Assembly (NCBI GenBank): GCA_944358415.1
Contig: CALVRA010000003.1
Coordinates: forward strand, 17,790 to 81,789
Length of the DNA: 64,000 bases
Source of the DNA: an uncultured Bacilli bacterium
GTDB taxonomy: Bacteria; Bacillota_I; Bacilli_A; RF39; UBA660
Direction: 5' to 3'
Made by a program: the position numbers and the translations under genes
Notes under the pieces: model-generated
Told to the model about the DNA's origin: nothing
The model's input: only the letters and a program-made list of their open reading frames with translations
The model's database searches: none
Part shown: positions 1 through 64,000 of the stretch, piece after piece
Layout of the letters: the number at the start of each line of letters is the position of its first letter
Numbering within the stretch: position 1 is the stretch's first letter

Positions 1-442
1 TTTGATTAGCTTCAATACTCATCATTAAATCTAAGTATTCTTCGTTTTCTATTGGATAAGAAAAGATACATAGATTTTCAGTTTTGACGTTTTTTTTCGT
101 TCTTAAAGCTGTTTCTAATATGGCTATATCGGATGTTATTTCATCGTATTTATCTGTTCCTTTATAGTTTAAAATGGTTTTTATCATTATAAAGGTGATG
201 ATACTATGACCATATTCTTTTTCAAAATATTCGTCTAGTAGTTTGACTTGGTCACGGTAATCGTTTGTATTGCTTATACATGAATAGTCTTTTTTATAAA
301 TCATCATTACTAATTTAACTAGATCATATTTTTGAAATTTTTGTTTTTTAATAGTATATTCTATGGCCTGTTCTACTATATCATATACTGGATTATTGAA
401 CTCAGTTTTTAATTTTAAGTTTAATAGTTTTTCATCATTCAT
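1..442 (-). CDS. hypothetical protein (partial; N-terminal ~147 codons, 3' end outside window)
   Basis: Hand translation of the minus strand from ATG at 442-440 (AAGGGG SD-like motif just upstream) runs to the window edge with no stop (MNDEKLLNLKLKTEFNNPVYDIVEQAIEYTIKK...). No family recognised. Confidence 0.45.
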   Translation of the reverse strand, partial: MNDEKLLNLKLKTEFNNPVYDIVEQAIEYTIKKQKFQKYDLVKLVMMIYKKDYSCISNTNDYRDQVKLLDEYFEKEYGHSIITFIMIKTILNYKGTDKYDEITSDIAILETALRTKKNVKTENLCIFSYPIENEEYLDLMMSIEANQ

Positions 443-511
443 TGTATTTCCCCTTCTTTACTATTAACATTATAACAAAATTTATTTAGAAAAAAAAGAG
501 CAATTTATGCT

Positions 512-1948
512 CTAGAAAGTTTCAATTAAATTCATGGTTTTTGTATTGGCTATTATTTCGACATTTATTTCACTTAGTTTTTCATAGTTGTATACTTTGT
601 TTTCTTTTAAGTTATTAATAAAATCATTATATCTTTGTTTTTCATTATTATAGCCATCTACATAATCATAGTTTATGGAAAAATAGTTATATGGTTTTTG
701 ACATAGATGATTCTTATCTAAAGATAGGCATTCGTTATCGGTAAAGCTATAGTTTATATCATTATAGATATCTATTTTAGTACTATCTTTATCATAAGTT
801 AATTTTAGTTTAAAGGTATTATCAGGTAATGTTTCATCTATGGTTTTATTCATTTTTCCGTGTAATCTAAAGTCGATATAGACATTTTTATCGGTTTGAT
901 ATTCTTTTATTTCAGTTTCTTTTTTAAAGTTTATTGGTGCTTCATCTATATATTCAATATTAGTTATCATATCAATGAAAAATAGTATTCCAAATATAGT
1001 AGTGGCAAGTCCGATAAAAAATGGAATAATTGTGGTTTTTCCTTTGGAAAATGTAAGATTATATATTATAATAGTGAACCAAATACATAAAATTGATACG
1101 CCTAGTAATAGTAAAGTAAGGCCTAGAAGATTAATTCCCTTTATCCAATAAAATATTGAAATGAATAATCCTAAAACGGCCATAAAATCAAGGAAGAAAA
1201 GTGGGAGTAATATGATTATTACTGTCCATATTTTGACGATTAAAAGAATTACTGAGCCGATTGTTGGACCATTTTTTTTAATTATTTTAACTTGTTTTTC
1301 TTCTTTATCTTGTTTTTTGTTTTCTTTTTTTAATTGAGTATTTTCTTTTGTATTTATTTTTTCAATAGTGTCTTTTTTAAAATACTGTTTAAATAAAGCG
1401 ACAATGATAAGAAGAGCAATGCCAAAGTATAGAGCAATAAATAAAAGTAAAAGAATTATTTTGATTAAGCCACTAAACGGAGAGAAAAAAGTTTCAGCAA
1501 AGGAATATCCTAGGTTTTTGAATATTCTAAAAGGAATGGTTAATACAGCTAGTATGATTAAGGTACAAAAAATTTTAATGATTATTTCGAAAGCTAGATT
1601 TAAGTTTTTTTCAGTATCATTATCTTTAATGGTGTTTGCGAATTCTCTTGTCATATCAGCTAGTTTTCCAGCACCTTTTTTAATTAGCGTCTCTCCTTTT
1701 TGGGTGAATTTATCAAAGTTTGTATCTTTATATTCAGGATTTATTTTATAAGCATCTAAAATATCACTTACTAAATCTTCAATGTCGCCAAAGTCTTTAA
1801 CAGCCTCTTCTTCATTTTGACCATGCTTGATTTTTTCTTCAATGGTGTCTTTATACTCTTCTATAATATCTTTTCTTTCTTTATCATTTAAGATGGATAA
1901 TTCTTTATCTAATTTTTCTAAAAATTCTTTTTTAGTCATTTTTATCAC
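512..1948 (-). CDS. membrane protein with N-terminal DUF1700/HAAS-type domain (PadR-associated sensor)
   Basis: The N-terminus KKEFLEKLDKELSILNDKERKDIIEEYKDTIEEKIKHG is typical of DUF1700. Several long hydrophobic helices follow. It overlaps the upstream PadR gene by 17 nt. Confidence 0.7.
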   Translation of the reverse strand: MIKMTKKEFLEKLDKELSILNDKERKDIIEEYKDTIEEKIKHGQNEEEAVKDFGDIEDLVSDILDAYKINPEYKDTNFDKFTQKGETLIKKGAGKLADMTREFANTIKDNDTEKNLNLAFEIIIKIFCTLIILAVLTIPFRIFKNLGYSFAETFFSPFSGLIKIILLLLFIALYFGIALLIIVALFKQYFKKDTIEKINTKENTQLKKENKKQDKEEKQVKIIKKNGPTIGSVILLIVKIWTVIIILLPLFFLDFMAVLGLFISIFYWIKGINLLGLTLLLLGVSILCIWFTIIIYNLTFSKGKTTIIPFFIGLATTIFGILFFIDMITNIEYIDEAPINFKKETEIKEYQTDKNVYIDFRLHGKMNKTIDETLPDNTFKLKLTYDKDSTKIDIYNDINYSFTDNECLSLDKNHLCQKPYNYFSINYDYVDGYNNEKQRYNDFINNLKENKVYNYEKLSEINVEIIANTKTMNLIETF

Positions 1949-2255
1949 TCTCCTTAATAAAATTATTTACAGAATCACTAAATTCTTTCCAAACATCTTT
2001 TAATTCTTTAAGCCTTTTTTGACCTAAAACGGTGATTTTATAGTATTTTCTTGATGGTCCTTCTTTTGATTCTTGTAGATAGGTTTCAAAATAATTTTCG
2101 TTAGTTAGTCTTTTTAGTAATGGATAAATTGTTCCTTCATTAACATCAACTACTTTTGAAACTTCTAAAACTAATTCATAACCGTACATATCACGTTTAT
2201 TTACTGAAACTAAAACTATGAGTTCCAATACGCCTTTTTTAAATTGTGAATTCAT
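1932..2255 (-). CDS. PadR family transcriptional regulator
   Basis: 107 aa with the PadR winged-helix signature (YGYELV...EGTIYPLLKRLTNENY...RKYYKIT). Confidence 0.85.
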   Translation of the reverse strand: MNSQFKKGVLELIVLVSVNKRDMYGYELVLEVSKVVDVNEGTIYPLLKRLTNENYFETYLQESKEGPSRKYYKITVLGQKRLKELKDVWKEFSDSVNNFIKESDKND

Positions 2256-2401
2256 AAATCACCTCTTTTAAGTAAATTATATATTAACTACCTTGTATTG
2301 TCAAGTACTAAACTATAAAAAGTAGTTAGGCATTTGTCAAATAAAGGAAAAAAGATTGAAAATGGCTTATATTTGTAGTATACTTATTTTAATAGGAGGA
2401 T

Positions 2402-2935
2402 ATGAAAATGAACGAAAAGTATCCATTTGGAAATAATTCTTTAGATTATAATCCTGAGATAAAAACTAATCAAAATATAGAAGCTATTAACAGTTTACTT
2501 AGTGAATGGGATGATGATAAAAGTGAAACTCAGGCGTTTAGTTTAGATGATCAAGCTAATTTTACCTCAAGTTTAGATTTTACGGATTCAAATAGTTCTG
2601 ATTTAAATGATGGGGCTTTGGAAAATATTTCAAAAAATGTTCAAAGTATTGATGATCCTTTAGAGAAGACTATGGAAATAAAGAGTGTTGATATAGAAGA
2701 AGTTAAAAATTTATTAAATGAACTCCATGAACTTTACGATGAACCAAAGGAAGAAATTTCTGAAAATACAGCACAAGGTCAAAATAAAGGAAAAGCACTT
2801 GTTAAGGCAACAAAACAAGGTATCGCTTTTTCTAACGGAAGTATGACAAGAACTTTTCTTGATTGCACTATTTTATGTTTTGTGACAGCATCCATGGGAT
2901 TTGGTATGCTTATGTATATATTTAGTCACATATAA
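2402..2935 (+). CDS. hypothetical acidic protein with C-terminal transmembrane anchor
   Basis: AGGAGG SD lies directly upstream of the ATG. The N-terminal two-thirds are D/E/S-rich. The C-terminus is hydrophobic (FLDCTILCFVTASMGFGMLMYIF). It sits immediately upstream of sigK. Confidence 0.5.
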   Translation: MKMNEKYPFGNNSLDYNPEIKTNQNIEAINSLLSEWDDDKSETQAFSLDDQANFTSSLDFTDSNSSDLNDGALENISKNVQSIDDPLEKTMEIKSVDIEEVKNLLNELHELYDEPKEEISENTAQGQNKGKALVKATKQGIAFSNGSMTRTFLDCTILCFVTASMGFGMLMYIFSHI

Positions 2936-2959
2936 TTAAGGGTTTACCTTAATTTTTTT
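2936..2959 (+). terminator. rho-independent terminator
   Basis: TTAAGG-GTTTA-CCTTAA hairpin followed by T7, immediately after the stop codon at 2935. Confidence 0.6.
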
Positions 2960-2994
2960 GTATTCAATCACATATATTTTTATTAGAGGTGTGA

Positions 2995-3690
2995 TTGATG
3001 TTTGAATTTTTAAAAAAGTTATTTAAAGATTTTTATCTTTTTACGGCTTCATATTCTAATAATGTATTTCCTGACCCACTTTCTAAGGATGATGAGGAAA
3101 AGTATATTAAACTAGCCAACATGGGTGACAAAGAAGCTAGAAATAAGCTAATTGAGCACAATTTACGTTTAGTTGCTCATATTGTAAAAAAATATGAGCA
3201 TGGGTCGCAAATGAGTGATGATTTAATTAGTATTGGGACAATTGGGTTAATTAAAGGGGTTGATAGTTACTCTTTTAAGCACAAAACAAGACTGACAACT
3301 TACTGTGCGAGATGTATTGAAAATGAGATATTAATGTTTTTTAGGTCAGATAAGAAAAATAGTAAGAATATTAGTATTGATGAGCCAATTGGATTTGATA
3401 AAGAAGGTAATGCAATTACTTTTTTAGATATTTTGAAAACTGATAAGCCGGATTTTGCTTTGGATTTACATATTCAAGATAATATTAAATTACTAAAAAA
3501 ATATTTTTCAATTTTAACTGATAGAGAGAAAGAAATTATTATTAAAAGATATGGTTTAAACGGGAAAGATGAAGTTACACAAAAAGAGATTGCGAAAGAG
3601 CTTGGCATTTCTAGGAGTTATGTTTCAAGGATTGAAAAAAGAGCTTTAACAAAAATGCTTAGAGAGTTTATAAAAAATAATAATGGATAA
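2995..3690 (+). CDS. sigK: RNA polymerase sporulation sigma factor SigK (uninterrupted)
   Basis: From memory it is close to B. subtilis SigK: pro-sequence SYSNNVFPDPLSKDDEEKY, NLIEHNLRLVAHIVKKYE, DLISIGTIGLIKG, TYCARCIENEILM, KEIAKELGISRSYVSRIEKRAL. The likely ATG is at 2998. Confidence 0.8.
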   Translation: MMFEFLKKLFKDFYLFTASYSNNVFPDPLSKDDEEKYIKLANMGDKEARNKLIEHNLRLVAHIVKKYEHGSQMSDDLISIGTIGLIKGVDSYSFKHKTRLTTYCARCIENEILMFFRSDKKNSKNISIDEPIGFDKEGNAITFLDILKTDKPDFALDLHIQDNIKLLKKYFSILTDREKEIIIKRYGLNGKDEVTQKEIAKELGISRSYVSRIEKRALTKMLREFIKNNNG

Positions 3691-3704
3691 TGTTGATATA
3701 TAAA

Positions 3705-3731
3705 AGAAGACTGTTGTTTAGTCTTCTTTTT
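3705..3731. terminator. bidirectional terminator shared by sigK and ileS
   Basis: AGAAGACT-GTTGTTT-AGTCTTCT hairpin with an A-run before and a T-run after. It overlaps the ileS stop codon. Confidence 0.6.
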
Positions 3732-6468
3732 CTGTTAATTCTTTTACTATTTCATGACATCTTGGACATAGATGGTCAGTTAGGTCAATTTCATTAAAGT
3801 AATTCCAACATCTTTCACATCTTTCACCATCAAATTTTTGAATTTGAACACCACAGTATTCGTATTTTGGAAGCTCTTCAGCTGTAAGAATTACATCTGA
3901 TACGATGAATAATTGTTTTAAGTTTGAAAGAATTGGCTTTAATGTTTCTTTATCTTCATCTCTTAGTTTTAAGAATACTTTAGCTTCTAATGATTTACCA
4001 ATTAATTTTTCATTTCTAGCTTCTTCTAAGGCTTTATAAACATCATTTTTAATACCAAAGAATAAATCAAAAATTTCTTTTAGTTCGGTTTCATTTTTAT
4101 AATTTTTTACTTCTGGGAAGTTTTCTAAATGAACACTTTGTTTTTTTTCACCTGGAAGTAAGTTATATACTTCTTCTGATGTATAAGGTAAAATTGGTGC
4201 CATTAATTCGATTAAAGAAGTTAAAATTTCATATAAAACGGTTTGAACACTTCTTCTTTGATGACTATCTGCCGATTCGATATATAAAATATCTTTTGTA
4301 AAGTCTAAGTAAAAATTAGAAAGTGAGTTTACATAATTATTAATTATTTTATAGATTTCATCATAGTTATAGTTATCATATTCTTTAATTACTTTAGAGA
4401 TAATGTCATTTAATTCAATTAACATATATTGGTCAGGTACTGTTAATTTATCATAAGAAACTTTATCTTTATTTGGGTTAAAATCAAATAAATTTCCTAA
4501 CATAAATCTATAAGTATTTCTGATTTTTCTATATGATTCTTTAACACCTGCTAGTAGTTCATCACTAAATCTAACATCTTCAGTGTAGTCAACGCTGGCA
4601 ACCCAAAGCCTTAAAATATCAGCGCCTTGTTTTCCAACAACATCCATTGGTCTTACGATATTGCCGATACTTTTACTCATTTTAAAACCTTTTCCGTCTA
4701 AGACAAAGCCAGCAGAAACTAATTCTTTATAAGGGCTATGTCCGCTATAGGCCATACTACAGATTAATGATGAATTAAACCAACCACGGTATTGGTCTGA
4801 ACCTTCTAAATAAACATCGGCTGGATAAGGTAATTTTCTTTCTAGTAAGGTTCCAGCCCAAGAGGTTCCAGAGTCAAACCATACATCCATGATATCAGTT
4901 TCTTTAGTGAAGTTTCCGTTTGGACTTGCTTCATTTGTGTATCCTTTTGGAAGCAATTCTTTAGCCTCTTTTTCAAACCAGATATTAGAACCATATTTTC
5001 TAAATAGTTCAGCAATATGCATCATGACATCATAATCGACAATTGGTGAACCATCTTCATTGTAGAAAATTGGAATTGGTACTCCCCAGGCTCTTTGCCT
5101 TGAAATACACCAGTCTCCCCTATCTCTAATCATGTTATAAATTCTGGTTTTTCCCCAATCAGTATGGAATTTAACGTTAGTATCTAATTCTTTTAAGATT
5201 TCATCTCTTATTTTATCAACACTACAGAACCACTGTTTTGTAGCTCTAAAGATGATTGGTTTTTTGGTTCGCCAGTCATGTGGGTATGAGTGGGTAATTT
5301 TTTTTAATTTTAATAGATAACCGTTTTCTTTTAACCACTCTGGTATTTTTTTATTAGCTTCATCTACTGATAGACCTTCAAAGATACCTGACTCTTTGGT
5401 TAAAATTCCTTGGTCATTTACTCCATTTACCATACCTAAATTATATTGTTTACCGACATTAAAATCATCTTCACCGTAAGATGGTGCGGTATGAACTAAA
5501 CCAGTTCCAGCATCTAAGGTTACATGGTCAGCTGTTACGACTGGTGAGGTTCTATCCATGAATGGATGTTTATAAATAACATTTTCTAAATCTTTTCCTT
5601 TGAATGTTGATAATACTTGGTAGTTTTCAAAACCAAATTCTTGCATTAGGCTTTCTAAAAGTTCTTTTGCAACAATATAATTATTATCATTTACTTTTGC
5701 TTTAGCGTATTCGAAGTCTTTGCCGGCGCATACTCCCATATTACCTGGTAAGGTCCATGGAGTGGTGGTCCAAATAACTAACTTATCCCCTTCATCTACA
5801 TATTCATTTCCTTTTGTAATGGTAAAGGCAACATAGATTGATGGGTCTGTTTTATCTTTATATTCGATTTCAGCTTCGGCTAGAGCAGTTTCACTACTTG
5901 GAGACCAGTAAACTGGTTTTAACCCTTGGAAAATTAGACCTTTTTCAGCCATTTTAGCAAATACTTCGATTTGTCTTGCTTCATATTCTTTATTTAAAGT
6001 TATATAAGGATGATCCCAATCACCTATTACATTTAATCTTTTGAAATCTTCTTTTTGGGTTTCTACTTGTTTTAGGGCATACTGTTTACAGTACTCTCTA
6101 AATTCAGCTATGGTCATTTTTTTTCTATCGATGCCACTATTGGTTACAGCTTGTTCGATAGGAAGTCCATGAGTATCCCAACCTGGGATATATTCTACGT
6201 AGTAGCCTTCCATCATTTTTGAACGGTTAATAAAATCTTTTAATATTTTATTTAATGAATGACCTAGATGAATATTACCGTTCGCATATGGTGGGCCATC
6301 GTGTAGGATAAATGGTTTATTATTTTTGTTTTTATTTTTAATAAGATTATATAAATCCATTTCTTCCCATTTTTGTCTTTGTAATACTTCATTTTCAGCT
6401 AAGTTACCCCTCATTTTGAATTCTGTTTTAGGCATTAATAATGTATCTTTATAATCCATGTTATACAT
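3718..6468 (-). CDS. ileS: isoleucine--tRNA ligase
   Basis: 916 aa with class I HIGH (NGNIHLGH) and KMSKS motifs, plus C-terminal zinc-binding CxxC pairs. Confidence 0.97.
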   Translation of the reverse strand: MYNMDYKDTLLMPKTEFKMRGNLAENEVLQRQKWEEMDLYNLIKNKNKNNKPFILHDGPPYANGNIHLGHSLNKILKDFINRSKMMEGYYVEYIPGWDTHGLPIEQAVTNSGIDRKKMTIAEFREYCKQYALKQVETQKEDFKRLNVIGDWDHPYITLNKEYEARQIEVFAKMAEKGLIFQGLKPVYWSPSSETALAEAEIEYKDKTDPSIYVAFTITKGNEYVDEGDKLVIWTTTPWTLPGNMGVCAGKDFEYAKAKVNDNNYIVAKELLESLMQEFGFENYQVLSTFKGKDLENVIYKHPFMDRTSPVVTADHVTLDAGTGLVHTAPSYGEDDFNVGKQYNLGMVNGVNDQGILTKESGIFEGLSVDEANKKIPEWLKENGYLLKLKKITHSYPHDWRTKKPIIFRATKQWFCSVDKIRDEILKELDTNVKFHTDWGKTRIYNMIRDRGDWCISRQRAWGVPIPIFYNEDGSPIVDYDVMMHIAELFRKYGSNIWFEKEAKELLPKGYTNEASPNGNFTKETDIMDVWFDSGTSWAGTLLERKLPYPADVYLEGSDQYRGWFNSSLICSMAYSGHSPYKELVSAGFVLDGKGFKMSKSIGNIVRPMDVVGKQGADILRLWVASVDYTEDVRFSDELLAGVKESYRKIRNTYRFMLGNLFDFNPNKDKVSYDKLTVPDQYMLIELNDIISKVIKEYDNYNYDEIYKIINNYVNSLSNFYLDFTKDILYIESADSHQRRSVQTVLYEILTSLIELMAPILPYTSEEVYNLLPGEKKQSVHLENFPEVKNYKNETELKEIFDLFFGIKNDVYKALEEARNEKLIGKSLEAKVFLKLRDEDKETLKPILSNLKQLFIVSDVILTAEELPKYEYCGVQIQKFDGERCERCWNYFNEIDLTDHLCPRCHEIVKELTEKED

Positions 6469-6480
6469 CTCCTTATTTTA

Positions 6481-7686
6481 TTATTTAACTCCCTTTTTAA
6501 ATCCTTTAGTTCCATTATATTCGCTTAAAATATTTGAGGTAAAACTTGATGTTTTGCGCATTTCATTTTTATAGTCTTTGATGGCTGATTTGATTAATTC
6601 ATCAGTTAATGTTTTATAGTCTTTACCTTTTGGTTTATATAGGTAAAAGGCAAGTGAACCTGGGATAGTGTTTGGCTCGTTGACATATATTTCTTTGGTC
6701 TTACTATTAACTAGGTAATCGATACGGCAAACACCTTTTAAATTTAATATTTTAAATACTTGTTTTGAAATTTCATATATTTTATTTTCCATTTCTTCGT
6801 CAATTTTAGCTGGGATATCAAATTCACTAGTAGACATAGAAGAAGGCATTTTACCAGCATTTTTAAAGCCTTTTCCTTTACTTCCACTTAAGTATTTATC
6901 TTCAAATGTCAGAAGTTCATGTTTCATTTTCATTTCAGCAATTAGGCTTGTTTCTTGATATTCATAGTTTCCACATACAGCACAGTTTAGTTCTAAAAGA
7001 TTTTCTATCATTTCTTCAGCAACTATTTTCTTTTCGTATTCTAAAGCCTGTTCTATTTTGCTTTCAAGTTCGTTTCTTGAATGAGCTACACCTATACCGA
7101 TGGTGCTTCCAAGATTTGCTGGTTTAATAATAACTGGATATTTTAGTTTTTCTATGTTATCTAAAACATCATCTTTATTCAAATTATATTCATAATCATA
7201 AAACCATACGTAATTTGGTATTTTTATATTATTGGCTTCTAATACTTGTTTTAAAACTACTTTATCTTGGCCTAAAGCGGCTCCTAAGACTGATGGTCCA
7301 ACAACAGGTAGACCTAGAGTTTCTAGGTAACCAGCTAAAGAGCCATCTTCTACTCCTTTTCCATGGACGATAGGAAAAGCTACATCAATGGTACCCACAT
7401 TTCTGCCGAAAAAGCCTTTGACTTTTTGGATGGTTATTTCTTTATCTTTACGGCATAAGGTTATTTCTTTAACATATTTTTTCATATTATCAAAGTATTT
7501 GAATGTTTCCATATCTCTTAGGGCATTTCCAGTATAGAAATGTCTATCTTTACTTATATATATAGGAATTATTTCATATTTTTCCTCATCAATATTTTCC
7601 ATGGCTTGGAGGGCTGATATAATACTAACTTCGTGTTCAACGGAATCTCCTCCAAAAAATACTCCAACTTTTATCATAATTTTCAC
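6481..7686 (-). CDS. ddl: D-alanine--D-alanine ligase
   Basis: VGVFFGGDSVEHEVSI N-terminus and ATP-grasp body. The probable ATG is at 7677 (MIKVGV...), 8 nt after AAGGAG. The GTG at 7686 overlaps the murF stop. Confidence 0.9.
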   Translation of the reverse strand: MKIMIKVGVFFGGDSVEHEVSIISALQAMENIDEEKYEIIPIYISKDRHFYTGNALRDMETFKYFDNMKKYVKEITLCRKDKEITIQKVKGFFGRNVGTIDVAFPIVHGKGVEDGSLAGYLETLGLPVVGPSVLGAALGQDKVVLKQVLEANNIKIPNYVWFYDYEYNLNKDDVLDNIEKLKYPVIIKPANLGSTIGIGVAHSRNELESKIEQALEYEKKIVAEEMIENLLELNCAVCGNYEYQETSLIAEMKMKHELLTFEDKYLSGSKGKGFKNAGKMPSSMSTSEFDIPAKIDEEMENKIYEISKQVFKILNLKGVCRIDYLVNSKTKEIYVNEPNTIPGSLAFYLYKPKGKDYKTLTDELIKSAIKDYKNEMRKTSSFTSNILSEYNGTKGFKKGVK

Positions 7687-9278
7687 TCCTTTTCATTAAA
7701 TATATCTGGTAAATCGTTTTCTAAAAGTACGTAGGTTTCTTTATCTTTTATTTTTTGAATTAAAGGAAAGGCTTTTAACACATCGTTAATTATATGAATT
7801 TTCTTTTCAGGATAGCCTTTTTCTTTTAATCCTTCTAATATAGGTTTTGTTTTTTCGGCTCCAACTAATATGACTTCGTCGGCGCTTTCTGATATTTGGG
7901 CACCAAATTCTTTATTTTTTTGATATTCTTCTGCCCCTAGTTCAATCATACCTGGAGTTACTACGATATGCTTCCCTGGCATCATTTTAAGGACATCTAA
8001 GGCCATTTTAGCACCGGTTGGGTTTGAGTTATAAGCATCGTCAATGATATTTAAATCACCATTTCTTTTTAATTCTAAGCGATGTTCAACTGGTTTTACT
8101 TTGGCAACTCCAGCTTTTAACTGTTCTATAGTCATGCCGAACTGTTTTCCTAAAGCAACGGCAGCCAAAATATTATATACGTTAGCATAGCCTAATAATT
8201 TAGTTTCAAATTTATAAGGTTTGTCATCGCCTTTAAAATATATATCAAATGATGTTCCTTTTGGTGATAAGCTTATGTTTTTAGCTCTAACGTCGGCATC
8301 ATTATCAATACCAATCCATTTGATTTGACAGTTATTTTTTATTTTATAATTTTTTTGCCACTCATCGTCTTTATTTAATATGCCTATGCCATCTTTTGGT
8401 AGAGATTCGATAAGTTCAAATTTAGTTTTTTGAATGTTTTCTCTTGAACCAAAGGTAGCAAGATGAGCAACACCAATTTTCGTAATAATGGCATATTTAG
8501 GATGAACTAAATCACAGAGTTCTTTGATGTCTCCCTCTTGACAAGCACCCATTTCAGCGATAAAAATATCGGTGAATTTATCTAAGTAATTATTGATGGT
8601 TATCATTAGACCAAATGGTGTATTAAAGTTTTTTGGGGTTGGAAGTGAGTTATATTTAATATTTAAGATATCGTTTAAAATGTTTTTACTACTTGTTTTA
8701 CCATAACTTCCTGTAATGCCTATTACTTTTAGGGATTTCATACTTTTTATTTTATGGATAGCTTTCTTTTTGAAATAAAGGCCAACTAAGCTTTCGACAG
8801 GTGTATTTATTAAAAGGGCTATTAAAATATAAAGTTTATTGAAATAGGCAAATAGGCCTAAAAGTAGATAACAATAGACTAAATTTAATTCATTTACGAA
8901 AAACGACATGATGAGTATTGGAAGAAGCAAAATTAAGGTGTTTGTAAAAGTTAATCTTTTGACTCTAGCTGTATATTTTAAAGGTAATTTATTTTGTGAT
9001 TTTTTTCTTTCAAAAACAAGATTCATTAAAAGTAAAATACAAATAAAATTAAATATAAGGATTAGTAATAATATATTATTTATAAATATAAATACAAATA
9101 AGATGATAAAGAAAATACTATAGTCTTTAAATAGTTTTTCTTTATTTTTATTTAACCATTTTAGATATGTTTTTTTACGATTATATTTATTTTGCTGGAG
9201 CATGTGCATAGAGTCTTCACTTTTTAAAAAGACATATACAAAATAAATAATTGTTGATATTATAAATTCTTTTGTCAT
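7683..9278 (-). CDS. murF: UDP-N-acetylmuramoyl-tripeptide--D-alanyl-D-alanine ligase with N-terminal multi-TM extension
   Basis: Mur ligase P-loop GITGSYGKTSSK, DAYNSNP, and a MurF-type C-terminal domain. The first ~170 aa are hydrophobic helices instead of a normal soluble domain 1. Confidence 0.85.
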   Translation of the reverse strand: MTKEFIISTIIYFVYVFLKSEDSMHMLQQNKYNRKKTYLKWLNKNKEKLFKDYSIFFIILFVFIFINNILLLILIFNFICILLLMNLVFERKKSQNKLPLKYTARVKRLTFTNTLILLLPILIMSFFVNELNLVYCYLLLGLFAYFNKLYILIALLINTPVESLVGLYFKKKAIHKIKSMKSLKVIGITGSYGKTSSKNILNDILNIKYNSLPTPKNFNTPFGLMITINNYLDKFTDIFIAEMGACQEGDIKELCDLVHPKYAIITKIGVAHLATFGSRENIQKTKFELIESLPKDGIGILNKDDEWQKNYKIKNNCQIKWIGIDNDADVRAKNISLSPKGTSFDIYFKGDDKPYKFETKLLGYANVYNILAAVALGKQFGMTIEQLKAGVAKVKPVEHRLELKRNGDLNIIDDAYNSNPTGAKMALDVLKMMPGKHIVVTPGMIELGAEEYQKNKEFGAQISESADEVILVGAEKTKPILEGLKEKGYPEKKIHIINDVLKAFPLIQKIKDKETYVLLENDLPDIFNEKE

Positions 9279-9279
9279 G

Positions 9280-10020
9280 TTACTTCTCCTTTATAAAATT
9301 TCTAATAATAGAAACAGTTTGGCCTAATCTTTCTAAGTAAGCATAGTGCGTGCATCCTTCATAGGGAATGACAGCCGAGTCATCAATTAAGCTTTCTAAT
9401 TCATAAGCGTCTGATATAGGAACGGCTACATCCTTAGTACCCCAGATGATAATGGCTGAGCATTTTATTTTTTTTATATCATCAGTAATATCGGTATTTA
9501 CATGTTTTACTAGTATATTTCTCATCATTGGACTAGCGTTACGATAATCTTCTGAGCCCATGTATTTTTTCATTTTTTCGGCAACATTTTTTAATCCTGG
9601 AATGGTTTTTAACTTTTTTAATATTTTTACTTTTAAGCTATTTGGATTTTTCTTTACTTTGAATGGGCTTGCGAGTAAAATTATTTTCTTTGTTTGATAT
9701 TTACTGGCATAAAGTAAGGTTAGTTTACCACCGAATGAATGACCAATTAAGATTGGGTTATCAATATTTAATGATGTTAACAATTCATGTATCATATCGA
9801 CAAAGTCATTTAATGACCAAACTTCCTTAGGCTCTTCACTTTGTCCGTGACCTGGGAGGTCTATAATAATAACATCATAATCAGTTAAGTTATCACCTAC
9901 TGGCTTCATCATTTGGATATTTTGTCCCCAGCCATGAAGAAGAACGACTGTTTGTTTATCTTTATTACCATATCTAATATAATTTATATTAATATTTTTA
10001 TATTTAAACATTTTTTTCAC
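9280..10020 (-). CDS. alpha/beta hydrolase
   Basis: HGWGQN oxyanion region and GHSFGG nucleophile elbow. 246 aa. Confidence 0.8.
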   Translation of the reverse strand: MKKMFKYKNININYIRYGNKDKQTVVLLHGWGQNIQMMKPVGDNLTDYDVIIIDLPGHGQSEEPKEVWSLNDFVDMIHELLTSLNIDNPILIGHSFGGKLTLLYASKYQTKKIILLASPFKVKKNPNSLKVKILKKLKTIPGLKNVAEKMKKYMGSEDYRNASPMMRNILVKHVNTDITDDIKKIKCSAIIIWGTKDVAVPISDAYELESLIDDSAVIPYEGCTHYAYLERLGQTVSIIRNFIKEK

Positions 10021-10069
10021 CTACACTTAATTATAGCATATCAATATTAGTTTAATCAATGTTTTCAAC

Positions 10070-10092
10070 AAAAAACGTCCTCACTTAAGGAC
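10070..10092 (-). terminator. rho-independent terminator after divIVA
   Basis: The minus strand reads GTCCT-TAAGTG-AGGAC followed by GTTTTTTG. Confidence 0.5.
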
Positions 10093-10098
10093 ATGTAT

Positions 10099-10578
10099 TC
10101 ATATTTCTAAATCATCTATATCATCAATAATTTCTAATTGTGATTCGATAATATTTTTAAGTCTACGTTTTAAAATATTGACATTTCTTTTAGTGGTTTC
10201 GGCTTCGTTTTCAATTTTTTCAGCTTTCATTAAGGCATCATTGACGATGCGACTAGCGTTTTTCTTGGCATCATCTATTATTATTTCGCTTTCACGATGA
10301 GCAGTTAATTTTAGTTGATCTGAGGTTTTTTGGGCCATTAGGATGGCTCTATTTAGGGTGTTTTCCATTCTTTCATATTGTTCTAATTTTTCTTTGACGT
10401 TTTCATTTTTTTCAGCATTTTCTTTTAGTTTCCTAATTTCTTCTTTTTGCGCTTCAATCAGTTTGTTTTTTTTATCGATATCAGCAATCATTTTTTCAAC
10501 TCTTTTTATGACCTGATCCAAAAAGTTATTAACTTCATCTGGGTCATACCCTCTCATGACTCTCGTAAATTTTTCCAT
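10099..10578 (-). CDS. divIVA: DivIVA domain cell-division protein
   Basis: FTRVMRGYDPDEVNNFLDQV N-terminal DivIVA motif, followed by coiled coil. It lies next to sepF, as in the B. subtilis ylm cluster. Confidence 0.8.
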   Translation of the reverse strand: MEKFTRVMRGYDPDEVNNFLDQVIKRVEKMIADIDKKNKLIEAQKEEIRKLKENAEKNENVKEKLEQYERMENTLNRAILMAQKTSDQLKLTAHRESEIIIDDAKKNASRIVNDALMKAEKIENEAETTKRNVNILKRRLKNIIESQLEIIDDIDDLEI

Positions 10579-10607
10579 AAATTCGACCTCACCTTTTTAT
10601 GCCTTGT

Positions 10608-11012
10608 TTACCACTCTATATCTATATTATTATTATCGTGAATACCTTTACCTTCGGTATCATTTGTAATTTTTCCTTGAACACTAACGTTATTTGGAGT
10701 ACATAGGAAAATGCCTCCACCTATTTTTTGCAAGTCCCCACCAATTGCATATATAGTTCCGCTTAGAAAATCGACAATTCGTTTTGCTTGTTCAGGGGTT
10801 ACTCTTTTTAAATTAACAACAACGGTGTTTCTTTTCTTTAAATGATCTGCTATTTGCTGTGATTCTGAGTAGGCTCTTGGTTCAAGCAGAATCATTTTAG
10901 CTCCACCTTCTTCTGTTAAAGCTTCTTCAGCTTTTAAATCATAGTACTGGTCATTTGTTGGTGCGGAAAAGACATCTTCTTCTTCACCTATGATTTTTTT
11001 TATCAAACCCAT
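10608..11012 (-). CDS. sepF: cell division protein SepF
   Basis: C-terminal SepF core ([43 protein letters not shown]). Confidence 0.85.
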
Positions 11013-11104
11013 ATTTATCCTCCTTAGTTTTTAATACTTTGCTATAGATAATTTTATCATAGATTTTAGAAAAAGAAAATGGTTTTTGATTTTCTTTTTT
11101 TATT

Positions 11105-12472
11105 TTGTGTAAAGTAAATACAAAAATTCTAGATAAAATTTCTCTTTTATCTACATTTTTGGTAAAATGGTATAAAGGAAAGTTTGATTTATATGAAAAA
11201 AAAAGAAAGAAAAAGCGTACTAAGAAATATATTTTTATTTTAATTTTTTTGATTATAATTATTATAGCTTTTTATTATTTTATTAATTATAAATCTTTTT
11301 TAGGTAAGATTAATTATGACATAAATGGGAATATTACATATTATGACAGATACGGAATTCATCTTAATTTTAAAGGTAATTTTAAGCTTGATGATAGTTA
11401 TGAGTCCCCTACTTTAGTTCTTAGTAATGGAAATTTTGAAAGGATAATTGATTGGAAGTTAAATAAGAATAAAAATGAATATTCTTTTGAGACGAGCGAG
11501 TTTATAAATAAAGGAATTAATTTGGAAAGTTTAGAGAGTGGAGATTATTATTTACTTATTAAGACTCATAAAAATGATGAAGATATTTATTTTCCTTTGA
11601 TTAATAAGACTAAATACGAAGATATTACTTATTATACTTTGAGTCAAAATGGAAGTAATAAGAAAGTTAGTATTACATGGGATAGGTTTGAAGGACATGA
11701 ACTTTTAGCTTTTCATATTAAAAATACTGATCTTCCAGATGATGTTTATGATATTACTATTGATCCTGGGCATGACGGTAATGATGCAGGGATGATAGTA
11801 TGTGGGAATGGCGATGTGCCAAATAGGAATGGAAAGTGCTTAAAAAGTGATACTTACAAGGAGTCAGATATTAATTTTGATGTGGCTTTAGCTTTAAAAG
11901 ATGAGTTAGAAAAAATGGGATACAAGGTTAAGCTTACTAGAGATAGTAAAGAGGATACAGTACCTACTTATGGTGAAATGGGCAGTGGAACGACGGCTAA
12001 TGCGACAAAGTCGAAGTTTAATTTCGCTTTACACCACAATTCAACTAATATACCTGGTGGTATGAGTACAACTTATGGATTTGAGATTTATGTGGCTGGT
12101 GACAGTTCTTTTGATTTAGCTAGGTTATTTGTAAAAAATATCGGTAAATATGGGAAAGCGTCAGTTTCTACTAAAAAGGAATTTAAAGTAGAAGATGGAA
12201 TTTATCAGAGATTTTCTTCTGATGGTACACCTTATTATTATATGATAAGAGAGGTTGGCGGTATTGCAACTGGAGCTTATCAAGATGGAAGTAATACTAC
12301 GTATGATGCGAATCCTTATTATGATTCTAATGATACAGCTGAGGGATATTTATTTGAGCTTGGTTATATTGACAATGTAAAGGAACTTAGAAATATTTTA
12401 GATAACCCTAGTGGTTATGCGAGAGGAATTGCTTTGGGACTTAATGAGTATTTAAATAGTGATATTAAATGA
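11105..12472 (+). CDS. N-acetylmuramoyl-L-alanine amidase (Amidase_3-type), membrane-anchored
   Basis: ITIDPGHDGNDAG and NFALHHNS amidase_3-like motifs, with an N-terminal K-rich stretch plus TM. No in-frame ATG precedes the TM helix. The track start is TTG. See the finding on the A9 tract. Confidence 0.8.
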   Translation: MCKVNTKILDKISLLSTFLVKWYKGKFDLYEKKRKKKRTKKYIFILIFLIIIIIAFYYFINYKSFLGKINYDINGNITYYDRYGIHLNFKGNFKLDDSYESPTLVLSNGNFERIIDWKLNKNKNEYSFETSEFINKGINLESLESGDYYLLIKTHKNDEDIYFPLINKTKYEDITYYTLSQNGSNKKVSITWDRFEGHELLAFHIKNTDLPDDVYDITIDPGHDGNDAGMIVCGNGDVPNRNGKCLKSDTYKESDINFDVALALKDELEKMGYKVKLTRDSKEDTVPTYGEMGSGTTANATKSKFNFALHHNSTNIPGGMSTTYGFEIYVAGDSSFDLARLFVKNIGKYGKASVSTKKEFKVEDGIYQRFSSDGTPYYYMIREVGGIATGAYQDGSNTTYDANPYYDSNDTAEGYLFELGYIDNVKELRNILDNPSGYARGIALGLNEYLNSDIK

Positions 12473-12536
12473 TTGAGAGTGTTAGCAGCTTGATTTGATA
12501 AGTTTTCTTTTAAGTGAAAGTCACAATTATATTAAA

Positions 12537-12567
12537 AAGTTATTTCTGTTTGGTGAAATAACTTTTT
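12537..12567. terminator. bidirectional terminator between convergent genes
   Basis: AAGTTATTTC-TGTTTGGT-GAAATAACTT 10-bp stem, with an A-run before and a T-run after. Confidence 0.6.
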
Positions 12568-12579
12568 ATATACAGTGAT

Positions 12580-13410
12580 TTAAATTTTTTTAACTAATTT
12601 TTTGTTTGTTTTTTTGTGATTTTTAAAGTTTAAAAGAGCGGATACGGATATAACAAACATGCCTTTAATAATTTTTTTGAAGCTAAAAGCCGCAATGGCA
12701 AGTCCAAATAGAAGTGAGGCACTAAAAGTAGTAAACAAAGCAATGTGTTTTGTTTTTTTCTTTTGAAGTTTATATTTAGGTTTTAAATTATTATTTGATT
12801 TTTGGTTTTTAGTTTTATTTTGCGTTTGTTTTATTGACTTTTGAATTTTGGTTTTATTTTGTGGTTGTTTTATGATTTTTGGAGATTGAGTTTTATCCTT
12901 TTTAGTTTTAAGAGGATTTTTTTCGTTTTTAACCGGTTTGGGATTATTTATAGCAAGTGGTTTTTCAATTTGTTTTTGATTTTTTGAAATATTGTTTATA
13001 TGCTTTTTTTGAATGGAGTTTATTTTTTCATTTGGTCTTTTAGGATTTTCTTGTTTTTTTATGGTATTTACGATTAATTTTGTTTTTTTATTTATGTTTG
13101 GGGTTATAACTATGATTTTACCAAATAAAGTTTTGGTTTCACTTATGGCGATAGTTTCTTTTTGATTTATTTTTTCTTTTGGAATACTTTTTATAATATT
13201 ATTTGTTCCGCCAGAGGATGTCCCTATTAGATCCATTAAAGTTTTACTTACTATTATTATAAAAATATCATAAGAATTTATATGATATTTTATAATAGGG
13301 TTTGATGATTTAGAGATAGTTAAACTATTTACTTTTTTACTTAAAATATTTGTATTGTTTTTTAATATAGCTTTTAAAAATTTAATTTTTGATAAGTTTA
13401 ATTTTCTCAT
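12580..13410 (-). CDS. hypothetical Lys/Asn-rich protein with tandem QNKTK repeats and C-terminal TM segments
   Basis: This is the only long ORF in an otherwise ~950-bp gap. It has imperfect ~11-aa repeats (PQNKTKIQKSIK/QTQNKTKNQKSNN) and a hydrophobic C-terminus. The low-complexity composition makes coding status uncertain. Confidence 0.4.
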   Translation of the reverse strand: MRKLNLSKIKFLKAILKNNTNILSKKVNSLTISKSSNPIIKYHINSYDIFIIIVSKTLMDLIGTSSGGTNNIIKSIPKEKINQKETIAISETKTLFGKIIVITPNINKKTKLIVNTIKKQENPKRPNEKINSIQKKHINNISKNQKQIEKPLAINNPKPVKNEKNPLKTKKDKTQSPKIIKQPQNKTKIQKSIKQTQNKTKNQKSNNNLKPKYKLQKKKTKHIALFTTFSASLLFGLAIAAFSFKKIIKGMFVISVSALLNFKNHKKTNKKLVKKI

Positions 13411-13424
13411 TAGCTTTTCCTATT

Positions 13425-14795
13425 TTAAAAAGTTATTTTTTCATTTAGATAATTTATTAAATCATCTATTTTGATAACTTCTTGTTTCATGGTATCTCTA
13501 TCTCTTATGGTGACTGTTCCACTTTTGATAGTTTCATCATCGATTGTTATGCAGTATGGGGTGCCTGCAATATCCTGCCTTCTATATCTTTTACCAATGT
13601 TTCCAGTTTCATCATAAGTAATCATGAACTTTTTAGATAATATATTATAAATTTCTTCGGCTTTTTCTTTATGATGTTTTTTGACAAGTGGTAAAATAGC
13701 GGCTTTATAAGGGGCCAAGAAAGGGTGGAAATGCATGATTTCTCTGGTCGTTCCATCTTCTAAGGTTTCCTCTTCATAGGCATTACATAAAATAGCAAGG
13801 GTAAGTCTATCAGCTCCAACACTAGATTCAATTATGGTTGGAAGGATTTTTTCATTAGTATCTGGGTCTAAGTACCTTAACTGATTACCTGAGTATTCTT
13901 CGTGTCTTGACAGGTCATAAGTTCCTCTATGGTGGGTACCCCAAAGTTCATCAAAGCCGAATGGGAATTTATACTGAATATCGCAAGCAGCTTTACAGTA
14001 AAAGACTAATTTTTCATGGTCTTTAAATCTGATATCTTCTTTTTTGATGCCGAGGTTAATTAGAAAATTCCAAGCTTTTTGTTTATAATTTTCATATAAT
14101 TTTAAAGCATCTTCTTCTTTACAGAAAAGTTGGTGCTCCATCTGTTCAAATTCTATAGTTCTAAAGGTAAAGTTACCTGGGGTTATTTCATTTCTAAAGG
14201 CTTTACCGATTTGACCAATTCCGAATGGAAGTTTAGCTCTCATAGATTTTTGAACGTTTAAAAAGTTTACAAATTCACCTTGAGCAGTTTCTCCTCTTAG
14301 ATATACTTTAGATGAGTCATCTTTGATAACTCCCCTACTTGTTTCAAAAAGCAAATTGAACTGTCTAATTTTAGTCCAATTGGATTTACCACATTTTGGA
14401 CATTTGATATTGTTTTTAATGATATATTCATATAATTCATCATCATTCATAGAGTCGCCATCGATTTCTTTATCGAAAGCTTCGACTAATTTATCGGCAC
14501 GTTGCCTTGATTTACATTCTTTACAATCAATTAGTGGATCTGAGAAGTTTTGAACATGGCCTGATGCTTCCCACACTTTTGGATTCATTAAAATAGCGGC
14601 ATCGATACCATAGCTATGTTTACTTTCCTCTATGAATTTTTTCCACCAAGCTTTTTTGATGTTGTTTTTTAATTCTACTCCTAGTGGTCCATAGTCCCAA
14701 GTGTTGGCAAGGCCACCATAGATTTCACTACCTTGAAATATGAAACCATACTGTTTACAAATACTTACTAATTTATCCATTGTTAATTTTTCCAT
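13425..14795 (-). CDS. glyQS: glycine--tRNA ligase (single-chain class II)
   Basis: 456 aa. The N-terminus KQYGFIFQGSEIYGGLANTWDYGPLG is typical of GlyQS. GGAGG SD is present. Confidence 0.95.
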   Translation of the reverse strand: MEKLTMDKLVSICKQYGFIFQGSEIYGGLANTWDYGPLGVELKNNIKKAWWKKFIEESKHSYGIDAAILMNPKVWEASGHVQNFSDPLIDCKECKSRQRADKLVEAFDKEIDGDSMNDDELYEYIIKNNIKCPKCGKSNWTKIRQFNLLFETSRGVIKDDSSKVYLRGETAQGEFVNFLNVQKSMRAKLPFGIGQIGKAFRNEITPGNFTFRTIEFEQMEHQLFCKEEDALKLYENYKQKAWNFLINLGIKKEDIRFKDHEKLVFYCKAACDIQYKFPFGFDELWGTHHRGTYDLSRHEEYSGNQLRYLDPDTNEKILPTIIESSVGADRLTLAILCNAYEEETLEDGTTREIMHFHPFLAPYKAAILPLVKKHHKEKAEEIYNILSKKFMITYDETGNIGKRYRRQDIAGTPYCITIDDETIKSGTVTIRDRDTMKQEVIKIDDLINYLNEKITF

Positions 14796-14799
14796 AATT

Positions 14800-14945
14800 A
14801 CCTCCTAAAAAAATCCCCTAGATTATAAGGACGGTTTTATCCGCGGTTCCACCTTATTTATTCTAGGAGAATCACTTTTTAATATATGACTCCCTGTTTT
14901 CCACGCAGATCATCGTCTTTCAATATAATTTTATGTTTTTATTTT
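14800..14945 (-). promoter_or_regulatory. T-box leader (tRNA-sensing riboswitch) of glyQS
   Basis: The minus strand contains ACGATGA (GA/K-turn-like) and GGGAGTC. The T-box sequence AAGGTGGAACCGCGG lies at about 14842-14856. A terminator helix follows (CTCCTAGA...TCTAGGGGA plus T7) directly before the SD. Confidence 0.7.
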
Positions 14946-14957
14946 ATTTTAGTCAAG

Positions 14958-15698
14958 TTAATTTGTTAATTTTTGTAAATTCTTGATGAATTTTTTACTT
15001 TTTAAATATAAACCTGTATATCTTGAATAATAATCATCTAGAAAAATATTGATTTCATTTTTTGATTTTTGACTGATATCTATTTTGGATATTTTTTCTA
15101 TATCAACGTAATAAAACATTCTAATAAGTTTGATGGTTTTATCTGATACTATGTTTTCATTTGTATAACATTCTTTACAGACATATCCACCTTTAAAACT
15201 AGATAATGTAACAATATTTGTTTTTTTACCACAGACGGCACATGCATCAATTATTGGCATGACACCTAAAAATTCTAAATATTTTAATTCTAAGATATTC
15301 ATAATTACTAGAGGATCAAAGCCTTCGTTTATTTTTTTTAAGCTTTGGATTAAAAGCTCAAAGATTTGTTTATTATTGTTTTGTTTAATGACACCTTCGC
15401 TTAATTCTAAGATATATGTGGCATAGCTTATCCTAGATATATCTTTTTTTATATTTATAAAGTTATCTAAAACAGTAACTTCTTTTAATGTAGATATTTT
15501 ATTTTCTTTATAGTAAATTATAAAGGTTCCAAAGGTTAGTTTTGATGTGGTGCTTCTTAAGGGGCTTTTAATGTTTTTACATCCTTTGGCCATTAGAGAA
15601 ATTAGACCTTTTTCTTTAGTTATGACATTTAATATTTTACTGGTTTCACCATAGTTTGTTTCATTTACGATTATTCCTGTTACTTCCTGTAAATTCAT
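14958..15698 (-). CDS. recO: DNA repair protein RecO
   Basis: 246 aa with an OB-fold N-terminus and a CAVCGKK...YVCKEC zinc motif. Conserved position after era. Confidence 0.9.
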   Translation of the reverse strand: MNLQEVTGIIVNETNYGETSKILNVITKEKGLISLMAKGCKNIKSPLRSTTSKLTFGTFIIYYKENKISTLKEVTVLDNFINIKKDISRISYATYILELSEGVIKQNNNKQIFELLIQSLKKINEGFDPLVIMNILELKYLEFLGVMPIIDACAVCGKKTNIVTLSSFKGGYVCKECYTNENIVSDKTIKLIRMFYYVDIEKISKIDISQKSKNEINIFLDDYYSRYTGLYLKSKKFIKNLQKLTN

Positions 15699-15783
15699 TT
15701 TCTTCCTCTTTTTCTTTATATTTTAAGTAATATTCAATTTTACCTGTTAGTCTAAATAAATTCCATAAATCTTTTTTGTTCAT
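15661..15783 (-). CDS. YqzL-like small protein (40 aa; absent from the ORF track)
   Basis: Hand translation gives MNKKDLWNLFRLTGKIEYYLKYKEKEEENEFTGSNRNNRK*. The W..F..TG.I..YL.YKE pattern and the location between era and recO match B. subtilis yqzL. It overlaps the recO start by 38 nt in another frame. Confidence 0.6.
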   Translation of the reverse strand: MNKKDLWNLFRLTGKIEYYLKYKEKEEENEFTGSNRNNRK

Positions 15784-15823
15784 TTATATCACCTAATAAT
15801 ATTGTGATATATTTTTATTATTT

Positions 15824-16711
15824 TTATTCAGTAAAATCATTAAAGTTAAATTCTGAGAGATATTTTTCTCTATCGCGCCATTTTTCGATGGTTTTGACAT
15901 AGAGTTCTAAATATATCTTCGTTTTTAGTATTTCTTCTAAGTCTTTTCTAGCTAAGGTACCAATTTTTTTAATCATTTGACCATTTTTACCAATGATTAT
16001 TTTTTTTAGTGCATCTCTATCAACTATAATTACAACATTGATGATGTTTTTATCTTTATCTTTGATTATTTTTTCGACTAGACAAGTAACGGAATGTGGA
16101 ACTTCCTCTTTGGTGAGCCAAAGAATTTTTTCTCTGACAATTTCGGCAATCATGAACTGTATACTTCTATTAGTAATTGCATTATCTTCAAAGTATTTGA
16201 TATTATCTGGCAAATATTTTTTTATAGTTTTTATAAGTTCATCTATATTTTTATTTTTTAAAGCGGATACTGGAACTATTTCTTTAAAGTCATATAAATC
16301 TTTATATTCATTTATTTTTAAAAATATTTCATCTTTTGATAGGCCATCTATTTTATTGATGATTAATATTACTGGTTTATTTATGGTCTTAAGTCTTTCA
16401 ATGATAAATTTATCACCTTTACCTAAACCTTTTTTGGCATCTATTAAAAGACAGACGACATCAACATCTTCGATGCTATAATAAGCACCTTTGTTTAATA
16501 TTTGTCCTAGTTTATTATTTGGTTTATGGATACCTGGGGTGTCAACAAAGATGATTTGGGTATCATCTTCGTTATATATTCCTTGAATGACGTTTCTAGT
16601 TGTTCCTGGTTTATCTGAGGTGATGGCTATTTTGGTGCCGATAATTTGATTTATGAGTGTGGATTTTCCAACGTTTGGTCTTCCAACAAAGCTTACAAAA
16701 CCACTATGCAT
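15824..16711 (-). CDS. era: GTPase Era
   Basis: G1 GRPNVGKST, G3 DTPG, G4 NKID, and a C-terminal KH domain. Confidence 0.95.
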   Translation of the reverse strand: MHSGFVSFVGRPNVGKSTLINQIIGTKIAITSDKPGTTRNVIQGIYNEDDTQIIFVDTPGIHKPNNKLGQILNKGAYYSIEDVDVVCLLIDAKKGLGKGDKFIIERLKTINKPVILIINKIDGLSKDEIFLKINEYKDLYDFKEIVPVSALKNKNIDELIKTIKKYLPDNIKYFEDNAITNRSIQFMIAEIVREKILWLTKEEVPHSVTCLVEKIIKDKDKNIINVVIIVDRDALKKIIIGKNGQMIKKIGTLARKDLEEILKTKIYLELYVKTIEKWRDREKYLSEFNFNDFTE

Positions 16712-16712
16712 A

Positions 16713-17114
16713 TTAACCTCCTATTAATAGTAAAATTTTTGGTATGAATATTATTGAAGCAATGATTATAGCTGCTAGGCCAAAGACTAAGACGGCAGCA
16801 GCAGCGGTGTCTTTAGCTATTTTGGCTAAAGGATGTGTTTCTTTAGTAACAAGGTCAATGGTAGCTTCAATACTAGTGTTTATTAATTCTGTGGCAATAA
16901 CTAAACCGATGATAAGTGTTATAACAAGCCATTCGGTTAAGGATATTTTAAATATTATTCCAGCAATGATGACAAGAATGGTAGCTAAGGTATGGACTAG
17001 GATATTTTGTTCATATTTAAAGGCATATTTTAAGCCATCAAAGGCGTAAGAGAAACTTTTAAAAAGTCGTTTAAAACCTTTCTTTTTTAAATTATCTCGT
17101 GAGACCGTAGGCAT
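16713..17114 (-). CDS. dgkA: diacylglycerol/undecaprenol kinase (DgkA family)
   Basis: 133 aa with three TM helices and the ATELINTSIEATIDLV motif. Confidence 0.85.
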   Translation of the reverse strand: MPTVSRDNLKKKGFKRLFKSFSYAFDGLKYAFKYEQNILVHTLATILVIIAGIIFKISLTEWLVITLIIGLVIATELINTSIEATIDLVTKETHPLAKIAKDTAAAAVLVFGLAAIIIASIIFIPKILLLIGG

Positions 17115-17541
17115 CTAATATCTCCTTTTGTTTATCAAACATAATTTTTTCTTCTTCTTTATTCATGTGGTCATATCCTAGTAAATGAAGTAATCCATGA
17201 ATAGTAAGGAATCCCATTTCTCTTTTTTCGCTATGTCCATATTCTTTGGCTTGTTCTTTCATTTTGGAGGTGCATATATAAATATCTCCTAGTAATCTTC
17301 CAAATTCAAAATTTATGTTTTCTTCACCGTCTTCTAAAGCGAAACTTATGACATCGGTTTCTCTATCGATATTTCGGTAATTTTTGTTTATCTCTCTTAT
17401 GGTTTTACCATCTACAAAGATGACATTGAATGTTACATTGGTTAGATTTTCGTGTTTTAGAGCAAATTCAATTAGTTTTTTTTCTGCTTCTAAGTCTAGT
17501 TTTTCATCTGTTTCATTGAATATTTCAAAATTATTCATCAT
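17092..17541 (-). CDS. ybeY: rRNA maturation endoribonuclease YbeY
   Basis: HGLLHLLGYDH zinc motif. 149 aa. Confidence 0.92.
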   Translation of the reverse strand: MMNNFEIFNETDEKLDLEAEKKLIEFALKHENLTNVTFNVIFVDGKTIREINKNYRNIDRETDVISFALEDGEENINFEFGRLLGDIYICTSKMKEQAKEYGHSEKREMGFLTIHGLLHLLGYDHMNKEEEKIMFDKQKEILDAYGLTR

Positions 17542-18152
17542 TATACTCCTAACTTGATTAAATTAAACATATACATTGCCATTAAGACGGCAAATAACAC
17601 TATAATTATATTATAAACTATAGGATTTTTCAACACTTTTGGGAGGTGGTTATTTATGATAAATATTAGTTTATATATGAAAAAGCCTAATATACCACCT
17701 GTGATGTTTAAAATGATATCATCTATATCAAATACTCTACCTATTAATAATTGAGTTGTTTCAATTGACAAGGATACTAATAGGACTAGTAAAAAAGCTG
17801 ATAATGGTTTTTTTAAGTTTAAATAATAGGATACAAAAAAGCCATAAGGAATGAACATGATAATATTTCCTAGGACATTTTTGATAAATAAGTTACTGCC
17901 AAATGAATATCTAAGCATTTCTTTGAATGGAACAAGGTTAGAGGTGGACCAGCTAACATCTCCAAATGTTACAACATAGAAAAGGCATAATACATAGATT
18001 ATGAAAGTTAAAGCGAGTAATTCTTTATAAATTATTATTTTTTGTTTATTTTTGATTAGGTAAACTAACCTCATACTGATAGCTATAACACTACTAATTA
18101 AGATAGTTGGCCAAACTTCACCTAGTATTTCTAGCAAGCTCTGTCTTATCAT
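17541..18152 (-). CDS. VanZ family membrane protein
   Basis: Multi-TM protein with VanZ-like N..PF, IETTQLL..GRVFDIDDIILNITGG motifs. Confidence 0.8.
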   Translation of the reverse strand: MIRQSLLEILGEVWPTILISSVIAISMRLVYLIKNKQKIIIYKELLALTFIIYVLCLFYVVTFGDVSWSTSNLVPFKEMLRYSFGSNLFIKNVLGNIIMFIPYGFFVSYYLNLKKPLSAFLLVLLVSLSIETTQLLIGRVFDIDDIILNITGGILGFFIYKLIFIINNHLPKVLKNPIVYNIIIVLFAVLMAMYMFNLIKLGV

Positions 18153-18157
18153 TTATT

Positions 18158-19306
18158 TCACCCAATTTCTGCATAAGCGGTGATGTCTTCGTATACCGCA
18201 AAAAACATTTCTACTTCTACTATACTCTCTTTTACGGTACTTTTCAAATATTTACTTCTTATAATGTATTCGTCTTTTGAAAGGTTTTTTTTGATATTTT
18301 CTTCAGCCTTTTTTTGGGCGCTTATGATGGCCTCTTTTGGGGTTATAATTTGGTCTGTTACCTTAGTTTCTGTTTGATTTTGTTTGACAAGTTTTAAAGG
18401 AATTAATGGATGTTTAATAATATCTTTTTCTTTTATTTTTTTTGTTTTAAATTTATTAAAAGAAAGTTCAAATGTATGATTTAAAAATTTTATAGCATAG
18501 GTATCTTTTTTATTTTTAGTTTCTATTTCTTGATAACTAGCAAAAGGATATTCGGTTTTAGTGACATACCAAACTTCAGCGTAGGCTTTACCTGTGGCTT
18601 TGACTTTACCTTTAGTTTTTTCATTGAATATTAATTCACCGTTTACGATAAGATCACCTTTTTTTACGTAGTCGTTCATGTCTTTAACAATATCACCTTT
18701 TTCAGCAACAACTTTTTTTAAGATACCATCTTTACTGGCAATAATGCTTCTTGGGGTATTATCGGTATCTTTTTGAGGAATGGTACGTTCTTCTACTCTA
18801 ATTATATATTTAGTTCCACTTTCTTCTATTTCTAACCATTCTATTTTATCTTTATATTTATTTAAAATTTTTTCTTTAATTTTAGTTAATTCATCATAGC
18901 TTTTTTTAAAGGAATATTTTTTTATTCCTTCTTTTTTTAATTCGGATGTTAGAAGATTTCTTATATCTTTGTTTGAATGAATGACTTCTATATTAAAGAT
19001 TATGTTTGTAAAAATAAGAAAAATCAGAAATGAAATGATGGTTATTATTATTAAGTGTTTAGATAGTTTTACTTTTCTTTTTATTTTAATTAATCCAAAA
19101 ACGTCTAATTCAGTTATTTCATAAATGCTTTTTATTTTTAAGATTTTTTCATAATCTTTTTTATAAATAATTATATTAGCTTCATTTTTGTTTTTATATT
19201 TTAAGGATAGAATGTCAATTTTTTGCGTTCTTAGTTTTTTGATGAACCTATTGATGTTTTTTCCCTTAATATTTAAAGAAATTTTACTGATTAATTTTTC
19301 TATCAT
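18158..19306 (-). CDS. yqfD: sporulation protein YqfD
   Basis: 382 aa with a single central TM. It is 4-nt overlapped with yqfC, the characteristic yqfC-yqfD pair. Confidence 0.8.
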   Translation of the reverse strand: MIEKLISKISLNIKGKNINRFIKKLRTQKIDILSLKYKNKNEANIIIYKKDYEKILKIKSIYEITELDVFGLIKIKRKVKLSKHLIIITIISFLIFLIFTNIIFNIEVIHSNKDIRNLLTSELKKEGIKKYSFKKSYDELTKIKEKILNKYKDKIEWLEIEESGTKYIIRVEERTIPQKDTDNTPRSIIASKDGILKKVVAEKGDIVKDMNDYVKKGDLIVNGELIFNEKTKGKVKATGKAYAEVWYVTKTEYPFASYQEIETKNKKDTYAIKFLNHTFELSFNKFKTKKIKEKDIIKHPLIPLKLVKQNQTETKVTDQIITPKEAIISAQKKAEENIKKNLSKDEYIIRSKYLKSTVKESIVEVEMFFAVYEDITAYAEIG

Positions 19307-19548
19307 TGAAAGTCTATCGTTTTAGCTTTACCAATGATTAAAAGTTCATCGTTTAAAAGTTTGGATATAGTTAAGTTTTCACCTTTAATAATTAAATGAC
19401 CATCTTCAAATCTGACGATTATTTTTGTATCGTCAAAATGGTCTATTTCGATATAATTCACGATATCTATTTTGCTTTTTAATATGGTTATTTTAAAGTC
19501 TGTTTCTAAAATATAAGAACGCAAATTATTTAACATAATATCACCCAT
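19303..19548 (-). CDS. yqfC: sporulation protein YqfC
   Basis: ~80-aa protein directly upstream of and overlapping yqfD. An alternative ATG is at 19536. Confidence 0.75.
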   Translation of the reverse strand: MGDIMLNNLRSYILETDFKITILKSKIDIVNYIEIDHFDDTKIIVRFEDGHLIIKGENLTISKLLNDELLIIGKAKTIDFQ

Positions 19549-19691
19549 ATAATTTTATGGGTGATAGTTTTTAAATATACTAATAAATAGTTATTACTTC
19601 ATCATAAATATGATATTTATAAGTCATTTTTATCACCTATAAATATTTTAAATTATGATTAATAAATAAAATGTCAAAAAAAGAAAAAGTT

Positions 19692-20585
19692 TTACTTTTT
19701 CTCTTTAAACATTTCGGAAATGGTTGTACCTAACGTAGCTAAATCTTGCAGATTAGATGGAACGATTATTTTTGTGGCTTGTCCATTAGCCATTTTAGCT
19801 AAGGCATCAAAACTTCTTAGGGTTAATACTGATTGATCTGCACCAGCTTCTTTTAAGTTTTTAATGGCTTCGGCTTCAGCTTGGCTTCTTTTTAATATGG
19901 CTTCAGCTTCACCTTCAGCTCTTTTTATTTGAGCTTCTTTGGCAGCTTCAGCTTGCAAGATTAAACTTTCTTTATTACCTTCCGCAATTAGGACACTTGA
20001 TTTCTTTTCACCTTCGGCTTGTAGAATTTTTTCTCTTCTTTCTCTTTCGGCTCTCATTTGTTTTTCCATAGCATCTTGAATATCACGAGGTGGCAAAATA
20101 TTTTTAACTTCGACACGGTTGATTTTAATACCCCATGGATTAGTAGCTTCATCTAAGATTGATCTCATTTTAGAGTTAATAATATCTCTAGATGTTAGAG
20201 TTTGATCTAGTTCAAGCTCGCCTATTATATTTCTTAGAGTTGTAGCAGTTAAGTTTTCAATGGCTCTTACTGGGCTTTCAACTCCGTAGGTATATAATTT
20301 AGGGTCAGTTATTTGGTAATACACAACTGTATCAATTTGCATTGTTACATTATCTTTAGTAATAACAGGCTGTGGTGGGAAATCTTTAACTTTTTCTTTT
20401 AGACTTATGGCTCCTACTCCAGCAAATCTATCGATGAATGGAATTTTAAAATGAAGTCCATTAGTCCATGTTGTATAATATGAACCTAATCTTTCAATGA
20501 TATAGCACATTGATTGTGGTACTATTTTGACATTTGGTATAATAATAACTAAAACTATAACTAAAATAACAATTAATACTGACAT
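19692..20585 (-). CDS. SPFH/band 7 (stomatin-like) protein
   Basis: N-terminal TM, SPFH body (TKDNVTMQIDTVVYYQI), and an A/E-rich C-terminal coiled coil. Confidence 0.9.
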   Translation of the reverse strand: MSVLIVILVIVLVIIIPNVKIVPQSMCYIIERLGSYYTTWTNGLHFKIPFIDRFAGVGAISLKEKVKDFPPQPVITKDNVTMQIDTVVYYQITDPKLYTYGVESPVRAIENLTATTLRNIIGELELDQTLTSRDIINSKMRSILDEATNPWGIKINRVEVKNILPPRDIQDAMEKQMRAERERREKILQAEGEKKSSVLIAEGNKESLILQAEAAKEAQIKRAEGEAEAILKRSQAEAEAIKNLKEAGADQSVLTLRSFDALAKMANGQATKIIVPSNLQDLATLGTTISEMFKEKK

Positions 20586-20588
20586 TTT

Positions 20589-21014
20589 TTACTCTCCAAT
20601 CTTTTCAACTTTTATTTTTACCCCTTTTATTTCTAACACTTTAACTGAGTCACCTTTTTTTATTGGCTTATCTGCATAAGCGGTCCAAGCTTTACCGTCA
20701 ACTTTAACTTCACCATCTTCATTTTTGTTTATTTTTTCAGTAACAATACCTGTCATTCCTATGATTCTATCGAGATTCGTTTTAACTTTGCATTGTTTGA
20801 TGAATTTTGTTAGAAATGGTTTGGTGGTAATTAATAATATGACACCTACTATGACGAAAATACCAAACTGAAGTATATAATTATCGACAAATAGTGATAC
20901 TATTAGAGCTAATATACCGCTGGCGACAAACCATATTGTGGTTAAATTGATAGTCGTAATTTCAATTAAAGTAAGTAAAATAACAATAATTAACCATACT
21001 ACCCATTGTTCCAA
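20589..21014 (-). CDS. NfeD family membrane protein
   Basis: Three TM helices plus a C-terminal OB domain (GEVKVDGKAWTAYAD..I.KGD.V.V). It sits upstream of the SPFH partner. Confidence 0.85.
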   Translation of the reverse strand: MEQWVVWLIIVILLTLIEITTINLTTIWFVASGILALIVSLFVDNYILQFGIFVIVGVILLITTKPFLTKFIKQCKVKTNLDRIIGMTGIVTEKINKNEDGEVKVDGKAWTAYADKPIKKGDSVKVLEIKGVKIKVEKIGE

Positions 21015-21121
21015 GTTTATCCCCTCCTACTTCTATAGTATAGCATAGGGCTAGAATAAAAGTCAAAGCTTTTAGTTAGTGATTTTTCTTTTAATCTAGC
21101 TTATATATTATATTATTTTTA

Positions 21122-21151
21122 TAGAAAAAGCACCATTATTTTTGGTGCTTT
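21122..21151 (-). terminator. rho-independent terminator
   Basis: The minus strand reads AAAGCACC-AAAAATAAT-GGTGCTTT followed by TTCTAT, just after the stop at 21159. Confidence 0.6.
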
Positions 21152-21158
21152 GTTTGAA

Positions 21159-22604
21159 TTATCTATGTCTATGTTTTGTGGTTGTAGATGGAACAGAATT
21201 TACAAAATCATCAAATTGGCTATATAGTTCTTGTCTTTCTTGATTTTTTGTTTCATCAGGCATATCACTATTATTAATTTCTCTTTCTGCTTGGACAAAA
21301 GCATCCGTGGTGTTATTTATGTAATTATTTTTCCAATTGGTGATTTGGCTTTCTTCGTGCTTTTCATTATCAAAGTCAGAAAGTTCATCAGCTAATGAAT
21401 GAGTTTCAGGTTTGGTTTCTTGTGGGATAATTTCTTTTTCTGAAACTTTTTTATCTTTATTTAAGGTTAAATTGTTGATGGCTTTGGCAACTTTAGCCAT
21501 CTGTTGTTGTTTTTTTATACGTTCTTCTTCTTCTTTTAAAATTTCTTCTACACGTTTTTTTGTAGCAGTAGTTTTATTATCTTTTTGTGGCTTTTCAGTT
21601 ACATTTGCCATTTTTGGAGTTTGTGGCATAATAATTTCATCCATTTCTCCAATTTTATCTTTTGCTCTTTCACTATCTTTTTCTAATACATCTACATTAG
21701 CAGTAGCAGTTTTATTGGCTTCATTAAGTTGTTTATTTTCATTTCTTAATCTAGCAATCTCTTTATTATATTTAGTGATGCTGCCTTTATTTGCTTTTAT
21801 GTTGTTTTTCCTTGCTTCAATTTCTTGTTTCAACTGATCAATTTGTTTTCTTCTCTTTTCTTCCTCAGCTTGAGTAATTCTCTTTATTGTTTTTGCTTGG
21901 TCTAATTTAATTGCACTAAAATCTTTAGCGTCAAGCATTTCTCCTTGTTCGATTTTCTTTTCTCTTTCTTCATCAGAGAATGAATGATAATAATCTTTCC
22001 AAGTGGCAAATTTAATAAGATTTCCATATTGATTTCTAGATTCTTCTAATAATTCGTTATCTGATTTTTCTATAGCTTTTGGCTTTTGGTGATAATCAGG
22101 TATATGAATATCTAAATCTATTGGAGTAATAACAGGTTTTTCCTCTTGTTTTTCTTCAGTTTTTTGACTAGCGAATAATTTCTTGCCAGGAAGTGTTTTC
22201 TTAGGTTTGATGTCTTTGGTTTCTACCTTTTCAACTTTTTCAGGAGTTTCTACTTTTGGAACATCAAAAATTGCTGGTGTGAAGCCTGTTTCATTAGTTT
22301 TTTCACTATCATATTGTTTGGCTTCAGATGCTTGAACAGGTTCTTCTTTCTTTGACATTTCTTTTTGTGGAGCAGGCATATTAATAGGTTCGATAATACC
22401 TTCCATAATACTTGTATTTTCATTTTTTGTTTCTTTATTTAATTTTTCTGTAACGAATTTTACACCTGGTATATAAGATACAACTTTAGATGTACTTTTC
22501 AAGATCCTACCAAAAAATTTGCGTAATTTCCCTGCTTGTTTTTCGCTTGTTTTTACTAAGTGTTCACCAGTTTGGGTGAATTTTACTTCGTTTTCATTTG
22601 TCAT
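21159..22604 (-). CDS. hypothetical Lys/Glu-rich coiled-coil protein
   Basis: Long uninterrupted 481-aa ORF, 5 nt from the upstream DUF1292 gene. No enzymatic motif recognised. Confidence 0.6.
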   Translation of the reverse strand: MTNENEVKFTQTGEHLVKTSEKQAGKLRKFFGRILKSTSKVVSYIPGVKFVTEKLNKETKNENTSIMEGIIEPINMPAPQKEMSKKEEPVQASEAKQYDSEKTNETGFTPAIFDVPKVETPEKVEKVETKDIKPKKTLPGKKLFASQKTEEKQEEKPVITPIDLDIHIPDYHQKPKAIEKSDNELLEESRNQYGNLIKFATWKDYYHSFSDEEREKKIEQGEMLDAKDFSAIKLDQAKTIKRITQAEEEKRRKQIDQLKQEIEARKNNIKANKGSITKYNKEIARLRNENKQLNEANKTATANVDVLEKDSERAKDKIGEMDEIIMPQTPKMANVTEKPQKDNKTTATKKRVEEILKEEEERIKKQQQMAKVAKAINNLTLNKDKKVSEKEIIPQETKPETHSLADELSDFDNEKHEESQITNWKNNYINNTTDAFVQAEREINNSDMPDETKNQERQELYSQFDDFVNSVPSTTTKHRHR

Positions 22605-22609
22605 TCAAA

Positions 22610-22888
22610 TCACTCCTCGTTCCTAATAACTTCACGCATTACTTCTTTGACATCTTTCCAATCTTCTTCTGGCATTTTGTCTAATTTATATCCATTTTCA
22701 TCTTCGTTTAAAATTGATGCATGAATTGTTTCCATATTTTTATCATCGACTTCATTAAATGTATATAAAATATATTTTTTACCAGTTTTTTCTAGTTCAA
22801 AACATAGTAATACTTCAGCTTGAGCTTCTTCACCATTTGACTTTTTGACTTTAATTTTTTGTAGATTATCCATACAAAACCCCTCCAT
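22610..22888 (-). CDS. DUF1292 family protein
   Basis: Small acidic protein with a DUF1292-like pattern (E.E.LL.FE....KYILYTF....D......A.I......Y.L....EDW). Confidence 0.7.
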   Translation of the reverse strand: MEGFCMDNLQKIKVKKSNGEEAQAEVLLCFELEKTGKKYILYTFNEVDDKNMETIHASILNEDENGYKLDKMPEEDWKDVKEVMREVIRNEE

Positions 22889-23046
22889 TCTATTATTAAT
22901 TATAGCAGACGTTCTTTAGTTTGACAACTTATTTTGTAAACTACTTTACTTTTTTTGGACATTTTTATTTTGGATTATTATGCTTTATTTAATACCTATA
23001 ATATTATAAATTTAATGAAATAAAATTTTTGTCAATTTTTGACTTA

Positions 23047-23982
23047 TTAGTTATAAATGATTTTAGCTATACCATTACAATAAGTATTTATTAAATCAAT
23101 GATTTCACTTGCAACGTCAAGTAAATATTCCGTGCTGGTATCTTCATTACCTTCAATAATAATTAATATATTTTTAGTGTTTTCATCTACTATAGTGTTT
23201 TTATTTTGATCTATTTCTAATCTTTGAATTACTTGTATTTCATCTTTATATATATACTCTCCTATATTAACGTTTTTTTCTTCATTATTTTTATTAGTAT
23301 AGGTCTCAGACTTTTTTGTAATATTTAATGTTACATTTCCTTTTATCTTATCCTTATCATGGATAAAAATTGGGAGTCTTGAATCTAAAACAGTTATATT
23401 ATATAAATGAGTTAATTTATCTGCTTTAGTAAATTTTTCGCCTTTTAAAAAATGTTTTAATATTAATTCGCTGATTGGAGTATGTTTTCTTCTTTTTAAG
23501 CCTATTTTTTTATGAAGGCTATTAAATCCTCTTAATATTAAATCGTTTTCAATATCAAAATCTTTATATTTTTTTTGAAGAGCGATATAAGCATTATTTT
23601 TAAAGTTTATAAATTCTTGAGTTTCTGTTTTTACGTCAATATTTTCTATAGTTATGGCAATTATTTTTAAGCCTAAATTTAAAGTTTCACGGCTAGCTAT
23701 GAATTTCATAAACTCCTCCTTTATTTTATAAAAATTATATCGTTGTTTGATTAAAATTTCAAGTTGTTTAAATGAAAAAGAAGCATTTGCTTCGAATTTA
23801 TTATTTCCATTTTTTCTAGCAATAAGATCTTTCTTTTGCATTTCAATCATTCTTGTTTTAACTGTTCTTAAAGATTCATTAATCTTTTTAGATATTTCTT
23901 CTTGTTTAATATTAGGGTTAACTTTAATTACATTTATTATTGTTTGTTTTTCTAAAGCGCAATTTTTGCACTTTGAAATCAA
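23047..23982 (-). CDS. winged-HTH segment fused in frame to a B3/B4 (PheT-like tRNA-binding) domain protein
   Basis: The C-terminal ~220 aa starts MKFIASRETLNLGLKIIAITIENIDV and contains RGFNSLHKKIGL, typical of stand-alone B3/4 domain proteins. The N-terminal 91 aa looks like a wHTH. The track start is TTG. A strong internal AAGGAGGAG SD plus ATG is at 23709. Confidence 0.55.
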   Translation of the reverse strand: MISKCKNCALEKQTIINVIKVNPNIKQEEISKKINESLRTVKTRMIEMQKKDLIARKNGNNKFEANASFSFKQLEILIKQRYNFYKIKEEFMKFIASRETLNLGLKIIAITIENIDVKTETQEFINFKNNAYIALQKKYKDFDIENDLILRGFNSLHKKIGLKRRKHTPISELILKHFLKGEKFTKADKLTHLYNITVLDSRLPIFIHDKDKIKGNVTLNITKKSETYTNKNNEEKNVNIGEYIYKDEIQVIQRLEIDQNKNTIVDENTKNILIIIEGNEDTSTEYLLDVASEIIDLINTYCNGIAKIIYN

Positions 23983-24109
23983 AGAAATTGCACTTTGAAA
24001 TTATTTTAACTTTCCTGAACATATTTATCAAATTAATGGGTAAATGATGGGTAGCGTTCTACCAAGTTTGTCAAAAGCTATATAAACGAAAAATGGAGCC
24101 TTTTGGCTC

Positions 24110-24119
24110 CTTCAGGGGG
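24110..24119. repeat. att core copy 1 (CTTCAGGGGG), left junction of island A
   Basis: Identical 10-mer at 24110, 40317 and 52473. It is preceded by the hairpin GGAGCC-TTTT-GGCTCC (24095-24110). Confidence 0.75.
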
Positions 24120-24220
24120 GCCTGCTCTCTTCAGTTAGAAGAGACCGAATTGTATTAAACCCTTTAAATACGGGCCTTTTTATATTGGCATAAACCCTCA
24201 TTTACCGTGGTTTTTTAGTA

Positions 24221-24246
24221 TTTTTGTACCTAAATTGTACCTAAAA
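24221..24246 (+). repeat. arm-type repeat (2x GTACCTAAA), left end of island A
   Basis: 26/26 identical to 40216-40241. It lies about 100 bp inside the core. Confidence 0.7.
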
Positions 24247-24274
24247 AAAGAATTAGAACCTATTCTACTAACTC

Positions 24275-24667
24275 TTAAAATGAATACTTTTCTCCAAACA
24301 ATTTGCTTTCAACTATACACAATATAGCATACCCTAAAATAAATAGAAATGCTACTAAGTAAAGATTAGTTATAAATTTAGTTATCAATAAAAATAAGCC
24401 TGTTAATATTGCATAATTAATAAAGAATCCAAAACTTCCAATTGACTTTGCTCCACCATTATACCACGTGTGTGTTAAAGCATAAGCAAGAGGAATAAAA
24501 ATACCACCACATATCCAGTTAACAATTGTAGCCATATTAGGGTCTTTAACTATATTAGAAAATGGATTAGGAAAACAGAATTGTCTTATCAAATAGCTTG
24601 CTATGCTTACTAACCCTCTTCCATTGTAACTTTTACTTCTATATCTTCGACTCATTATGTGCATCAC
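24275..24667 (-). CDS. small membrane protein (3 predicted TM), third gene of the OLD-type operon
   Basis: Hydrophobic segments IVNWICGGIFIPLAYAL, FGFFINYAILTGLFLLI and LYLVAFLFILGYAILCIV. The start region overlaps the upstream stop (GTGATG). Confidence 0.6.
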   Translation of the reverse strand: MMHIMSRRYRSKSYNGRGLVSIASYLIRQFCFPNPFSNIVKDPNMATIVNWICGGIFIPLAYALTHTWYNGGAKSIGSFGFFINYAILTGLFLLITKFITNLYLVAFLFILGYAILCIVESKLFGEKYSF

Positions 24668-25908
24668 TCCTTATCAAGAAAATTAATAAATTTATTTATA
24701 TTCTTTTTATATGAAAAATATTGATCTGCAGAAAAAACTTTTGCCTCATTTGGTAACATTCCTTTATCTTCATACTCTTTTTTATTAATGTTAAAATGAT
24801 TTTCTAAATCCACATCAAATAATTTAACCTTTTTACTATATTTTTCTTTCAAATACAATGTTATACCATATGCTGTATTGTATCTTTTTGACTTTCCTTT
24901 ACACTTTTTATCACTATCTGTTATTATAATAATTTCTTTTCCTATCTTAGTAAATAATTCAGCAAAGAAAATCATAAAAGCTTTCCCATAGGTTACAAAG
25001 AAAAAATCATCATGTAATTGTTCAATATTCAGTTTTCTAATAATTCTATTCTCAGAGGCACCCTCAACTAAAATAATTCTTTTATAAAATAAGGCTCTAT
25101 AAAATTGTTCAGATTTCAGTGCATCATTCAAGTATAATTTAAACAATTTGTTATCTTCATAGTAATGCATTTTCATAGTTATTCCCTTATCAATATCTAA
25201 GTTTTTAGTCAGTATATATTTTTCAAAATCTTCAGTGCATGTTCTATACATTTTTTTTATATCTTTTAAAGATTGATATATAAGACTATTTTTATAATTA
25301 GATTCTTCAACATCAAACCATTTATTTATAAAAACTATGTTATCCATTGGTATTTTAAGTAAATTACACAAACTATAACTATGCGTAGCTACAACTAATT
25401 TAATATTTGCTTTTTTTAGCATTGAAAATAATACAGAAATTTTTCTTAGGCCTAAATCATCTAAAAAATTTTCTGGTTCATCAAAAAAAATAATTTTTAT
25501 AGGATTCATAAAAGTATTAAAAACTATGTTAAAAATATTAAAAACTTTTTCTTGCCCCTTTGATTTATTCTTTACTGAATTATAAAAATCAATTTCTTTC
25601 TTACAATAAGACAATAATTCTATTAATCTTTTATCAATTTTAACTACTTTTATTTCTTCTCTTTCTTTAGTTTCACCATAATATTTAGATTTTGGATATA
25701 GTAAATATTCATATGTTTCTAACTTAGGAATAGCATTACTACGAAACATTTTAACATCTAATGTGCCTTCTTCTGAAATATATATACTTTTACCTTCTGT
25801 AATATCTTGATACTCCTTCAAAGTATATGTTTTTCCACTACCATTTGATCCAATAAGAAACAAAGGATCATAACAATTATTATTTAAATATCTATTTATC
25901 ATTGCCAA
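24664..25908 (-). CDS. OLD-family nuclease (compact ABC-type ATPase fused to Toprim domain)
   Basis: Walker A GSNGSGKT, signature-like SKGQEK, Walker B IIFFDEPENFLD, H-loop VATHS. Toprim motifs ILVEGASE and IIITDSD. The likely ATG at 25902 overlaps the upstream stop. Confidence 0.8.
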   Translation of the reverse strand: MAMINRYLNNNCYDPLFLIGSNGSGKTYTLKEYQDITEGKSIYISEEGTLDVKMFRSNAIPKLETYEYLLYPKSKYYGETKEREEIKVVKIDKRLIELLSYCKKEIDFYNSVKNKSKGQEKVFNIFNIVFNTFMNPIKIIFFDEPENFLDDLGLRKISVLFSMLKKANIKLVVATHSYSLCNLLKIPMDNIVFINKWFDVEESNYKNSLIYQSLKDIKKMYRTCTEDFEKYILTKNLDIDKGITMKMHYYEDNKLFKLYLNDALKSEQFYRALFYKRIILVEGASENRIIRKLNIEQLHDDFFFVTYGKAFMIFFAELFTKIGKEIIIITDSDKKCKGKSKRYNTAYGITLYLKEKYSKKVKLFDVDLENHFNINKKEYEDKGMLPNEAKVFSADQYFSYKKNINKFINFLDKE

Positions 25909-27256
25909 TTACCTCCAGTAAGTTATAGCAAAAATAATCAAATAATTGTTTTAATTCCTCTACAGTTGGTTTATATTTATTATTCATTATTTTTTCTAAT
26001 GTAATAAAACCTCTTTCGTATTTATACAATTCATTAAACTCTACAGAAAAAAGTTTTAACAAATTATCTATCTTATCTTTTAATTCTTTTGATGTTCTAG
26101 GAAGATCTAAACTTAAACCAGACTCGAATGCTATATCAAAATAATTTTCAAACACTTTCTTACCAATTTTTTGATATGGATATTCATATTTATCATAGTC
26201 AAGCTTACAATTAAGTTGCCATTCAAACATAGCTTTTGAGATTATGCCCTTACATTTTTTCCTTACATTATACTGTTCCAGTTCTTTTTTTACTTCATAA
26301 GGAAGTTTATTAAATTCACCTTCCCAAAACACTACTCTATTTCCAACAAAATCTACTAACACTGAATCCTTTGTATGCATATCAATCATTGATAATTCAA
26401 TAAATATATATCTTTCCTTCAAGTATTTTAGGCATTTATTGTTGAATACTATTAATCCAGCATCCATATCATCATTCCAATTGCTTTCATCTATCTTCCT
26501 TATATTTCCATTTAATTGATTCGTTATAATATCTAAATTTCTATCCTTTGGAATCACAAAATCTATATCTATAGTACCTAGTAACCAAACAAAATCATCT
26601 CTTCCTTCTTTTGTTATTAGACATCCACTATCAACATATTTATCAAATTCTTTTATATTATTAATTTTATCTCTATATTCAAATTCAATTGATAGTTCAT
26701 ATTGAGGATAATGATTTTCTTCACTATTAACATAATCAGAAATTGATTCCTTTAAAAATAATATTTCATTATCTCCTTTTGAAACTAACACGGGCCATTC
26801 ATTTGTTGAAAATGTTACATTATAATAAACCAAATTAGCTACATTTTTTGTATCTTGTACTTTTTCATATATGTAAGAATTGTTATCATTGTATAAATAT
26901 GGATTCAATGTATATATACTATTTCTATAAAAATTTTTTTGTACAATTACATTGTAAATATAATTTCCAATATCATTTTTTTCACGATCATCAGAGCCAT
27001 CAATAAAGCCATATTGTAAGTTGCCTTTTAACCAAGTTTGATTAATTTCAATACCTTTTGGTCTTAGTATTAACTTGGCATAAAATTCACCATTGTAATC
27101 TTCCTTTTTTGTAGATAAAAATGATCCCTCTTTATATATTCCAGGAATGTAATTGTCAATATCATACGAATGATAAAAGTCTTTTATGCATTTTACAATT
27201 TCTTCAACATTGCTACATTTTCTAAGTTTTTCCAGCATATTTCTTCCTCCAATCAA
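25892..27256 (-). CDS. hypothetical protein, first gene of the OLD-type operon (no recognisable domain)
   Basis: ~448 aa from ATG 27238 (GGAGG 7 nt upstream). It is translationally coupled to the OLD gene. I recognise no motifs. Confidence 0.65.
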   Translation of the reverse strand: MIGGRNMLEKLRKCSNVEEIVKCIKDFYHSYDIDNYIPGIYKEGSFLSTKKEDYNGEFYAKLILRPKGIEINQTWLKGNLQYGFIDGSDDREKNDIGNYIYNVIVQKNFYRNSIYTLNPYLYNDNNSYIYEKVQDTKNVANLVYYNVTFSTNEWPVLVSKGDNEILFLKESISDYVNSEENHYPQYELSIEFEYRDKINNIKEFDKYVDSGCLITKEGRDDFVWLLGTIDIDFVIPKDRNLDIITNQLNGNIRKIDESNWNDDMDAGLIVFNNKCLKYLKERYIFIELSMIDMHTKDSVLVDFVGNRVVFWEGEFNKLPYEVKKELEQYNVRKKCKGIISKAMFEWQLNCKLDYDKYEYPYQKIGKKVFENYFDIAFESGLSLDLPRTSKELKDKIDNLLKLFSVEFNELYKYERGFITLEKIMNNKYKPTVEELKQLFDYFCYNLLEVIGNDK

Positions 27257-27294
27257 AAAAGAGTATATTCCATCTTAAAAATGAAACATACTCT
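27254..27294 (-). terminator. terminator-like hairpin in the leader of the OLD-type operon
   Basis: The minus strand reads AGAGTAT-N21-ATACTCT followed by T6. It lies between a TGTTATAAT extended -10 (27316-27308) and the SD (27250-27246). Confidence 0.45.
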
Positions 27295-27369
27295 ACTATC
27301 TAAATATATTATAACATCTTCAATCTTTATTTTAAACTGTTTTATACAACAATAACACAATTTAATCTA

Positions 27370-29427
27370 TTATATTTGATCAATTAAATTTAATAATTGT
27401 TCAACTTTTTCTACAATTTTATCTTGCTCCTCTTTTGGTGGAACAGGAACAGTCATTGGAGCAAATTCAGATATCCAATAACGTTTATGAGTAGATGCAT
27501 CATAATCAAGAGATTGTAACAAATAATAGTAAAATTTTATATTCATCTCCGGATTGCAATTTAATATTTTCATTGCAGATGATTTAACTTTAAATGGGAA
27601 ATCAACATATTTAGACGAAGTAGTAAAATCATCAAATATTATAACTGGCAATTTATTAAATATCCCAGTTTCTTCTTTAGTATATCCTAATATAAAACTC
27701 TTTCCTGCAGTTAAAACAGGTATTTTATAAGCATCACTATAATTTGTTGACTCAACAATATATTGTGTTGGTTGTTCATACACTAAAATATTTCCAAGGG
27801 TATCCTCAGTCCAATTATCTGGATTTCCATATAATTCACCATTAACAGCCAAATAATATAATTTCTTTTTCATCAATTCTACAGATGAGGCCAAATCTCT
27901 CTTCTTGTCAGACATCTTTTTTATATCATCAATTTCTTCAGTTATAGAGGCAGAGTCATTTTTTAATACCTTTTCAACACATTCAGTAATTCTATTGATT
28001 CTGTTACTTTCCTTTTGAATCATATCAAATATATCATCAATTTCTATATTTTCAATATTATTATCTTCAGTTATCCACTTAATATCTAAATTATAATTTC
28101 TATCTTTAATTTGTTGATAGGAAAATTTTCTCCATCTACCATTTGGATTTTCTTCAGACCAAGTTTCCTTTCTATCATAAATGTTCTCTGAATTATAACA
28201 TTTTATAAAATCATTTAAATCTTCATCTTTAATTGGATTCTTTTTTAATGTAAAATGACTTCCAGCTCTTAAATCATATATCCATACTTCTTTAGTTTGA
28301 ACATCTTTTGAAGCCGGTTTATTATCAAAGAATAGAACATTGGCTTTAACGCCTTGTTTATAAAATATACCTGTTGGTAATCTTAAAATTGTATGAAGAT
28401 TTGTTGTTTCTAATAGTTTTTTTCTTATTATTAATCCGCCAGATCCTTCTTCAAATAAGACATTATCAGGTAATACTACAGCGGCTTTACCATTAGATTT
28501 TAGCAATGTATGAATATGCTGTACAAAGTTAAATTGCTTATTTGAACTTGTAGTCCAAAAATCTTGTCTGTTATATACTAAATCTTCATCTTCTTGTTCA
28601 CCATCTTCATTTGTGATTGTTAATGTTGATTTTTTTCCAAATGGCGGATTAGTTAATATGTAATCAAATCTTTCTCCAGGATCTGATAATAATGCATCAT
28701 TTCTTGTAATAGGAGATTTACCGTCAACATCACTAATATTATGCATAAACAGGTTCATTAAACAAAGACGATATGTACTTTGAACTATTTCCCAACCTCT
28801 GAATGTATTATATTTTAAAAAGTTCTTATCTTTTTCTGTTAAGTCATAATTGTTTTCTATGTATTCTTTAGATAATAACAAGAACCCTCCAGATCCACAG
28901 CATGGATCGACAATGGTTTTATTTGGTTCTGGTCTAACACATTTTACCATTGCATTAATTATTGGTCTTGGAGTAAAGTATTGCCCTGCTCCACTTTTTG
29001 TATCCTCTGCAATTTTTTGTAGCAATCCTTCGTAAATGTCACCTTTAACATCTGATGACAAAGCAGTCCAAGTTTCTCCATCTATCATATTAATAATCTT
29101 AGATAACATGGCAGGAGTTGATATTTTATTGATTGCACCAGAGTATATTTCCCTTAACATACCATCCTGTTCTGATAATGACTCTAAAATCCCATTATAA
29201 TATTTGAATAATTCTGCACCTTTTTTTGATTTTAATTCATCCCAACTACAATTATCTGGTAGCTTAATTCCTTTTTCAAATGGTGGCTTATTATATTCAT
29301 CTATCATTTTTAGAAATAATAAATATGTAAGTTGTTCAAGATAATCTTGATTTGAAACACCATCATTCATTAGGACAGTTGCCATGCTCCATACTTTTTT
29401 ATTAATTGTTGAAGTTCCCTCACTCAT
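27370..29427 (-). CDS. hsdM: Type I R-M methyltransferase HsdM fused to a single-TRD (half) HsdS
   Basis: HsdM_N-like N-terminus, motif I DPCCGSGGFLL, motif IV NPPFGKK. The C-terminal ~190 aa is a coiled-coil spacer, one TRD, and the conserved HsdS helix PVPPKEEQDKIVEKVEQLL. Confidence 0.85.
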   Translation of the reverse strand: MSEGTSTINKKVWSMATVLMNDGVSNQDYLEQLTYLLFLKMIDEYNKPPFEKGIKLPDNCSWDELKSKKGAELFKYYNGILESLSEQDGMLREIYSGAINKISTPAMLSKIINMIDGETWTALSSDVKGDIYEGLLQKIAEDTKSGAGQYFTPRPIINAMVKCVRPEPNKTIVDPCCGSGGFLLLSKEYIENNYDLTEKDKNFLKYNTFRGWEIVQSTYRLCLMNLFMHNISDVDGKSPITRNDALLSDPGERFDYILTNPPFGKKSTLTITNEDGEQEDEDLVYNRQDFWTTSSNKQFNFVQHIHTLLKSNGKAAVVLPDNVLFEEGSGGLIIRKKLLETTNLHTILRLPTGIFYKQGVKANVLFFDNKPASKDVQTKEVWIYDLRAGSHFTLKKNPIKDEDLNDFIKCYNSENIYDRKETWSEENPNGRWRKFSYQQIKDRNYNLDIKWITEDNNIENIEIDDIFDMIQKESNRINRITECVEKVLKNDSASITEEIDDIKKMSDKKRDLASSVELMKKKLYYLAVNGELYGNPDNWTEDTLGNILVYEQPTQYIVESTNYSDAYKIPVLTAGKSFILGYTKEETGIFNKLPVIIFDDFTTSSKYVDFPFKVKSSAMKILNCNPEMNIKFYYYLLQSLDYDASTHKRYWISEFAPMTVPVPPKEEQDKIVEKVEQLLNLIDQI

Positions 29428-29440
29428 TTTTTAAAACCTC

Positions 29441-32224
29441 CTAAGCTAATAAAGCATAATTTAATTCAGCTAATATTTCTCTAAATTTTGCACCAAACAA
29501 TTGGAAAAATTTAGCCAATCCACCCTTGTTATTAAAAGGTGTTAATTCTAAATCGCTTTCTTTTATATTCATTGAAATAGCAATATGATCTTTAATCATT
29601 CTTAACCATTCCATTTGTTCTTCACTGAATTCTCCATATCCTTCGTTTTGTTTAAAGCACCACTCTTTAAATTTAATATTAACAATTGTATTAAATGATT
29701 TTAATTCAGTTGTTTGCTTTAATTCAAATTTAATTAAAGATATGATATCAGCGAGTTTGTCTTCTACTCTTGTAGATACTTTATCACCATAAATAGTTGA
29801 ATAAGCTTCCCATAATTTAGTATTTGATAAAAAATATGGAGCACTCATCATTTTTTCATATAATTCTTCAACCATTTTATAAGTTAACGGTCTATTTTTA
29901 TAACTTTGATTATAAATAATATTTAATGCATCTATTGAATCTTTATTTTCTTCAATAAATTCTGCAAATGTTTTAATTATTTCTTTGGCTTTTTCTTCTT
30001 TATTTGTATCCCAGCCAGAAAACTCAATTGAATCTATATTTTCATTATCAATAATTTGATAATGCTTATCTCTAGCCTCAAGAATAAATTTTCTAACTTC
30101 TGGATTATATATTGGTTTAATAGCTAAATCAATAATCTCTTGTTTTGTTGATTCATATTTACTATTTTCATCTGAAGATTCAATTTTTGAATTAATATAA
30201 TCATCATCAAATGCATTTAAAATATTCTTCGCAACATCTATTATTGCTACACCGTCAGTCATTTTTTTAAACTCTTCTTTATCTTCTGTTTTAAGCACTT
30301 TATCCAAATTAATAAATCTATTTGCTATTGATGTCAATGTATCTTCATCTTTTGCACCAAATGCAACACTATTTAATAAGTTTTTAAGTGATTCACTTGG
30401 CTTTCTTTCTAATTGTCTAGAAGTTGTTTTTTGTGATGATGTAACACCTACAGCATCTACAACTATAAATCCTAATTTTCTTTCTGTTGCTGATGGTGAT
30501 ACTTTTTTTAAATTATCTAGATCTAAAGTTCTTGTAGCTCTACCTAGCATTTGTTCAAAATAATTCTTGCTTCTTACATCTCTCATGAAAATTAAACATT
30601 CAATAGGTTTAACATCTGTTCCTGTAGCAATCATATCTACTGTAACAGCAATTCTTGGATAATAATCATTTCTAAATGCACTTAAAATTGATTTTGGATC
30701 TTCATCAGAGCCATAAGTAATTTTTTTACAAAATTCATTACTTTCACCGAATTCTTCTCTTATAATATCTACGATATCATTAGCGTGACTATCTGTTTTA
30801 GCAAATACTAATGTTTTAGGAACTTCTTTTCTTCCTGGAAACATTTCTGTTAATACCTTTGACTTAAATTCTTTAATAACATTTCTAATTTGTGATGGAT
30901 TAACGATATCATTATCAAGTTGACTTGCTGAATAAACAACATCTTCATCTAATTGAGACCATCTTTTTTCTTTAGATAATCTTTCTCTTGTTTCAACAAC
31001 TTGTTTTAATATACAAGCACCGTGCTTTGTGATATTTGTTTCTATTAAATATGTTCCTTGTCTTCCAACATTAACATCATCTAAAACTGCCTGCTCATGT
31101 GAATACTCTGATACGACATTTTCATTAAAGAAAGCAAATGTCCTTTGATCTGGAGTAGCTGTTAATCCAACTAAAAATGCATCAAAATAGTCTAATACTT
31201 GTTGCCATACATTATATATTGATCTATGACATTCATCGATAATTACAACATCAAAGAAATCTATTGGATATTTTTTGTTATAAGATACTTCTTTTGGCCT
31301 TTCATTTTTAAATGACTTTTCTGATAATGATGATTCTTCATCTCTTTCATCCAATTCAAATCCTCTAAGAATTGAATACATTCTTTGAATTGTACTAATA
31401 CATACATGGGTGTCATTTGGAATATATGATGAATTAAGTCTTTTAACATTGTATAATTCTCCAAATAATCTACTATCATCATTTGGTCTATATTTTCTAA
31501 ATTCTTCTTCAGCTTGTTCACCTAAATTTTTAGTATCAACTAAGAAAAGAATTCTTTTTGCTTTTGCATATTTTAACAATCTATATACGGAAGTTATAGC
31601 AGTAAATGTTTTACCAGCACCTGTTGCCATTTGAATCAAAGCTCTAGGTTTATTTTCAGAGAATGATTTTTCCAAATTAACAATAGCATTAACTTGACAA
31701 TCTCTAAATCCATTTGCATCAAGTTCTGGAAATTGTTTCATTCTATTTCTTAAAGTATCATTATCTTTTAGTAATTGTTCTAATTCTTCTGGTGTATGAA
31801 ACATAAATATTTCTCTTGATCTTGCCTTTTCATCTTTGTAGTCACAAAATCTAATTATAATGTTTGTACATTCATAAGCAAATCTGATTTCAGGTTGCTC
31901 TTTTAATCCTCTTAATCCACTTTTAATATATCTTAAGGATTGTTCTGCCACTACACCTAGCGTTGTTCCTCTTTCTTCTTTTTTTGCCTCAATAACACCA
32001 ACTGGTCTACCTGCTATAAATATTAAATAATCTACAGGTCCACTATAGGTTTGTGCCTCTCTTAAAATAACACCTAAAGATGCTGTAGGATTAAACGAAT
32101 CAATATTTTGAATTACAAAACCTGCTTCTCTTAATTTTTTATCAATATCTATTCTTGCTTTGGCTTCGGGATTTAAATTTAAATCTTCTAATTCCATACT
32201 ACTACCTCTTACTTCCCATTTCAT
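29441..32224 (-). CDS. hsdR: Type I restriction enzyme R subunit (HsdR) with EcoEI-R-like C-terminal domain
   Basis: SF2 motifs MATGAGKTFTA, IIDECHRS, GLTATP, QMLGRATR. N-terminal nuclease-like region. C-terminus FSEEQMEWLRMIKDHI...GGLAKFFQLFG. Confidence 0.9.
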   Translation of the reverse strand: MKWEVRGSSMELEDLNLNPEAKARIDIDKKLREAGFVIQNIDSFNPTASLGVILREAQTYSGPVDYLIFIAGRPVGVIEAKKEERGTTLGVVAEQSLRYIKSGLRGLKEQPEIRFAYECTNIIIRFCDYKDEKARSREIFMFHTPEELEQLLKDNDTLRNRMKQFPELDANGFRDCQVNAIVNLEKSFSENKPRALIQMATGAGKTFTAITSVYRLLKYAKAKRILFLVDTKNLGEQAEEEFRKYRPNDDSRLFGELYNVKRLNSSYIPNDTHVCISTIQRMYSILRGFELDERDEESSLSEKSFKNERPKEVSYNKKYPIDFFDVVIIDECHRSIYNVWQQVLDYFDAFLVGLTATPDQRTFAFFNENVVSEYSHEQAVLDDVNVGRQGTYLIETNITKHGACILKQVVETRERLSKEKRWSQLDEDVVYSASQLDNDIVNPSQIRNVIKEFKSKVLTEMFPGRKEVPKTLVFAKTDSHANDIVDIIREEFGESNEFCKKITYGSDEDPKSILSAFRNDYYPRIAVTVDMIATGTDVKPIECLIFMRDVRSKNYFEQMLGRATRTLDLDNLKKVSPSATERKLGFIVVDAVGVTSSQKTTSRQLERKPSESLKNLLNSVAFGAKDEDTLTSIANRFINLDKVLKTEDKEEFKKMTDGVAIIDVAKNILNAFDDDYINSKIESSDENSKYESTKQEIIDLAIKPIYNPEVRKFILEARDKHYQIIDNENIDSIEFSGWDTNKEEKAKEIIKTFAEFIEENKDSIDALNIIYNQSYKNRPLTYKMVEELYEKMMSAPYFLSNTKLWEAYSTIYGDKVSTRVEDKLADIISLIKFELKQTTELKSFNTIVNIKFKEWCFKQNEGYGEFSEEQMEWLRMIKDHIAISMNIKESDLELTPFNNKGGLAKFFQLFGAKFREILAELNYALLA

Positions 32225-32250
32225 CTCACATATTCAATAATAATTATAAC

Positions 32251-32312
32251 ATACAATTCGACAAATTTTGATATTTTACGACCAATTCGTACCAGAAATT
32301 ACCGAATTGTAT
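32251..32312. promoter_or_regulatory. inverted repeat ATACAATTCG / CGAATTGTAT over the hsdR promoter region
   Basis: 10-bp perfect inverted repeat (32251-32260 and 32303-32312) with a related CCAATTCGTA between. The left arm (32251-32260) abuts a minus-strand TGTTATAAT extended -10. ACCGAATTGTAT recurs at 24144-24155. Confidence 0.45.
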
Positions 32313-32341
32313 GAATAATCTTGACTATTTTTCAATTTTAA

Positions 32342-32698
32342 GTGATTAATACAAGGAATTGGAGGAATTGTATGATTAGAAAATGTACTGATGAGGATAT
32401 TTCTGATGAAGAATTAGAAAAAGTTATAAATCCTTTTTATGATAATTATCATGAGTATATTATTACTTATGTTATGCCTGAAGTAATTGCATTTTATATA
32501 GCTAGTTCTTATAGTAGGAATGCTATGTGGGAGGCTACGTTTTATCAGCATTATAATTCAGCTAAGGATATATTTAATGTTAGTGATGATGAAGATTATG
32601 AGAAGGTTAAGGCTGAAGTAATTAAACTATTAAGAATGAAGTATTCTTTAGAAATTATTAGTGAAAATCCATTAGATTTTAAAAAAATTGAGTATTAG
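32342..32698 (+). CDS. hypothetical acidic protein
   Basis: The likely start is ATG 32372 (GGAGG upstream). Divergent from hsdR. No family recognised. Confidence 0.5.
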   Translation: MINTRNWRNCMIRKCTDEDISDEELEKVINPFYDNYHEYIITYVMPEVIAFYIASSYSRNAMWEATFYQHYNSAKDIFNVSDDEDYEKVKAEVIKLLRMKYSLEIISENPLDFKKIEY

Positions 32699-32788
32699 TT
32701 TTTGTTCTAATACTCTTTTTGTTTTCCAAAAAACTCACGGAAAATTTATTTTTGTGTGAATGTATGTGGGCTGTGGGTGTGGAAAAAA

Positions 32789-33160
32789 TTATATTTTTGG
32801 ATTACCTACCCTCCGGGGGACCTCTAATAATTCATATAATTCTTCTTTTGTTATTATTCCTTTTTCTGCTTGTTCATGATGCATTCTACATAGTGTAATT
32901 AAATTATCACTATCAAGTCTTTTATTATAATCTTTTGCTATTGGTATGATGTGATGTACTTGTAGATTATCATAAGTATATACATTATCTTTTAAACATA
33001 ACTGACATAAATACTTATCTCTTTTCTTTATTTGATTTCTTTTCTTAATCCAAGCATTAGTATTTCTAAACTTACTTTCTATAGTATTCTTCTTATATGA
33101 CCTTTTACACATTTTATCTTCTGGATGTATCCTACCACATACTGAACATGATCTATACAT
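32789..33160 (-). CDS. HNH endonuclease (phage-type)
   Basis: CxxC...C zinc ligands plus HHIIP...N..TLCRMHH, the HNH core. Confidence 0.85.
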   Translation of the reverse strand: MYRSCSVCGRIHPEDKMCKRSYKKNTIESKFRNTNAWIKKRNQIKKRDKYLCQLCLKDNVYTYDNLQVHHIIPIAKDYNKRLDSDNLITLCRMHHEQAEKGIITKEELYELLEVPRRVGNPKI

Positions 33161-33588
33161 TATTCTAAATATTTCTTGTCATTACCTTTTAATTTATTAG
33201 ATGATTTATTAATATACTTTTGCATATCTTCTAATAAAAATCCTGGTATGATTCCTCTTTCTATCCATCTAATTGATTTATCATAGTTTCTTTCTTCTTG
33301 TTCTGGTGATAATGGTACTATTCCTAATTTGAAGTATCCATCTTTTTTCATTTGTTCTAAAATAGATAAATAATAATTATTCTTAACTACTTTAGTTTTA
33401 TCTAAGATATCATGTATAGTTGGCATATAAGTTCTTTCTTTACAAAGTTCTATAATTGCTTTTTTAAATACTTCTGGTTCTATGTCTTGTAACATTTCAT
33501 ACCATATTGAAATATCATCATTACTAATTACTTTTTGATAACAAGATGATAGTATTTTGATTCCTTCTACAAAATCTATTTTATCCAT
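33160..33588 (-). CDS. putative replicative-helicase loader (SPP1 G39P-like)
   Basis: ISIWYEMLQDIEPEVFKKAIIELCKERTYMPTIHDIL resembles the G39P-family N-terminal motif. It lies immediately downstream of the replisome organizer. Confidence 0.45.
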   Translation of the reverse strand: MDKIDFVEGIKILSSCYQKVISNDDISIWYEMLQDIEPEVFKKAIIELCKERTYMPTIHDILDKTKVVKNNYYLSILEQMKKDGYFKLGIVPLSPEQEERNYDKSIRWIERGIIPGFLLEDMQKYINKSSNKLKGNDKKYLE

Positions 33589-34402
33589 TTTGTCTATCTC
33601 TCATTTCCTTAGCTCTTATAATTTCTTCTAAAGATATATCTTGAATAGTTTTAGCTTTAGCTTGTTGATGTAAGTATCTTTCAAATTTAGGGCCAAATAA
33701 AGTTTCTGGTGTAAGATATGGTTTCATTTTAGGATTATTAATCCACTCGCTTGTTTTCTTATCTATAACTATTTTAATATCATTAATTGTATATTTTTTT
33801 AATATATTAGCTATTAATTTCTTATACTCATCTATTAATATAAAATTAGAATTAGTTTTATAGTTTAAATAGTCTATTATGTCTTGATACTCTTTTTTAT
33901 TTATTTCTATTTCTTTTTTATTAGTTATAATTTCTAAATTATGTTTATTAGTTTTATTATCTATATATACCTTACTATTTGGCTTACATTTTTTCTTACA
34001 TTTTGACTTACTTTTGTCAGGATTCTTAATTCTATATTCTCTCATATTCATAGCACCAACTGTTGTTTGATTAGTAAGTACTAATGCATCCTCTATATAA
34101 TATTTATCATCTCTTTTTTCCATCATTCCTGTATCTAAAAAATAATCAATAGCATCATTTATTAGTTTTTCTGAATGATTAGTTTCTACTGCTAATTCTT
34201 TTATAGAATATGGAATTCTTTTAGATCCTACTTTTTTTATTAAATAACCATCTTTATTTATTGTCTTAAATATTAGTTTAAAATATAGAATTATTTTCTC
34301 ATATCCATTAGGTTGATTTTGCAAATATTTTAATACATCATTATCAAAAAAATTTGATTTAAGCATAAAGTAATAATATTTTTCTTTATTATAAGTTCCC
34401 AT
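33581..34402 (-). CDS. phage replisome organizer (Phage_rep_org_N plus conserved phage C-terminal domain)
   Basis: YYYFMLKSNFFDNDVLKYLQNQPNGYEKIILYFKLIF N-terminus. C-terminal YLNYKTNSNF...TLFGPKFERYL. Confidence 0.8.
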   Translation of the reverse strand: MGTYNKEKYYYFMLKSNFFDNDVLKYLQNQPNGYEKIILYFKLIFKTINKDGYLIKKVGSKRIPYSIKELAVETNHSEKLINDAIDYFLDTGMMEKRDDKYYIEDALVLTNQTTVGAMNMREYRIKNPDKSKSKCKKKCKPNSKVYIDNKTNKHNLEIITNKKEIEINKKEYQDIIDYLNYKTNSNFILIDEYKKLIANILKKYTINDIKIVIDKKTSEWINNPKMKPYLTPETLFGPKFERYLHQQAKAKTIQDISLEEIIRAKEMRDRQNG

Positions 34403-34661
34403 GCTTAGAATTATTAATTGATACTAAAAAATCTATATTGATCTTAAAATAATCAATTACTTTCTCCATTGGTACTAAATTATTAGGTAGTTTAAATCCA
34501 CTTGATATAATTTCTTCTGATATTTTATTTTTAATATCTCTTGCTTTATTTCTTCCCACAGCACCTATTTTCATTATATCTTGTACAGTAGCCCACTGAC
34601 TATTTAGTATTTCTAGCATTTCATCTGCCGATAATATTGTTTTACTTTTCATTTTTTTCAA
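34389..34661 (-). CDS. small HTH protein, putative excisionase/regulator (paralog at 50249-50476)
   Basis: ~40% identical by eye to the island B protein (..SQWATVQDIMKIG..LPNNLVPMEKVIDYFKINIDFL vs ..KQWCNLDDLMKLS..LPKGLLPMCEVVAYLKINIDYL). Its position equals xis in satellite layouts. Confidence 0.5.
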   Translation of the reverse strand: MKKMKSKTILSADEMLEILNSQWATVQDIMKIGAVGRNKARDIKNKISEEIISSGFKLPNNLVPMEKVIDYFKINIDFLVSINNSKHGNL

Positions 34662-34680
34662 TCTCCTTTTTATTATTTCA

Positions 34681-34706
34681 TTAAAGTTTACCAGACTCTT
34701 TAATTA
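34681..34706. promoter_or_regulatory. 26-bp element upstream of the xis-like gene (inverted copy at 35880-35905)
   Basis: TTAAAGTTTACCAGACTCTTTAATTA is the reverse complement (25/26) of 35880-35905. Each copy has the same orientation relative to its downstream gene. Confidence 0.55.
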
Positions 34707-34721
34707 CGATATTTTCGTAAT
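34703..34721. promoter_or_regulatory. palindromic operator candidate ATTACGA-N5-TCGTAAT
   Basis: Perfect 7-bp arms. Related half-sites TTACGAAA / TTTCGTAA occur in the cro-cI intergenic region (about 35110-35155). Confidence 0.45.
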
Positions 34722-34765
34722 ACAAAATTATAAAAAAATATATCGGTACTGCATGATATAAAATT

Positions 34766-35050
34766 CTATTTACTACATACTTCATTTACTTCTTTACTAC
34801 TACATCTAACAATTGGATCGTGTGAAAACTTATAATGCATTTTGATTTCTTCTTTTCTATTAGATACCAATAGATTATTAACCGAAGGTATATTATACGC
34901 TTCCATTATCCTATCAACTAATGGCCATGAAGGAACTGTTCTATGTTTTTCAATGGCTATTAATCTATTCCTTGGTATTCCAATTTTCTTAGCTGCTTCA
35001 TCAATGCTCATACCTAAGTGCACACGAATTGCTCTTAACGTAGCCTGCAC
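34766..35050 (-). CDS. Cro-like XRE-family HTH regulator
   Basis: HTH LGMSIDEAAKKIGIPRNRLIAIEKHR. Divergent from the cI-like repressor. Confidence 0.75.
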   Translation of the reverse strand: MQATLRAIRVHLGMSIDEAAKKIGIPRNRLIAIEKHRTVPSWPLVDRIMEAYNIPSVNNLLVSNRKEEIKMHYKFSHDPIVRCSSKEVNEVCSK

Positions 35051-35183
35051 TTATTTTAACCTCCTTCCTATTTTAATAATATTACAAAAAAATTTAAATG
35101 TAAATAGAAATTACGAAATTTTCATAATTTTACTTGAATGTTTTCGTAAAGTAAGCTATACTTATATTAGAGGAGGTAACAAT

Positions 35184-35837
35184 ATGGATAGCAGAGATGT
35201 TTTTATACATAACCTTAATACGATCATGAAAGAACGCAAGGTTTCTAGAAAAGAACTTGCTAAAGGGTTAAACGTTCCTTACACTACTCTAACAGATTGG
35301 TGTACTGGAAGAATATTTCCAAGAGTAGAAAAAATAAATATGATTGCTGATTACTTCGGTATCAAGAAGTCTGATCTACTTGAGGAAATGATTGAAACCG
35401 AAGATGATTCTTTAGATGATGATACTGTTATTGTTGATGTTTTTTCTAAAATATATTTTGGAGATATAACGTCTGATAAAACTGATGCATTTAAAGTGGG
35501 TGAAGAATTAATACCTCCAGAATGGATAAAAAATAAACACAGTTATTTTGGATTAATTATGCCAGATAATACTATGGATCCTGAGTTTCATCAAAACGAT
35601 TGTATAATTCTTAGAGAACAAAATAAAATGACTAAAGATGGATTCTATTGTGTTATGGAAAAAGGACAAGATATAGCAACTATTAGAAAACTTATTACTA
35701 TTAATGACGGAATAATGGTTATGCCTTTAAATCTTAGTGGCGACTTTAAACCTACTACATATTTAAAAGGCACTGTTGAATTTGAGAACTTTAAAATTAT
35801 TGGTTCTGTAGTTCAAGTTAAAAGATATTATGATTAA
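35184..35837 (+). CDS. CI-like repressor (XRE HTH plus S24 LexA-like C-terminal domain)
   Basis: AGGAGG SD then ATG 35184 (MDSRDVFIHNLNTIMKERKVSRKELAKGLNVPYTTLTDW). The C-terminus is S24-like, but the usual G-D-S-M nucleophile motif reads D-N-T-M. The track ORF 34842-35837 has a spurious 5' extension. Confidence 0.8.
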   Translation: MDSRDVFIHNLNTIMKERKVSRKELAKGLNVPYTTLTDWCTGRIFPRVEKINMIADYFGIKKSDLLEEMIETEDDSLDDDTVIVDVFSKIYFGDITSDKTDAFKVGEELIPPEWIKNKHSYFGLIMPDNTMDPEFHQNDCIILREQNKMTKDGFYCVMEKGQDIATIRKLITINDGIMVMPLNLSGDFKPTTYLKGTVEFENFKIIGSVVQVKRYYD

Positions 35838-35879
35838 AAAAAGACCACTGCTGGAACAGTGATCAAAGTGAAAAATCCC

Positions 35880-35905
35880 TAATTAAAAAGTCTGGTAAAC
35901 TTTAA
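35880..35905. promoter_or_regulatory. 26-bp element upstream of int (inverted copy of 34681-34706)
   Basis: TAATTAAAAAGTCTGGTAAACTTTAA. It is enclosed by a 12-bp inverted repeat, AAATCCCTAATT (35873-35884) and AATTAGGGATTT (35957-35968). Confidence 0.55.
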
Positions 35906-35990
35906 TAATTATAATAAATATAATTTTGGAGATCTCTCGTATTTAATTATATCACCAATTAGGGATTTCTACAAGAAAGTTGGTGAAATA

Positions 35991-37100
35991 ATGGCAGTTT
36001 ACAAAGATCCTAAGCCTACTAAAAATGGTAGAGCTTGGTATTTTAAGTTTAGCTATAAAGATGCATTTGGTGCTACTAAACAATATAGATCTAAAAGATA
36101 TCTAACTAAAAAAGAAGCATCTGATGCAGAAAGAATGTTTTTAGTTACCTCTACTGATAAAGTAGAGGATAACAATATGACATTTAAAGACTTATATGAT
36201 GAGTTTAGAATGCACAATGATGAAATAATGAAAGATACTACTAAATATGGTTATGATAATAAAGAAAAATTTATAGAATGTTTCTATCCTGTTAAAGTAA
36301 AAGATTTTAATATTATGCAATTTGAACAATGGAAACGAGAGATAAATAAACTTAATATATCTCTTAGATATAAAAATGATATTTATAAATTTCTTAAATC
36401 TATTTTAAACTTTGGTGTCAAATGGCATAATTTAAACTTTCAAGCAGTATATAATAAAATGACAAAATTTCAAGATCCTAATGAACGTAGAAAAGAAATG
36501 TCTTATTATACTTATGATGAGTTCAAAAAGTTTATTTCTAATGAAGAAGATCTACGATGGAAATGTGTATTTGAAATATTATATTACTGTGGACTACGTA
36601 AGGGAGAATTAAAAGGACTAACTTGGAAAGATATATATTTTGATAAAAAAGTATTATCTGTTAATAAGCAAATAACGCAAAGAAATAACCGTGTTAAATT
36701 CGAATTCTCGGATACTAAGACAAGAGATAGTAGAAGAATAGTACCTATCACTAAAGTATTGTTAAATGACCTTAAAATGCTCTATGAGCAGGACAAAAAA
36801 GAATACTATGGTTTTAATGATGATTTTTTTGTTGTTTCAGATGCTAAACCTATAGCTGATTCTAATATATATCTTAGAAGAACTAAACTAGCAACACTTG
36901 CTGGTTTAAAAGTTATTAGGACCCATGATTTTAGACATTCATGTGCATCGTTACTTATTAACAATGGTGCTAATGTTACATTAGTTGCCAAATATTTAGG
37001 ACATACAAAAATCGAGGAAACACTAAATACATATTCACATATGTTTAGTACTGCCCTCGACTCTGTAGTTTCTGTTATAGATAGCTTAGAAGATGACTAA
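35991..37100 (+). CDS. int: tyrosine recombinase/integrase (island A)
   Basis: Phage integrase N-terminal SAM-like region. Catalytic HDFRHSCASLLI, LGH and the Y of LNTYSHMF. Confidence 0.92.
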   Translation: MAVYKDPKPTKNGRAWYFKFSYKDAFGATKQYRSKRYLTKKEASDAERMFLVTSTDKVEDNNMTFKDLYDEFRMHNDEIMKDTTKYGYDNKEKFIECFYPVKVKDFNIMQFEQWKREINKLNISLRYKNDIYKFLKSILNFGVKWHNLNFQAVYNKMTKFQDPNERRKEMSYYTYDEFKKFISNEEDLRWKCVFEILYYCGLRKGELKGLTWKDIYFDKKVLSVNKQITQRNNRVKFEFSDTKTRDSRRIVPITKVLLNDLKMLYEQDKKEYYGFNDDFFVVSDAKPIADSNIYLRRTKLATLAGLKVIRTHDFRHSCASLLINNGANVTLVAKYLGHTKIEETLNTYSHMFSTALDSVVSVIDSLEDD

Positions 37101-37101
37101 G

Positions 37102-37995
37102 CTATTTTTTTAATGATTTATACATATTAAAAATATATACTATCATTGCTATCATACTGAAGATAAACGTTAATATGCTATATACAGCAAACCAATACTT
37201 TAAAAATTTATAATTAATAAATAACGGATGAATTGAAATAATAACTTGAGGAACAATTATTCCAAATATAGTTATTAGTAAAAAGGTTAATAAATCAATC
37301 TTTAAGTTGCTATCTATTGCTTTTATTTTACTTTCTATATCTTGTTTTTCAATAATTTTCCAGTTATTGATATCCACAATTTTTGTGTAATCATTTGCTA
37401 AATCTCTTTCCTCCAAGTTTTCTTGAAGAGTAGCAAATTTATTAGAAATATTTAAACTTCCTAAATCAGGAAGACTAATTGGTCCATAATTAGTTCTTTT
37501 TACTTCAGCAAATTTTGAACCAACTTCATAGTAAACCCAGTACATCTCATTGTCATTATATATTTTGTTCTCAGATAATATTTTTTCAATATCATCAAGA
37601 TAGTATTCTCTATCCCTAAATATACTTCCAGCTTTTTTATATGCATCAATTACTTCATTATAAGCTTCTTCTCTTTCTTCTGCAGATAAACCATGTGCAT
37701 CATATTCATCTATATTAAAATCACTTTCAATTACATGAGTATATATTTCATCAATAAAAGCTTCTCTATTATTCTTAAATATTCTTTCTTTTCTTATTTT
37801 AATTCGATTACTATTATACTCAATTTCTTTATTCAGTATATTTAATTTATCAACTAATTCAGACTTTTCTATTTTCAAATTTAACAGCTTTGTAACTAAT
37901 AATCCACCAATAATTGCAATGAATATTCCGATTGTTTGAATGTTTAATTCTGCAAAGTGTAAAATGTTATCCAAATCAAACATACTACCCTCCAA
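37102..37995 (-). CDS. hypothetical membrane protein (N-terminal TM, coiled-coil, C-terminal TMs)
   Basis: IGIFIAIIGGLLVTKLL near the N-terminus, and LLTFLLITIFGIIVPQVII / WFAVYSILTFIFSMIAMIVYIF at the C-terminus. It overlaps the upstream gene by 11 nt. Confidence 0.55.
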   Translation of the reverse strand: MEGSMFDLDNILHFAELNIQTIGIFIAIIGGLLVTKLLNLKIEKSELVDKLNILNKEIEYNSNRIKIRKERIFKNNREAFIDEIYTHVIESDFNIDEYDAHGLSAEEREEAYNEVIDAYKKAGSIFRDREYYLDDIEKILSENKIYNDNEMYWVYYEVGSKFAEVKRTNYGPISLPDLGSLNISNKFATLQENLEERDLANDYTKIVDINNWKIIEKQDIESKIKAIDSNLKIDLLTFLLITIFGIIVPQVIISIHPLFINYKFLKYWFAVYSILTFIFSMIAMIVYIFNMYKSLKK

Positions 37996-38581
37996 ACATA
38001 GATGTAATCAGTGGTAAAAAAGCAATACCTACATCTACACTTTTATCTGCTAACCAAACCATAATTGGCTTTACTTTAGCCCATTTAGTTTTTTTACTGT
38101 CTTTAGACTCGTATATCGTCTTTAATTCTTCAATTTTTTGAAGAGCTTCCTCAGTTTGTTCTTCAGTTAATGACTCATTATCTTTTATATTCTGTACAAC
38201 CGCATTAAAATTTACAGTATTAGTAATAGTGTTAGTATTGGTGTTTTTATTATTGTTGTATATTTTTACACCACTTGAACTTTTACCGTTAAACATTTCA
38301 TATACTCTTAAATCAAGATCTTGTTTATATCCTTCAAGTTTTCCAATCATATTTTCTAAATTTTCAGACATACCACTTTCACCAATAAGTTCATATGCAA
38401 AACCTAAATCATCAGACCAGCCATATTGACTCAAACCCCAAGTATTAATTTTTGATTGATATTTACTATCCATGTATTTATGAATTTTCAATATTTCATC
38501 AATGTTTTTATTGCTCAAAACTTCTTTTATTGAATTAATATCTTTATCAATATCTCTTTTCATTTGATTAACTTTACTCAT
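37985..38581 (-). CDS. hypothetical protein with Asn/Thr-rich linker and C-terminal TM
   Basis: 198 aa with an NNNKNTNTNTITNT linker and C-terminal VDVGIAFLPLITSMFGG. It starts 10 nt after the AbiEii stop. Confidence 0.55.
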   Translation of the reverse strand: MSKVNQMKRDIDKDINSIKEVLSNKNIDEILKIHKYMDSKYQSKINTWGLSQYGWSDDLGFAYELIGESGMSENLENMIGKLEGYKQDLDLRVYEMFNGKSSSGVKIYNNNKNTNTNTITNTVNFNAVVQNIKDNESLTEEQTEEALQKIEELKTIYESKDSKKTKWAKVKPIMVWLADKSVDVGIAFLPLITSMFGG

Positions 38582-38591
38582 ACAAAACCTC

Positions 38592-39428
38592 CTATACTGC
38601 TACAGGTATTATTACCTTAACTATTTCTTCAATACATTGCATTATTTCATCATAATCGATGTCATTTGCATATTCATATCTTTTCTTATAAGAATCCCAT
38701 CTGTTTTTAATAATTTCACTATCTCTTAATGTTGCTATTACTTCATCAATATTTCCTGTATAATTTCTCTTTTCAAATGTTTTATCTATAGCCTTACGTA
38801 GATCATCAACTTTAACATTTTTCCATCCTTTTGTGTATATTAAATATAAATCATAGTAATCTCTTATTCTACTATTAGCTTCAGCTCTTCTCAGGATTGT
38901 TTCTAGCTTTTCTGCAATTACAGTTTCAATATTGTATGACCATACATTTACATAACTATCTCCTAGTATTGGACGATATTTATATACAATTGGTTTTGGT
39001 GTTATAGGATCTCCTGTTGCTATATCAATTTGGAAATTCTCTCTAATTGTATCTACTTTGACATTCAAAATTACTCTAAAGCCACCATATTGATCTTCTT
39101 CACGTATGTTACCAATATCTACAAAACTTATCAAAGCACCGTCATTTATATCTATTGAAATAATTGATTTAATCATCTTTTCAATATTTTCTTTAGTGAA
39201 ATTAGCATCTTTAATTGCAGTATCTATATCTTTAGTAGATCGACTCTCTAATCCAAATAATGTACTTAAATAAAATCCACCTTTTAAAATGAAATTATCA
39301 CGATATTTACTTACAGCTAATCTTTCTATAAATCTATCATACATATATAAACGAAGTAATGTATTAAAATCCAGATTTCGCTTTACTGCTATATTTTTTA
39401 ATTTGTCTTTTACTTGCATACTATTCAT
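38592..39428 (-). CDS. AbiEii/AbiGii-family nucleotidyltransferase toxin (type IV TA)
   Basis: N-terminus QVKDKLKNIAVKRNLDFNTLLRLYMYDRFIERL...FILKGGFYL...RSTKDIDTA is the family signature. Confidence 0.85.
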   Translation of the reverse strand: MNSMQVKDKLKNIAVKRNLDFNTLLRLYMYDRFIERLAVSKYRDNFILKGGFYLSTLFGLESRSTKDIDTAIKDANFTKENIEKMIKSIISIDINDGALISFVDIGNIREEDQYGGFRVILNVKVDTIRENFQIDIATGDPITPKPIVYKYRPILGDSYVNVWSYNIETVIAEKLETILRRAEANSRIRDYYDLYLIYTKGWKNVKVDDLRKAIDKTFEKRNYTGNIDEVIATLRDSEIIKNRWDSYKKRYEYANDIDYDEIMQCIEEIVKVIIPVAV

Positions 39429-40071
39429 ACATCATACTCACAAAATCCATAACTTCTTCTTTTATGCCAAACATATCGGCATACTTTGAAAGCTTTATTA
39501 GATCATTGTCCTTTCTTTTAAGATATTCTTTAATTGCATATTTTACATGTTCAAGATCCATTCTCTTTTTAGAACGAATTATATCACATATACATCTTTC
39601 TATATCATAAGCTTTTACCTTATTTCCTTGTGGTGTTTCAACTTCTGTAATTCCAATATTATAAAATTTATCATCTACATAAAAAACATTATGTTTTTTA
39701 AGCTTAGGATTATTATATTTTTTTGTAACAGTTATATCAAAAGAACTATCTGGTGCTTTAATCGAAAGATTATGAAAATAAAGTGCAGTCATATGTGAAT
39801 AAATTATTTTTGGTGTACTAACACTAAGCACATAATATACATCCTCAATCTTATCAGAATCAATATAAATTCCCTTAGCAACTTTTTCTATCATATTTTT
39901 TTTAGTCATAATAGATAGATAATTCCTGCTTATATCAAAATCTTCAAGTTCTTTTGCAGTAATATATCCATTATTTCTTTCCATAAGTTTTTGAATGATT
40001 TCTATATTACTTTCATTTATAAACTCCTCTTTTGTCATAAAATCCATAATTTCACCTCTTTGTTCGTTCAT
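39421..40071 (-). CDS. AbiEi-family antitoxin/transcriptional regulator
   Basis: ~200-aa protein overlapping AbiEii by 8 nt. N-terminal wHTH-like segment (GYITAKELEDFDISRNYLSIMTKKNMIEKVAKGIY). Confidence 0.75.
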   Translation of the reverse strand: MNEQRGEIMDFMTKEEFINESNIEIIQKLMERNNGYITAKELEDFDISRNYLSIMTKKNMIEKVAKGIYIDSDKIEDVYYVLSVSTPKIIYSHMTALYFHNLSIKAPDSSFDITVTKKYNNPKLKKHNVFYVDDKFYNIGITEVETPQGNKVKAYDIERCICDIIRSKKRMDLEHVKYAIKEYLKRKDNDLIKLSKYADMFGIKEEVMDFVSMMYE

Positions 40072-40215
40072 ACGGACATTATACCATTTATCCGTATCAT
40101 TGTCAATATATTAGAAACTGATAAATTAAGAATTTTCAGTTTAATTGTCAAAACTCATTGAGAATTTTTGCCACTTTCGGCACTTTTCTTCAATGAACTA
40201 TTCTTAAATCTAATT

Positions 40216-40241
40216 TTTTTGTACCTAAATTGTACCTAAAA
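40216..40241 (+). repeat. arm-type repeat (2x GTACCTAAA), right end of island A
   Basis: Identical to 24221-24246. It lies about 75 bp before core copy 2. Confidence 0.7.
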
Positions 40242-40316
40242 TTATTTTTGCAAACTCGATGCCTCACAAACCGTTATAAAATGGGCATAAAAAATGAGAG
40301 CACGGTTAAATGCTCT

Positions 40317-40326
40317 CTTCAGGGGG
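40317..40326. repeat. att core copy 2 (CTTCAGGGGG), junction of islands A and B
   Basis: Preceded by the island-A-borne hairpin GAGAGCA-CGGTTAAA-TGCTCTC (40296-40317). Confidence 0.75.
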
Positions 40327-40434
40327 CCAAATAAAATCAATTACGCAAGTTTATGAATATTATGCAAATCCTTATAAAATAAAGCTTTTCTTAATATTCA
40401 CTTTTAACTATATAATGACTATTTTTAATACTTT

Positions 40435-40486
40435 GGGTACCTAGCTGGGTGCCTAATTTTTTGCGAGAACTTTTGGGTGCCTAAAA
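40435..40486 (+). repeat. arm-type repeats (GGGTACCTA, GGGTGCCTAA, GGGTGCCTAAAA), left end of island B
   Basis: Three direct copies about 110-160 bp inside the core. The consensus matches 52392-52415. Confidence 0.65.
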
Positions 40487-40499
40487 TGAAAAATATTTA

Positions 40500-40973
40500 T
40501 TATAGTTTTTCTATTTTATTTAAAGTTGCTAAACTATATTCTTTTGATATATGATTAAGTAAGGCCAATAACCGAGCAATTATACAATTTATTTCTTCAA
40601 AATTAACTTTTACCTCAATGGAATTATTTTCTGAAGGATGAAAAATTTTATTTCTTGGAGAATTATTTGATTCATAGAAATATTTATTAATCATTTCATA
40701 CAAATCAGGTAATATTACATTTATTTTATTATTATTAATAATGGAATTAAGAGTTTTCATTGTTCCTTGTCTATACATTTCAATATTTGTTCCAGGGATA
40801 GATTTGTATATTTCTAGCACTAACCTTTCTATTAATGGAAATTTATAATATAAACTATCAAATGAAGTATCATCAATAACAAGCATATCTATTTTTCCTA
40901 TTTTAGATCTAGATATATCACTTTCAAACAACTTTATAAAATCACGATTTTTAATTTTTATCATTCTAATCAC
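40500..40973 (-). CDS. small HEPN-like protein (R-x4-H motif)
   Basis: 157 aa with SPRNKIFHPSEN (R-N-x3-H) followed by a hydrophobic helix. The layout parallels the C-terminus of the upstream 586-aa protein. 8-nt overlap. Confidence 0.55.
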   Translation of the reverse strand: MIRMIKIKNRDFIKLFESDISRSKIGKIDMLVIDDTSFDSLYYKFPLIERLVLEIYKSIPGTNIEMYRQGTMKTLNSIINNNKINVILPDLYEMINKYFYESNNSPRNKIFHPSENNSIEVKVNFEEINCIIARLLALLNHISKEYSLATLNKIEKL

Positions 40974-42726
40974 TTTCTTTCTTTAATAATCCATTTAAAA
41001 ACATAATAGCACATAACGAAGTTATTATTTCTACATCTATATTCTTGTTAAAATAATTCCCGTGTGAAATATTATCACGTATATTTAGCCCATGCTTTTC
41101 ATATAAAATATAATTAACAAACATTAACCCATTAAAAATAGCATCATTTTTAACATATTCTTTTGCTAATATATTTAGATTTTTAAATCCTTTTGTTGAA
41201 ATTTGTAATTTTTTTCTCTTCATTATATTAATAATTGTTTGCTCAATTTGAACAATATTTTTAGCTAATATAATATAATTATTTTTTAACTTATAATTTC
41301 CTTTTGATATTAATATATTAACCAATGATTTGTTTCTTTCTTTGTTGCTAAAAATAGATATAATAAATTGTTGTTTCATCAGAAAAGTTATGCTTAGATA
41401 TTTTAATAACTGTGTATAGTAATCTGAATATAATTTATTTTTTAAATTTTGATGCTTTTGTGTATAATCTAGACCTTTTTGATCATAATATTGCTTAAAA
41501 ATGCTATCTTCAATCGCATCTTCTGATTTTAAATAAACTTGCGAATCACTATCAATGCAAAAAGAATTAAAGATATATGAAATAGGATATTCAGCATAAT
41601 TCTTTAATGCCATTTCTAGTTCATAAATAAAATTACCACAAGATATTATATAAAGTTGACTAATATCTTTCTTTACTTTTGCAATTAAATCATCAACTTT
41701 ATCACTAGGAATAATTTTTTTATATTTAAATTCATGCATTTGAGAATACATTCTTTTTTCATCTGAAACTACAAATCTTTTTAAATATAATATATTTACT
41801 AAACATTCATGAATTTTTCTTTTTTGGGTTGAATTCATATTTTTAATTTTGGTTAAATAGTCATTTAGTAATTTAATCAATTCATCTGCTTCAGCAATTA
41901 TTTGAAGAAAACTATTTTTTTTATCAAATGTTTGATCATGTAGAATATTTACTTGATTAATTATTTTATTTAATACACTGTTAAATACCTTTCTTTTTAA
42001 TAATTTTTCTTTATCTAATTTATATAATATTTCATCTGGATTTTTACTGAAACTATTTTCTTTTTCTAAATTTAATAAATATTCTTCATAGTATTTAATA
42101 TTATCTTTAATGTTTTCATCATAAATTATTACTCTAGATGGATATATATGATAATTCAATAATTTTTTTATATACATTTTTTTTAGTTGTTTATTTTTTA
42201 TTAAATTTACACAACCTCGTTCCATGATTTCTCCTAGAAAAAAATTCTCTTGCTTTACTCCATAATCAATTATTTTGCAATATAGTTCATAGGACTTATA
42301 GATTATTTCCTCAAGAATTTTATTAAAATAAGATTCAGTACTTAAAGCACTAATGAAATTTTTTCTAATTTCCTTATAATTTTTAACATTATTTCGATAT
42401 TCTAAAGTATTGATAGAATTAAAATAGCTTAATAAAAACTCAGCAATTAAAAAGCAGTTATTTGAATTATGTTTTTTAAAAAAGGTATATATTTTAACAA
42501 TATGTTCTAATTCTTTTTTATCTAATACAATTTCATAGCTATTTATTACATAAAGTAACCTGTTTTTCGAGAAAAAATAACTGTTATATAATTTATTAAA
42601 CTTGTGTAATTCATGTGTATATGTTTCTAACGAAGATTTATTATTTAGTTTATAATTAAAAGAAGTATGTTCTATATCCACATCTATAAACTCTTTTAAA
42701 TAATTAATTATATGACCATATAGCAT
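40966..42726 (-). CDS. large alpha-helical protein with C-terminal HEPN-like (DUF4209-like) module
   Basis: 586 aa, helical, with C-terminal LNIRDNISHGNYF (R-x4-H). GGAGGGAG SD. Separated from hsdR by a hairpin terminator. Confidence 0.55.
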   Translation of the reverse strand: MLYGHIINYLKEFIDVDIEHTSFNYKLNNKSSLETYTHELHKFNKLYNSYFFSKNRLLYVINSYEIVLDKKELEHIVKIYTFFKKHNSNNCFLIAEFLLSYFNSINTLEYRNNVKNYKEIRKNFISALSTESYFNKILEEIIYKSYELYCKIIDYGVKQENFFLGEIMERGCVNLIKNKQLKKMYIKKLLNYHIYPSRVIIYDENIKDNIKYYEEYLLNLEKENSFSKNPDEILYKLDKEKLLKRKVFNSVLNKIINQVNILHDQTFDKKNSFLQIIAEADELIKLLNDYLTKIKNMNSTQKRKIHECLVNILYLKRFVVSDEKRMYSQMHEFKYKKIIPSDKVDDLIAKVKKDISQLYIISCGNFIYELEMALKNYAEYPISYIFNSFCIDSDSQVYLKSEDAIEDSIFKQYYDQKGLDYTQKHQNLKNKLYSDYYTQLLKYLSITFLMKQQFIISIFSNKERNKSLVNILISKGNYKLKNNYIILAKNIVQIEQTIINIMKRKKLQISTKGFKNLNILAKEYVKNDAIFNGLMFVNYILYEKHGLNIRDNISHGNYFNKNIDVEIITSLCAIMFLNGLLKKESD

Positions 42727-42875
42727 ATTCTCCCTCCTAAGTTAATAATTTTATATTAAACTGATTAATTGTATAGGTTTATCAATATCACATAAAACTT
42801 TATAAAGTAAGAAATTTATAAAGAATTTACTTTTACTTATTTTTTATGAATATAAATTCTCCACATATTAAATAA

Positions 42876-42900
42876 AGAAGTAGCACAGGATACTACTTCT
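42876..42900 (-). terminator. hairpin terminator at the end of hsdR (island B)
   Basis: AGAAGTAG-N9-CTACTTCT 8-bp stem overlapping the hsdR stop. A T-rich tract follows on the minus strand. Confidence 0.5.
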
Positions 42901-45871
42901 TATTTTTTAATTTATCATAAATAAACTTGAACATACTCGTCATAAAATCTTCCATATATCCTGGCTCTGCCATCATCTTTTCAAACATATCTGTATTTTG
43001 CTGATATCTTCTAAAAGCTTTCCTTTGAAACTCATCATTATAAACCTTTCTAAAAGATTCAGGATCATTATGTTTAGCAAGATTTACCATTTCTTCATCA
43101 TCTAAGAAATCTTGTGTAATTTGTTCCATTACTTTATCCATATTCGTAAAATTTGTTTTATATCTTTGGTTTATCTTATCTACAAGAACGCTTAGTGGTT
43201 CTTTTTCTTCTTCCTTTTTTCCTATTGTGCCTTTTGGTGGATTTAATTCACCTTCTTCGGAAGTTAATTCAATAGAACCCTCGAATTTTTTCTCTAATCT
43301 ATAATATTCTAATTCTATTTTATCATCTAAGTCTATTGTTGTTTCGTGATCTTTTGGTAATGTTTTATTTAAATATTTACAAAATATATATTTACTTTGA
43401 ATGTCTTTATCCATCATCCTAGCTACTTGTACAACAAATCCATAACTTCTAATAAAAGCTTGAAGCACTGATTTAAATTCTCTTTGATCTTCTTTTTTCA
43501 TATCCATGAATTTTTTTCTTGCTGGGTATAAATAAAAATTCAATTTTGCCATATCCTCTTTGCCACTATAATACACTTTAGCAAATTCATGTGTTTCTTG
43601 TTCAGAAAATAATCTATATGCTTCTACTCTTTTATAAATTGCATATACATTATTTGGATCAACACCTTCTGTTAAATTAGTAGCCTGATAATATGGTTGG
43701 AAAGAATCTCTAATTTCATCAGCAGTATTCACAAAATCTAAAACAAATGTATCTGTTTTACCTGGATATGTTCTATTTAACCTTGAAAGTGTTTGCACAG
43801 CTTTTACACCATATAATGGTTTATCAACAAACATTGTATGTAATAATGGTTCGTCAAAACCAGTCTGATATTTTTCTGCAACAATTAAGACGTTATAAGA
43901 CTCTTTAAATCTTTTTGGCAATTGGCTTTCTTTTATGTGCTCATTATTACCTTTATAATCAATATTTAGTTTTTCTTCGCTTAATGTTTCTCCTTCGTCA
44001 GTTAATTCTCCTGAAAAAGCAACTAACACGTCTACATCAGTTATATTATGCTTTTGAATATATTTTCTAAATTCTTTTAAATACCTTACAGCATGTAATC
44101 TAGAAGAAGTAACGACCATTGCCTTAGCTTTTCCTCCTATTTTATATCTTGTAGTATTTAAAAAATGTTCTATCATAATTGCTGCTTTTTGACTCAAATT
44201 ATGTGGATGTAGTGACTCATATCTTGCTATTGCCTTCATTCCTTTTGAAATTTTAACTTCAGGATCATCTGATGCACTTTTTACAATTTTGTAATACATA
44301 TCATAAGTCATATAGTTTTTTAGTACATCTAATATAAACCCTTCTTCAATAGCTTGTTGCATTGAATATACATGATATGGTCTATAACTACCATCAGCTT
44401 GTTTGGTTCCAAAAAGTTGCAATGTTTTATCTTTTGGAGTAGCAGTAAATGCAAAGAATGACATATTTGAATGGTTACCATGAGATGCTAATTCATTCAT
44501 TAGAAGATCATCATCATCTAGTCTGCTATTTTCCTCTGCAAGTTCACTTCTTGCGTATTCTTCTAATATTTCTTCAGTATTACCTAATCCTTCTTTTAAT
44601 TTAGACGCACTTGTTCCTGTTTGAGATGAGTGTGCTTCATCAACTATAACAGCAAATCTCTTTTCAACACTATTTATTTCAGTATATATTCTTGGAAATT
44701 TTTGTAACGTAGTAATGATTATTTTTTTACCATCATTAATTGCTTCTAATAAATTCTTTGAAGTTTTACCTTTGTCAATTTTTACAACTGTACCTGGGAC
44801 ATGATCGAATTGGTAAATTGTATTTTGTAACTGACTATCCAATACCTTTCTATCAGTAACAACAATTACTGAATCAAATATTTTGTTATCATTATTATCA
44901 TGTAAAGATGATAATCTATATGAGAGCCAAGCGATAGAATTTGATTTTCCTGATCCAGCACTATGCTGAATTAAATAATTTTTACCACTACCATTTTCTT
45001 TTACATCTTCTACTAATTTTGTTACTACATCTAATTGATGGTATCTTGGGAAAATTATTTTTCCTGTTTTCCAAGATTTAGATGGATCATAATCTAAATG
45101 CATATATTTTTGTAATATTTCAAGAAGCGAATCTTTGCATAATACTTTCTCCCATAAATAAGAGGTCCCAAATCCATCTTTATTATTTGGATTTCCTGCC
45201 CCACCTACATTTCCAGCTCCATTAGATCCTTGATTAAAGGGTAAAAAATACGTATTAGCTTTATCAAGTTTAGTAGTCATTACACATTCAAATAAATCTA
45301 CTCCAAAATATACTAAGCTTCTCTGATTAAATCTAAATATTGGTTCATTTGGATCTCTATCATATTTAAATTGATGTATTGAATTATTTATATCTTGTCC
45401 TGTATATTGATTTTTTAACTCCATTATTACAATGGGAAAACCATTTACAAATAATGTGATATCGACACTATTTTCATTATCCATAGAATAATGTAATTGT
45501 CTTACACATTCTAATATATTACCATCATATAATTCTTCTAAATCAGGATTCATTGTTGTCTCTGGCTTAAAAAATACTAGTCTAAATTCCATACCATCCA
45601 ATTTGATTTTATCTCTTAACGTAGCAAGTAATCCATGCTCTTTAATCTGTTCCTCAACTTTTTCTAAAAAATATTCTTTAGTATATTCTCCATGAATAGA
45701 TGCTAATCTCATCCATTTTTTATTTTGAGTAGATGTAATAAAATCAATTAGAGATTTCGGATTATATCCTTTTAATCTATCATACCCTAATCCATCACTA
45801 ATATGATATCCGCCTCTAGTAACTAAATATTTTTCTATTGATTCTTCAAAGTTTCTTTCTTTCGTTTCCAT
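42893..45871 (-). CDS. hsdR: Type I restriction enzyme R subunit (HsdR)
   Basis: 992 aa. Motifs HSAGSGKSNSIAW, VDEAHSSQ, FTATP and QTLSRLNR. Standard HsdR architecture. Confidence 0.93.
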   Translation of the reverse strand: METKERNFEESIEKYLVTRGGYHISDGLGYDRLKGYNPKSLIDFITSTQNKKWMRLASIHGEYTKEYFLEKVEEQIKEHGLLATLRDKIKLDGMEFRLVFFKPETTMNPDLEELYDGNILECVRQLHYSMDNENSVDITLFVNGFPIVIMELKNQYTGQDINNSIHQFKYDRDPNEPIFRFNQRSLVYFGVDLFECVMTTKLDKANTYFLPFNQGSNGAGNVGGAGNPNNKDGFGTSYLWEKVLCKDSLLEILQKYMHLDYDPSKSWKTGKIIFPRYHQLDVVTKLVEDVKENGSGKNYLIQHSAGSGKSNSIAWLSYRLSSLHDNNDNKIFDSVIVVTDRKVLDSQLQNTIYQFDHVPGTVVKIDKGKTSKNLLEAINDGKKIIITTLQKFPRIYTEINSVEKRFAVIVDEAHSSQTGTSASKLKEGLGNTEEILEEYARSELAEENSRLDDDDLLMNELASHGNHSNMSFFAFTATPKDKTLQLFGTKQADGSYRPYHVYSMQQAIEEGFILDVLKNYMTYDMYYKIVKSASDDPEVKISKGMKAIARYESLHPHNLSQKAAIMIEHFLNTTRYKIGGKAKAMVVTSSRLHAVRYLKEFRKYIQKHNITDVDVLVAFSGELTDEGETLSEEKLNIDYKGNNEHIKESQLPKRFKESYNVLIVAEKYQTGFDEPLLHTMFVDKPLYGVKAVQTLSRLNRTYPGKTDTFVLDFVNTADEIRDSFQPYYQATNLTEGVDPNNVYAIYKRVEAYRLFSEQETHEFAKVYYSGKEDMAKLNFYLYPARKKFMDMKKEDQREFKSVLQAFIRSYGFVVQVARMMDKDIQSKYIFCKYLNKTLPKDHETTIDLDDKIELEYYRLEKKFEGSIELTSEEGELNPPKGTIGKKEEEKEPLSVLVDKINQRYKTNFTNMDKVMEQITQDFLDDEEMVNLAKHNDPESFRKVYNDEFQRKAFRRYQQNTDMFEKMMAEPGYMEDFMTSMFKFIYDKLKNKK

Positions 45872-45872
45872 A

Positions 45873-47117
45873 TTACACCTCTCTTTTACCTGTTACACAT
45901 TCATATATAAGTGACTTTTTATATTCTTCTAACTTTTCTATTATTTGCTTGCGATAATCTATTACCTTATTTATAATATTTACTTTTTTATCCAATAAAG
46001 ATACAATTTGTTCTTCTTCTATTCGTGGTGGCACTGGAAAGTACACATTATATATATGTTTATTATTTAATTGGGGAATAGTGCTAATATCTGCAAGGTT
46101 AGATAATTTTTTACCAGACAAAACATATGCATAAAATTTCAAATTTTCATTGGTTTTCAAAGCCATTACATTTGGATCTAACACACATGGGCTATTAATA
46201 ATCTTAACTTTATTAGTATAGATTGCACCACCTCTTTTGGGAGTTAAAATCATTGGAGGTTTAATCATTTCTGTTTCTTTATTCACTTTTATTCTATCAA
46301 ATTCTTCTTTTATTCTAAATTCACCTATTGTGCTGTTCAAATGTTCTACGCGAACTAAATTTACTTCTTTTTCATAAATATGATTATTATAAGAGCTTAA
46401 TGGTAAATCAAATATATACTTTCCTTTTTTTATTTGCCAATTATATGGAATTTTACCAATCCAATCTACGTTTGAATCTATAAATTTTTCTTTTTTTATT
46501 CCTTTAGTAACATAATCTAAAATAATCGAATGTTTATATTCGTTTAGCAATTCTATTTCTTTGCTGTTATCTTTTATTATTTCATCTATTTTTGAATTTT
46601 TTTTATCAAGATAATCAGCTATTTTTTTTTGCTCTTCTATAGAAGGAAAAATCATTGGTAATGAACTAAACTCTTCATAATTAAGAGTATAACGAATATT
46701 TTTTGAATAGTGCATATATGTTCTATCAAAACCTATGTACTTAAAATAATAACCTGCATAGTTTGGATTCATTGAATTCTTACACTCAATTACCTTATAT
46801 GCTGGAGAAATCATTCCATCATATTTACTTAAACCAGAAAATACAGCAGAACAATCTAAATCAAATAAACACATAATTAAATCATTTTTATTAACTACTT
46901 GATATCCCTCAAAACTTTCTGGTAATTTGCCATTTGGATTATCAATATCTTTTTTCTTTACACCAACAGTTGTTAAAGATAATAATTGATAATTTTCCCA
47001 TTCATCTTTTACTATTTCTTTTTTATAATTAAATGCGTTTTTTATTCTATGTACATTCCAATCGTTCGGTATATTCCCTAAATATCCAATACCACTATCA
47101 ATTAATACTCTACTCAT
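45873..47117 (-). CDS. hsdS: Type I R-M specificity subunit (HsdS, two TRDs)
   Basis: 414 aa with two TRDs, each followed by a conserved helix (PSIEEQKKIADYLD and PVPPRIEEEQIVSLLD). It overlaps hsdM by 8 nt. Confidence 0.9.
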   Translation of the reverse strand: MSRVLIDSGIGYLGNIPNDWNVHRIKNAFNYKKEIVKDEWENYQLLSLTTVGVKKKDIDNPNGKLPESFEGYQVVNKNDLIMCLFDLDCSAVFSGLSKYDGMISPAYKVIECKNSMNPNYAGYYFKYIGFDRTYMHYSKNIRYTLNYEEFSSLPMIFPSIEEQKKIADYLDKKNSKIDEIIKDNSKEIELLNEYKHSIILDYVTKGIKKEKFIDSNVDWIGKIPYNWQIKKGKYIFDLPLSSYNNHIYEKEVNLVRVEHLNSTIGEFRIKEEFDRIKVNKETEMIKPPMILTPKRGGAIYTNKVKIINSPCVLDPNVMALKTNENLKFYAYVLSGKKLSNLADISTIPQLNNKHIYNVYFPVPPRIEEEQIVSLLDKKVNIINKVIDYRKQIIEKLEEYKKSLIYECVTGKREV

Positions 47118-48870
47118 CTTCTTGTAACTCCTTTAAAACTCCATCTAGTTTTTTATCAAGTTCTAATATTTCTTTCATAATTTCTTCAGTTTTACGTGGT
47201 TCTTGATATTTATAAAAATATTTAGTAAATGATATTTCATATCCTATTTTTGTTTTTGATTCATCAATATATGCATATTTTGCAAAAGGAATTACTTCTC
47301 TGTTCATATAATCTTCTATTGTTTCTTGTAAAGGTATATTTTCTGTATCGGTTAATTTTTTATCAGGAATATATTCTCCTTTTTTATTTTTCTTAGGTGT
47401 ACCATCTTCATTTAGTTCGGGTTGTAATACTGTTACTTTTCTATATCCAAAATAATCATTATCGAAAATTTTAGAGTATTCATTTTCAACAAAATCACCA
47501 TAAATTTTAGTTATATTATCAATGTGTTCTTTAGATAATTCATTTCTTTTACTACCCAAATTTTTTCTCATTTTATTATAAAATTCTGAAGCATTAATTA
47601 ATTGAACTTTTCCAGCTCGATGCCCAGGCTTTTTATTTGATAGAATCCAAATATATGTGGCAATTCCTGTGTTATAAAACATATCATTAGGTAATTGAAT
47701 AATACAATCCAATAAGTCATTTTCAATAACATATCTTCTAATTTCAGATTCTCCTGAACCAGCATCTCCTTTAAACAATGCCGAACCATTATGAATAATT
47801 GCAACCTTAGACCCTTCTGGTTTCATCTTAGAAATAGCATTTTGTAAAAACAATAACTGACTATCTGATATTGCTGGAGTGCCAGCAGGAAACCTTCCGT
47901 CGCTACCTTTTTCTGCCTCTTTTAAGACTGCCGCTTTCTCATTTTTCCATTCAATTCCAAACGGAGGATTCATAATTATATAATCGAATGTTTCGCCAGG
48001 AAATAAATCTCCAGATAATGTGTTACCGTGTCTAATGTTATTAGAGTCTTCTCCCTTTATTAACATATCGGCTTTACAAATAGCATAAGTTTGAGCATTT
48101 AATTCTTGACCATAGCATAACATTCTAGATGATGAATTTAACTTTTTAGCATATTCCATTGCAGCTGTAAGCATTCCTCCAGTACCACATGCTCCATCAT
48201 ATACAGTTTTAATTTTAGATGAATCTGCCAACTCTTCTTCATCTTCAAAAATTAAATTTACCATTAACTCAATAACTTCTCTCGGTGTATAATGTTGTCC
48301 AGCATCTTCATTCGAAAGTTCATTAAATCTTCTTATGATTTCTTCAAAAATGTATCCCATTTCAATATTAGAAACATAATCAGGATGCAAATTTGCTTTT
48401 TCAGAATTAAATGTATCAATAACCTGATATAAAATTCCATTAGAAGCCATTTTTTTAATTTGTCTATTCAAATCAAAATTTTTAATAATATCTTTTACTT
48501 CATCTGAATATCCATTTATATAATTGTAGAAATTTTCTTCTATATTATCTGGATCATCTAATAATCTTTTAAAATCATATTTAGATGTATTATAAAACTT
48601 TTGGCCAGCTGTTTCCTTCAAAATAAAATCCCTTTGAGCAAAAGTTTCAGGATATTTTTTTGCCATTTCTAATACTTTATTTTTTGTTTCAGCTAAAACT
48701 GAATCGAATCTTTTTAAAACTGTTAACGGAAGTATAACATCACCATATTCGTGTGGTTTGTAAACTCCTACTAGTTTATCAGCAATACTCCAAATTAGCG
48801 AAGCTTTTTCACTAACAATTTTTGATACTTTTGTTTCCATAAAATCCCTCAATTCACTATATTTCATCAT
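47110..48870 (-). CDS. hsdM: Type I R-M methyltransferase (HsdM)
   Basis: Motif I DGACGTGGML and motif IV NPPFGIEW. N-terminal HsdM_N-like helix bundle. Confidence 0.93.
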   Translation of the reverse strand: MMKYSELRDFMETKVSKIVSEKASLIWSIADKLVGVYKPHEYGDVILPLTVLKRFDSVLAETKNKVLEMAKKYPETFAQRDFILKETAGQKFYNTSKYDFKRLLDDPDNIEENFYNYINGYSDEVKDIIKNFDLNRQIKKMASNGILYQVIDTFNSEKANLHPDYVSNIEMGYIFEEIIRRFNELSNEDAGQHYTPREVIELMVNLIFEDEEELADSSKIKTVYDGACGTGGMLTAAMEYAKKLNSSSRMLCYGQELNAQTYAICKADMLIKGEDSNNIRHGNTLSGDLFPGETFDYIIMNPPFGIEWKNEKAAVLKEAEKGSDGRFPAGTPAISDSQLLFLQNAISKMKPEGSKVAIIHNGSALFKGDAGSGESEIRRYVIENDLLDCIIQLPNDMFYNTGIATYIWILSNKKPGHRAGKVQLINASEFYNKMRKNLGSKRNELSKEHIDNITKIYGDFVENEYSKIFDNDYFGYRKVTVLQPELNEDGTPKKNKKGEYIPDKKLTDTENIPLQETIEDYMNREVIPFAKYAYIDESKTKIGYEISFTKYFYKYQEPRKTEEIMKEILELDKKLDGVLKELQEDE

Positions 48871-49416
48871 AAAACATTATATCATAATTTTATGGATCCC
48901 TCTATACCAGTAATATAATTTAGATTTTATAAATACGAATTTATCCTAAAGTAAGGGCTTGGGGATACCACATAATAGGAAATGTAGCAAAATTCCTTTG
49001 TGCTATACATTTCCATTGCTTGCTAACAGATATAAAATTTACTAACTTCTTCCCCACTGGGTAAAAAGTTAATTTATAATTTTAAAAAATTATCAAAAAA
49101 AGCAATAAATTTAACTATATTTTTTTACCATATTTTGAGGTTTTTAATAAATTTTTTTGAAAATTTTTAGCAAAAATTTTGAAGCCATTTTTTACCAAAT
49201 CCTTATAAAATCAAGGCCTAAAGTAAAAAAAATTGGGAAATTTTTGGACAATTTTTGGATAATAAAAAGAGATTTTTAGGAGATTATTTTGGATATTGAT
49301 TTATGAAAATGGTATGTTATAATATTGTAAACTAGGAAAATTATGAAATTTGATGACTGGTTTATATATGAGAAGTTTTTGACTTCTCTTTTTTTATTGT
49401 AAGAAAGGAGGATATA

Positions 49417-49686
49417 ATGGATAACTTTATTATGATTCCTACAAGTTTAATTACTTTTAAGATGCCTAGAAGTGCAATGTTACTTCTAGGCATTTTATAT
49501 TCTAATTCTAGACAATTAGGTTATGCTTATGGAACGAATAAGTATTATGCTAAACAATTAGGTTGTTCTACTAGGACTATTACTAACCTATTAAAGTATT
49601 TAGTAAATAACAATTATATTACTATTGTTAATGGAAATAGTTTTAAAAGAAAAATATATATTAGAAATAATGTTCTAATTACTTAG
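49417..49686 (+). CDS. winged-HTH DNA-binding protein (putative replication initiator/regulator fragment)
   Basis: 89 aa. The pattern IPTSL......A.LLLG.LYS......GYAY.TN.YYAKQLGCSTRTITNLLKYL..N.YI is typical of HTH replication/regulator N-domains. AGGAGG SD. Confidence 0.5.
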   Translation: MDNFIMIPTSLITFKMPRSAMLLLGILYSNSRQLGYAYGTNKYYAKQLGCSTRTITNLLKYLVNNNYITIVNGNSFKRKIYIRNNVLIT

Positions 49687-49793
49687 TAAATAGTTTCTAG
49701 GTATATAGAAACAGACTTCTTACATAATATATAAATTAAATATATAAATTAAAAATATAATGATAAGATCTTGCAAGATGAGGTCTTTGGGAG

Positions 49794-50249
49794 GTGTTTA
49801 TGAAAATTAATGATTATATTTTAGTGCATGGTAAAATAATTAACATTAAAAATAATGTTGATGATAAATATATTTGGTTTGATATAGTAAAAGATGAATA
49901 CTTTAAAGATAAGGATGGAAATTTAAAAAATTATCCATCCTTTTTTAGTGCCAGAATCCCCAAAACAATTGCGAATAAATACATCCTTGATACAAATATT
50001 GAAATTGTTGTAAAAGGTATTCCTAAAGGTTATTTAGATAAAAATGGATATAGACAAAACTATATACACGCTACGGAAATTAATGGTGTAGAAATTAACG
50101 AAGATATACTAAATCAAGTGATTAGTTATGATACTGATGGAATTATGTTATGGAATGGAAAAAGATGTGAATCGATTCCTACTACTAAAGAAGAACAATT
50201 AGAACTTCAGAAAATGATAAACGAAATATGTGGAAAGGATTATGAATAA
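49794..50249 (+). CDS. hypothetical protein (possible OB-fold, SSB-like N-terminal half)
   Basis: GGGAGG SD with the likely ATG at 49800. The beta-rich N-terminal pattern (ILVHGKIINI...IVVKGIPKGY...IHATEI) suggests an OB fold. Weak call. Confidence 0.45.
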   Translation: MFMKINDYILVHGKIINIKNNVDDKYIWFDIVKDEYFKDKDGNLKNYPSFFSARIPKTIANKYILDTNIEIVVKGIPKGYLDKNGYRQNYIHATEINGVEINEDILNQVISYDTDGIMLWNGKRCESIPTTKEEQLELQKMINEICGKDYE

Positions 50250-50476
50250 TGAATGCTAAAGAAACATTAGAATTAATTTCTAAACAATGGTGTAATTTGG
50301 ATGATTTAATGAAATTATCCAATCTTGGAATTAATAATGCTTTCAAGTTAAAAAAAGAAATAAAAACACTTTGTGAAGAAAAAGGCTACCTACTTCCAAA
50401 AGGTTTATTACCTATGTGTGAAGTGGTAGCTTATTTAAAAATTAATATTGATTACTTAAAAGATATGAGTAACTAA
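50249..50476 (+). CDS. small HTH protein, putative excisionase/regulator (paralog of 34389-34661)
   Basis: See the paralog. The start overlaps the upstream stop (ATAATG). Confidence 0.5.
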   Translation: MNAKETLELISKQWCNLDDLMKLSNLGINNAFKLKKEIKTLCEEKGYLLPKGLLPMCEVVAYLKINIDYLKDMSN

Positions 50477-50510
50477 CCCATAATATGCTATAATATGGGT
50501 TAATCATTAT

Positions 50511-51113
50511 TTGAAAGGAGACTATATGAAAGAAATTACAAATGCTATTAAACAATTTACAGATATTTATAAAAGTAGTTTATCACCAGATTGGGTTAAC
50601 ATTATTTGTGGTATACTTTTACCATTAGTAATATCAGTTATTGTAATTTTTCAAAATAAAAAAATAAATAAAAACAACGAAAAATTACAAAAGAATATTT
50701 ATAATCATGAAGTTAGAAACAAAAAATATGATATTATATTAAATTCTTATGTAGCATATATAGATGTCGTACAATCATTACCTTTATCTAAAGAAGGCCT
50801 TAATTGCTTATCAAATAATAATCCTATAGCGACTGAAATAATAACTAATATTATAAATGCTAGAGAAAGAATATTGTTGGAAACAAAGAAACTAAAATTA
50901 TTATTGAAAAATGATATCGAATTAATAACTACCATTGAGCAGCTTAATACACTATATCAGGAAATTGCTAATGATATTACTTTTGGTGTTGTTAAAAAAA
51001 CAGAGATAAACACTAAGAATGTATTAGAAAAAATAAGACAATATCAACAATTAGTTGAATCTGAAAATTACGATAAGCTATTCGAAAAATATTTAACTAT
51101 TGATGAAATTTGA
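50511..51113 (+). CDS. hypothetical single-pass membrane protein
   Basis: AAAGGAG SD with the likely ATG at 50526. TM segment NIICGILLPLVISVIVIF. Followed by the AGAGC-ACTAA-GCTCT plus T7 terminator at about 51121-51142. Confidence 0.5.
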   Translation: MKGDYMKEITNAIKQFTDIYKSSLSPDWVNIICGILLPLVISVIVIFQNKKINKNNEKLQKNIYNHEVRNKKYDIILNSYVAYIDVVQSLPLSKEGLNCLSNNNPIATEIITNIINARERILLETKKLKLLLKNDIELITTIEQLNTLYQEIANDITFGVVKKTEINTKNVLEKIRQYQQLVESENYDKLFEKYLTIDEI

Positions 51114-51195
51114 TTTTGAGAGCACTAAGCTCTTTTTTTATTTACTTTAATATGAAAATTCGTAAACTAGTAAGAAGTTTTATTTTGTTATATAA

Positions 51196-52356
51196 TTGGC
51201 TCGCATGATTGATTTATTTGTGTGGCCAGTAAAGGAGGATTATATGGCTGTTAAACAAGTAAGTAAAGAAGAAGCAACTAAAGATGGTCGCAGGTGGATA
51301 TTTTATAATTATTTATATTTAAGTGATGGAACTAGAAAAAAATATAAATCTAAAAAGTTTGCGACAAGAAATGAAGCTGTTAAAGCCGAACAAAATTTTA
51401 TGTCTAAAGTTGAGAAAAAAGAAATTAATGTTACGGACATGACTTTTAAAGATTTATATGAAGAATTTTACGCTTATAAATCAGATAAAGTTAAGTCTAC
51501 AACTATGAGAACATATCGTGAAAGAATTGCTTCTTTAAAGATGCTAGAAAAAGTAAAAGTTAGAGATTTTAATATTACTCATTATTTAAAATGGCGAACT
51601 ATGATTTCCAATAAACCAGTTGCTGTTAAAACTAAAAATCATTATCATAAGTTTTTAAAAGAAATTCTAAATTATGGAACAAAGTGGCATGACTTTAATT
51701 TTACTTCTGTGTATAACAGAATGGAAAAGTTTACTGATCCTAACGCTGTACCAAAAGAAATGGATTATTATACTTATGAAGAATTTAAAAAGTTTATTGC
51801 ATGTGAAGATGATTTAAAGTTTATTTGTGTATTTGAAATATTATATTATTGTGGTCTTCGTAGAGGAGAACTTAGAGGTCTTACTTGGGATAACATTAAT
51901 TTTGAAGATAAGACTTTATCTATTGTTAAAAATGTTGTGAATGAAAATGGCGATGGTGGTTATTGGAAGATTACTACTCCTAAAACTCGTACCTCTACTA
52001 GGACAATACCAATGCCAGATATTTTAGTTAATCATTTAAAAGAATATAAGAAGCAAGTTTCTAAATATTATAACTTTAATCAGAAATGGTTTGTAGTTGG
52101 TGATGTTTCTCCCCTACACCCAGATGTTCTTAGAAAAAGAAAAAATAAAAATGCAATGAGTGCCGGTTTAAAACAAATTAGAATTCATGATTTTAGACAT
52201 TCTTGTGCATCTTTACTCATTAATAATGGTGCTAATATCATGATTGTTGCTAAATACTTAGGACACGCTAAAATTGATGAAACATTAAATACTTATTCTC
52301 ACCTATTTAAAAATAAAATGGATGATATTGTTAATATGATGAATCATTTAAAATAG
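51196..52356 (+). CDS. int: tyrosine recombinase/integrase (island B)
   Basis: AAGGAGG SD with the likely ATG at 51244. HDFRHSCASLLINNGANIMIVAKYLGHAKIDETLNTYSHLF is nearly identical to the island A integrase C-terminus. Confidence 0.9.
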   Translation: MARMIDLFVWPVKEDYMAVKQVSKEEATKDGRRWIFYNYLYLSDGTRKKYKSKKFATRNEAVKAEQNFMSKVEKKEINVTDMTFKDLYEEFYAYKSDKVKSTTMRTYRERIASLKMLEKVKVRDFNITHYLKWRTMISNKPVAVKTKNHYHKFLKEILNYGTKWHDFNFTSVYNRMEKFTDPNAVPKEMDYYTYEEFKKFIACEDDLKFICVFEILYYCGLRRGELRGLTWDNINFEDKTLSIVKNVVNENGDGGYWKITTPKTRTSTRTIPMPDILVNHLKEYKKQVSKYYNFNQKWFVVGDVSPLHPDVLRKRKNKNAMSAGLKQIRIHDFRHSCASLLINNGANIMIVAKYLGHAKIDETLNTYSHLFKNKMDDIVNMMNHLK

Positions 52357-52391
52357 TTATTTACAATAAAAAAAGACTTTTTCAAGTCTCT

Positions 52392-52415
52392 GGGTACCTA
52401 ATTGGGTACCTAAAA
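52392..52415 (+). repeat. arm-type repeats (GGGTACCTAA-TT-GGGTACCTAAAA), right end of island B
   Basis: Two direct copies about 60 bp before core copy 3. The shared motif TCACAAACC (52429-52437) also occurs at 40264-40272. Confidence 0.65.
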
Positions 52416-52449
52416 TATATTTATAAGGTCACAAACCCTTTGATATCAA

Positions 52450-52523
52450 CAAAAAGTGGAGCCTTGCGGCTCCTTCAGGGGGATTGCTACTGGATAATGA
52501 AGTAGCTTGTATATTATATATAC
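52450..52523 (-). ncRNA. candidate small RNA or recG 3'-UTR/terminator unit that contains the island att core
   Basis: The minus strand has TTGACA (52558-52553), a 17-nt spacer and TAAAAT (52535-52530). Then come the hairpin GCTACT..AGTAGC, single-stranded AAUCCCCCUGAA, and the terminator GGAGCC-GCAA-GGCTCC plus T5. Confidence 0.3.
52473..52482. repeat. att core copy 3 (CTTCAGGGGG), right junction of island B
   Basis: Preceded by the island-B-borne hairpin GGAGCC-TTGC-GGCTCC (52458-52473). Followed by chromosomal GCTACT-N9-AGTAGC. Confidence 0.75.
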
Positions 52524-52584
52524 ATTAAAATTTTATTACTGTTATTTAATATTGTCAATAGTTTTTATTGTATTTTTTACACAA

Positions 52585-54567
52585 TTAGTCTAGATTAGAT
52601 GACTTTTCTATTTGTTTTTTTAAATATGAATATTTTTCTAAATTATATTCACCGCTTTCAAAGAATCTAGTAGCGTCTTCTTTAGCTTTTAAAAGCAAAT
52701 CATAATCATTTTTGATATCGGCTATTTTAAAATTCATATCACCGCTTTGCTTAAGTCCAAAGATATCTCCTCCACCTCTTAATTTAAAATCTTCTTCACT
52801 TATTTTAAAGCCATCATTAGTTTTTGTTAAAATTTCTAGTCTTTTTGTTTCTTTATCACTTATTAAGATACAGTAAGATGCTAAATCATTTCTGCCTACT
52901 CTTCCTCTTAATTGATGAAGTGCGGAAAGACCAAAACGGAAGCTATCAAATATGACAATCATGGTAGCATTTGGAACATCGACACCTACTTCGATAACGG
53001 TGGTACTGATGAGAATCTGAATTTTATTTTGTTTGAATTTATTCATGATATCTTCTTTTTCTTCGTCTTTCATTTTTCCGTGCAGAATACCGATGTGACA
53101 TATTTTGCCAAAGGCTTTAGTCATTTTTTCTTCTAATTTATAGATATTTTCTAAATCTATTTTTTCACTTTCTTCGATTAATGGAGCAATTACATATATT
53201 TGATGATGAGCTTTTATTTGGTCTAACATCATGTATAAAACTTCTTTTATCTGTTGATTTGTTTTGATGTAAGTTTTAACAGGTTTTCTACCACTAGGCA
53301 TAGTTCTGATGCTAGAAATATCCATATCACCATATAAGGTTAAAGCATAAGTTCTAGGAATTGGGGTTGCACTCATATATAAGATATCTGGGGTTTTACC
53401 TTTATTTTTGAGATTACCTCTTTGAGCAACACCAAATCTATGCTGTTCATCAGTAATAACGAGACCTAGATTATGATATGTGACATCTTCACTGATAAGA
53501 GCGTGAGTACCGATGATGACTTTTGCTTCACCACTTTCAATTAATTTTTTTATTTCTTTTTTTTCTTTAGCTGTTAGTTTGCCAGTTAATAGAACTGTGT
53601 TTATGTTTGGAAATAATTTTTTAAAGTTTTGGAAGTGCTGAAAAGCAAGTATTTCGGTTGGAGCCATTAAAGCTCCTTCATAACCACCTAAATAATTTAT
53701 GTAAAGACTAATAAAAGAGACTATTGTTTTTCCACTACCAACATCTCCTTGTAAAAGCCTATTCATAGTTTTGTTTTGGGTTAGGTCATTATATATATCT
53801 TTAACTGCAGTTAACTGGTCTTTTGTTAGCTTGAAAGGTAAAGTTTTAATAAAGTTTTCTATTTTTTCATAAGGGACGTTTCTAGTGATGCCATTATCAA
53901 TTTTTTTTGCGTTTTTTAAGTTATTGATTTTTAACATATAAATGAAGAGTTCTTCATATTTTAAAAGTTCTAAGGCTTTTTTTAGACTTTCTTTATTTTG
54001 TGGGTCATGGGCTATCTTGACGGCAGTTTCTTTGTTTAGAAAATTATATTTATTTTTTATAGATTCTGGCAGAATATTAGGGATGTCTATTTTGTTTAAA
54101 GCTGTTTTTATTATTTTAGATATTTTAGTACTGGATATTTTAAATGATGAATGATATACCGGTTCTATTAATGGTTTTTCTAGAAGAGCAAATTTTATAT
54201 CGTTTGCGGTGATTGTGTTATGTTTTTGATCATATTTACCAATAACGGTAATAGTTGTACCTATTTTTAATTTGCTTTTTAAAAAAGCTCTATTAAAGAT
54301 GGTAACAGTTATGATGAGTGAACCTATATTTAAGTGAAAGGTCATTTTATTTAGTTTCCGGTTAAAATGGAAAACTGATGGAATATTTTCTACAATACCA
54401 CCTACAACTATTTTATCTTGATCTTTGATGGTTTTTACATCTGTGTTTTCAATTATTTCATATCTAAATGGATAGTAATTGATTAAGTCGTTAGTATTAT
54501 TTATTCCAAGTTCATTTAAATATTTGATAGTTGTAAGACCTAAGCCTTTAATATCTTGTAACTGCAT
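52585..54567 (-). CDS. recG: ATP-dependent DNA helicase RecG
   Basis: 660 aa. Wedge/OB N-terminus, GDVGSGKT, DEQHRFG, and a TRG-like C-terminal region. Confidence 0.95.
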   Translation of the reverse strand: MQLQDIKGLGLTTIKYLNELGINNTNDLINYYPFRYEIIENTDVKTIKDQDKIVVGGIVENIPSVFHFNRKLNKMTFHLNIGSLIITVTIFNRAFLKSKLKIGTTITVIGKYDQKHNTITANDIKFALLEKPLIEPVYHSSFKISSTKISKIIKTALNKIDIPNILPESIKNKYNFLNKETAVKIAHDPQNKESLKKALELLKYEELFIYMLKINNLKNAKKIDNGITRNVPYEKIENFIKTLPFKLTKDQLTAVKDIYNDLTQNKTMNRLLQGDVGSGKTIVSFISLYINYLGGYEGALMAPTEILAFQHFQNFKKLFPNINTVLLTGKLTAKEKKEIKKLIESGEAKVIIGTHALISEDVTYHNLGLVITDEQHRFGVAQRGNLKNKGKTPDILYMSATPIPRTYALTLYGDMDISSIRTMPSGRKPVKTYIKTNQQIKEVLYMMLDQIKAHHQIYVIAPLIEESEKIDLENIYKLEEKMTKAFGKICHIGILHGKMKDEEKEDIMNKFKQNKIQILISTTVIEVGVDVPNATMIVIFDSFRFGLSALHQLRGRVGRNDLASYCILISDKETKRLEILTKTNDGFKISEEDFKLRGGGDIFGLKQSGDMNFKIADIKNDYDLLLKAKEDATRFFESGEYNLEKYSYLKKQIEKSSNLD

Positions 54568-54604
54568 TTTTATTCTCCTTTGCTTATTTTTTATTTAAAA
54601 CCTA

Positions 54605-54633
54605 TTGACATATTTTAATTTTCTGATATTATA
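54605..54633 (+). promoter_or_regulatory. near-consensus sigma-A promoter (TTGACA, 16-nt spacer, TGaTATTAT extended -10)
   Basis: -35 at 54605-54610, TG at 54624-54625, and -10 TATTAT at 54627-54632. No protein gene lies downstream on this strand. Confidence 0.5.
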
Positions 54634-54638
54634 TATAT

Positions 54639-54742
54639 CACCAATTCAATTTTCGTTGAATTGGCGCTAGTGTAAACTAGCCAGCCCCTTTTTATTCTTT
54701 TATTTGGAACAGTCCTTCAGGGGGAACTGTTCCTTTTTTTGT
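54639..54742 (+). ncRNA. candidate ~100-nt small RNA
   Basis: The promoter above is followed by hairpins CCAATTCAA-TTTTCG-TTGAATTGG and GCTAGT-GTAA-ACTAGC. The terminator is GGAACAGT-[CCTTCAGGGGGA]-ACTGTTCC plus T7. The loop carries the att-core 13-mer. Confidence 0.4.
54715..54724. repeat. fourth copy of CTTCAGGGGG (not an island boundary)
   Basis: The 13-mer TCCTTCAGGGGGA at 54713-54725 is identical to 52471-52483. It lies in the terminator loop of the candidate sRNA. Confidence 0.6.
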
Positions 54743-54916
54743 CTTTATAATAATTATACAAGATTTTTTGACTATTTCCTGCTTTTTCTCAAAATTTTGT
54801 ATACTTAATTTTAAAAACATTTTACACTATCTATGGATAGCAATTTGACATCGGCAAAAAGATAATGATACCGTACTTATTAAGAGAATTTATTAAGATG
54901 ATTTTTAACATATGGT

Positions 54917-54945
54917 TTATAAAAAGTAGTTTTTTAGGACTACTT
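54917..54945 (-). terminator. terminator of pdp
   Basis: AAGTAGT-N8-ACTACTT 7-bp stem overlapping the stop codon. TTTTTAT follows on the minus strand. Confidence 0.45.
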
Positions 54946-56208
54946 TATAATATCGATGATTAATTTTGGCTTTTCTATTTTTTCTTTTGTAAAGGTGAAA
55001 CATGAGAGTAGTTCTTCTTCGGTGATTTGTTTTTCATTATAAAGGATAGTGGCTAAGACATCTCCTTTTTTTATGTAGTCACCAACTTTATGCTTTAAGA
55101 TAATGCCGACAGTTAGATCGATAATGTCATCTTTTGATAATCTACCAGCGCCTAGTTTTCTAGCTAATTTGCCAATTTCTAAGGCATTGATGTTTTTAAT
55201 ATAACCTTCTTCTTTTGATGTGAATATTTGTTTATTTTTGGCAATTTCAATATTATTAATATCACCGTCTTGAGCTTTAACCCACTCTTTAAATTTTTGA
55301 TAGGCTTTTCCGTTAAATATATTTTCTTTTACTTTTTCTATGGCTGTTTCTTCTGTTATGTTTAAGGCCATAGATGTCATGATGGCTCCTAGTTTGATAA
55401 CGAGATTTGTTAAATCCTCTGGTCCCTTTCCTTTTAGGGTATCTATTGCTTCTAATACTTCTACAGAGTTTCCAACGGCATAACCTAGTGGTTCATCCAT
55501 ATTGGTTAAAACGCAAGCAATGTTTTTGTTATTTGTTTTTCCTATTTTAACCATTAAATTGGCCAGTTCTTTAGCTTCTTCTAAGTTATTTACTAAAGCC
55601 CCAGAGCCTATTTTTAAATCTATTACTATATTTTTGGCACCACTAGCTAATTTTTTACTCATGATGCTTGAGGCTATTAAAGGTATGGAATCGACTGTTC
55701 CAGTTACATCTCTTAAGGCGTATATTTTTTTATCAGCTAGTACTAAGTTGCCCATTTGTCCTACTAAAGCGACCCCAATTTTATCTACTTGATTTTTAAA
55801 TTCATCTAAAGACATTGATGTTTTAAACCCTTTGATTGATTCTAATTTATCGATTGTTCCTCCAGTATGGCCAAGACCTCTGCCACTCATTTTAGCTATT
55901 TTGACATTTAATGAAGCAACTAAAGGAGCTAAAACAATGGTAGTTTTATCACCTACACCACCTGTTGAATGTTTATCTGTGAGGTTATCAATACCAAAAT
56001 CTAAGATTTCTCCACTATGAAGCATGATATCTGTTAGGTTAATGGTTTCTTCTTCTGTTAATCCTAAAAGGTCTACTTCGGTTAGAAATGCAGACATTTG
56101 ATAATCTTTAATTGTTCCATTTAAATAGTTATCTATAATGTATTTTAGTTCTTCTTTGGTGAGTGTTTCTCTTTTTTCTTTTTTATCGATTAAGTCTAAT
56201 ATGTTCAT
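54940..56208 (-). CDS. pdp: pyrimidine-nucleoside phosphorylase
   Basis: 422 aa with DKHSTGGVGDKTT, SGRGLGHTGGTIDKLE and a C-terminal PYNP domain. Confidence 0.93.
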   Translation of the reverse strand: MNILDLIDKKEKRETLTKEELKYIIDNYLNGTIKDYQMSAFLTEVDLLGLTEEETINLTDIMLHSGEILDFGIDNLTDKHSTGGVGDKTTIVLAPLVASLNVKIAKMSGRGLGHTGGTIDKLESIKGFKTSMSLDEFKNQVDKIGVALVGQMGNLVLADKKIYALRDVTGTVDSIPLIASSIMSKKLASGAKNIVIDLKIGSGALVNNLEEAKELANLMVKIGKTNNKNIACVLTNMDEPLGYAVGNSVEVLEAIDTLKGKGPEDLTNLVIKLGAIMTSMALNITEETAIEKVKENIFNGKAYQKFKEWVKAQDGDINNIEIAKNKQIFTSKEEGYIKNINALEIGKLARKLGAGRLSKDDIIDLTVGIILKHKVGDYIKKGDVLATILYNEKQITEEELLSCFTFTKEKIEKPKLIIDIIK

Positions 56209-56267
56209 AATTTACCCTCCATAAGTATTTTACTAAATTTTGGGAAGAAAAAAAATAGTTTTTTAAA

Positions 56268-56678
56268 CTATTTTAAGCGAATGTTTATTAATTTAACTGT
56301 TCTTTGAGTATCATCACAAAGGCGTCTATAGAGAGTTGGATAAAGTTTAAATTCGTTTAAAATTTGTAAATCTTTGCTGGAAATTCTAGTTTTATAGTGT
56401 TCATCTTCTGCAACTATATCAACCGGCTGATCCTTTCCTAGTAATACATCTACTGGTACGTTTAAGATTTCACTTAATTTTATGAGATGAGCCAAAGTAG
56501 GATTTCTTCCATCACGTTCGAAATAGTTAATTGAAGATTTTGAAACACCTATTAAGTCTCCTAGTTCTTTTTGTGTTAAACCTTGTCTTTTTCTGGCTTT
56601 TTTTATTTCTGTACCTAACATATAATCACCATATCCAAAATTATAGCAAGATATGATGTTTATTACAGTTAAATCCAC
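56268..56678 (-). CDS. XRE-family HTH regulator with C-terminal extension (tandem paralog 1)
   Basis: HTH LTQKELGDLIGVSKSSINYFERDGRNP. The likely start is MLGTEIKK (about 56619). The C-terminal domain is shared with the neighbour. Confidence 0.75.
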   Translation of the reverse strand: MDLTVINIISCYNFGYGDYMLGTEIKKARKRQGLTQKELGDLIGVSKSSINYFERDGRNPTLAHLIKLSEILNVPVDVLLGKDQPVDIVAEDEHYKTRISSKDLQILNEFKLYPTLYRRLCDDTQRTVKLINIRLK

Positions 56679-56684
56679 CTGTTG

Positions 56685-57104
56685 TTAACTATCGATTTCT
56701 GGAATGAGTTTCTTTAAATTAGTGTTTATTAAATGAATATTACGTTCTGGGTCTTTTAGTAAGATTTTATAAAGTTTTGGATTATCTTTGATTGATGAGA
56801 GAATTTTTAAATCTTCTTTAGATAATCTTACTTTATATTCTTCATCGTCATGAACCGTAATTTCTCTTCCTAAAACTTCGTCGGCAGTAATATCTAAAAT
56901 ATCTAACATTTTTCTAAATACTGGCCAACGTGGTGTTCTTTTATCTGATTCATACTGTGATATTTCTGCGGCTTTAATGCCAAGCATATTTGCAAGTTCG
57001 ACTTGTGTTAAATTTGCATTTTTTCTAGCTTCTCTTAATCTTTGTCCTGCTAACATAATTATCGTTATCCTTTCGTTAACTAGAATTATAACAACATTTA
57101 GCAA
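56685..57104 (-). CDS. XRE-family HTH regulator with C-terminal extension (tandem paralog 2)
   Basis: HTH LTQVELANMLGIKAAEISQYESDKRTP. The likely start is MLAGQRL (about 57056). Confidence 0.75.
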   Translation of the reverse strand: MLNVVIILVNERITIIMLAGQRLREARKNANLTQVELANMLGIKAAEISQYESDKRTPRWPVFRKMLDILDITADEVLGREITVHDDEEYKVRLSKEDLKILSSIKDNPKLYKILLKDPERNIHLINTNLKKLIPEIDS

Positions 57105-57199
57105 ACATTACATCTTTTCTAACTTTATGTTAGGTTCTTCTTGAAATTAACTTCAAGTTAATATATAATGTATTTGTAATACACAATTATTCTAACTTA

Positions 57200-57418
57200 G
57201 TGGAGGTGTCGAAAATGAACGGTTTAAAGACTATGCGTGTAAAAAATAATTTTACTTGTGAATATATGGCAAATCATTTAAAAATAAGTAAACCTTTTTA
57301 TTGGCAAATTGAAAATGGGAAAAGAAGACTTTCGTATAAGATGGCAGTTAAAATTGCGAGAATATTTAGCTGTAAGCCAGATGATATATTTTATAATGAC
57401 TTTAAAAACATCGATTAA
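57200..57418 (+). CDS. small XRE-family HTH regulator
   Basis: FTCEYMANHLKISKPFYWQIENGKRRLS. GGAGG SD with the likely ATG at 57215. Consensus promoter TTGAAA-17-TATAAT upstream. Confidence 0.75.
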   Translation: MEVSKMNGLKTMRVKNNFTCEYMANHLKISKPFYWQIENGKRRLSYKMAVKIARIFSCKPDDIFYNDFKNID

Positions 57419-57465
57419 AAAACTGCTTATAGAGCAGTTTTTGGGAGTGTTTTGTATGAATTTTT

Positions 57466-57786
57466 TTATTTTTTTGATGATAAAAATGTAATTTTATCAA
57501 CGACGACTTCTGTGATATATTTGCGTCCGTGTTCGGTATCATAATTATAGGTTTCTACTCTACCTTTGATACCGACAAGGTCGCCTTTTTTACAGTAATC
57601 ATTAGTTCTTTGAGCTATACCTTGCCAAAGTTTACAATATATAAAGTCTGTTTCATATTCACCGGCTGAGTTTTTATAGGCTCTTGGAACAGCTAAGACT
57701 ACTTGGACCATTTTTTTACCGGTCTCGGTTTCAAATAATTCTGGGTCACTGGCTAAGCGCCCTACTAAAACAATTTGATTCAACAT
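57466..57786 (-). CDS. ssb: single-stranded DNA-binding protein lacking the acidic C-terminal tail (SsbB-like)
   Basis: MLNQIVLVGRLASDPEL...KGDLVGIKGRVETYNY OB-fold. 106 aa with no DDxPF tail. Confidence 0.85.
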   Translation of the reverse strand: MLNQIVLVGRLASDPELFETETGKKMVQVVLAVPRAYKNSAGEYETDFIYCKLWQGIAQRTNDYCKKGDLVGIKGRVETYNYDTEHGRKYITEVVVDKITFLSSKK

Positions 57787-57961
57787 ACTTCCCTCCTTTC
57801 GATTTGGTACTATACACGTTATTTTTGATTAAATCAAAAGACCAAATCAGCAAATTGGAAAGCTTTTTTTTGCTAATTTGGCAAATTAGTTATACCAAAC
57901 CAGCGATTTGGAGGGATTTTAAATAGTTAAAGTGTTTACAAAATAGAAAAACACAAGTTTT

Positions 57962-58300
57962 TTAACATTTTAGTTCAACTTGTGTTTTTTTTGCTTTTCC
58001 AGTTTGATAATCAATTGTTACGTTAGAAAATGTTTTTGTTTTATCACATTTTTCTAAGCCTTTTAAGTCATAGTTTTCACCATTTTGATTGGCTTTTTCT
58101 AAATCTTCTAAGGTAACCATATATGTATTGGCACTATCGTTTGCGCTTATATATTTTTCAAAATAATCGCGGCTAGCTGTATCAATTTTATTTTCTAATT
58201 CATTATTTTGTGTTTCTTTAGTTTTTGTGTAATAATATATTGCGCCTCCTGAAGCAGCAATTATTACGAGTGTTAAAACTATTAAAAGTGTTTTTTTCAT
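57962..58300 (-). CDS. hypothetical membrane-anchored/secreted protein
   Basis: N-terminal signal/anchor MKKTLLIVLTLVIIAASGGAIYYY. 112 aa. A hairpin terminator overlaps its stop. Confidence 0.55.
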   Translation of the reverse strand: MKKTLLIVLTLVIIAASGGAIYYYTKTKETQNNELENKIDTASRDYFEKYISANDSANTYMVTLEDLEKANQNGENYDLKGLEKCDKTKTFSNVTIDYQTGKAKKTQVELKC

Positions 58301-58314
58301 ATATATCCCCTTCT

Positions 58315-59637
58315 TTAAAAATAATTTTTTAATAATTGATTTAATTCAACGGCATATTCCATTGGCAAGTTTTCTCTAAATTCATCAATAAAGCCAATTA
58401 TCAATAATTCTTTAGCTTTTTCTTCATCTAGTCCTCTACTCATTAGATAAAATAGTTTCTCTTCATCTAATTTAGATACTGTAGCTTCATGTTCAAGATA
58501 TGATGAAGAGTTTTCAACGATGTTTTTAGGAATGGTATCGCTTTTGGAATTTTTATCTAATATAATTGTATCACATTTAATGGTGCTTTTGGAATAGTTT
58601 GCATTTTTATTTATTTTAACGGTTCCTCTATAGTTAGAGATTCCACCATTTGCGGCTATAGATTTACTGATTATATTACTAGTGGTATGTGGAGCTAGGT
58701 GAATCATTTTGGCTCCAGCATCTTGAATTTGGCCTTTTGAGGCAACGGCAATAGATATACAGTTTCCTATGGCTCCTTTTCCTTTTAAGATACATGATGG
58801 ATATTTCATGTTAGTTTTTGAGCCAATATTACCATCAATCCATTCCATTTTACCATTTTCATCAACTATGGCTCTTTTGGTTACTAAGTTATATATATTG
58901 TTTGCCCAATTTTGAATAGTGGTATATCTACAACTTGAGTTTTTTCCGACAAAGATTTCGACAACTGCGGCATGAAGTGAACTATCGTTATGGTATACAG
59001 CAGTGCATCCTTCCATATAGTGAATATGGCTATCATCGTCCACAATTATTAATGTTCTTTCAAACTGTCCCATGTGTTTGGTGTTTAATCTAAAGTAACT
59101 TTGAAGCGGTCTATCAATAGTTATTCCTTTTGGAATGTATATGAAGGTTCCACCACTCCATACGGCACCATTTAAGGCAGTATATTTATTTTCATCATAT
59201 TTAACTAGAGTATTAAAATATTTTTTGAATAGTTCCGGATATTTTTTTAGAGCATCATCGGTACTACAGAAGATTACACCTTTTTCTTCTAGTTCTTTAA
59301 TCATATTATGATATACAACTTCACTTTCAAATTGAGCTCCGATGCCATCTAGGTATTTTTTTTCGGCTTGGATTAAGCCTAGTTCATCAAAGGTATTTTT
59401 AATTGGACATGAGACTTTATTCCAATTATTTTCTACTTTATCAGTTACTTTTTTATAATAGTTTATTTTATCAAAATCAATTTTTAATTCAGGTCCAAAA
59501 TTTGGATTGGATATTTCTTTAAATGCTTTATATGATTTTAATCTAAAGTCTGTCATCCATTTTGGTTCTTTTTTTATTTTTGATATTTCTTTTATTTTTT
59601 CTTCGTCTAGTCCAAATTCTTTACTCATCGTTTTCAC
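58315..59637 (-). CDS. sufB: Fe-S cluster assembly protein SufB
   Basis: N-terminus [32 protein letters not shown] and C-terminus [20 protein letters not shown] are typical of SufB. Confidence 0.88.
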
Positions 59638-59675
59638 CTATTAACATTATACTATTTTTTATTAAAAATAAAAAG

Positions 59676-60116
59676 CTATTTATTAGCTTTCAAGGCATTT
59701 AATACTTTTTCAATGCCCCACCATGAGAGTAAGACACATTTTTTTCGGCTTGGGTTTTTGGCAATATCATCATAGACGATAGCTTCCTCTAAGACATCTT
59801 TATCAAATGGTTTTTCATCAATCATGTTTAAAAAATTTTGGAGGATATTTTCGGCTTCTTTGATTGTTTTACCAGTTAATACCTCTATCATTGTTGAAGT
59901 TGAAGATGTGCTTATCGCGCATGCTTCACCATCAAAGCGAATATCTTTTATGATATTATTTTCTATTTTTACTTCGAGATTTACTTCGTCTATACAACTT
60001 TCGTTATTCATGTTTACTTTTATATATGAGTCATCATTTAGTAATCCTTTATTTTTAGGGTTTTGATAGTTTTCTAAGATTATTTCCCTTTTTAAATTAT
60101 TATCCATTGATATCAC
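59676..60116 (-). CDS. sufU: SUF system Fe-S scaffold/sulfur acceptor SufU (IscU/NifU-like)
   Basis: YQNPKNKG, NESCIDEV and GEACAISTSSTS, the cysteine motifs of SufU. Confidence 0.8.
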   Translation of the reverse strand: MISMDNNLKREIILENYQNPKNKGLLNDDSYIKVNMNNESCIDEVNLEVKIENNIIKDIRFDGEACAISTSSTSTMIEVLTGKTIKEAENILQNFLNMIDEKPFDKDVLEEAIVYDDIAKNPSRKKCVLLSWWGIEKVLNALKANK

Positions 60117-60789
60117 CTTCTATTTCTCCGTAAGCGGTTTCGTCTAATTCAAAATAAAAGTTTCTAAGTTCTTCAAAGGAACAAAAGAAGAGTGCTGGCA
60201 GGTTTAAAGCAGCTTTTTCTTTTAATGTTTTAATGATATCGTTAATATTTTCGGCTTTTTTTGTATTTATTTTATTTAATTGTTTTTCTTTATAAATAGA
60301 AATACCACATCTGCCCTGACTATATAGTGTTTCGTTGGTGGCAAATAGGATATTTGCTTCAATAATATTATTTATTATTTTTGCAATGTTATAAATGGTA
60401 TTCATAATGGTCAAATTATGGGTTGGTCTTTCGATTTTAGCTTCTTCAACTATTTCTTTGATTCTTGTAAATAATTGATCATCATCTTTACTTTCGCACG
60501 AAATTTCAGCATATAGTTTGCCATTACTAGATCTAACATTAAATTCACAGGCTGGTATTTCTAAAGTTAAATCGATTAATCTTCCAATGGTATTTAAGTT
60601 ATCATGGCTAATTTTTAAAATTATGTAAGCTACTTGGTTTTTCCCATGACCAATACTAGCTAAAACAGGTATAATATTATTATTAAAGCATGTGTGAAGT
60701 AATAATTCTAAGGATCTTGAACCTTCAGCCATGTCATGGAAATAAATTGATCTTTCTTTTTGATCGTTAAGGTTTATATTTTTATTCAT
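60100..60789 (-). CDS. hypothetical protein
   Basis: 229-aa ORF overlapping the sufU start by 17 nt. No family recognised. Confidence 0.5.
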   Translation of the reverse strand: MNKNINLNDQKERSIYFHDMAEGSRSLELLLHTCFNNNIIPVLASIGHGKNQVAYIILKISHDNLNTIGRLIDLTLEIPACEFNVRSSNGKLYAEISCESKDDDQLFTRIKEIVEEAKIERPTHNLTIMNTIYNIAKIINNIIEANILFATNETLYSQGRCGISIYKEKQLNKINTKKAENINDIIKTLKEKAALNLPALFFCSFEELRNFYFELDETAYGEIEGDING

Positions 60790-60866
60790 ATTCGCATCTC
60801 CTTTTTATGTTTTAATCATTTTTTTTATTTACCATCATATATTTAAGTATAAAGGAGGAAATAAAC

Positions 60867-61127
60867 ATGGAAACACTTAAAGTAAGAGCTAAAAGCAATC
60901 CTAATTCAGTGGCTGGAGCTTTAGCTAATGTTTTTCGCGAGAAAGGAACTGTTGAAATTCAGGCAATTGGGGCGGGAGCTTTGAATCAAGCTATTAAAGC
61001 CATCGCTATTGCGAGAGGTTTTGTGGCTCCTAGTGGGAAAAATTTGATATGTATTCCTGCTTTTACCGATATTATTATTGATGGCGAGGAACGAACTGCT
61101 ATTAAGTTAATTGTTGAATCAAGGTAG
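60867..61127 (+). CDS. spoVS: stage V sporulation protein S
   Basis: Near-identical from memory to B. subtilis SpoVS (LKV.AKS.PNSVAGALA...EIQAIGAGALNQA.KA.AIARGFVAPSG..LICIPAFTDI.IDGEERTAIKLIVE). Confidence 0.93.
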   Translation: METLKVRAKSNPNSVAGALANVFREKGTVEIQAIGAGALNQAIKAIAIARGFVAPSGKNLICIPAFTDIIIDGEERTAIKLIVESR

Positions 61128-61128
61128 A

Positions 61129-62004
61129 TTATTCTATCTTTTTCTGATTTCTGAAACTTTTTAATTTAAATAAAACTGCCATAATTGAAAATATTAATAT
61201 TGTTATAAGTAAAATAAATTGAATATTTAATGATGTACTATAATTATGCTTCTTTTTTCTTTCAATTTCTACTACATCGAATTTATTTTTAATTTTAGAA
61301 AAATCCACTTCAAAATAAGCTGTTTGTGCAGATATTTCTAAAGCTTGCTCACGTTCTTGTTTAGTACTATTTTCATCAATTATAGAGCTCATATTTGATT
61401 TAATTTTATTAGAATATAAAATTGTATTATCATTTTTGACTATTCTTAAATATATATCGTTATAATTTTTTTCTAAAATATAAGAAATTAATATAGTATC
61501 ATTTTGGTATTTAATCGCACTATTCGGCACTATTCCAAATTTTACCATACCATTTGAAATATTTGCATTGATTTGTGACGTATCAATCCAATAACCCTCA
61601 ATAATATCATCATCACTATATCCATTATATATTTTAGCAATTTCATCTATTTGCTTTTCTGATAATTTAGGTATTATTTCACTATCATTATATCCTCTAT
61701 ATTTTTTTCCAAAATCAGTATTACTTATCCAATATTGCGTATTTTGATTATTTGAATAATTAAATTTTAAACGTGATGCGTATATTGGTTCAATTTTTTG
61801 AATATCCGATTTCTTTATATTTTTTATAACTATTTCATATTTTTGGGGATAATAATAATATGGGGCCGATAATACTTTATTTGTAAAACAAAATAAAACT
61901 AATATTATTAAAGAGTATAATAATAGCTTGTTCATATTTTTCCTCCTTTCATTTTCTATACAAATTATATCATAATTCGGCTTTTTCGTGGATATTTGTG
62001 ACAA
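61129..62004 (-). CDS. hypothetical exported protein with C-terminal TM anchor
   Basis: The likely start is MNKLLLYSLIILVLFCFTNKVLSA (signal peptide). C-terminal LNIQFILLITILIFSIMAVLF. Confidence 0.55.
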   Translation of the reverse strand: MSQISTKKPNYDIICIENERRKNMNKLLLYSLIILVLFCFTNKVLSAPYYYYPQKYEIVIKNIKKSDIQKIEPIYASRLKFNYSNNQNTQYWISNTDFGKKYRGYNDSEIIPKLSEKQIDEIAKIYNGYSDDDIIEGYWIDTSQINANISNGMVKFGIVPNSAIKYQNDTILISYILEKNYNDIYLRIVKNDNTILYSNKIKSNMSSIIDENSTKQEREQALEISAQTAYFEVDFSKIKNKFDVVEIERKKKHNYSTSLNIQFILLITILIFSIMAVLFKLKSFRNQKKIE

Positions 62005-62104
62005 ATATTGACATATTTTTTGTATACTTTAAAAATCGTCATCAAAAATAATAACGATTTTTCTTTCATAAAACCCATCCAATTTTTTTTAAAATTTTAC
62101 TTTT

Positions 62105-63433
62105 TTAATTTTTTTGTGTTTTTTTCCAAGCTTTTATTTTATCTAATCTTTCTTTAAATCTAACTTCATTACCTTGAATACTAGGTTTATAATACTCTTT
62201 TCCTTTTAATGATTTTGGAAGACATTCCATGGGTGTTAATTTTTCTTTAGTATCATGAGCAAACTGGTAACCTTTACCATAGTTTAAGTCTTTCATTAAT
62301 TTTGTTGGAGCATTTCTAATAATAAGTGGGACAGGTTCAGCTAAGGTATTTTTGGCATCATAACTAGCTAACCTATAAGCTATATCACATGAATTTGACT
62401 TAGGTGCGAGAGACATATAAATGACAGCTTCGGTTAGGTGTACATTACATTCGGGTATACCAATGTAGTGACATGCCTTATAAACATTTATGGCAACATT
62501 TAGGGCGTTTGTATCAGCTAGTCCGATATCTTCTGAGGCAAATCTTGTGATTCTTCTTGCAATATATAATGGATTTTCTCCAGCTTCAAGCATTCTAGCA
62601 AGCCAATAGACTGCGGCATCAGGGTCGGAGTTTCTCATTGATTTATGAAGCGCGGATATTATGTTATAGTGCTCTTCTCCATTTTTATCATAGAGCATTG
62701 TTTTTTTGTTTAAAAGATTTTCTAAAGTTTCTTTAGTTATATTTATCTGGCCGTTTGTATCTTCAGAATTTGTTATAACCATTTCTAAGGTTGTCAAAGC
62801 ACTTCTGGCATCACCATTAGCTAAATTAGCTATTATCTTTAATGTTTCATCTTTGATAATTATATTTTTATTTTTATAACCTCGTTTATCAGTTAAAGCT
62901 CTTTTTAATAAATCTATGATGTCTTTTTCCTCTAATGACTTTAAAACGAATACTCTACATCTTGATAAAAGTGCATTATTGATTTCAAAAGAGGGGTTCT
63001 CAGTGGTGGCTCCAATTAATATTATTGATCCTTTTTCAACAAAGGGCAAAAATGCGTCTTGCTGGGCTTTATTAAATCTATGAATTTCATCGATGAAAAC
63101 AATGGTTTTGATGCCCAAAGTTTTACTATTTTCGGCTTCTTCCATGACTTTTTTGATTTCTTTGATGCCAGATGTTACAGCTGAGAAGGTTATAAATTTT
63201 GATTTGGTTTCATGAGCAATTATTCTAGCTAGAGTAGTTTTACCAACTCCTGGTGGGCCCCAAAAAATCATGGAAGAAATGTTATCTGTTTCAATCATTT
63301 TTCTTAATATTTTACCGTTGCCAATTAAGTGATTTTGGCCAACAAATTCGGTTAAATTTGTTGGACGCATTCTATAAGCAAGGGGCTCTGCTTCAAATTT
63401 TTCAAACAATGAGCTTTGGTACATGTCCATCAC
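62105..63433 (-). CDS. rarA: replication-associated recombination protein A (RarA/MgsA)
   Basis: AAA+ GPPGVGKTT and FIDEIHRFNK, plus a MgsA C-terminal domain (HYNIISALHKSMRNSDPDAAVYWLARML). Confidence 0.93.
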   Translation of the reverse strand: MMDMYQSSLFEKFEAEPLAYRMRPTNLTEFVGQNHLIGNGKILRKMIETDNISSMIFWGPPGVGKTTLARIIAHETKSKFITFSAVTSGIKEIKKVMEEAENSKTLGIKTIVFIDEIHRFNKAQQDAFLPFVEKGSIILIGATTENPSFEINNALLSRCRVFVLKSLEEKDIIDLLKRALTDKRGYKNKNIIIKDETLKIIANLANGDARSALTTLEMVITNSEDTNGQINITKETLENLLNKKTMLYDKNGEEHYNIISALHKSMRNSDPDAAVYWLARMLEAGENPLYIARRITRFASEDIGLADTNALNVAINVYKACHYIGIPECNVHLTEAVIYMSLAPKSNSCDIAYRLASYDAKNTLAEPVPLIIRNAPTKLMKDLNYGKGYQFAHDTKEKLTPMECLPKSLKGKEYYKPSIQGNEVRFKERLDKIKAWKKTQKN

Positions 63434-63468
63434 CTCTAGTAAAATTATATACTAGCTTTTGTTTATCT

Positions 63469-63684
63469 TCAAGTTTTATGATTGATATATGGATTAATAA
63501 AATTGTGTTTTTGCTTTTGACAATATTTTTTATCATTCAATTTATTAATTTCATTTATTTTTTCTTGGTATTCTTTTAAAGCATTAAATGGAGCAAACTG
63601 AGCGGAACGATTTTTAATAGACATGGGTTTTCTTTTAATAGATACATGATGAGGAAGGTTTATAATATCTTCATAATTAAGCAC
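63469..63684 (-). CDS. YolD-like small protein (UmuD-analog associated with Y-family polymerases)
   Basis: RSAQFAPFNALKEY motif. It overlaps the upstream polymerase gene by 8 nt. Confidence 0.55.
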   Translation of the reverse strand: MLNYEDIINLPHHVSIKRKPMSIKNRSAQFAPFNALKEYQEKINEINKLNDKKYCQKQKHNFINPYINHKT

Positions 63685-64000
63685 GGTGTCCTCCTATTTG
63701 TTTATTTCGTTTTTTTGTGGTAGCATGTTTTTCTAAGTTCATTAGTTTTAAGATGGCATTTTTGCCATATTTTTCTTTAATTATAAGAATGACTCTTTGA
63801 AGCTTCCTTTCTTTTATTTCTTCTACTTTGTCTTTTTCTAAAGATTTATTTTGTTCTTCTATATTAGAAAATAGAGTAAGTTGTTGATATCTTAGTTTAT
63901 GATTTTCTAATTCTTCATTTGTTATATCGATGGCAGTTAAATTAACTTTTTTGATTAATAGTTTTGGGTTGATGATTTTATCATACAATTTGACTATGGC
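63677..64000 (-). CDS. Y-family DNA polymerase (UvrX/YqjW/UmuC-like), C-terminal part; the gene continues beyond the window
   Basis: C-terminus KEKYGKNAILKLMNLEKHATTKKRNKQIGGHRA is the characteristic tail of Firmicute UmuC-like polymerases. The frame stays open to position 64000. Confidence 0.65.
   Translation of the reverse strand, partial: AIVKLYDKIINPKLLIKKVNLTAIDITNEELENHKLRYQQLTLFSNIEEQNKSLEKDKVEEIKERKLQRVILIIKEKYGKNAILKLMNLEKHATTKKRNKQIGGHRA

Follow-up and report, generated by a model that had tools for sequence, protein, structure and literature searches.

The window, that is, the whole 64-kb stretch of DNA that was analysed, contains four plus-strand copies of the 10-mer CTTCAGGGGG, at 24110, 40317, 52473 and 54715, where 0.03 would be expected by chance; 0 of 100 shuffles reached four, and CAGGGGG has no further occurrences in the 64 kb beyond these core copies. 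The initial annotation had placed the first three correctly and overlooked the fourth. As direct repeats, the core copies flank two stretches, island A (24120-40326, ~16.2 kb) and island B (40327-52482, ~12.2 kb), each of which we read as a separate integrative island within a two-island model, with an sRNA gene as target, that as a whole is very probable (Table 1). The 10-bp core described for the junctions is present at all of them, but the outer junctions agree over more than these 10 bp, with 35 of the 40 positions identical between 24080-24119 and 52443-52482.

Table 1. Features of the two islands, their junctions and the neighbouring candidate RNA genes (positions are those of the window)
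Feature	Position	Strand	Content or basis
Putative arm sites left by a third ("C-type") island family	24036..24053	+	ATGGGTA x2, 11 nt apart
Resident sRNA1 terminator of island-free strains	24110..24095	-	GGAGCC-AAAA-GGCTCC + ATTTTTCG; hairpin score, L003
Core copy 1, junction of island A and left flank	24110..24119		repeat count, alignments
Island A distal arm repeat	24221..24246	+	26-mer, exact repeat
Island A defence cargo	24275..32224	-	type I HsdR, HsdM-S fusion, 454 aa without assigned function, OLD/AriA-like ATPase-TOPRIM, 130 aa
Island A phage-like control and replication module	32789..35837		
IntA, tyrosine integrase with arm-binding domain	35991..37100	+	PF00589 8.4e-29
Island A cargo slot between int and att	37102..40071	-	AbiEi/AbiEii, two proteins without assigned function
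Island A integrase-side arm repeat	40216..40241	+	26-mer with two GTACCTAA, exact repeat
Island-A-borne terminator	40317..40296	-	GAGAGCA-N8-TGCTCTC + ATTTTTTATG; hairpin score
Core copy 2, A/B junction	40317..40326		island B similarity elsewhere ends at 40308-40312
Island B distal arm-type repeats	40436..40484	+	GGGTACCTAG, GGGTGCCTAA, GGGTGCCTAA
Island B cargo	40500..42726	-	586 aa and 157/154 aa
Island B type I restriction-modification	42893..48870	-	HsdM 586 aa, HsdS 414 aa, HsdR 992 aa
Island B small-gene module	49417..51113	+	HTH_36/DnaD_N-like 89 aa, 151 aa, 75 aa, 200 aa
IntB, tyrosine integrase	51244..52356	+	PF00589 2.5e-27, phrog_1 integrase
Island B integrase-side arm-type repeats	52392..52413	+	GGGTACCTAA, two copies
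Island-B-borne replacement terminator	52473..52458	-	GGAGCC-GCAA-GGCTCC + ACTTTTTG; hairpin score
Core copy 3, island B joined to the 5' part of sRNA1	52473..52482		
Candidate sRNA1 gene, integration target, ~75 nt	52448..52523	-	fold, conservation
sRNA1 predicted promoter	52530..52558	-	TTGACA, 17 nt, TAAAAT; 11/12 consensus positions
sRNA2 predicted promoter	54605-54632	+	11/12 positions match
Candidate sRNA2, divergent from recG	54640..54745	+	promoter, fold, conservation

As had been proposed, arm-type direct repeats, predicted to be binding sites, were found at four of the four island ends; they lie 60-110 bp from the cores, and the 26-bp repeat described for island A, TTTTTGTACCTAAATTGTACCTAAAA, is indeed exact at 24221 and 40216. 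The motif GTRCCTAR occurs 12 times in the window against 2.9 expected, nine of these occurrences lying in the four island ends (24226, 24237, 40221, 40232, 40437, 40449, 40477, 52394 and 52406).

Both islands encode an intact integrase matching PF00589, and the alignment of IntA with IntB displays the tyrosine recombinase catalytic motifs (R..HxxR..Y) as GLRxGE, HDFRHS, LGH and TYSH. The two had been called close paralogs; paralogues they are, but at 48% identity over 372 aa they are not close. IntA is predicted to bind arm sites, matching Arm-DNA-bind_4 (PF14657) at 24.9 bits with a cut-off of 22.3 bits, while the N-terminus of IntB is homologous to that of IntA but has no Pfam match. For IntB the most likely start is position 51244, which gives 370 aa, rather than the TTG at 51196. 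The exact IntA protein was seen only in the two samples that share the tandem.

Judged by gene families, the cargo appears to be mainly anti-phage defence: two type I restriction-modification systems, AbiE and an OLD-like ATPase. In the phage-like module of island A, an S24/CI-like repressor gene lies on the plus strand, and genes for a Cro-like HTH protein, a 90-aa protein, a replisome organiser, a helicase-loader-like protein and an HNH protein lie on the minus strand; the 90-aa protein is homologous to the 75-aa protein of island B, and neither has a family match. The slot between int and att in island A carries other genes in two relatives (L050 and L061). Profile searches gave no family matches for the 586-aa and 157/154-aa cargo proteins of island B, of which the 154-aa protein recurs without change in 120 contig-collection blocks. 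No excisionase was recognisable in either island with any profile library.

The candidate target RNA

Candidate sRNA1 consists, in order, of hairpin P1, hairpin P2 (GCUACU..AGUAGC), unpaired AAUCCCCCUGAAG and a terminator that now comes from island B; the att core corresponds to its unpaired C-rich segment CCCCCUGAAG, just before the terminator. Its fold has a z of -4.05, and nine homologues fold alike (z -4.5 to -7.9). The layout of promoter, P1, P2, linker and terminator is common to 11 loci from about 11 genera of uncultured gut Bacilli, between which the sequences of P1 and P2 change with their pairing kept, and a consensus match TTGAC(A/T)-17-TAnnnT lies at a fixed distance upstream in 11 of the 11 homologues. 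These are the generic features of a stand-alone sRNA, namely a predicted promoter, a predicted intrinsic terminator and a conserved structure with stem changes. From the sequence we infer that sRNA1 would be an independently transcribed gene with a regulatory function. The earlier suggestion that the islands follow the logic of insertion into the 3' end of an sRNA gene is borne out in that a conserved candidate sRNA gene is the target. ARAGORN found no tRNA or tmRNA genes in the window, and Rfam 15 at gathering thresholds found nothing in the window or at either of the two sRNA loci in six relatives.

The fourth core copy (54715-54724) lies at the apex of the 3' hairpin of a second candidate, sRNA2, and no island adjoins it. 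This RNA is encoded on the other side of recG from sRNA1, to which its core copy is complementary. Its fold has a z of -5.35, it is kept in about 20 relatives with stems changed but paired, and by its predicted promoter, fold and conservation it also has the generic features of a stand-alone sRNA. RsaE and RoxS are C-rich ("UCCC-motif") regulatory sRNAs of Firmicutes. Like them, sRNA1 is predicted to be short and stand-alone with an unpaired C-run between hairpins and terminator, and sRNA2 has an invariant unpaired CCCCUUUUUAUUCUUUU. Unlike them, neither candidate has an Rfam match to RsaE even at E <= 10, a search in which no other family was found and the best match, ncr1241, scored 19.7 bits where the cut-off is 60.

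Predicted terminators at the junctions

As the initial annotation had stated, each core copy at the three junctions is preceded by a different hairpin with a minus-strand T-run, and all three hairpins score terminator-like. At each junction, a hairpin and T-run on the strand of the RNA reconstitute the 3' part of the target, and termination is predicted there. The resident terminator at 24095..24110 is now 28 kb away from sRNA1. The terminator borne by island A, 92-97% conserved in L050 and L061, now stands downstream of the island B cargo operon, and that borne by island B shares 35 of 40 positions with the resident terminator region. The hairpin that had been termed chromosomal is indeed the resident hairpin, although an earlier, third island type probably left it behind as a relic. 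Integrase-bearing elements in L016 and in an IMG/VR contig (L081) align, at their integrase-proximal ends, with positions 24030-24119, and the ATGGGTA repeats are absent from an island-free relative (L005).

Comparative evidence

A contig from another metagenome (L003; ENA ERZ17292900) encodes an identical RecG protein and has a single core copy between the same flanks. The empty site that had been predicted, ...GCTACTTCATTATCCAGTAGCAATCCCCCTGAAGGAGCCAAAAGGCTCCATTTTTCG..., is found there letter for letter, running straight into the left-flank gene; the two alignments of this contig to the window overlap only on 40 nt beginning with the core, and the break in this island-free locus coincides with the core, as expected beforehand. 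In other host backgrounds (L060, L063, L068), island B recurs at 98-99% identity, joined at the same core and adjoining other resident terminators (L060/L064/L069, GGAGCCATTTTTGGCTCC; L063; L068); the mgsA gene of the L068 host has only 77% identity. The A-type end is 92-97% identical in L050 and L061, with similarity starting exactly at the core; it is joined directly to the sRNA gene of another genus in the former and adjoins island B in the latter. Integrase homologues directly follow the same RNA gene in L004, L013, L016, L050 and L006, and IMG/VR relatives have the same core with other arm repeats. L061 contains a truncated integrase and L006 an integrase pseudogene. Since similarity breaks at the core in all genomes compared, whether at the empty site, at island B elsewhere or at A-type ends elsewhere, serial accretion at one hotspot, as first proposed, is supported. 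All three junctions recur in the assembly of a second sample (ERZ24773259; L056, L059, L066) at 99.95-100% identity, so the tandem is not a scaffold artefact. Neither a circular or excised junction nor an A-only or B-only state in this same species was found, a DNA scan of JGI metagenomes gave only two matches, of which the one inspected was unrelated GC-rich sequence, and attP patterns had no match in viral contigs.

We propose with considerable confidence a model whereby two islands were stacked end to end within the tail of the recG-adjacent sRNA gene, using the same 10-bp core. Islands A and B would have entered successively by site-specific recombination, each with its own tyrosine integrase and arm-type sites. 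To judge from the integrated ends, each attP would carry the core, a hairpin and a T-run beside the integrase end, so that integration would leave the sRNA promoter, the two 5' hairpins and the C-rich segment intact and would add a new terminator. The earlier terminator would be displaced to the island's far end, behind the cargo operon of the incoming element, and the "original" terminator was itself probably left over from an earlier island. We infer the order of island entry and the current ability to excise.

Alternative explanations

It is improbable that the target is the 3' UTR and terminator of recG, with the islands inserting before the recG terminator, and not a separate sRNA. The site is 103 nt past the recG stop codon in the window and close to recG in several relatives, but a 461-aa ORF intervenes in L016 and L050, the element lies 0.9-1.25 kb from recG in L015 and L052, the promoter keeps its fixed distance in all homologues, and the two upstream hairpins keep pairing despite sequence change. 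Quite improbable, too, is a single event that brought in A and B as one composite element, the middle core being an internal relic. The same A+B tandem is present in two samples, and tandem elements are documented to transfer as composites (PMC5704250); however, at least three other host backgrounds (L060, L063, L068) have island B but lack A, A-type ends are present where B is absent (L050), and both islands are equipped with an integrase and, at either end, arm repeats of their own. We give almost no credence to the 10-mer being a terminator-associated genome motif with no role in recombination: although the copy at 54715 sits in an unrelated hairpin with no island beside it, every similarity breakpoint falls at the 10-mer, which is otherwise absent from the 64 kb.

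SaPIs and PICIs are phage-inducible chromosomal islands. Islands A and B resemble them in size (12-16 kb) and in site-specific integration with tandem neighbours, and island A also in its int, repressor with divergent Cro-like gene and replication module. It is possible, although on balance unlikely, that both are PICI-like phage satellites, induced and packaged by a helper and moving singly or as a composite. The gene order of island A (int, S24 repressor, divergent Cro-like HTH, replisome organiser, helicase loader, HNH) is typical of the control regions of satellites and prophages, conjugation genes were not detected among the island ORFs, the near-identity of island B across host species implies efficient transfer, and relatives are listed as viral contigs in IMG/VR. 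Against this, Pfam and PHROGs scans of the island ORFs found no terS, capsid-size or -remodelling, interference or packaging genes, and island B has no recognisable repressor. Islands A and B also differ from SaPIs and PICIs in that defence genes make up most of each. We know of no helper phage for these islands.

Relation to known integrative islands

The preferred reading, two islands stacked in the tail of an sRNA gene, has a parallel in the tandem accretion at one att site of ICE/IME/CIME arrays in streptococci (PMC5704250). Common to both are a target specificity shared by diverged integrases and the presence of decayed relics, here the left flank of the window, the truncated integrase of L061 and the pseudogene of L006. 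The present array differs in its hosts, which are uncultured gut Bacilli/Mycoplasmatota-like MAGs, and in its cargo of anti-phage defence; because no relaxase, T4SS or coupling protein was among the Pfam matches of the island ORFs and no oriT was detected, the islands cannot be classed as ICEs or IMEs.

Tyrosine integrases of lambda- and P4-type islands and prophages insert into the 3' end of tRNA or tmRNA genes. As in such islands, the integrase gene adjoins the RNA-gene junction, a short identical core flanks the element, attP would copy the 3' part of the target so that the gene is restored, and there are arm-type sites, with a predicted arm-binding N-terminal domain in IntA. The differences lie in the target, an unannotated candidate sRNA without an Rfam family; in what is restored, only a generic terminator hairpin that can vary in sequence from one island type to another; and in the strictly identical part, which is the unpaired C-rich segment of the RNA. 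The integration mechanism, that of tRNA/tmRNA-type islands with tandem accretion, is textbook; the only new part is the target gene, sRNA1, which is previously undescribed.

Core copies, the empty site and island movement

The 10-bp att core, CTTCAGGGGG, lies on the plus strand at 24110, 40317 and 52473, exactly where the initial annotation had placed it, and at a fourth position, 54715, which that list had overlooked. Only 0.03 copies would be expected by chance, no shuffled sequence reached four, and the 7-mer CAGGGGG has no other occurrence across the window (G+C 25-30%) beyond the core copies. The different hairpins described before the three junction copies are present, and all three pass a terminator scan on the minus strand, with a T-run following.

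Look-up of the exact RecG protein identified an island-free contig from another sample (L003, ENA ERZ17292900). Downstream of recG it has ...GCTACTTCATTATCCAGTAGCAATCCCCCTGAAGGAGCCAAAAGGCTCCATTTTTCG..., with the left-flank gene following at once, and so matches the predicted empty site (attB) letter for letter. In blastn comparison with the window it gives two alignments, one reaching to 52443 and one from 24119, which overlap by only 40 nt starting with the core. A second sample's assembly (ERZ24773259; contigs L056, L059 and L066) contains the A+B tandem again, with all three of its junctions, at 99.95% identity or more. The observation of tandem islands on one core is thereby confirmed. A contig from a third sample (L002) ends at window position 52428, 45 nt beyond the core at 52473-52482 and within the island B end; the assembly may have broken off here because occupied and empty alleles coexist.

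The contig collection has 120 blocks with the exact 154-aa protein of island B. In L060/L064/L069, L063 and L068, island B is 98-99% identical to the window copy and the likeness ends at 40308-40312; past the core follow other resident terminators (GGAGCCATTTTTGGCTCC, GGAGCCGCAAGGCTCC and GGAGCCATATGGCTCC) and other chromosomal genes, and the host gene mgsA of L068 is only 77% identical to its window counterpart. Such near-identity in divergent surroundings argues for recent transfer of island B between species and for insertion independent of island A. A locus with a RecG of 55% identity (L050) carries 190 nt of an A-type end on the integrase side, hairpin and arm repeats included, at 92.7% identity to the window; directly next to it lies the target RNA as encoded in L050 itself, and the likeness starts exactly at CCCCCTGAAG. 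In L061/L065/L067, island B lies beside a decayed A-type element with other cargo and a truncated integrase. Both types are thus found independently elsewhere, with breakpoints at the core, which bears out the proposal of serial accretion at one hotspot. A search of IMG/VR for attP-type and A-end patterns returned no matches, and a 21-mer spanning sRNA1 and the core gave two matches in JGI metagenomes, of which the one inspected was an unrelated GC-rich sequence.

Features of the locus and predicted recombination junctions (window positions unless a contig is named)
Feature	Position	Strand	Remarks
Left flank			311-aa HTH + B3_4 protein, then NfeD, SPFH, YqfD
Island A, defence			OLD/AriA-like ATPase-TOPRIM, 454-aa protein without assigned function, type I HsdM-S fusion, HsdR
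Island A, replication			HNH, helicase-loader-like protein, phage replisome organiser, 90-aa protein
Island A, control			Cro-like HTH, CI-like S24 repressor, then IntA
IntA	35991-37100		PF00589 match
Island A, past IntA			two proteins without assigned function, then AbiEii, AbiEi
A-type int-att interval	37102-40071		AbiE and two proteins without assigned function
A-type int-att interval, L061	6820-9860		DUF7695 and SocA/Panacea
A-type int-att interval, L050	13730-16920		unrelated DNA
Island B, first part			two proteins without assigned function; type I HsdR, HsdS, HsdM
Island B, second part			89-aa HTH_36/DnaD_N-like, 151-aa, 75-aa and 200-aa proteins, then IntB
IntB	51196/51244-52356		PF00589 match
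Candidate sRNA1 gene	about 52523 to 52448 (about 75 nt)	-	promoter, fold, conservation
recG	52585-54567	-	right flank
Candidate sRNA2	54640-54745 (about 105 nt)	+	divergent from recG; promoter 54605-54632
Possible orphan "seed + terminator" sites	24095-24119; 40296-40326		in the joint reading of sRNA1 and sRNA2
Predicted attP(A)		+	GAGAGCACGGTTAAATGCTCT-CTTCAGGGGG-GCCTGCTCTCTTCAG
Predicted attP(B)		+	GGAGCCTTGCGGCTC-CTTCAGGGGG-CCAAATAAAATC
Predicted attP(A+B)		+	GGAGCCTTGCGGCTC-CTTCAGGGGG-GCCTGCTCTC
Predicted A-only attR		+	ATGCTCT-CTTCAGGGGG-ATTGCTACTGG
Predicted B-only attL		+	GGAGCCTTTTGGCTC-CTTCAGGGGG-CCAAATAAAATC

A candidate small RNA gene as the integration target

A tRNA or tmRNA target was rejected, as ARAGORN found none, and so was a known RNA family, since Rfam gave no match at gathering thresholds in the window or six relatives and only noise at E <= 10. 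A strong predicted promoter (TTGACA, 17 nt, TAAAAT) lies on the minus strand at 52558-52530, in the interval from the recG stop codon to the core, and matches at 11 of 12 positions. The RNA of about 75 nt, sRNA1, is predicted to fold into two hairpins, an unpaired AAUCCCCCUGAAG and a terminator (z = -4.05). When recG loci were compared, one genome per species, MAGs of uncultured Bacilli, 'Tenericutes' and Ca. Fimihabitans came out closest; RecG identity among them reaches 79%. The layout is repeated in 11 loci from different genera: TTGAC(A/T) upstream at a fixed distance, two hairpins whose sequences differ wholly between genera with pairing kept, the linker (AACCNAA)CCCCCUGAAG, and a terminator. 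A MAFFT alignment was abandoned because the 5' hairpins are too unlike in length, so nine homologues were folded one by one; each shows a like architecture with the core unpaired (z -4.5 to -7.9). The unit might be taken for a recG 3' UTR; in two loci (L016 and L050), a 461-aa gene separates it from recG, which argues that sRNA1 is a gene of its own. The sRNA-gene 3'-end logic suggested at the outset thus finds its counterpart in a conserved candidate sRNA.

Integrase homologues lie directly after the sRNA1 gene in L004, L013, L016, L050 and, as a pseudogene, L006, where a tandem array has two cores at sRNA1. In IMG/VR, relatives of IntA (47-52% identity) belong to elements that end in a hairpin and CTTCAGGGGG, followed by the RNA linker; they have different arm repeats (GTATCTAA). 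Together these loci indicate that the 3' end of the candidate sRNA1 gene is a hotspot for an entire island family, and the comparison shows the att core to be invariant because it is the unpaired C-rich segment of this putative RNA. The L006 array, from another genus, has a 4.5-kb integrase-less segment (2772-7347) between its two cores, with AbiEi/AbiEii and a 787-aa helicase-like protein as cargo, and then the integrase pseudogene.

The resident terminator as a probable island relic

In L005, a relative free of islands, CCCCCUGAAC is found with another terminator, possibly the native one. The hairpin that the initial annotation called chromosomal is indeed resident in the island-free L003 but is probably not original chromosomal sequence. 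Together with two ATGGGTA repeats (24036 and 24047, 11 nt apart), it forms a stretch, 24030-24119, that can be aligned well to elements in L016 and the IMG/VR contig L081, in each case at the end where a 380-aa integrase lies; the repeats are absent from L005. What probably survives here, then, is some 90 nt from the end of an older island of a third type, and this remnant would now serve as the resident terminator where islands are absent, as in L003. A full third island left of 24110 was rejected: no further core is found even with one mismatch, and the genes are chromosomal and syntenic with those of L005.

Two further observations concern the left-flank HTH/B3_4 gene. Its L005 counterpart matches only the B3_4 part (residues 88-310), and two copies of TTGCACTTTGAAAT (23966-23979 and 23988-24001, 22 nt apart) straddle its annotated TTG start, an arrangement that looks like an operator.

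Arm sites, integrases and a model for integration

The 26-mer TTTTTGTACCTAAATTGTACCTAAAA, claimed to be identical at both island A ends, has exact copies at 24221 and 40216. Island B carries GGGTACCTAG/GGGTGCCTAA at its distal end (40436-40484) and two copies of GGGTACCTAA at its integrase end (52392-52413); GTRCCTAR occurs 12 times in the window against 2.9 expected. The integrases had been described as close paralogs; at 48% identity they are related, not close. At least four arm-site types (GTACCTAA, GGGTRCCTAA, TACCCAT and GTATCTAA) are associated with one core, which suggests how islands share a hotspot yet excise individually: arm divergence on a common core would let each integrase act on its own element. 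Cross-action between the integrases and composite A+B excision are possible, since the octamer GTACCTAA is common to both islands.

A further repeat, TGCTCTCTTCAG, lies inside the left end of island A (24123-24134) and in its right-end hairpin and core (40311-40322); in the predicted attP(A) the copies would stand 15 nt apart. The left copy falls within a perfect 7-bp palindrome, TCTCTTC-AGTTA-GAAGAGA (hairpin 24126-24144), and the two may be core-type integrase sites.

Both integrases of the locus are intact, the core is common to the islands, each of the four island ends has arm sites, and an exact attB exists. We propose a model whereby the attP of each island would consist of distal arm, core, its own terminator hairpin, proximal arm and int, with crossover inside the 10 bp that the junctions all share; for island B and this host it could fall within 15 bp, owing to a match of 35/40 nt. 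Integration would retain the sRNA1 promoter, hairpins and C-rich segment and swap only the terminator, and the displaced terminator would end up behind the incoming island's cargo genes, all of which read towards it.

The fourth core copy and a second candidate sRNA

The core copy at 54715 lies in a second candidate RNA, sRNA2, for which there is no Rfam family. Its promoter matches at 11/12 positions and its predicted fold has a z of -5.35. In about 20 relatives the promoter, P1 and P2 are kept, CCCCUUUUUAUUCUUUU is invariant and unpaired, and the 3' hairpin stems vary between lineages with pairing kept; G·U pairs in P1 fit the plus strand only. A role of 54715 as a secondary attB was rejected, as insertions there are found in none of about 20 genomes and the hairpin is intact in all. 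In the island-free L003, a further 390 nt (989-1377), including a 133-aa ORF, separate a pyrimidine-nucleoside phosphorylase gene from sRNA2; they are missing from the window (equivalent position about 54857-54870).

The apex of the 3' hairpin, CYUCAGGGGG, is the reverse complement of the sRNA1 C-rich segment; in the window, the 13 nt at 54713-54725 are perfectly complementary to its att-core region. Exact complementarity of at least 8 nt is kept in 8 of 10 genera, whereas L004 and L014 have lost it; chance is an unlikely explanation. RNAduplex scores against shuffles range from z = -3.1 to +0.8 and are not significant in most genera, so that the length and conservation of the exact complementarity, rather than duplex scores, suggest that the RNAs could pair. 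The apex could instead form an internal pseudoknot with sRNA2's own CCCCU, as RNAalifold proposes. In minimum-energy folds, part of the motif lies in an apical mini-stem (CC..GG) and L014 has a UUCG tetraloop there; the motif could accordingly be just a stable mini-stem of purely structural significance.

We regard as improbable the broader reading in which the att core is the functional seed of a C-rich sRNA1 that forms a conserved antisense or sponge pair with the still better conserved sRNA2 across recG, with island targeting and load tied in. Were it true, the seed would be the one 10-mer unable to drift, hence the island target, and the host range of the family would span many genera. Each accretion would leave an orphan "seed + terminator" 3' of a defence operon, and the extra seed copies could couple island load to the sRNA circuit.

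Gene content and significance of the islands

The 75-aa protein of island B and the 90-aa protein of island A are 39% identical. The interval between integrase and att end in A-type elements is 3.2 kb and its contents vary by genome; it is apparently a second slot for variable cargo. Islands A (24120-40326) and B (40327-52482) show those defining features of tyrosine-integrase integrative islands that were tested. They differ from PICIs in that no packaging genes, and from ICEs and IMEs in that no transfer genes, were found; capsid, terminase, relaxase and T4SS genes were not detected in either. These results support the initial interpretation of the tandem islands.

It is textbook knowledge that elements integrate into the 3' ends of RNA genes and restore the gene, and the mechanism here is standard, leaving the understanding of integration unchanged. 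Tandem accretion with decayed relics is likewise established (PMC5704250). New here are the target, an undescribed candidate sRNA with the core as its unpaired C-rich stretch, how widely the island family extends among genera, and the two candidate sRNAs that may form a pair. The locus is a clean example, verified by comparative genomics, of islands with defence genes accreting one after another in an uncultured lineage from the gut. Its exact att sites could serve as landing pads or integrase tools in organisms without genetic tools, and the analysis brings out two conserved, undescribed candidate small RNAs flanking recG.

Follow-up and report, generated by a model that had tools for sequence, protein, structure and literature searches.

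We have analyzed a cassette of three genes, here called A, B and C, and conclude that A and B probably (with a probability of roughly 0.55) constitute an OLD-type system of two components that acts against phages or other mobile DNA. The cassette lies in a window of 64,000 nucleotides, the window being the whole stretch of DNA that was analyzed. Evolution has conserved the A-B pair as a unit, with C as an accessory gene of particular lineages. Defence islands and mobile elements of Firmicutes harbour the pair. The features of the cassette and its flanks are given here.

29441-32224: HsdR of the upstream Type I restriction-modification (R-M) system
27370-29427: HsdM fused to a single-TRD HsdS, upstream Type I R-M system
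27308-27336, minus strand: promoter-like site, TTTAAA, a 17-nt spacer and TATAAT with a TG extension; extended -10 TGTTATAAT
27294-27260 (feature 27254-27294), minus strand: leader hairpin of 16 pairs with a loop of 3, followed by a T-run; terminator-like, between the -10 and the Shine-Dalgarno (SD) sequence
27246-27250, minus strand: Shine-Dalgarno GGAGG, 7 nt 5' of the ATG of A, as read from the sequence
25892-27238, minus strand: gene A, ORF of 448 aa from an ATG, or 454 aa from a TTG further upstream
24664-25902, minus strand: gene B, ORF of 412 aa from an ATG, or 414 aa from a TTG
24275-24664/24667, minus strand: gene C, ORF of 129-130 aa
24095-24110, minus strand: nearest G+C-rich intrinsic-terminator-like hairpin 3' of C, GGAGCC AAAA GGCTCC, then T-rich

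The original prediction described three coupled genes, and this is what the minus-strand ORFs between 27238 and 24275 display. Read from the sequence, A and B overlap by 11 nt (ATGATAAATAG) and a GTGATG covers both the stop codon of B and the start of C, so that both overlaps are as first noted. The trio did not prove to be a conserved unit; that status belongs to A and B. B was found directly 3' of A in about 20 independent loci, at identities of 29-96%, and in one further locus B is disrupted. The loci include Priestia megaterium, Clostridium thermarum, a Bacillus mycoides plasmid and gut MAGs. The upstream partners of distant B proteins are true homologs of A (hhalign E values of 1e-64 to 1e-69), and in all loci checked the two genes overlap, which is the usual case, or abut. 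The linkage of A homologs to an OLD-like gene is strict in the loci surveyed. Paired A/B identities to the window proteins of 96/95, 76/77, 70/70, 52/54, 42/39, 41/40 and ~30/30 percent suggest that the two proteins have diverged in step and to an equal degree. Both families are small and of similar size: among 5.8 billion, homologs of A make up 54 clusters, none with a name, and those of B 44. Relatives of CAG:321, a Firmicutes lineage of the human gut, commonly carry the cassette. A phage origin of A-B was rejected, as no relative of the family was found in IMG/VR or among GenBank phages, an absence that also weighs against the reading of A-B as an anti-phage system.

C is a protein of ~129 aa with a PNPF motif and three hydrophobic segments predicted by hydropathy (~45-63, 75-99 and 96-124), in keeping with its earlier description as a small protein with three transmembrane segments. 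It lies downstream of B in the subclade with an A identity of at least 70%; homologs in this position were found in L018 and L025-L027 (89-94%), L019 and L028 (62%) and L020 (49%). A C-like gene is located 5' of A in another subclade (L021, L029 and L034). C was not found in the remaining subclades and is thus present in two only. A 347-aa accessory protein in L021 has no relative among PDB sequences. The possibility that B and C constitute an ABC transporter was rejected, since C is not large enough and most of the family has no C, while B carries a predicted nuclease. The hairpin at 24095-24110 lies just beyond the stretch shared with L018, where homology ends at 24122. A motif that recurs in the window, GCCCCCCTGAAG, stands ahead of this hairpin.

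All of the ATPase and Toprim motifs first quoted for B are present (GSNGSGKT, SKGQEK, IIFFDEPENFLD, VATHS, ILVEGASE and IIITDSD), and motifs, Pfam matches and predicted fold agree in placing it in the OLD family. Pfam AAA_21 scores 30.1 bits against a gathering cut-off of 27, and OLD-like_TOPRIM (PF20469), covered over the full profile (1-67), scores 27.7 bits against a cut-off of 23.2. The ABC ATPase occupies residues 1 to ~210 and the Toprim domain residues ~270-340. Walker A (GSNGSGKT), the signature motif (SKGQEK), Walker B/D-loop (DEPENFLD), the H-loop (H174) and the Toprim E and DxD are invariant across 32 B members, the invariant residues being K24, S114/G116/Q117, D141/E142, H174, E280, D329/D331, E367 and K388. 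The AlphaFold2 model (pLDDT 88, pTM 0.85) was compared with solved structures by Foldseek, and the top 12 matches are all OLD proteins (TsOLD, retron Eco8 and GajA) with E values from 3e-10 to 7e-6; they include TsOLD 6p74 (E 3e-10), retron Eco8 9lpa_B (E 1e-7) and GajA 8x5i/8sm3. Query-normalised TM-scores against the OLD structures are low (0.32-0.43) because the domain arrangement differs. Judged by sequence and model, B is an OLD-type protein with all the catalytic residues of an ABC ATPase and an OLD-type Toprim nuclease, and its nuclease function is predicted.

B had been thought to be shorter than GajA, and at 412 aa it is: the solved OLD chains matched by Foldseek contain 454-743 modelled residues, and the chain sequence of TsOLD is 528 aa. 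Residues 131-176 of B, the Walker B region, align with 268-314 of TsOLD; B is without ~140 residues that are present in TsOLD ahead of Walker B, and just 90 residues separate Walker A from its signature motif. The model is that of a minimal nucleotide-binding domain. No helical dimerization insert, which is a feature of the ATPase in Classes 1-3 and mediates dimers or tetramers there, was found in B. Going by the literature, the stretch missing from B would correspond to this insert, through which Class 1-3 OLD proteins oligomerize; a role of the dimerization domain in OLD assembly is described in PMC10568477.

A was initially described as having no recognizable domain, and neither HMM nor structure searches have found one. 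The window protein has no match in Pfam, PADLOC 2.0.0 or NCBIfam, and its PHROG matches are all insignificant (E 0.15 or worse). None of 39 family members has a match in Pfam or PADLOC (for PADLOC 2.0.0, 0/39 at E < 0.01), and a profile search of PDB sequences with A identified no relative. A Foldseek search of PDB and BFVD with the AlphaFold2 model (pLDDT 86, pTM 0.72) gave nothing at E < 0.09, and TM-scores were at most 0.12 among the matches listed. The protein divides into two halves. The N-terminal half is beta-rich and family-specific, and has no match in a PDB profile search; the idea that it is a diverged copy of the C-terminal domain was rejected (hhalign probability 0.1%). Residues ~235-448, which make up the C-terminal half, represent a portable domain that also occurs as proteins of ~219 aa. 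In three of three loci these short homologs are encoded directly 5' of giant Cap4-nuclease/STAND NTPases of about 1470-1483 aa, which begin with a Cap4-like nuclease and contain, besides a STAND NTPase, an extended C-terminal region. This architecture resembles that of Avs/STAND defence proteins; however, no PADLOC Avs model matches the STAND partners, and, judged by PADLOC 2.0.0, the small ~219-aa gene upstream is not among the described accessories of Avs.

The A and ~219-aa families have in common R247, N253, D256, D257, G261, D296, E306, G307 and N310, despite a mutual identity of only ~26%. The acidic and polar cluster among these residues (R247, D256, D257, D296, E306 and N310) would also be consistent with an enzymatic role in place of that of a sensor or adaptor. 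A might then be the catalytic component, a nuclease, phosphoesterase or an enzyme that makes or degrades a signal, with B or the STAND protein serving as an NTP-driven sensor or motor. We regard this as rather unlikely: A matches no catalytic fold or family, both kinds of partner already bear a nuclease, and conserved acidic residues could equally form an interface.

The cassette had been placed behind a Type I R-M operon, correctly, as an HsdR gene and an HsdM-HsdS fusion lie upstream of it. It had also been described as att-distal in its island, but no att repeats were found around the island: no exact repeats of at least 11 nt link 23900-24400 with 36900-38200, and the window contains no tRNA genes. 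By comparison with L018 the island boundaries are at ~24122 and 37119. Neighbours of A-B include Type I R-M, AbiE, HEPN, AbiTii, MrcB and GmrSD genes, integrases, recombinases and IS elements, and the sites occupied include integrase islands, a position between serine recombinases and a conjugative plasmid. Since A and B always occur together in defence islands of Firmicutes, they are probably an unnamed anti-phage system. We therefore treat A-B as an unnamed candidate defence system, a variant of the OLD systems; it is the neighbourhood alone that suggests defence.

In the subclade of the window the gene ahead of the cassette always belongs to a Type I R-M system, and its stop codon directly precedes the cassette. 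Four different junctions are represented, with three types of R-M: EcoEI-type (HsdM-S and HsdS), an HsdR homologous to that of the second R-M system of the window, and an EcoR124I-like HsdR. L026 and L027 carry a 95%-identical cassette behind two different R-M operons, which points to recent transfer. Such placement would be expected if the cassette guarded Type I R-M as a back-up in the manner of PARIS, a split OLD relative that is triggered by this route; A would sense phage anti-restriction proteins (DNA mimics such as Ocr and ArdA) or the failure of R-M and unleash B. A guard of this kind is possible, with the odds clearly against it, since most loci outside the subclade of the window lack Type I genes over a distance of 6-8 kb, defence genes commonly cluster without functional coupling, and A has no resemblance to AriA.

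The leader of the cassette contains the elements that had been predicted, namely the hairpin with its T-run between an extended -10 and the SD. The distance between hairpin and SD, given as 16 nt, is in fact 9 nt (TTTTTGATT), and the accompanying point that no promoter would fit there is valid. The promoter-like site scores 10/12 and has the TG. The centroid structure of the leader, hairpin included, has a free energy of -17 kcal/mol, and the 96-nt leader folds with z = -2.6 relative to shuffled sequences; two terminator-like sites were found in 23900-27700 where 0.5 were expected. The hairpin is near-invariant in four loci, while the coding DNA of L019 and L020 is just ~75-77% identical, and changes in its arms preserve pairing through G-U. 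It occurs once in the window, where no other cargo gene is preceded by it, and Rfam has no family for it, nor any match in 23900-27450. The spacing between TGnTATAAT and hairpin is constant in L018, L019 and L020, and sequences 5' of TGnTATAAT diverge; in L019 and L020 TGnTATAAT begins no more than ~10 nt from the hsdR stop codon.

The leader hairpin is thus part of the cassette and is better conserved than its coding DNA. Therefore every transcript that reaches A passes through it. The hairpin and T-run would shield the cassette from the upstream R-M operon and would hold its expression low, because all transcripts must read through them. The hairpin might instead have no regulatory role for A-B-C, acting as the terminator of the R-M operon upstream, as a 5' stabiliser or, at the DNA level, as a recombination site that moves the cassette. 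Its location at the 5' edge of this mobile unit, a conservation above that of the coding DNA, and the lack of any other terminator between hsdR and the cassette in L019 and L020 would fit. We consider this very unlikely, however, as the hairpin travels with A and not with any single R-M system, has a conserved extended -10 element immediately 5' of it, and has no counterpart that could be seen at the 3' end of the cassette.

A low-expression leader would suit a toxic product. Together with the tight coupling of A and B and their occurrence on the integrase islands and the conjugative plasmid and between the serine recombinases mentioned above, this raises the prospect of an addiction module, or of one that stabilises mobile islands and plasmids, in which A restrains a toxic nuclease B and the function is maintenance of the element rather than phage defence. 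But A exceeds B in size and is the first gene of the operon, an arrangement atypical of antitoxins, the neighbourhood is dense in defence genes, and ATPase-nuclease fusions like B are known as defence effectors (PMC10568477). An addiction module is decidedly unlikely on these grounds.

The partners of B were said to be unlike those of known OLD systems, and our searches agree: no UvrD helicase, DUF4435 protein or reverse transcriptase was found among the neighbours with domains read (~10 kb in the window; 6-8 kb in loci with called genes), and profiles identify nothing in A. HMM and structure searches (PADLOC 2.0.0, Pfam, NCBIfam, PHROG and Foldseek) place the genes in no named system, PADLOC 2.0.0 models being the basis of the comparison with named systems. 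Searches of the literature by topic and accession number found no description of A-B, and the A-B accessions that could be named are not listed in the OLD dataset of Yang et al. 2025. Class 1 OLD proteins (P2 Old and the Thermus scotoductus OLD, 6P74) resemble B in that a single chain combines an ABC ATPase at the N-terminus with a Toprim domain at the C-terminus; the best structural match of B is to TsOLD, and the catalytic motifs are complete in B. However, Class 1 proteins are encoded by stand-alone genes of ~520-590 aa with a dimerization insert (PMC10568477; bioRxiv 10.64898/2026.07.10.737580), whereas B, at 412 aa and shortened ahead of Walker B by ~140 residues, is accompanied by A in every locus.

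Gabija (GajA/GajB, Class 2) is also a two-gene system built on an OLD protein, and GajA structures are among the top fold matches of B. In the A-B system the partner gene comes first, no helicase domain is found in A, C or the immediate neighbours, and PADLOC GajA models match B only partially; A is not a UvrD-like helicase partner because it has neither a helicase nor any other known domain. Profile matches of B to the Old, AriA, HEC-02A and GajA models are all weak and partial. Towards the split, Class 4-like OLD systems PARIS (AriA/AriB), AbiL and HEC-02, B is weakly similar by profile to AriA, AbiLi and HEC-02A/B. The best E values in the B family are 4.5e-14 for AriA and 7.2e-13 for AbiLi, and the AriA match of the window protein covers residues 136-179 only. 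PARIS and A-B may share the logic of a sensor that controls a Toprim nuclease, and the subclade of the window is associated with Type I R-M; however, B carries ATPase and Toprim in one fusion protein, a DUF4435 protein is absent and A is unrelated to AriA. The effector of Retron-Eco8 (Class 3) matches B in fold (9lpa_B, E 1e-7), but its chain has ~740 residues and B has no reverse transcriptase or ncRNA nearby. In Class 5 the OLD gene of archaeal Cran1 forms an operon with a small predicted membrane protein, as B does with C (PMC12796447). Cran1 is archaeal, conserved and essential, with a role in the cell cycle, and illustrates that OLD proteins are not necessarily defensive (PMC12796447), whereas A-B is sporadic and on mobile elements, and C lies outside its conserved core.

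If A and B are a two-component OLD-type defence system, the proteins from the overlapping genes may be co-translated and assemble into an A:B complex, in which A would provide in trans what B misses: assembly, control and recognition of infection. The likely sensor would be its family-specific N-terminal half. The C-terminal half would be a module that docks on or gates an NTPase-nuclease partner, because the same domain is a separate small protein beside Cap4-nuclease/STAND NTPases. A trigger would cause an ATP-dependent rearrangement of B that frees the Toprim nuclease to cut DNA or tRNA; tRNA is reported as an OLD/Toprim target, for P2 Old and AriB (bioRxiv 10.64898/2026.07.10.737580; PMC12409363). 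Cleavage by B would then destroy the invader or abort the infection. Some lineages would have C as an optional membrane accessory.

Few defence effectors are as widespread as the nucleases of the OLD family. To our knowledge their activation is understood for few classes only, such as Gabija, PARIS, retron Eco8 and, recently, P2 Old. We propose that B is a natural minimal OLD protein that has lost the insert for self-assembly and relies on a separate partner with no known fold. If so, A-B would constitute an OLD class additional to Classes 1-5 and to the uncharacterised clades U1-U11, provide a compact model for the gating of an ABC-Toprim nuclease by a partner, and reveal a new domain shared with STAND-type immune proteins. 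A more speculative and, taken whole, doubtful proposal is that the C-terminal half of A is an unrecognised immune module that controls two unrelated kinds of NTPase-nuclease effector, minimal OLD proteins and Cap4/STAND giants, and that the cassette is a mobile sentinel behind Type I R-M, firing when phage anti-restriction proteins disable restriction; it would amount to a PARIS-like back-up in fused form, with a new fold in its sensor. Being common in a gut Firmicutes lineage, the cassette would bear on phage-host dynamics in the gut, and, as it recurs behind different Type I R-M operons, layered immunity could be tested on it.

Three minus-strand ORFs occupy positions 27238-24275 of the window and overlap at both junctions, as the original prediction of a three-gene operon had it. 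The genes and their leader are as follows.

27336-27308, minus strand: promoter-like site, TTTAAA-17-TGTTATAAT, upstream of A
27294-27260, minus strand: leader hairpin of 16 pairs, then a T-run, upstream of A
25892-27238, minus strand: gene A, ORF of 448 aa from an ATG downstream of GGAGG
24664-25902, minus strand: gene B, ORF of 412 aa
24275-24664/24667, minus strand: gene C, ORF of ~129 aa, small predicted membrane protein

From reading of the sequence, the A stop and B start overlap within ATGATAAATAG, and the GTG/ATG start of C overlaps the B stop. Overall the predicted OLD-type operon is supported, except that its core consists of two genes, A and B, rather than of the trio.

All of the motifs originally quoted for B are present in it, and in Pfam B exceeds the gathering cut-offs of both AAA_21 and OLD-like_TOPRIM. 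Among 32 family members the invariant residues are G18, N20, G23 and K24 in Walker A; S114, G116, Q117 and K119 in the signature; D141, E142 and D148 in the Walker B/D-loop; H174 in the H-loop; and E280, D329, D331, E367 and K388 in the Toprim domain. The AlphaFold2 model of B is confident (pLDDT 88, pTM 0.85), and the twelve PDB structures it matches best are without exception OLD proteins (Thermus scotoductus OLD (TsOLD), the retron Eco8 effector and GajA of Gabija). The PADLOC models Old, AriA, HEC-02A, GajA and AbiLi match B weakly and partially. Residues 268-314 of TsOLD, the Walker B region, align to B 131-176, so that ~140 residues ahead of Walker B in TsOLD are absent from B. According to the literature, the absent region would hold the dimerisation insert by which other OLD proteins oligomerise (PMC10568477; bioRxiv 2026.07.10.737580). 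B is a minimal version of OLD.

The A protein of the window has no match in Pfam, NCBIfam or PADLOC, only insignificant matches in PHROG (E 0.15 or worse) and none among PDB sequences; 39 members of its family likewise match nothing in Pfam or PADLOC. Its structure model (pLDDT 86, pTM 0.72) finds no fold match in the PDB or BFVD, with a best E of 0.09 and TM-scores of at most 0.12 among the matches listed. The family is small. Clustered at 90% identity, its homologs in a set of 5.8 billion proteins give 54 clusters, all unnamed, and a set of 1.84 billion holds ~40 full-length representatives. The motifs EFEYR, NxNDDxDAGLIVF, VFWEGEFNKLP and MFEWQL are conserved.

A profile search also brought up a second family, of 212-225 aa, whose match to A is confined to positions 234-445 (E as low as 1e-29). 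The ~219-aa members in three diverse comparison loci lie directly upstream of, or overlap, a protein of 1467-1483 aa.

L012, 6001-11108: ~219-aa protein with its 1467-1483-aa partner
L015, 6001-11092: the same pair
L017, 6001-11056: the same pair

Each partner combines a Cap4-like nuclease at its N-terminus with a STAND NTPase (NPHP3_N, NB-ARC, AAA_16). The partners match none of the PADLOC Avs models, and so the two genes appear to make up another candidate defence pair, as yet unnamed. Residues R247, N253, D256, D257, G261, D296, E306, G307, N310, W340, Q341 and P380 are common to A and the ~219-aa family. The C-terminal domain of A therefore accompanies two unrelated NTPase-nuclease effectors, which argues that it may dock on or control such effectors, or may sense a trigger common to both. 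Alternatively, the acidic cluster of A may have an enzymatic role. The N-terminal half of A was considered as a relative of the C-terminal domain and rejected, the two being unrelated on comparison.

B follows A directly wherever a locus has room, with A anywhere between 29% and 96% identical. The pair occurs in Priestia megaterium, in Clostridium thermarum, on a conjugative Bacillus mycoides plasmid (where RefSeq labels A "hypothetical protein") and in gut and rumen MAGs of Bacilli, Clostridia and Mycoplasmatota. In reverse, distant B homologs lead in every case to an upstream gene of 454-456 aa that is homologous to A (hhalign E 1e-64 to 1e-69). In every locus A and B have diverged nearly equally from the window proteins, and their genes overlap or abut throughout. 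Linkage, equal divergence and overlap form the pattern that a co-evolving, co-translated complex would show. In one locus (L035, 2536-3684) the ORF after A has a B-like start with a Walker A motif for ~105 residues, then unrelated sequence that by eye resembles transketolase or DXP-synthase, suggesting that the assembly is chimeric or that the copy has been rearranged and inactivated.

Loci with C directly behind B all have an A of 70% identity or higher (L018, L025-L027, L019, L020 and L028; C identity 49-94%). Upstream of A, the L021/L029/L034 subclade has a clear C-like protein of 124 aa that shares the PNPF motif. Next after this protein comes a 347-aa Cys-rich one, whose homolog in L002 is a 327-aa gene located downstream of B (25% identity, E 5e-14). 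C and the Cys-rich gene differ by subclade in presence and position; accessory genes thus vary around a constant A-B core. The Cys-rich protein (L021, 6452-7959; L002, 10656-11639) accompanies A-B where A is ~41-42% identical, on the upstream side in L021 and L029, on the downstream side in L002; the C-like protein before it in L021 has three hydrophobic segments.

By DNA comparison, homology to the window starts at the promoter (~27333 in L019, ~27316 in L020) and stops just past C. The gene upstream of this cassette varies.

Window: HsdM-S fusion
L018 and L026: separate HsdS of the same R-M
L019: homolog of the window's second HsdR
L020, L027 and L028: EcoR124I-like HsdR (E 1e-247 to 2W00)

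A 95%-identical cassette stands behind two different R-M operons in L026 and L027, and outside the window's subclade the flanks of most loci lack a Type I gene. L019 (CAZHBQ010000055.1) is a 9.9-kb contig filed under an uncultured Methanobacteriaceae MAG; its HsdR is 92% identical to the window's second HsdR and its cassette 76-77% identical to the window's, and it is probably a bacterial contig in the wrong bin.

From TGnTATAAT through the hairpin to the T-run the sequence hardly varies, even between loci with coding DNA only ~75% identical, which argues that the leader is functional and part of the cassette. The hairpin lies 9 nt from the SD, not 16 nt as first described; there is indeed no room for a promoter between hairpin and gene. 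The extended -10 element of L019 and L020 begins at most ~10 nt from the hsdR stop codon, so there the hairpin is also the sole predicted terminator between R-M operon and cassette.

In the window the cassette forms the end of a ~13-kb island, bounded at ~24122 and ~37119 by comparison with L018; a search for att repeats found none. Further defence genes lie beyond it, in a region rich in them.

35991-37100: integrase, island
34842-35837: S24/HTH repressor, island
33581-34402: replisome organiser, island
32789-33160: HNH protein, island
29441-32224: HsdR of the island's Type I R-M
27370-29427, minus strand: HsdM fused to a single-TRD HsdS, island's Type I R-M, 685 aa
38592-40071, minus strand: AbiEi/AbiEii toxin-antitoxin (abortive infection) pair, between the two R-M regions
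47110-48870, minus strand: HsdM, second Type I R-M
45873-47117, minus strand: HsdS, second Type I R-M
42893-45871, minus strand: HsdR, second Type I R-M
40966-42726, minus strand: domain-less gene, 586 aa, after the second R-M
40500-40973, minus strand: domain-less gene, 157 aa, after the second R-M

The R-M operon of L018, 90% identical to that of the island, encodes HsdM (491 aa) separately from a full HsdS (409 aa), and homology breaks within the S region (window 28007-27791). What L018 holds appears to be the same island in decayed form, with other genes flanking the insertion, since it lacks a ~3.7-kb segment (window 32263-35973) with the HNH protein, replisome organiser and S24 repressor, and its integrase is split into two ORFs (200 and 187 aa). 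In L019 the A-B-C cassette directly follows the hsdR homologous to the window's second, at the position of the 586- and 157-aa genes; the slot downstream of hsdR thus holds variable cargo. An AbiEi/AbiEii pair also adjoins A-B in L002. The motif (G)CCCCCTGAAG occurs at window 24110-24121, 40317-40328, 52473-52484 and 54715-54726 (minus strand), four sites against 0.45 expected by chance, and at L028 9036-9046; each is followed by a short terminator-like hairpin, and the first coincides with the L018-defined island boundary.

OLD proteins are sorted by their partners into Class 1 (stand-alone), Class 2 (with GajB), Class 3 (with retron RT and ncRNA), Class 4 (the split AriA/AriB pair) and Class 5 (archaeal Cran1 with a membrane-protein neighbour), with eleven further clades uncharacterised (PMC10568477, PMC12796447). 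A-B fits none of the defined Classes 1-5. No description of it was found in the literature by topic or accession number, and the model libraries compared date to 2023 at the latest. Comparative support points to A-B as a new, variant OLD-type module. We put at roughly 55% the probability that the pair is an OLD-type defence module not yet named, where the self-assembly and control functions missing from a minimal ATPase-Toprim nuclease would be taken over by a partner with a novel fold.
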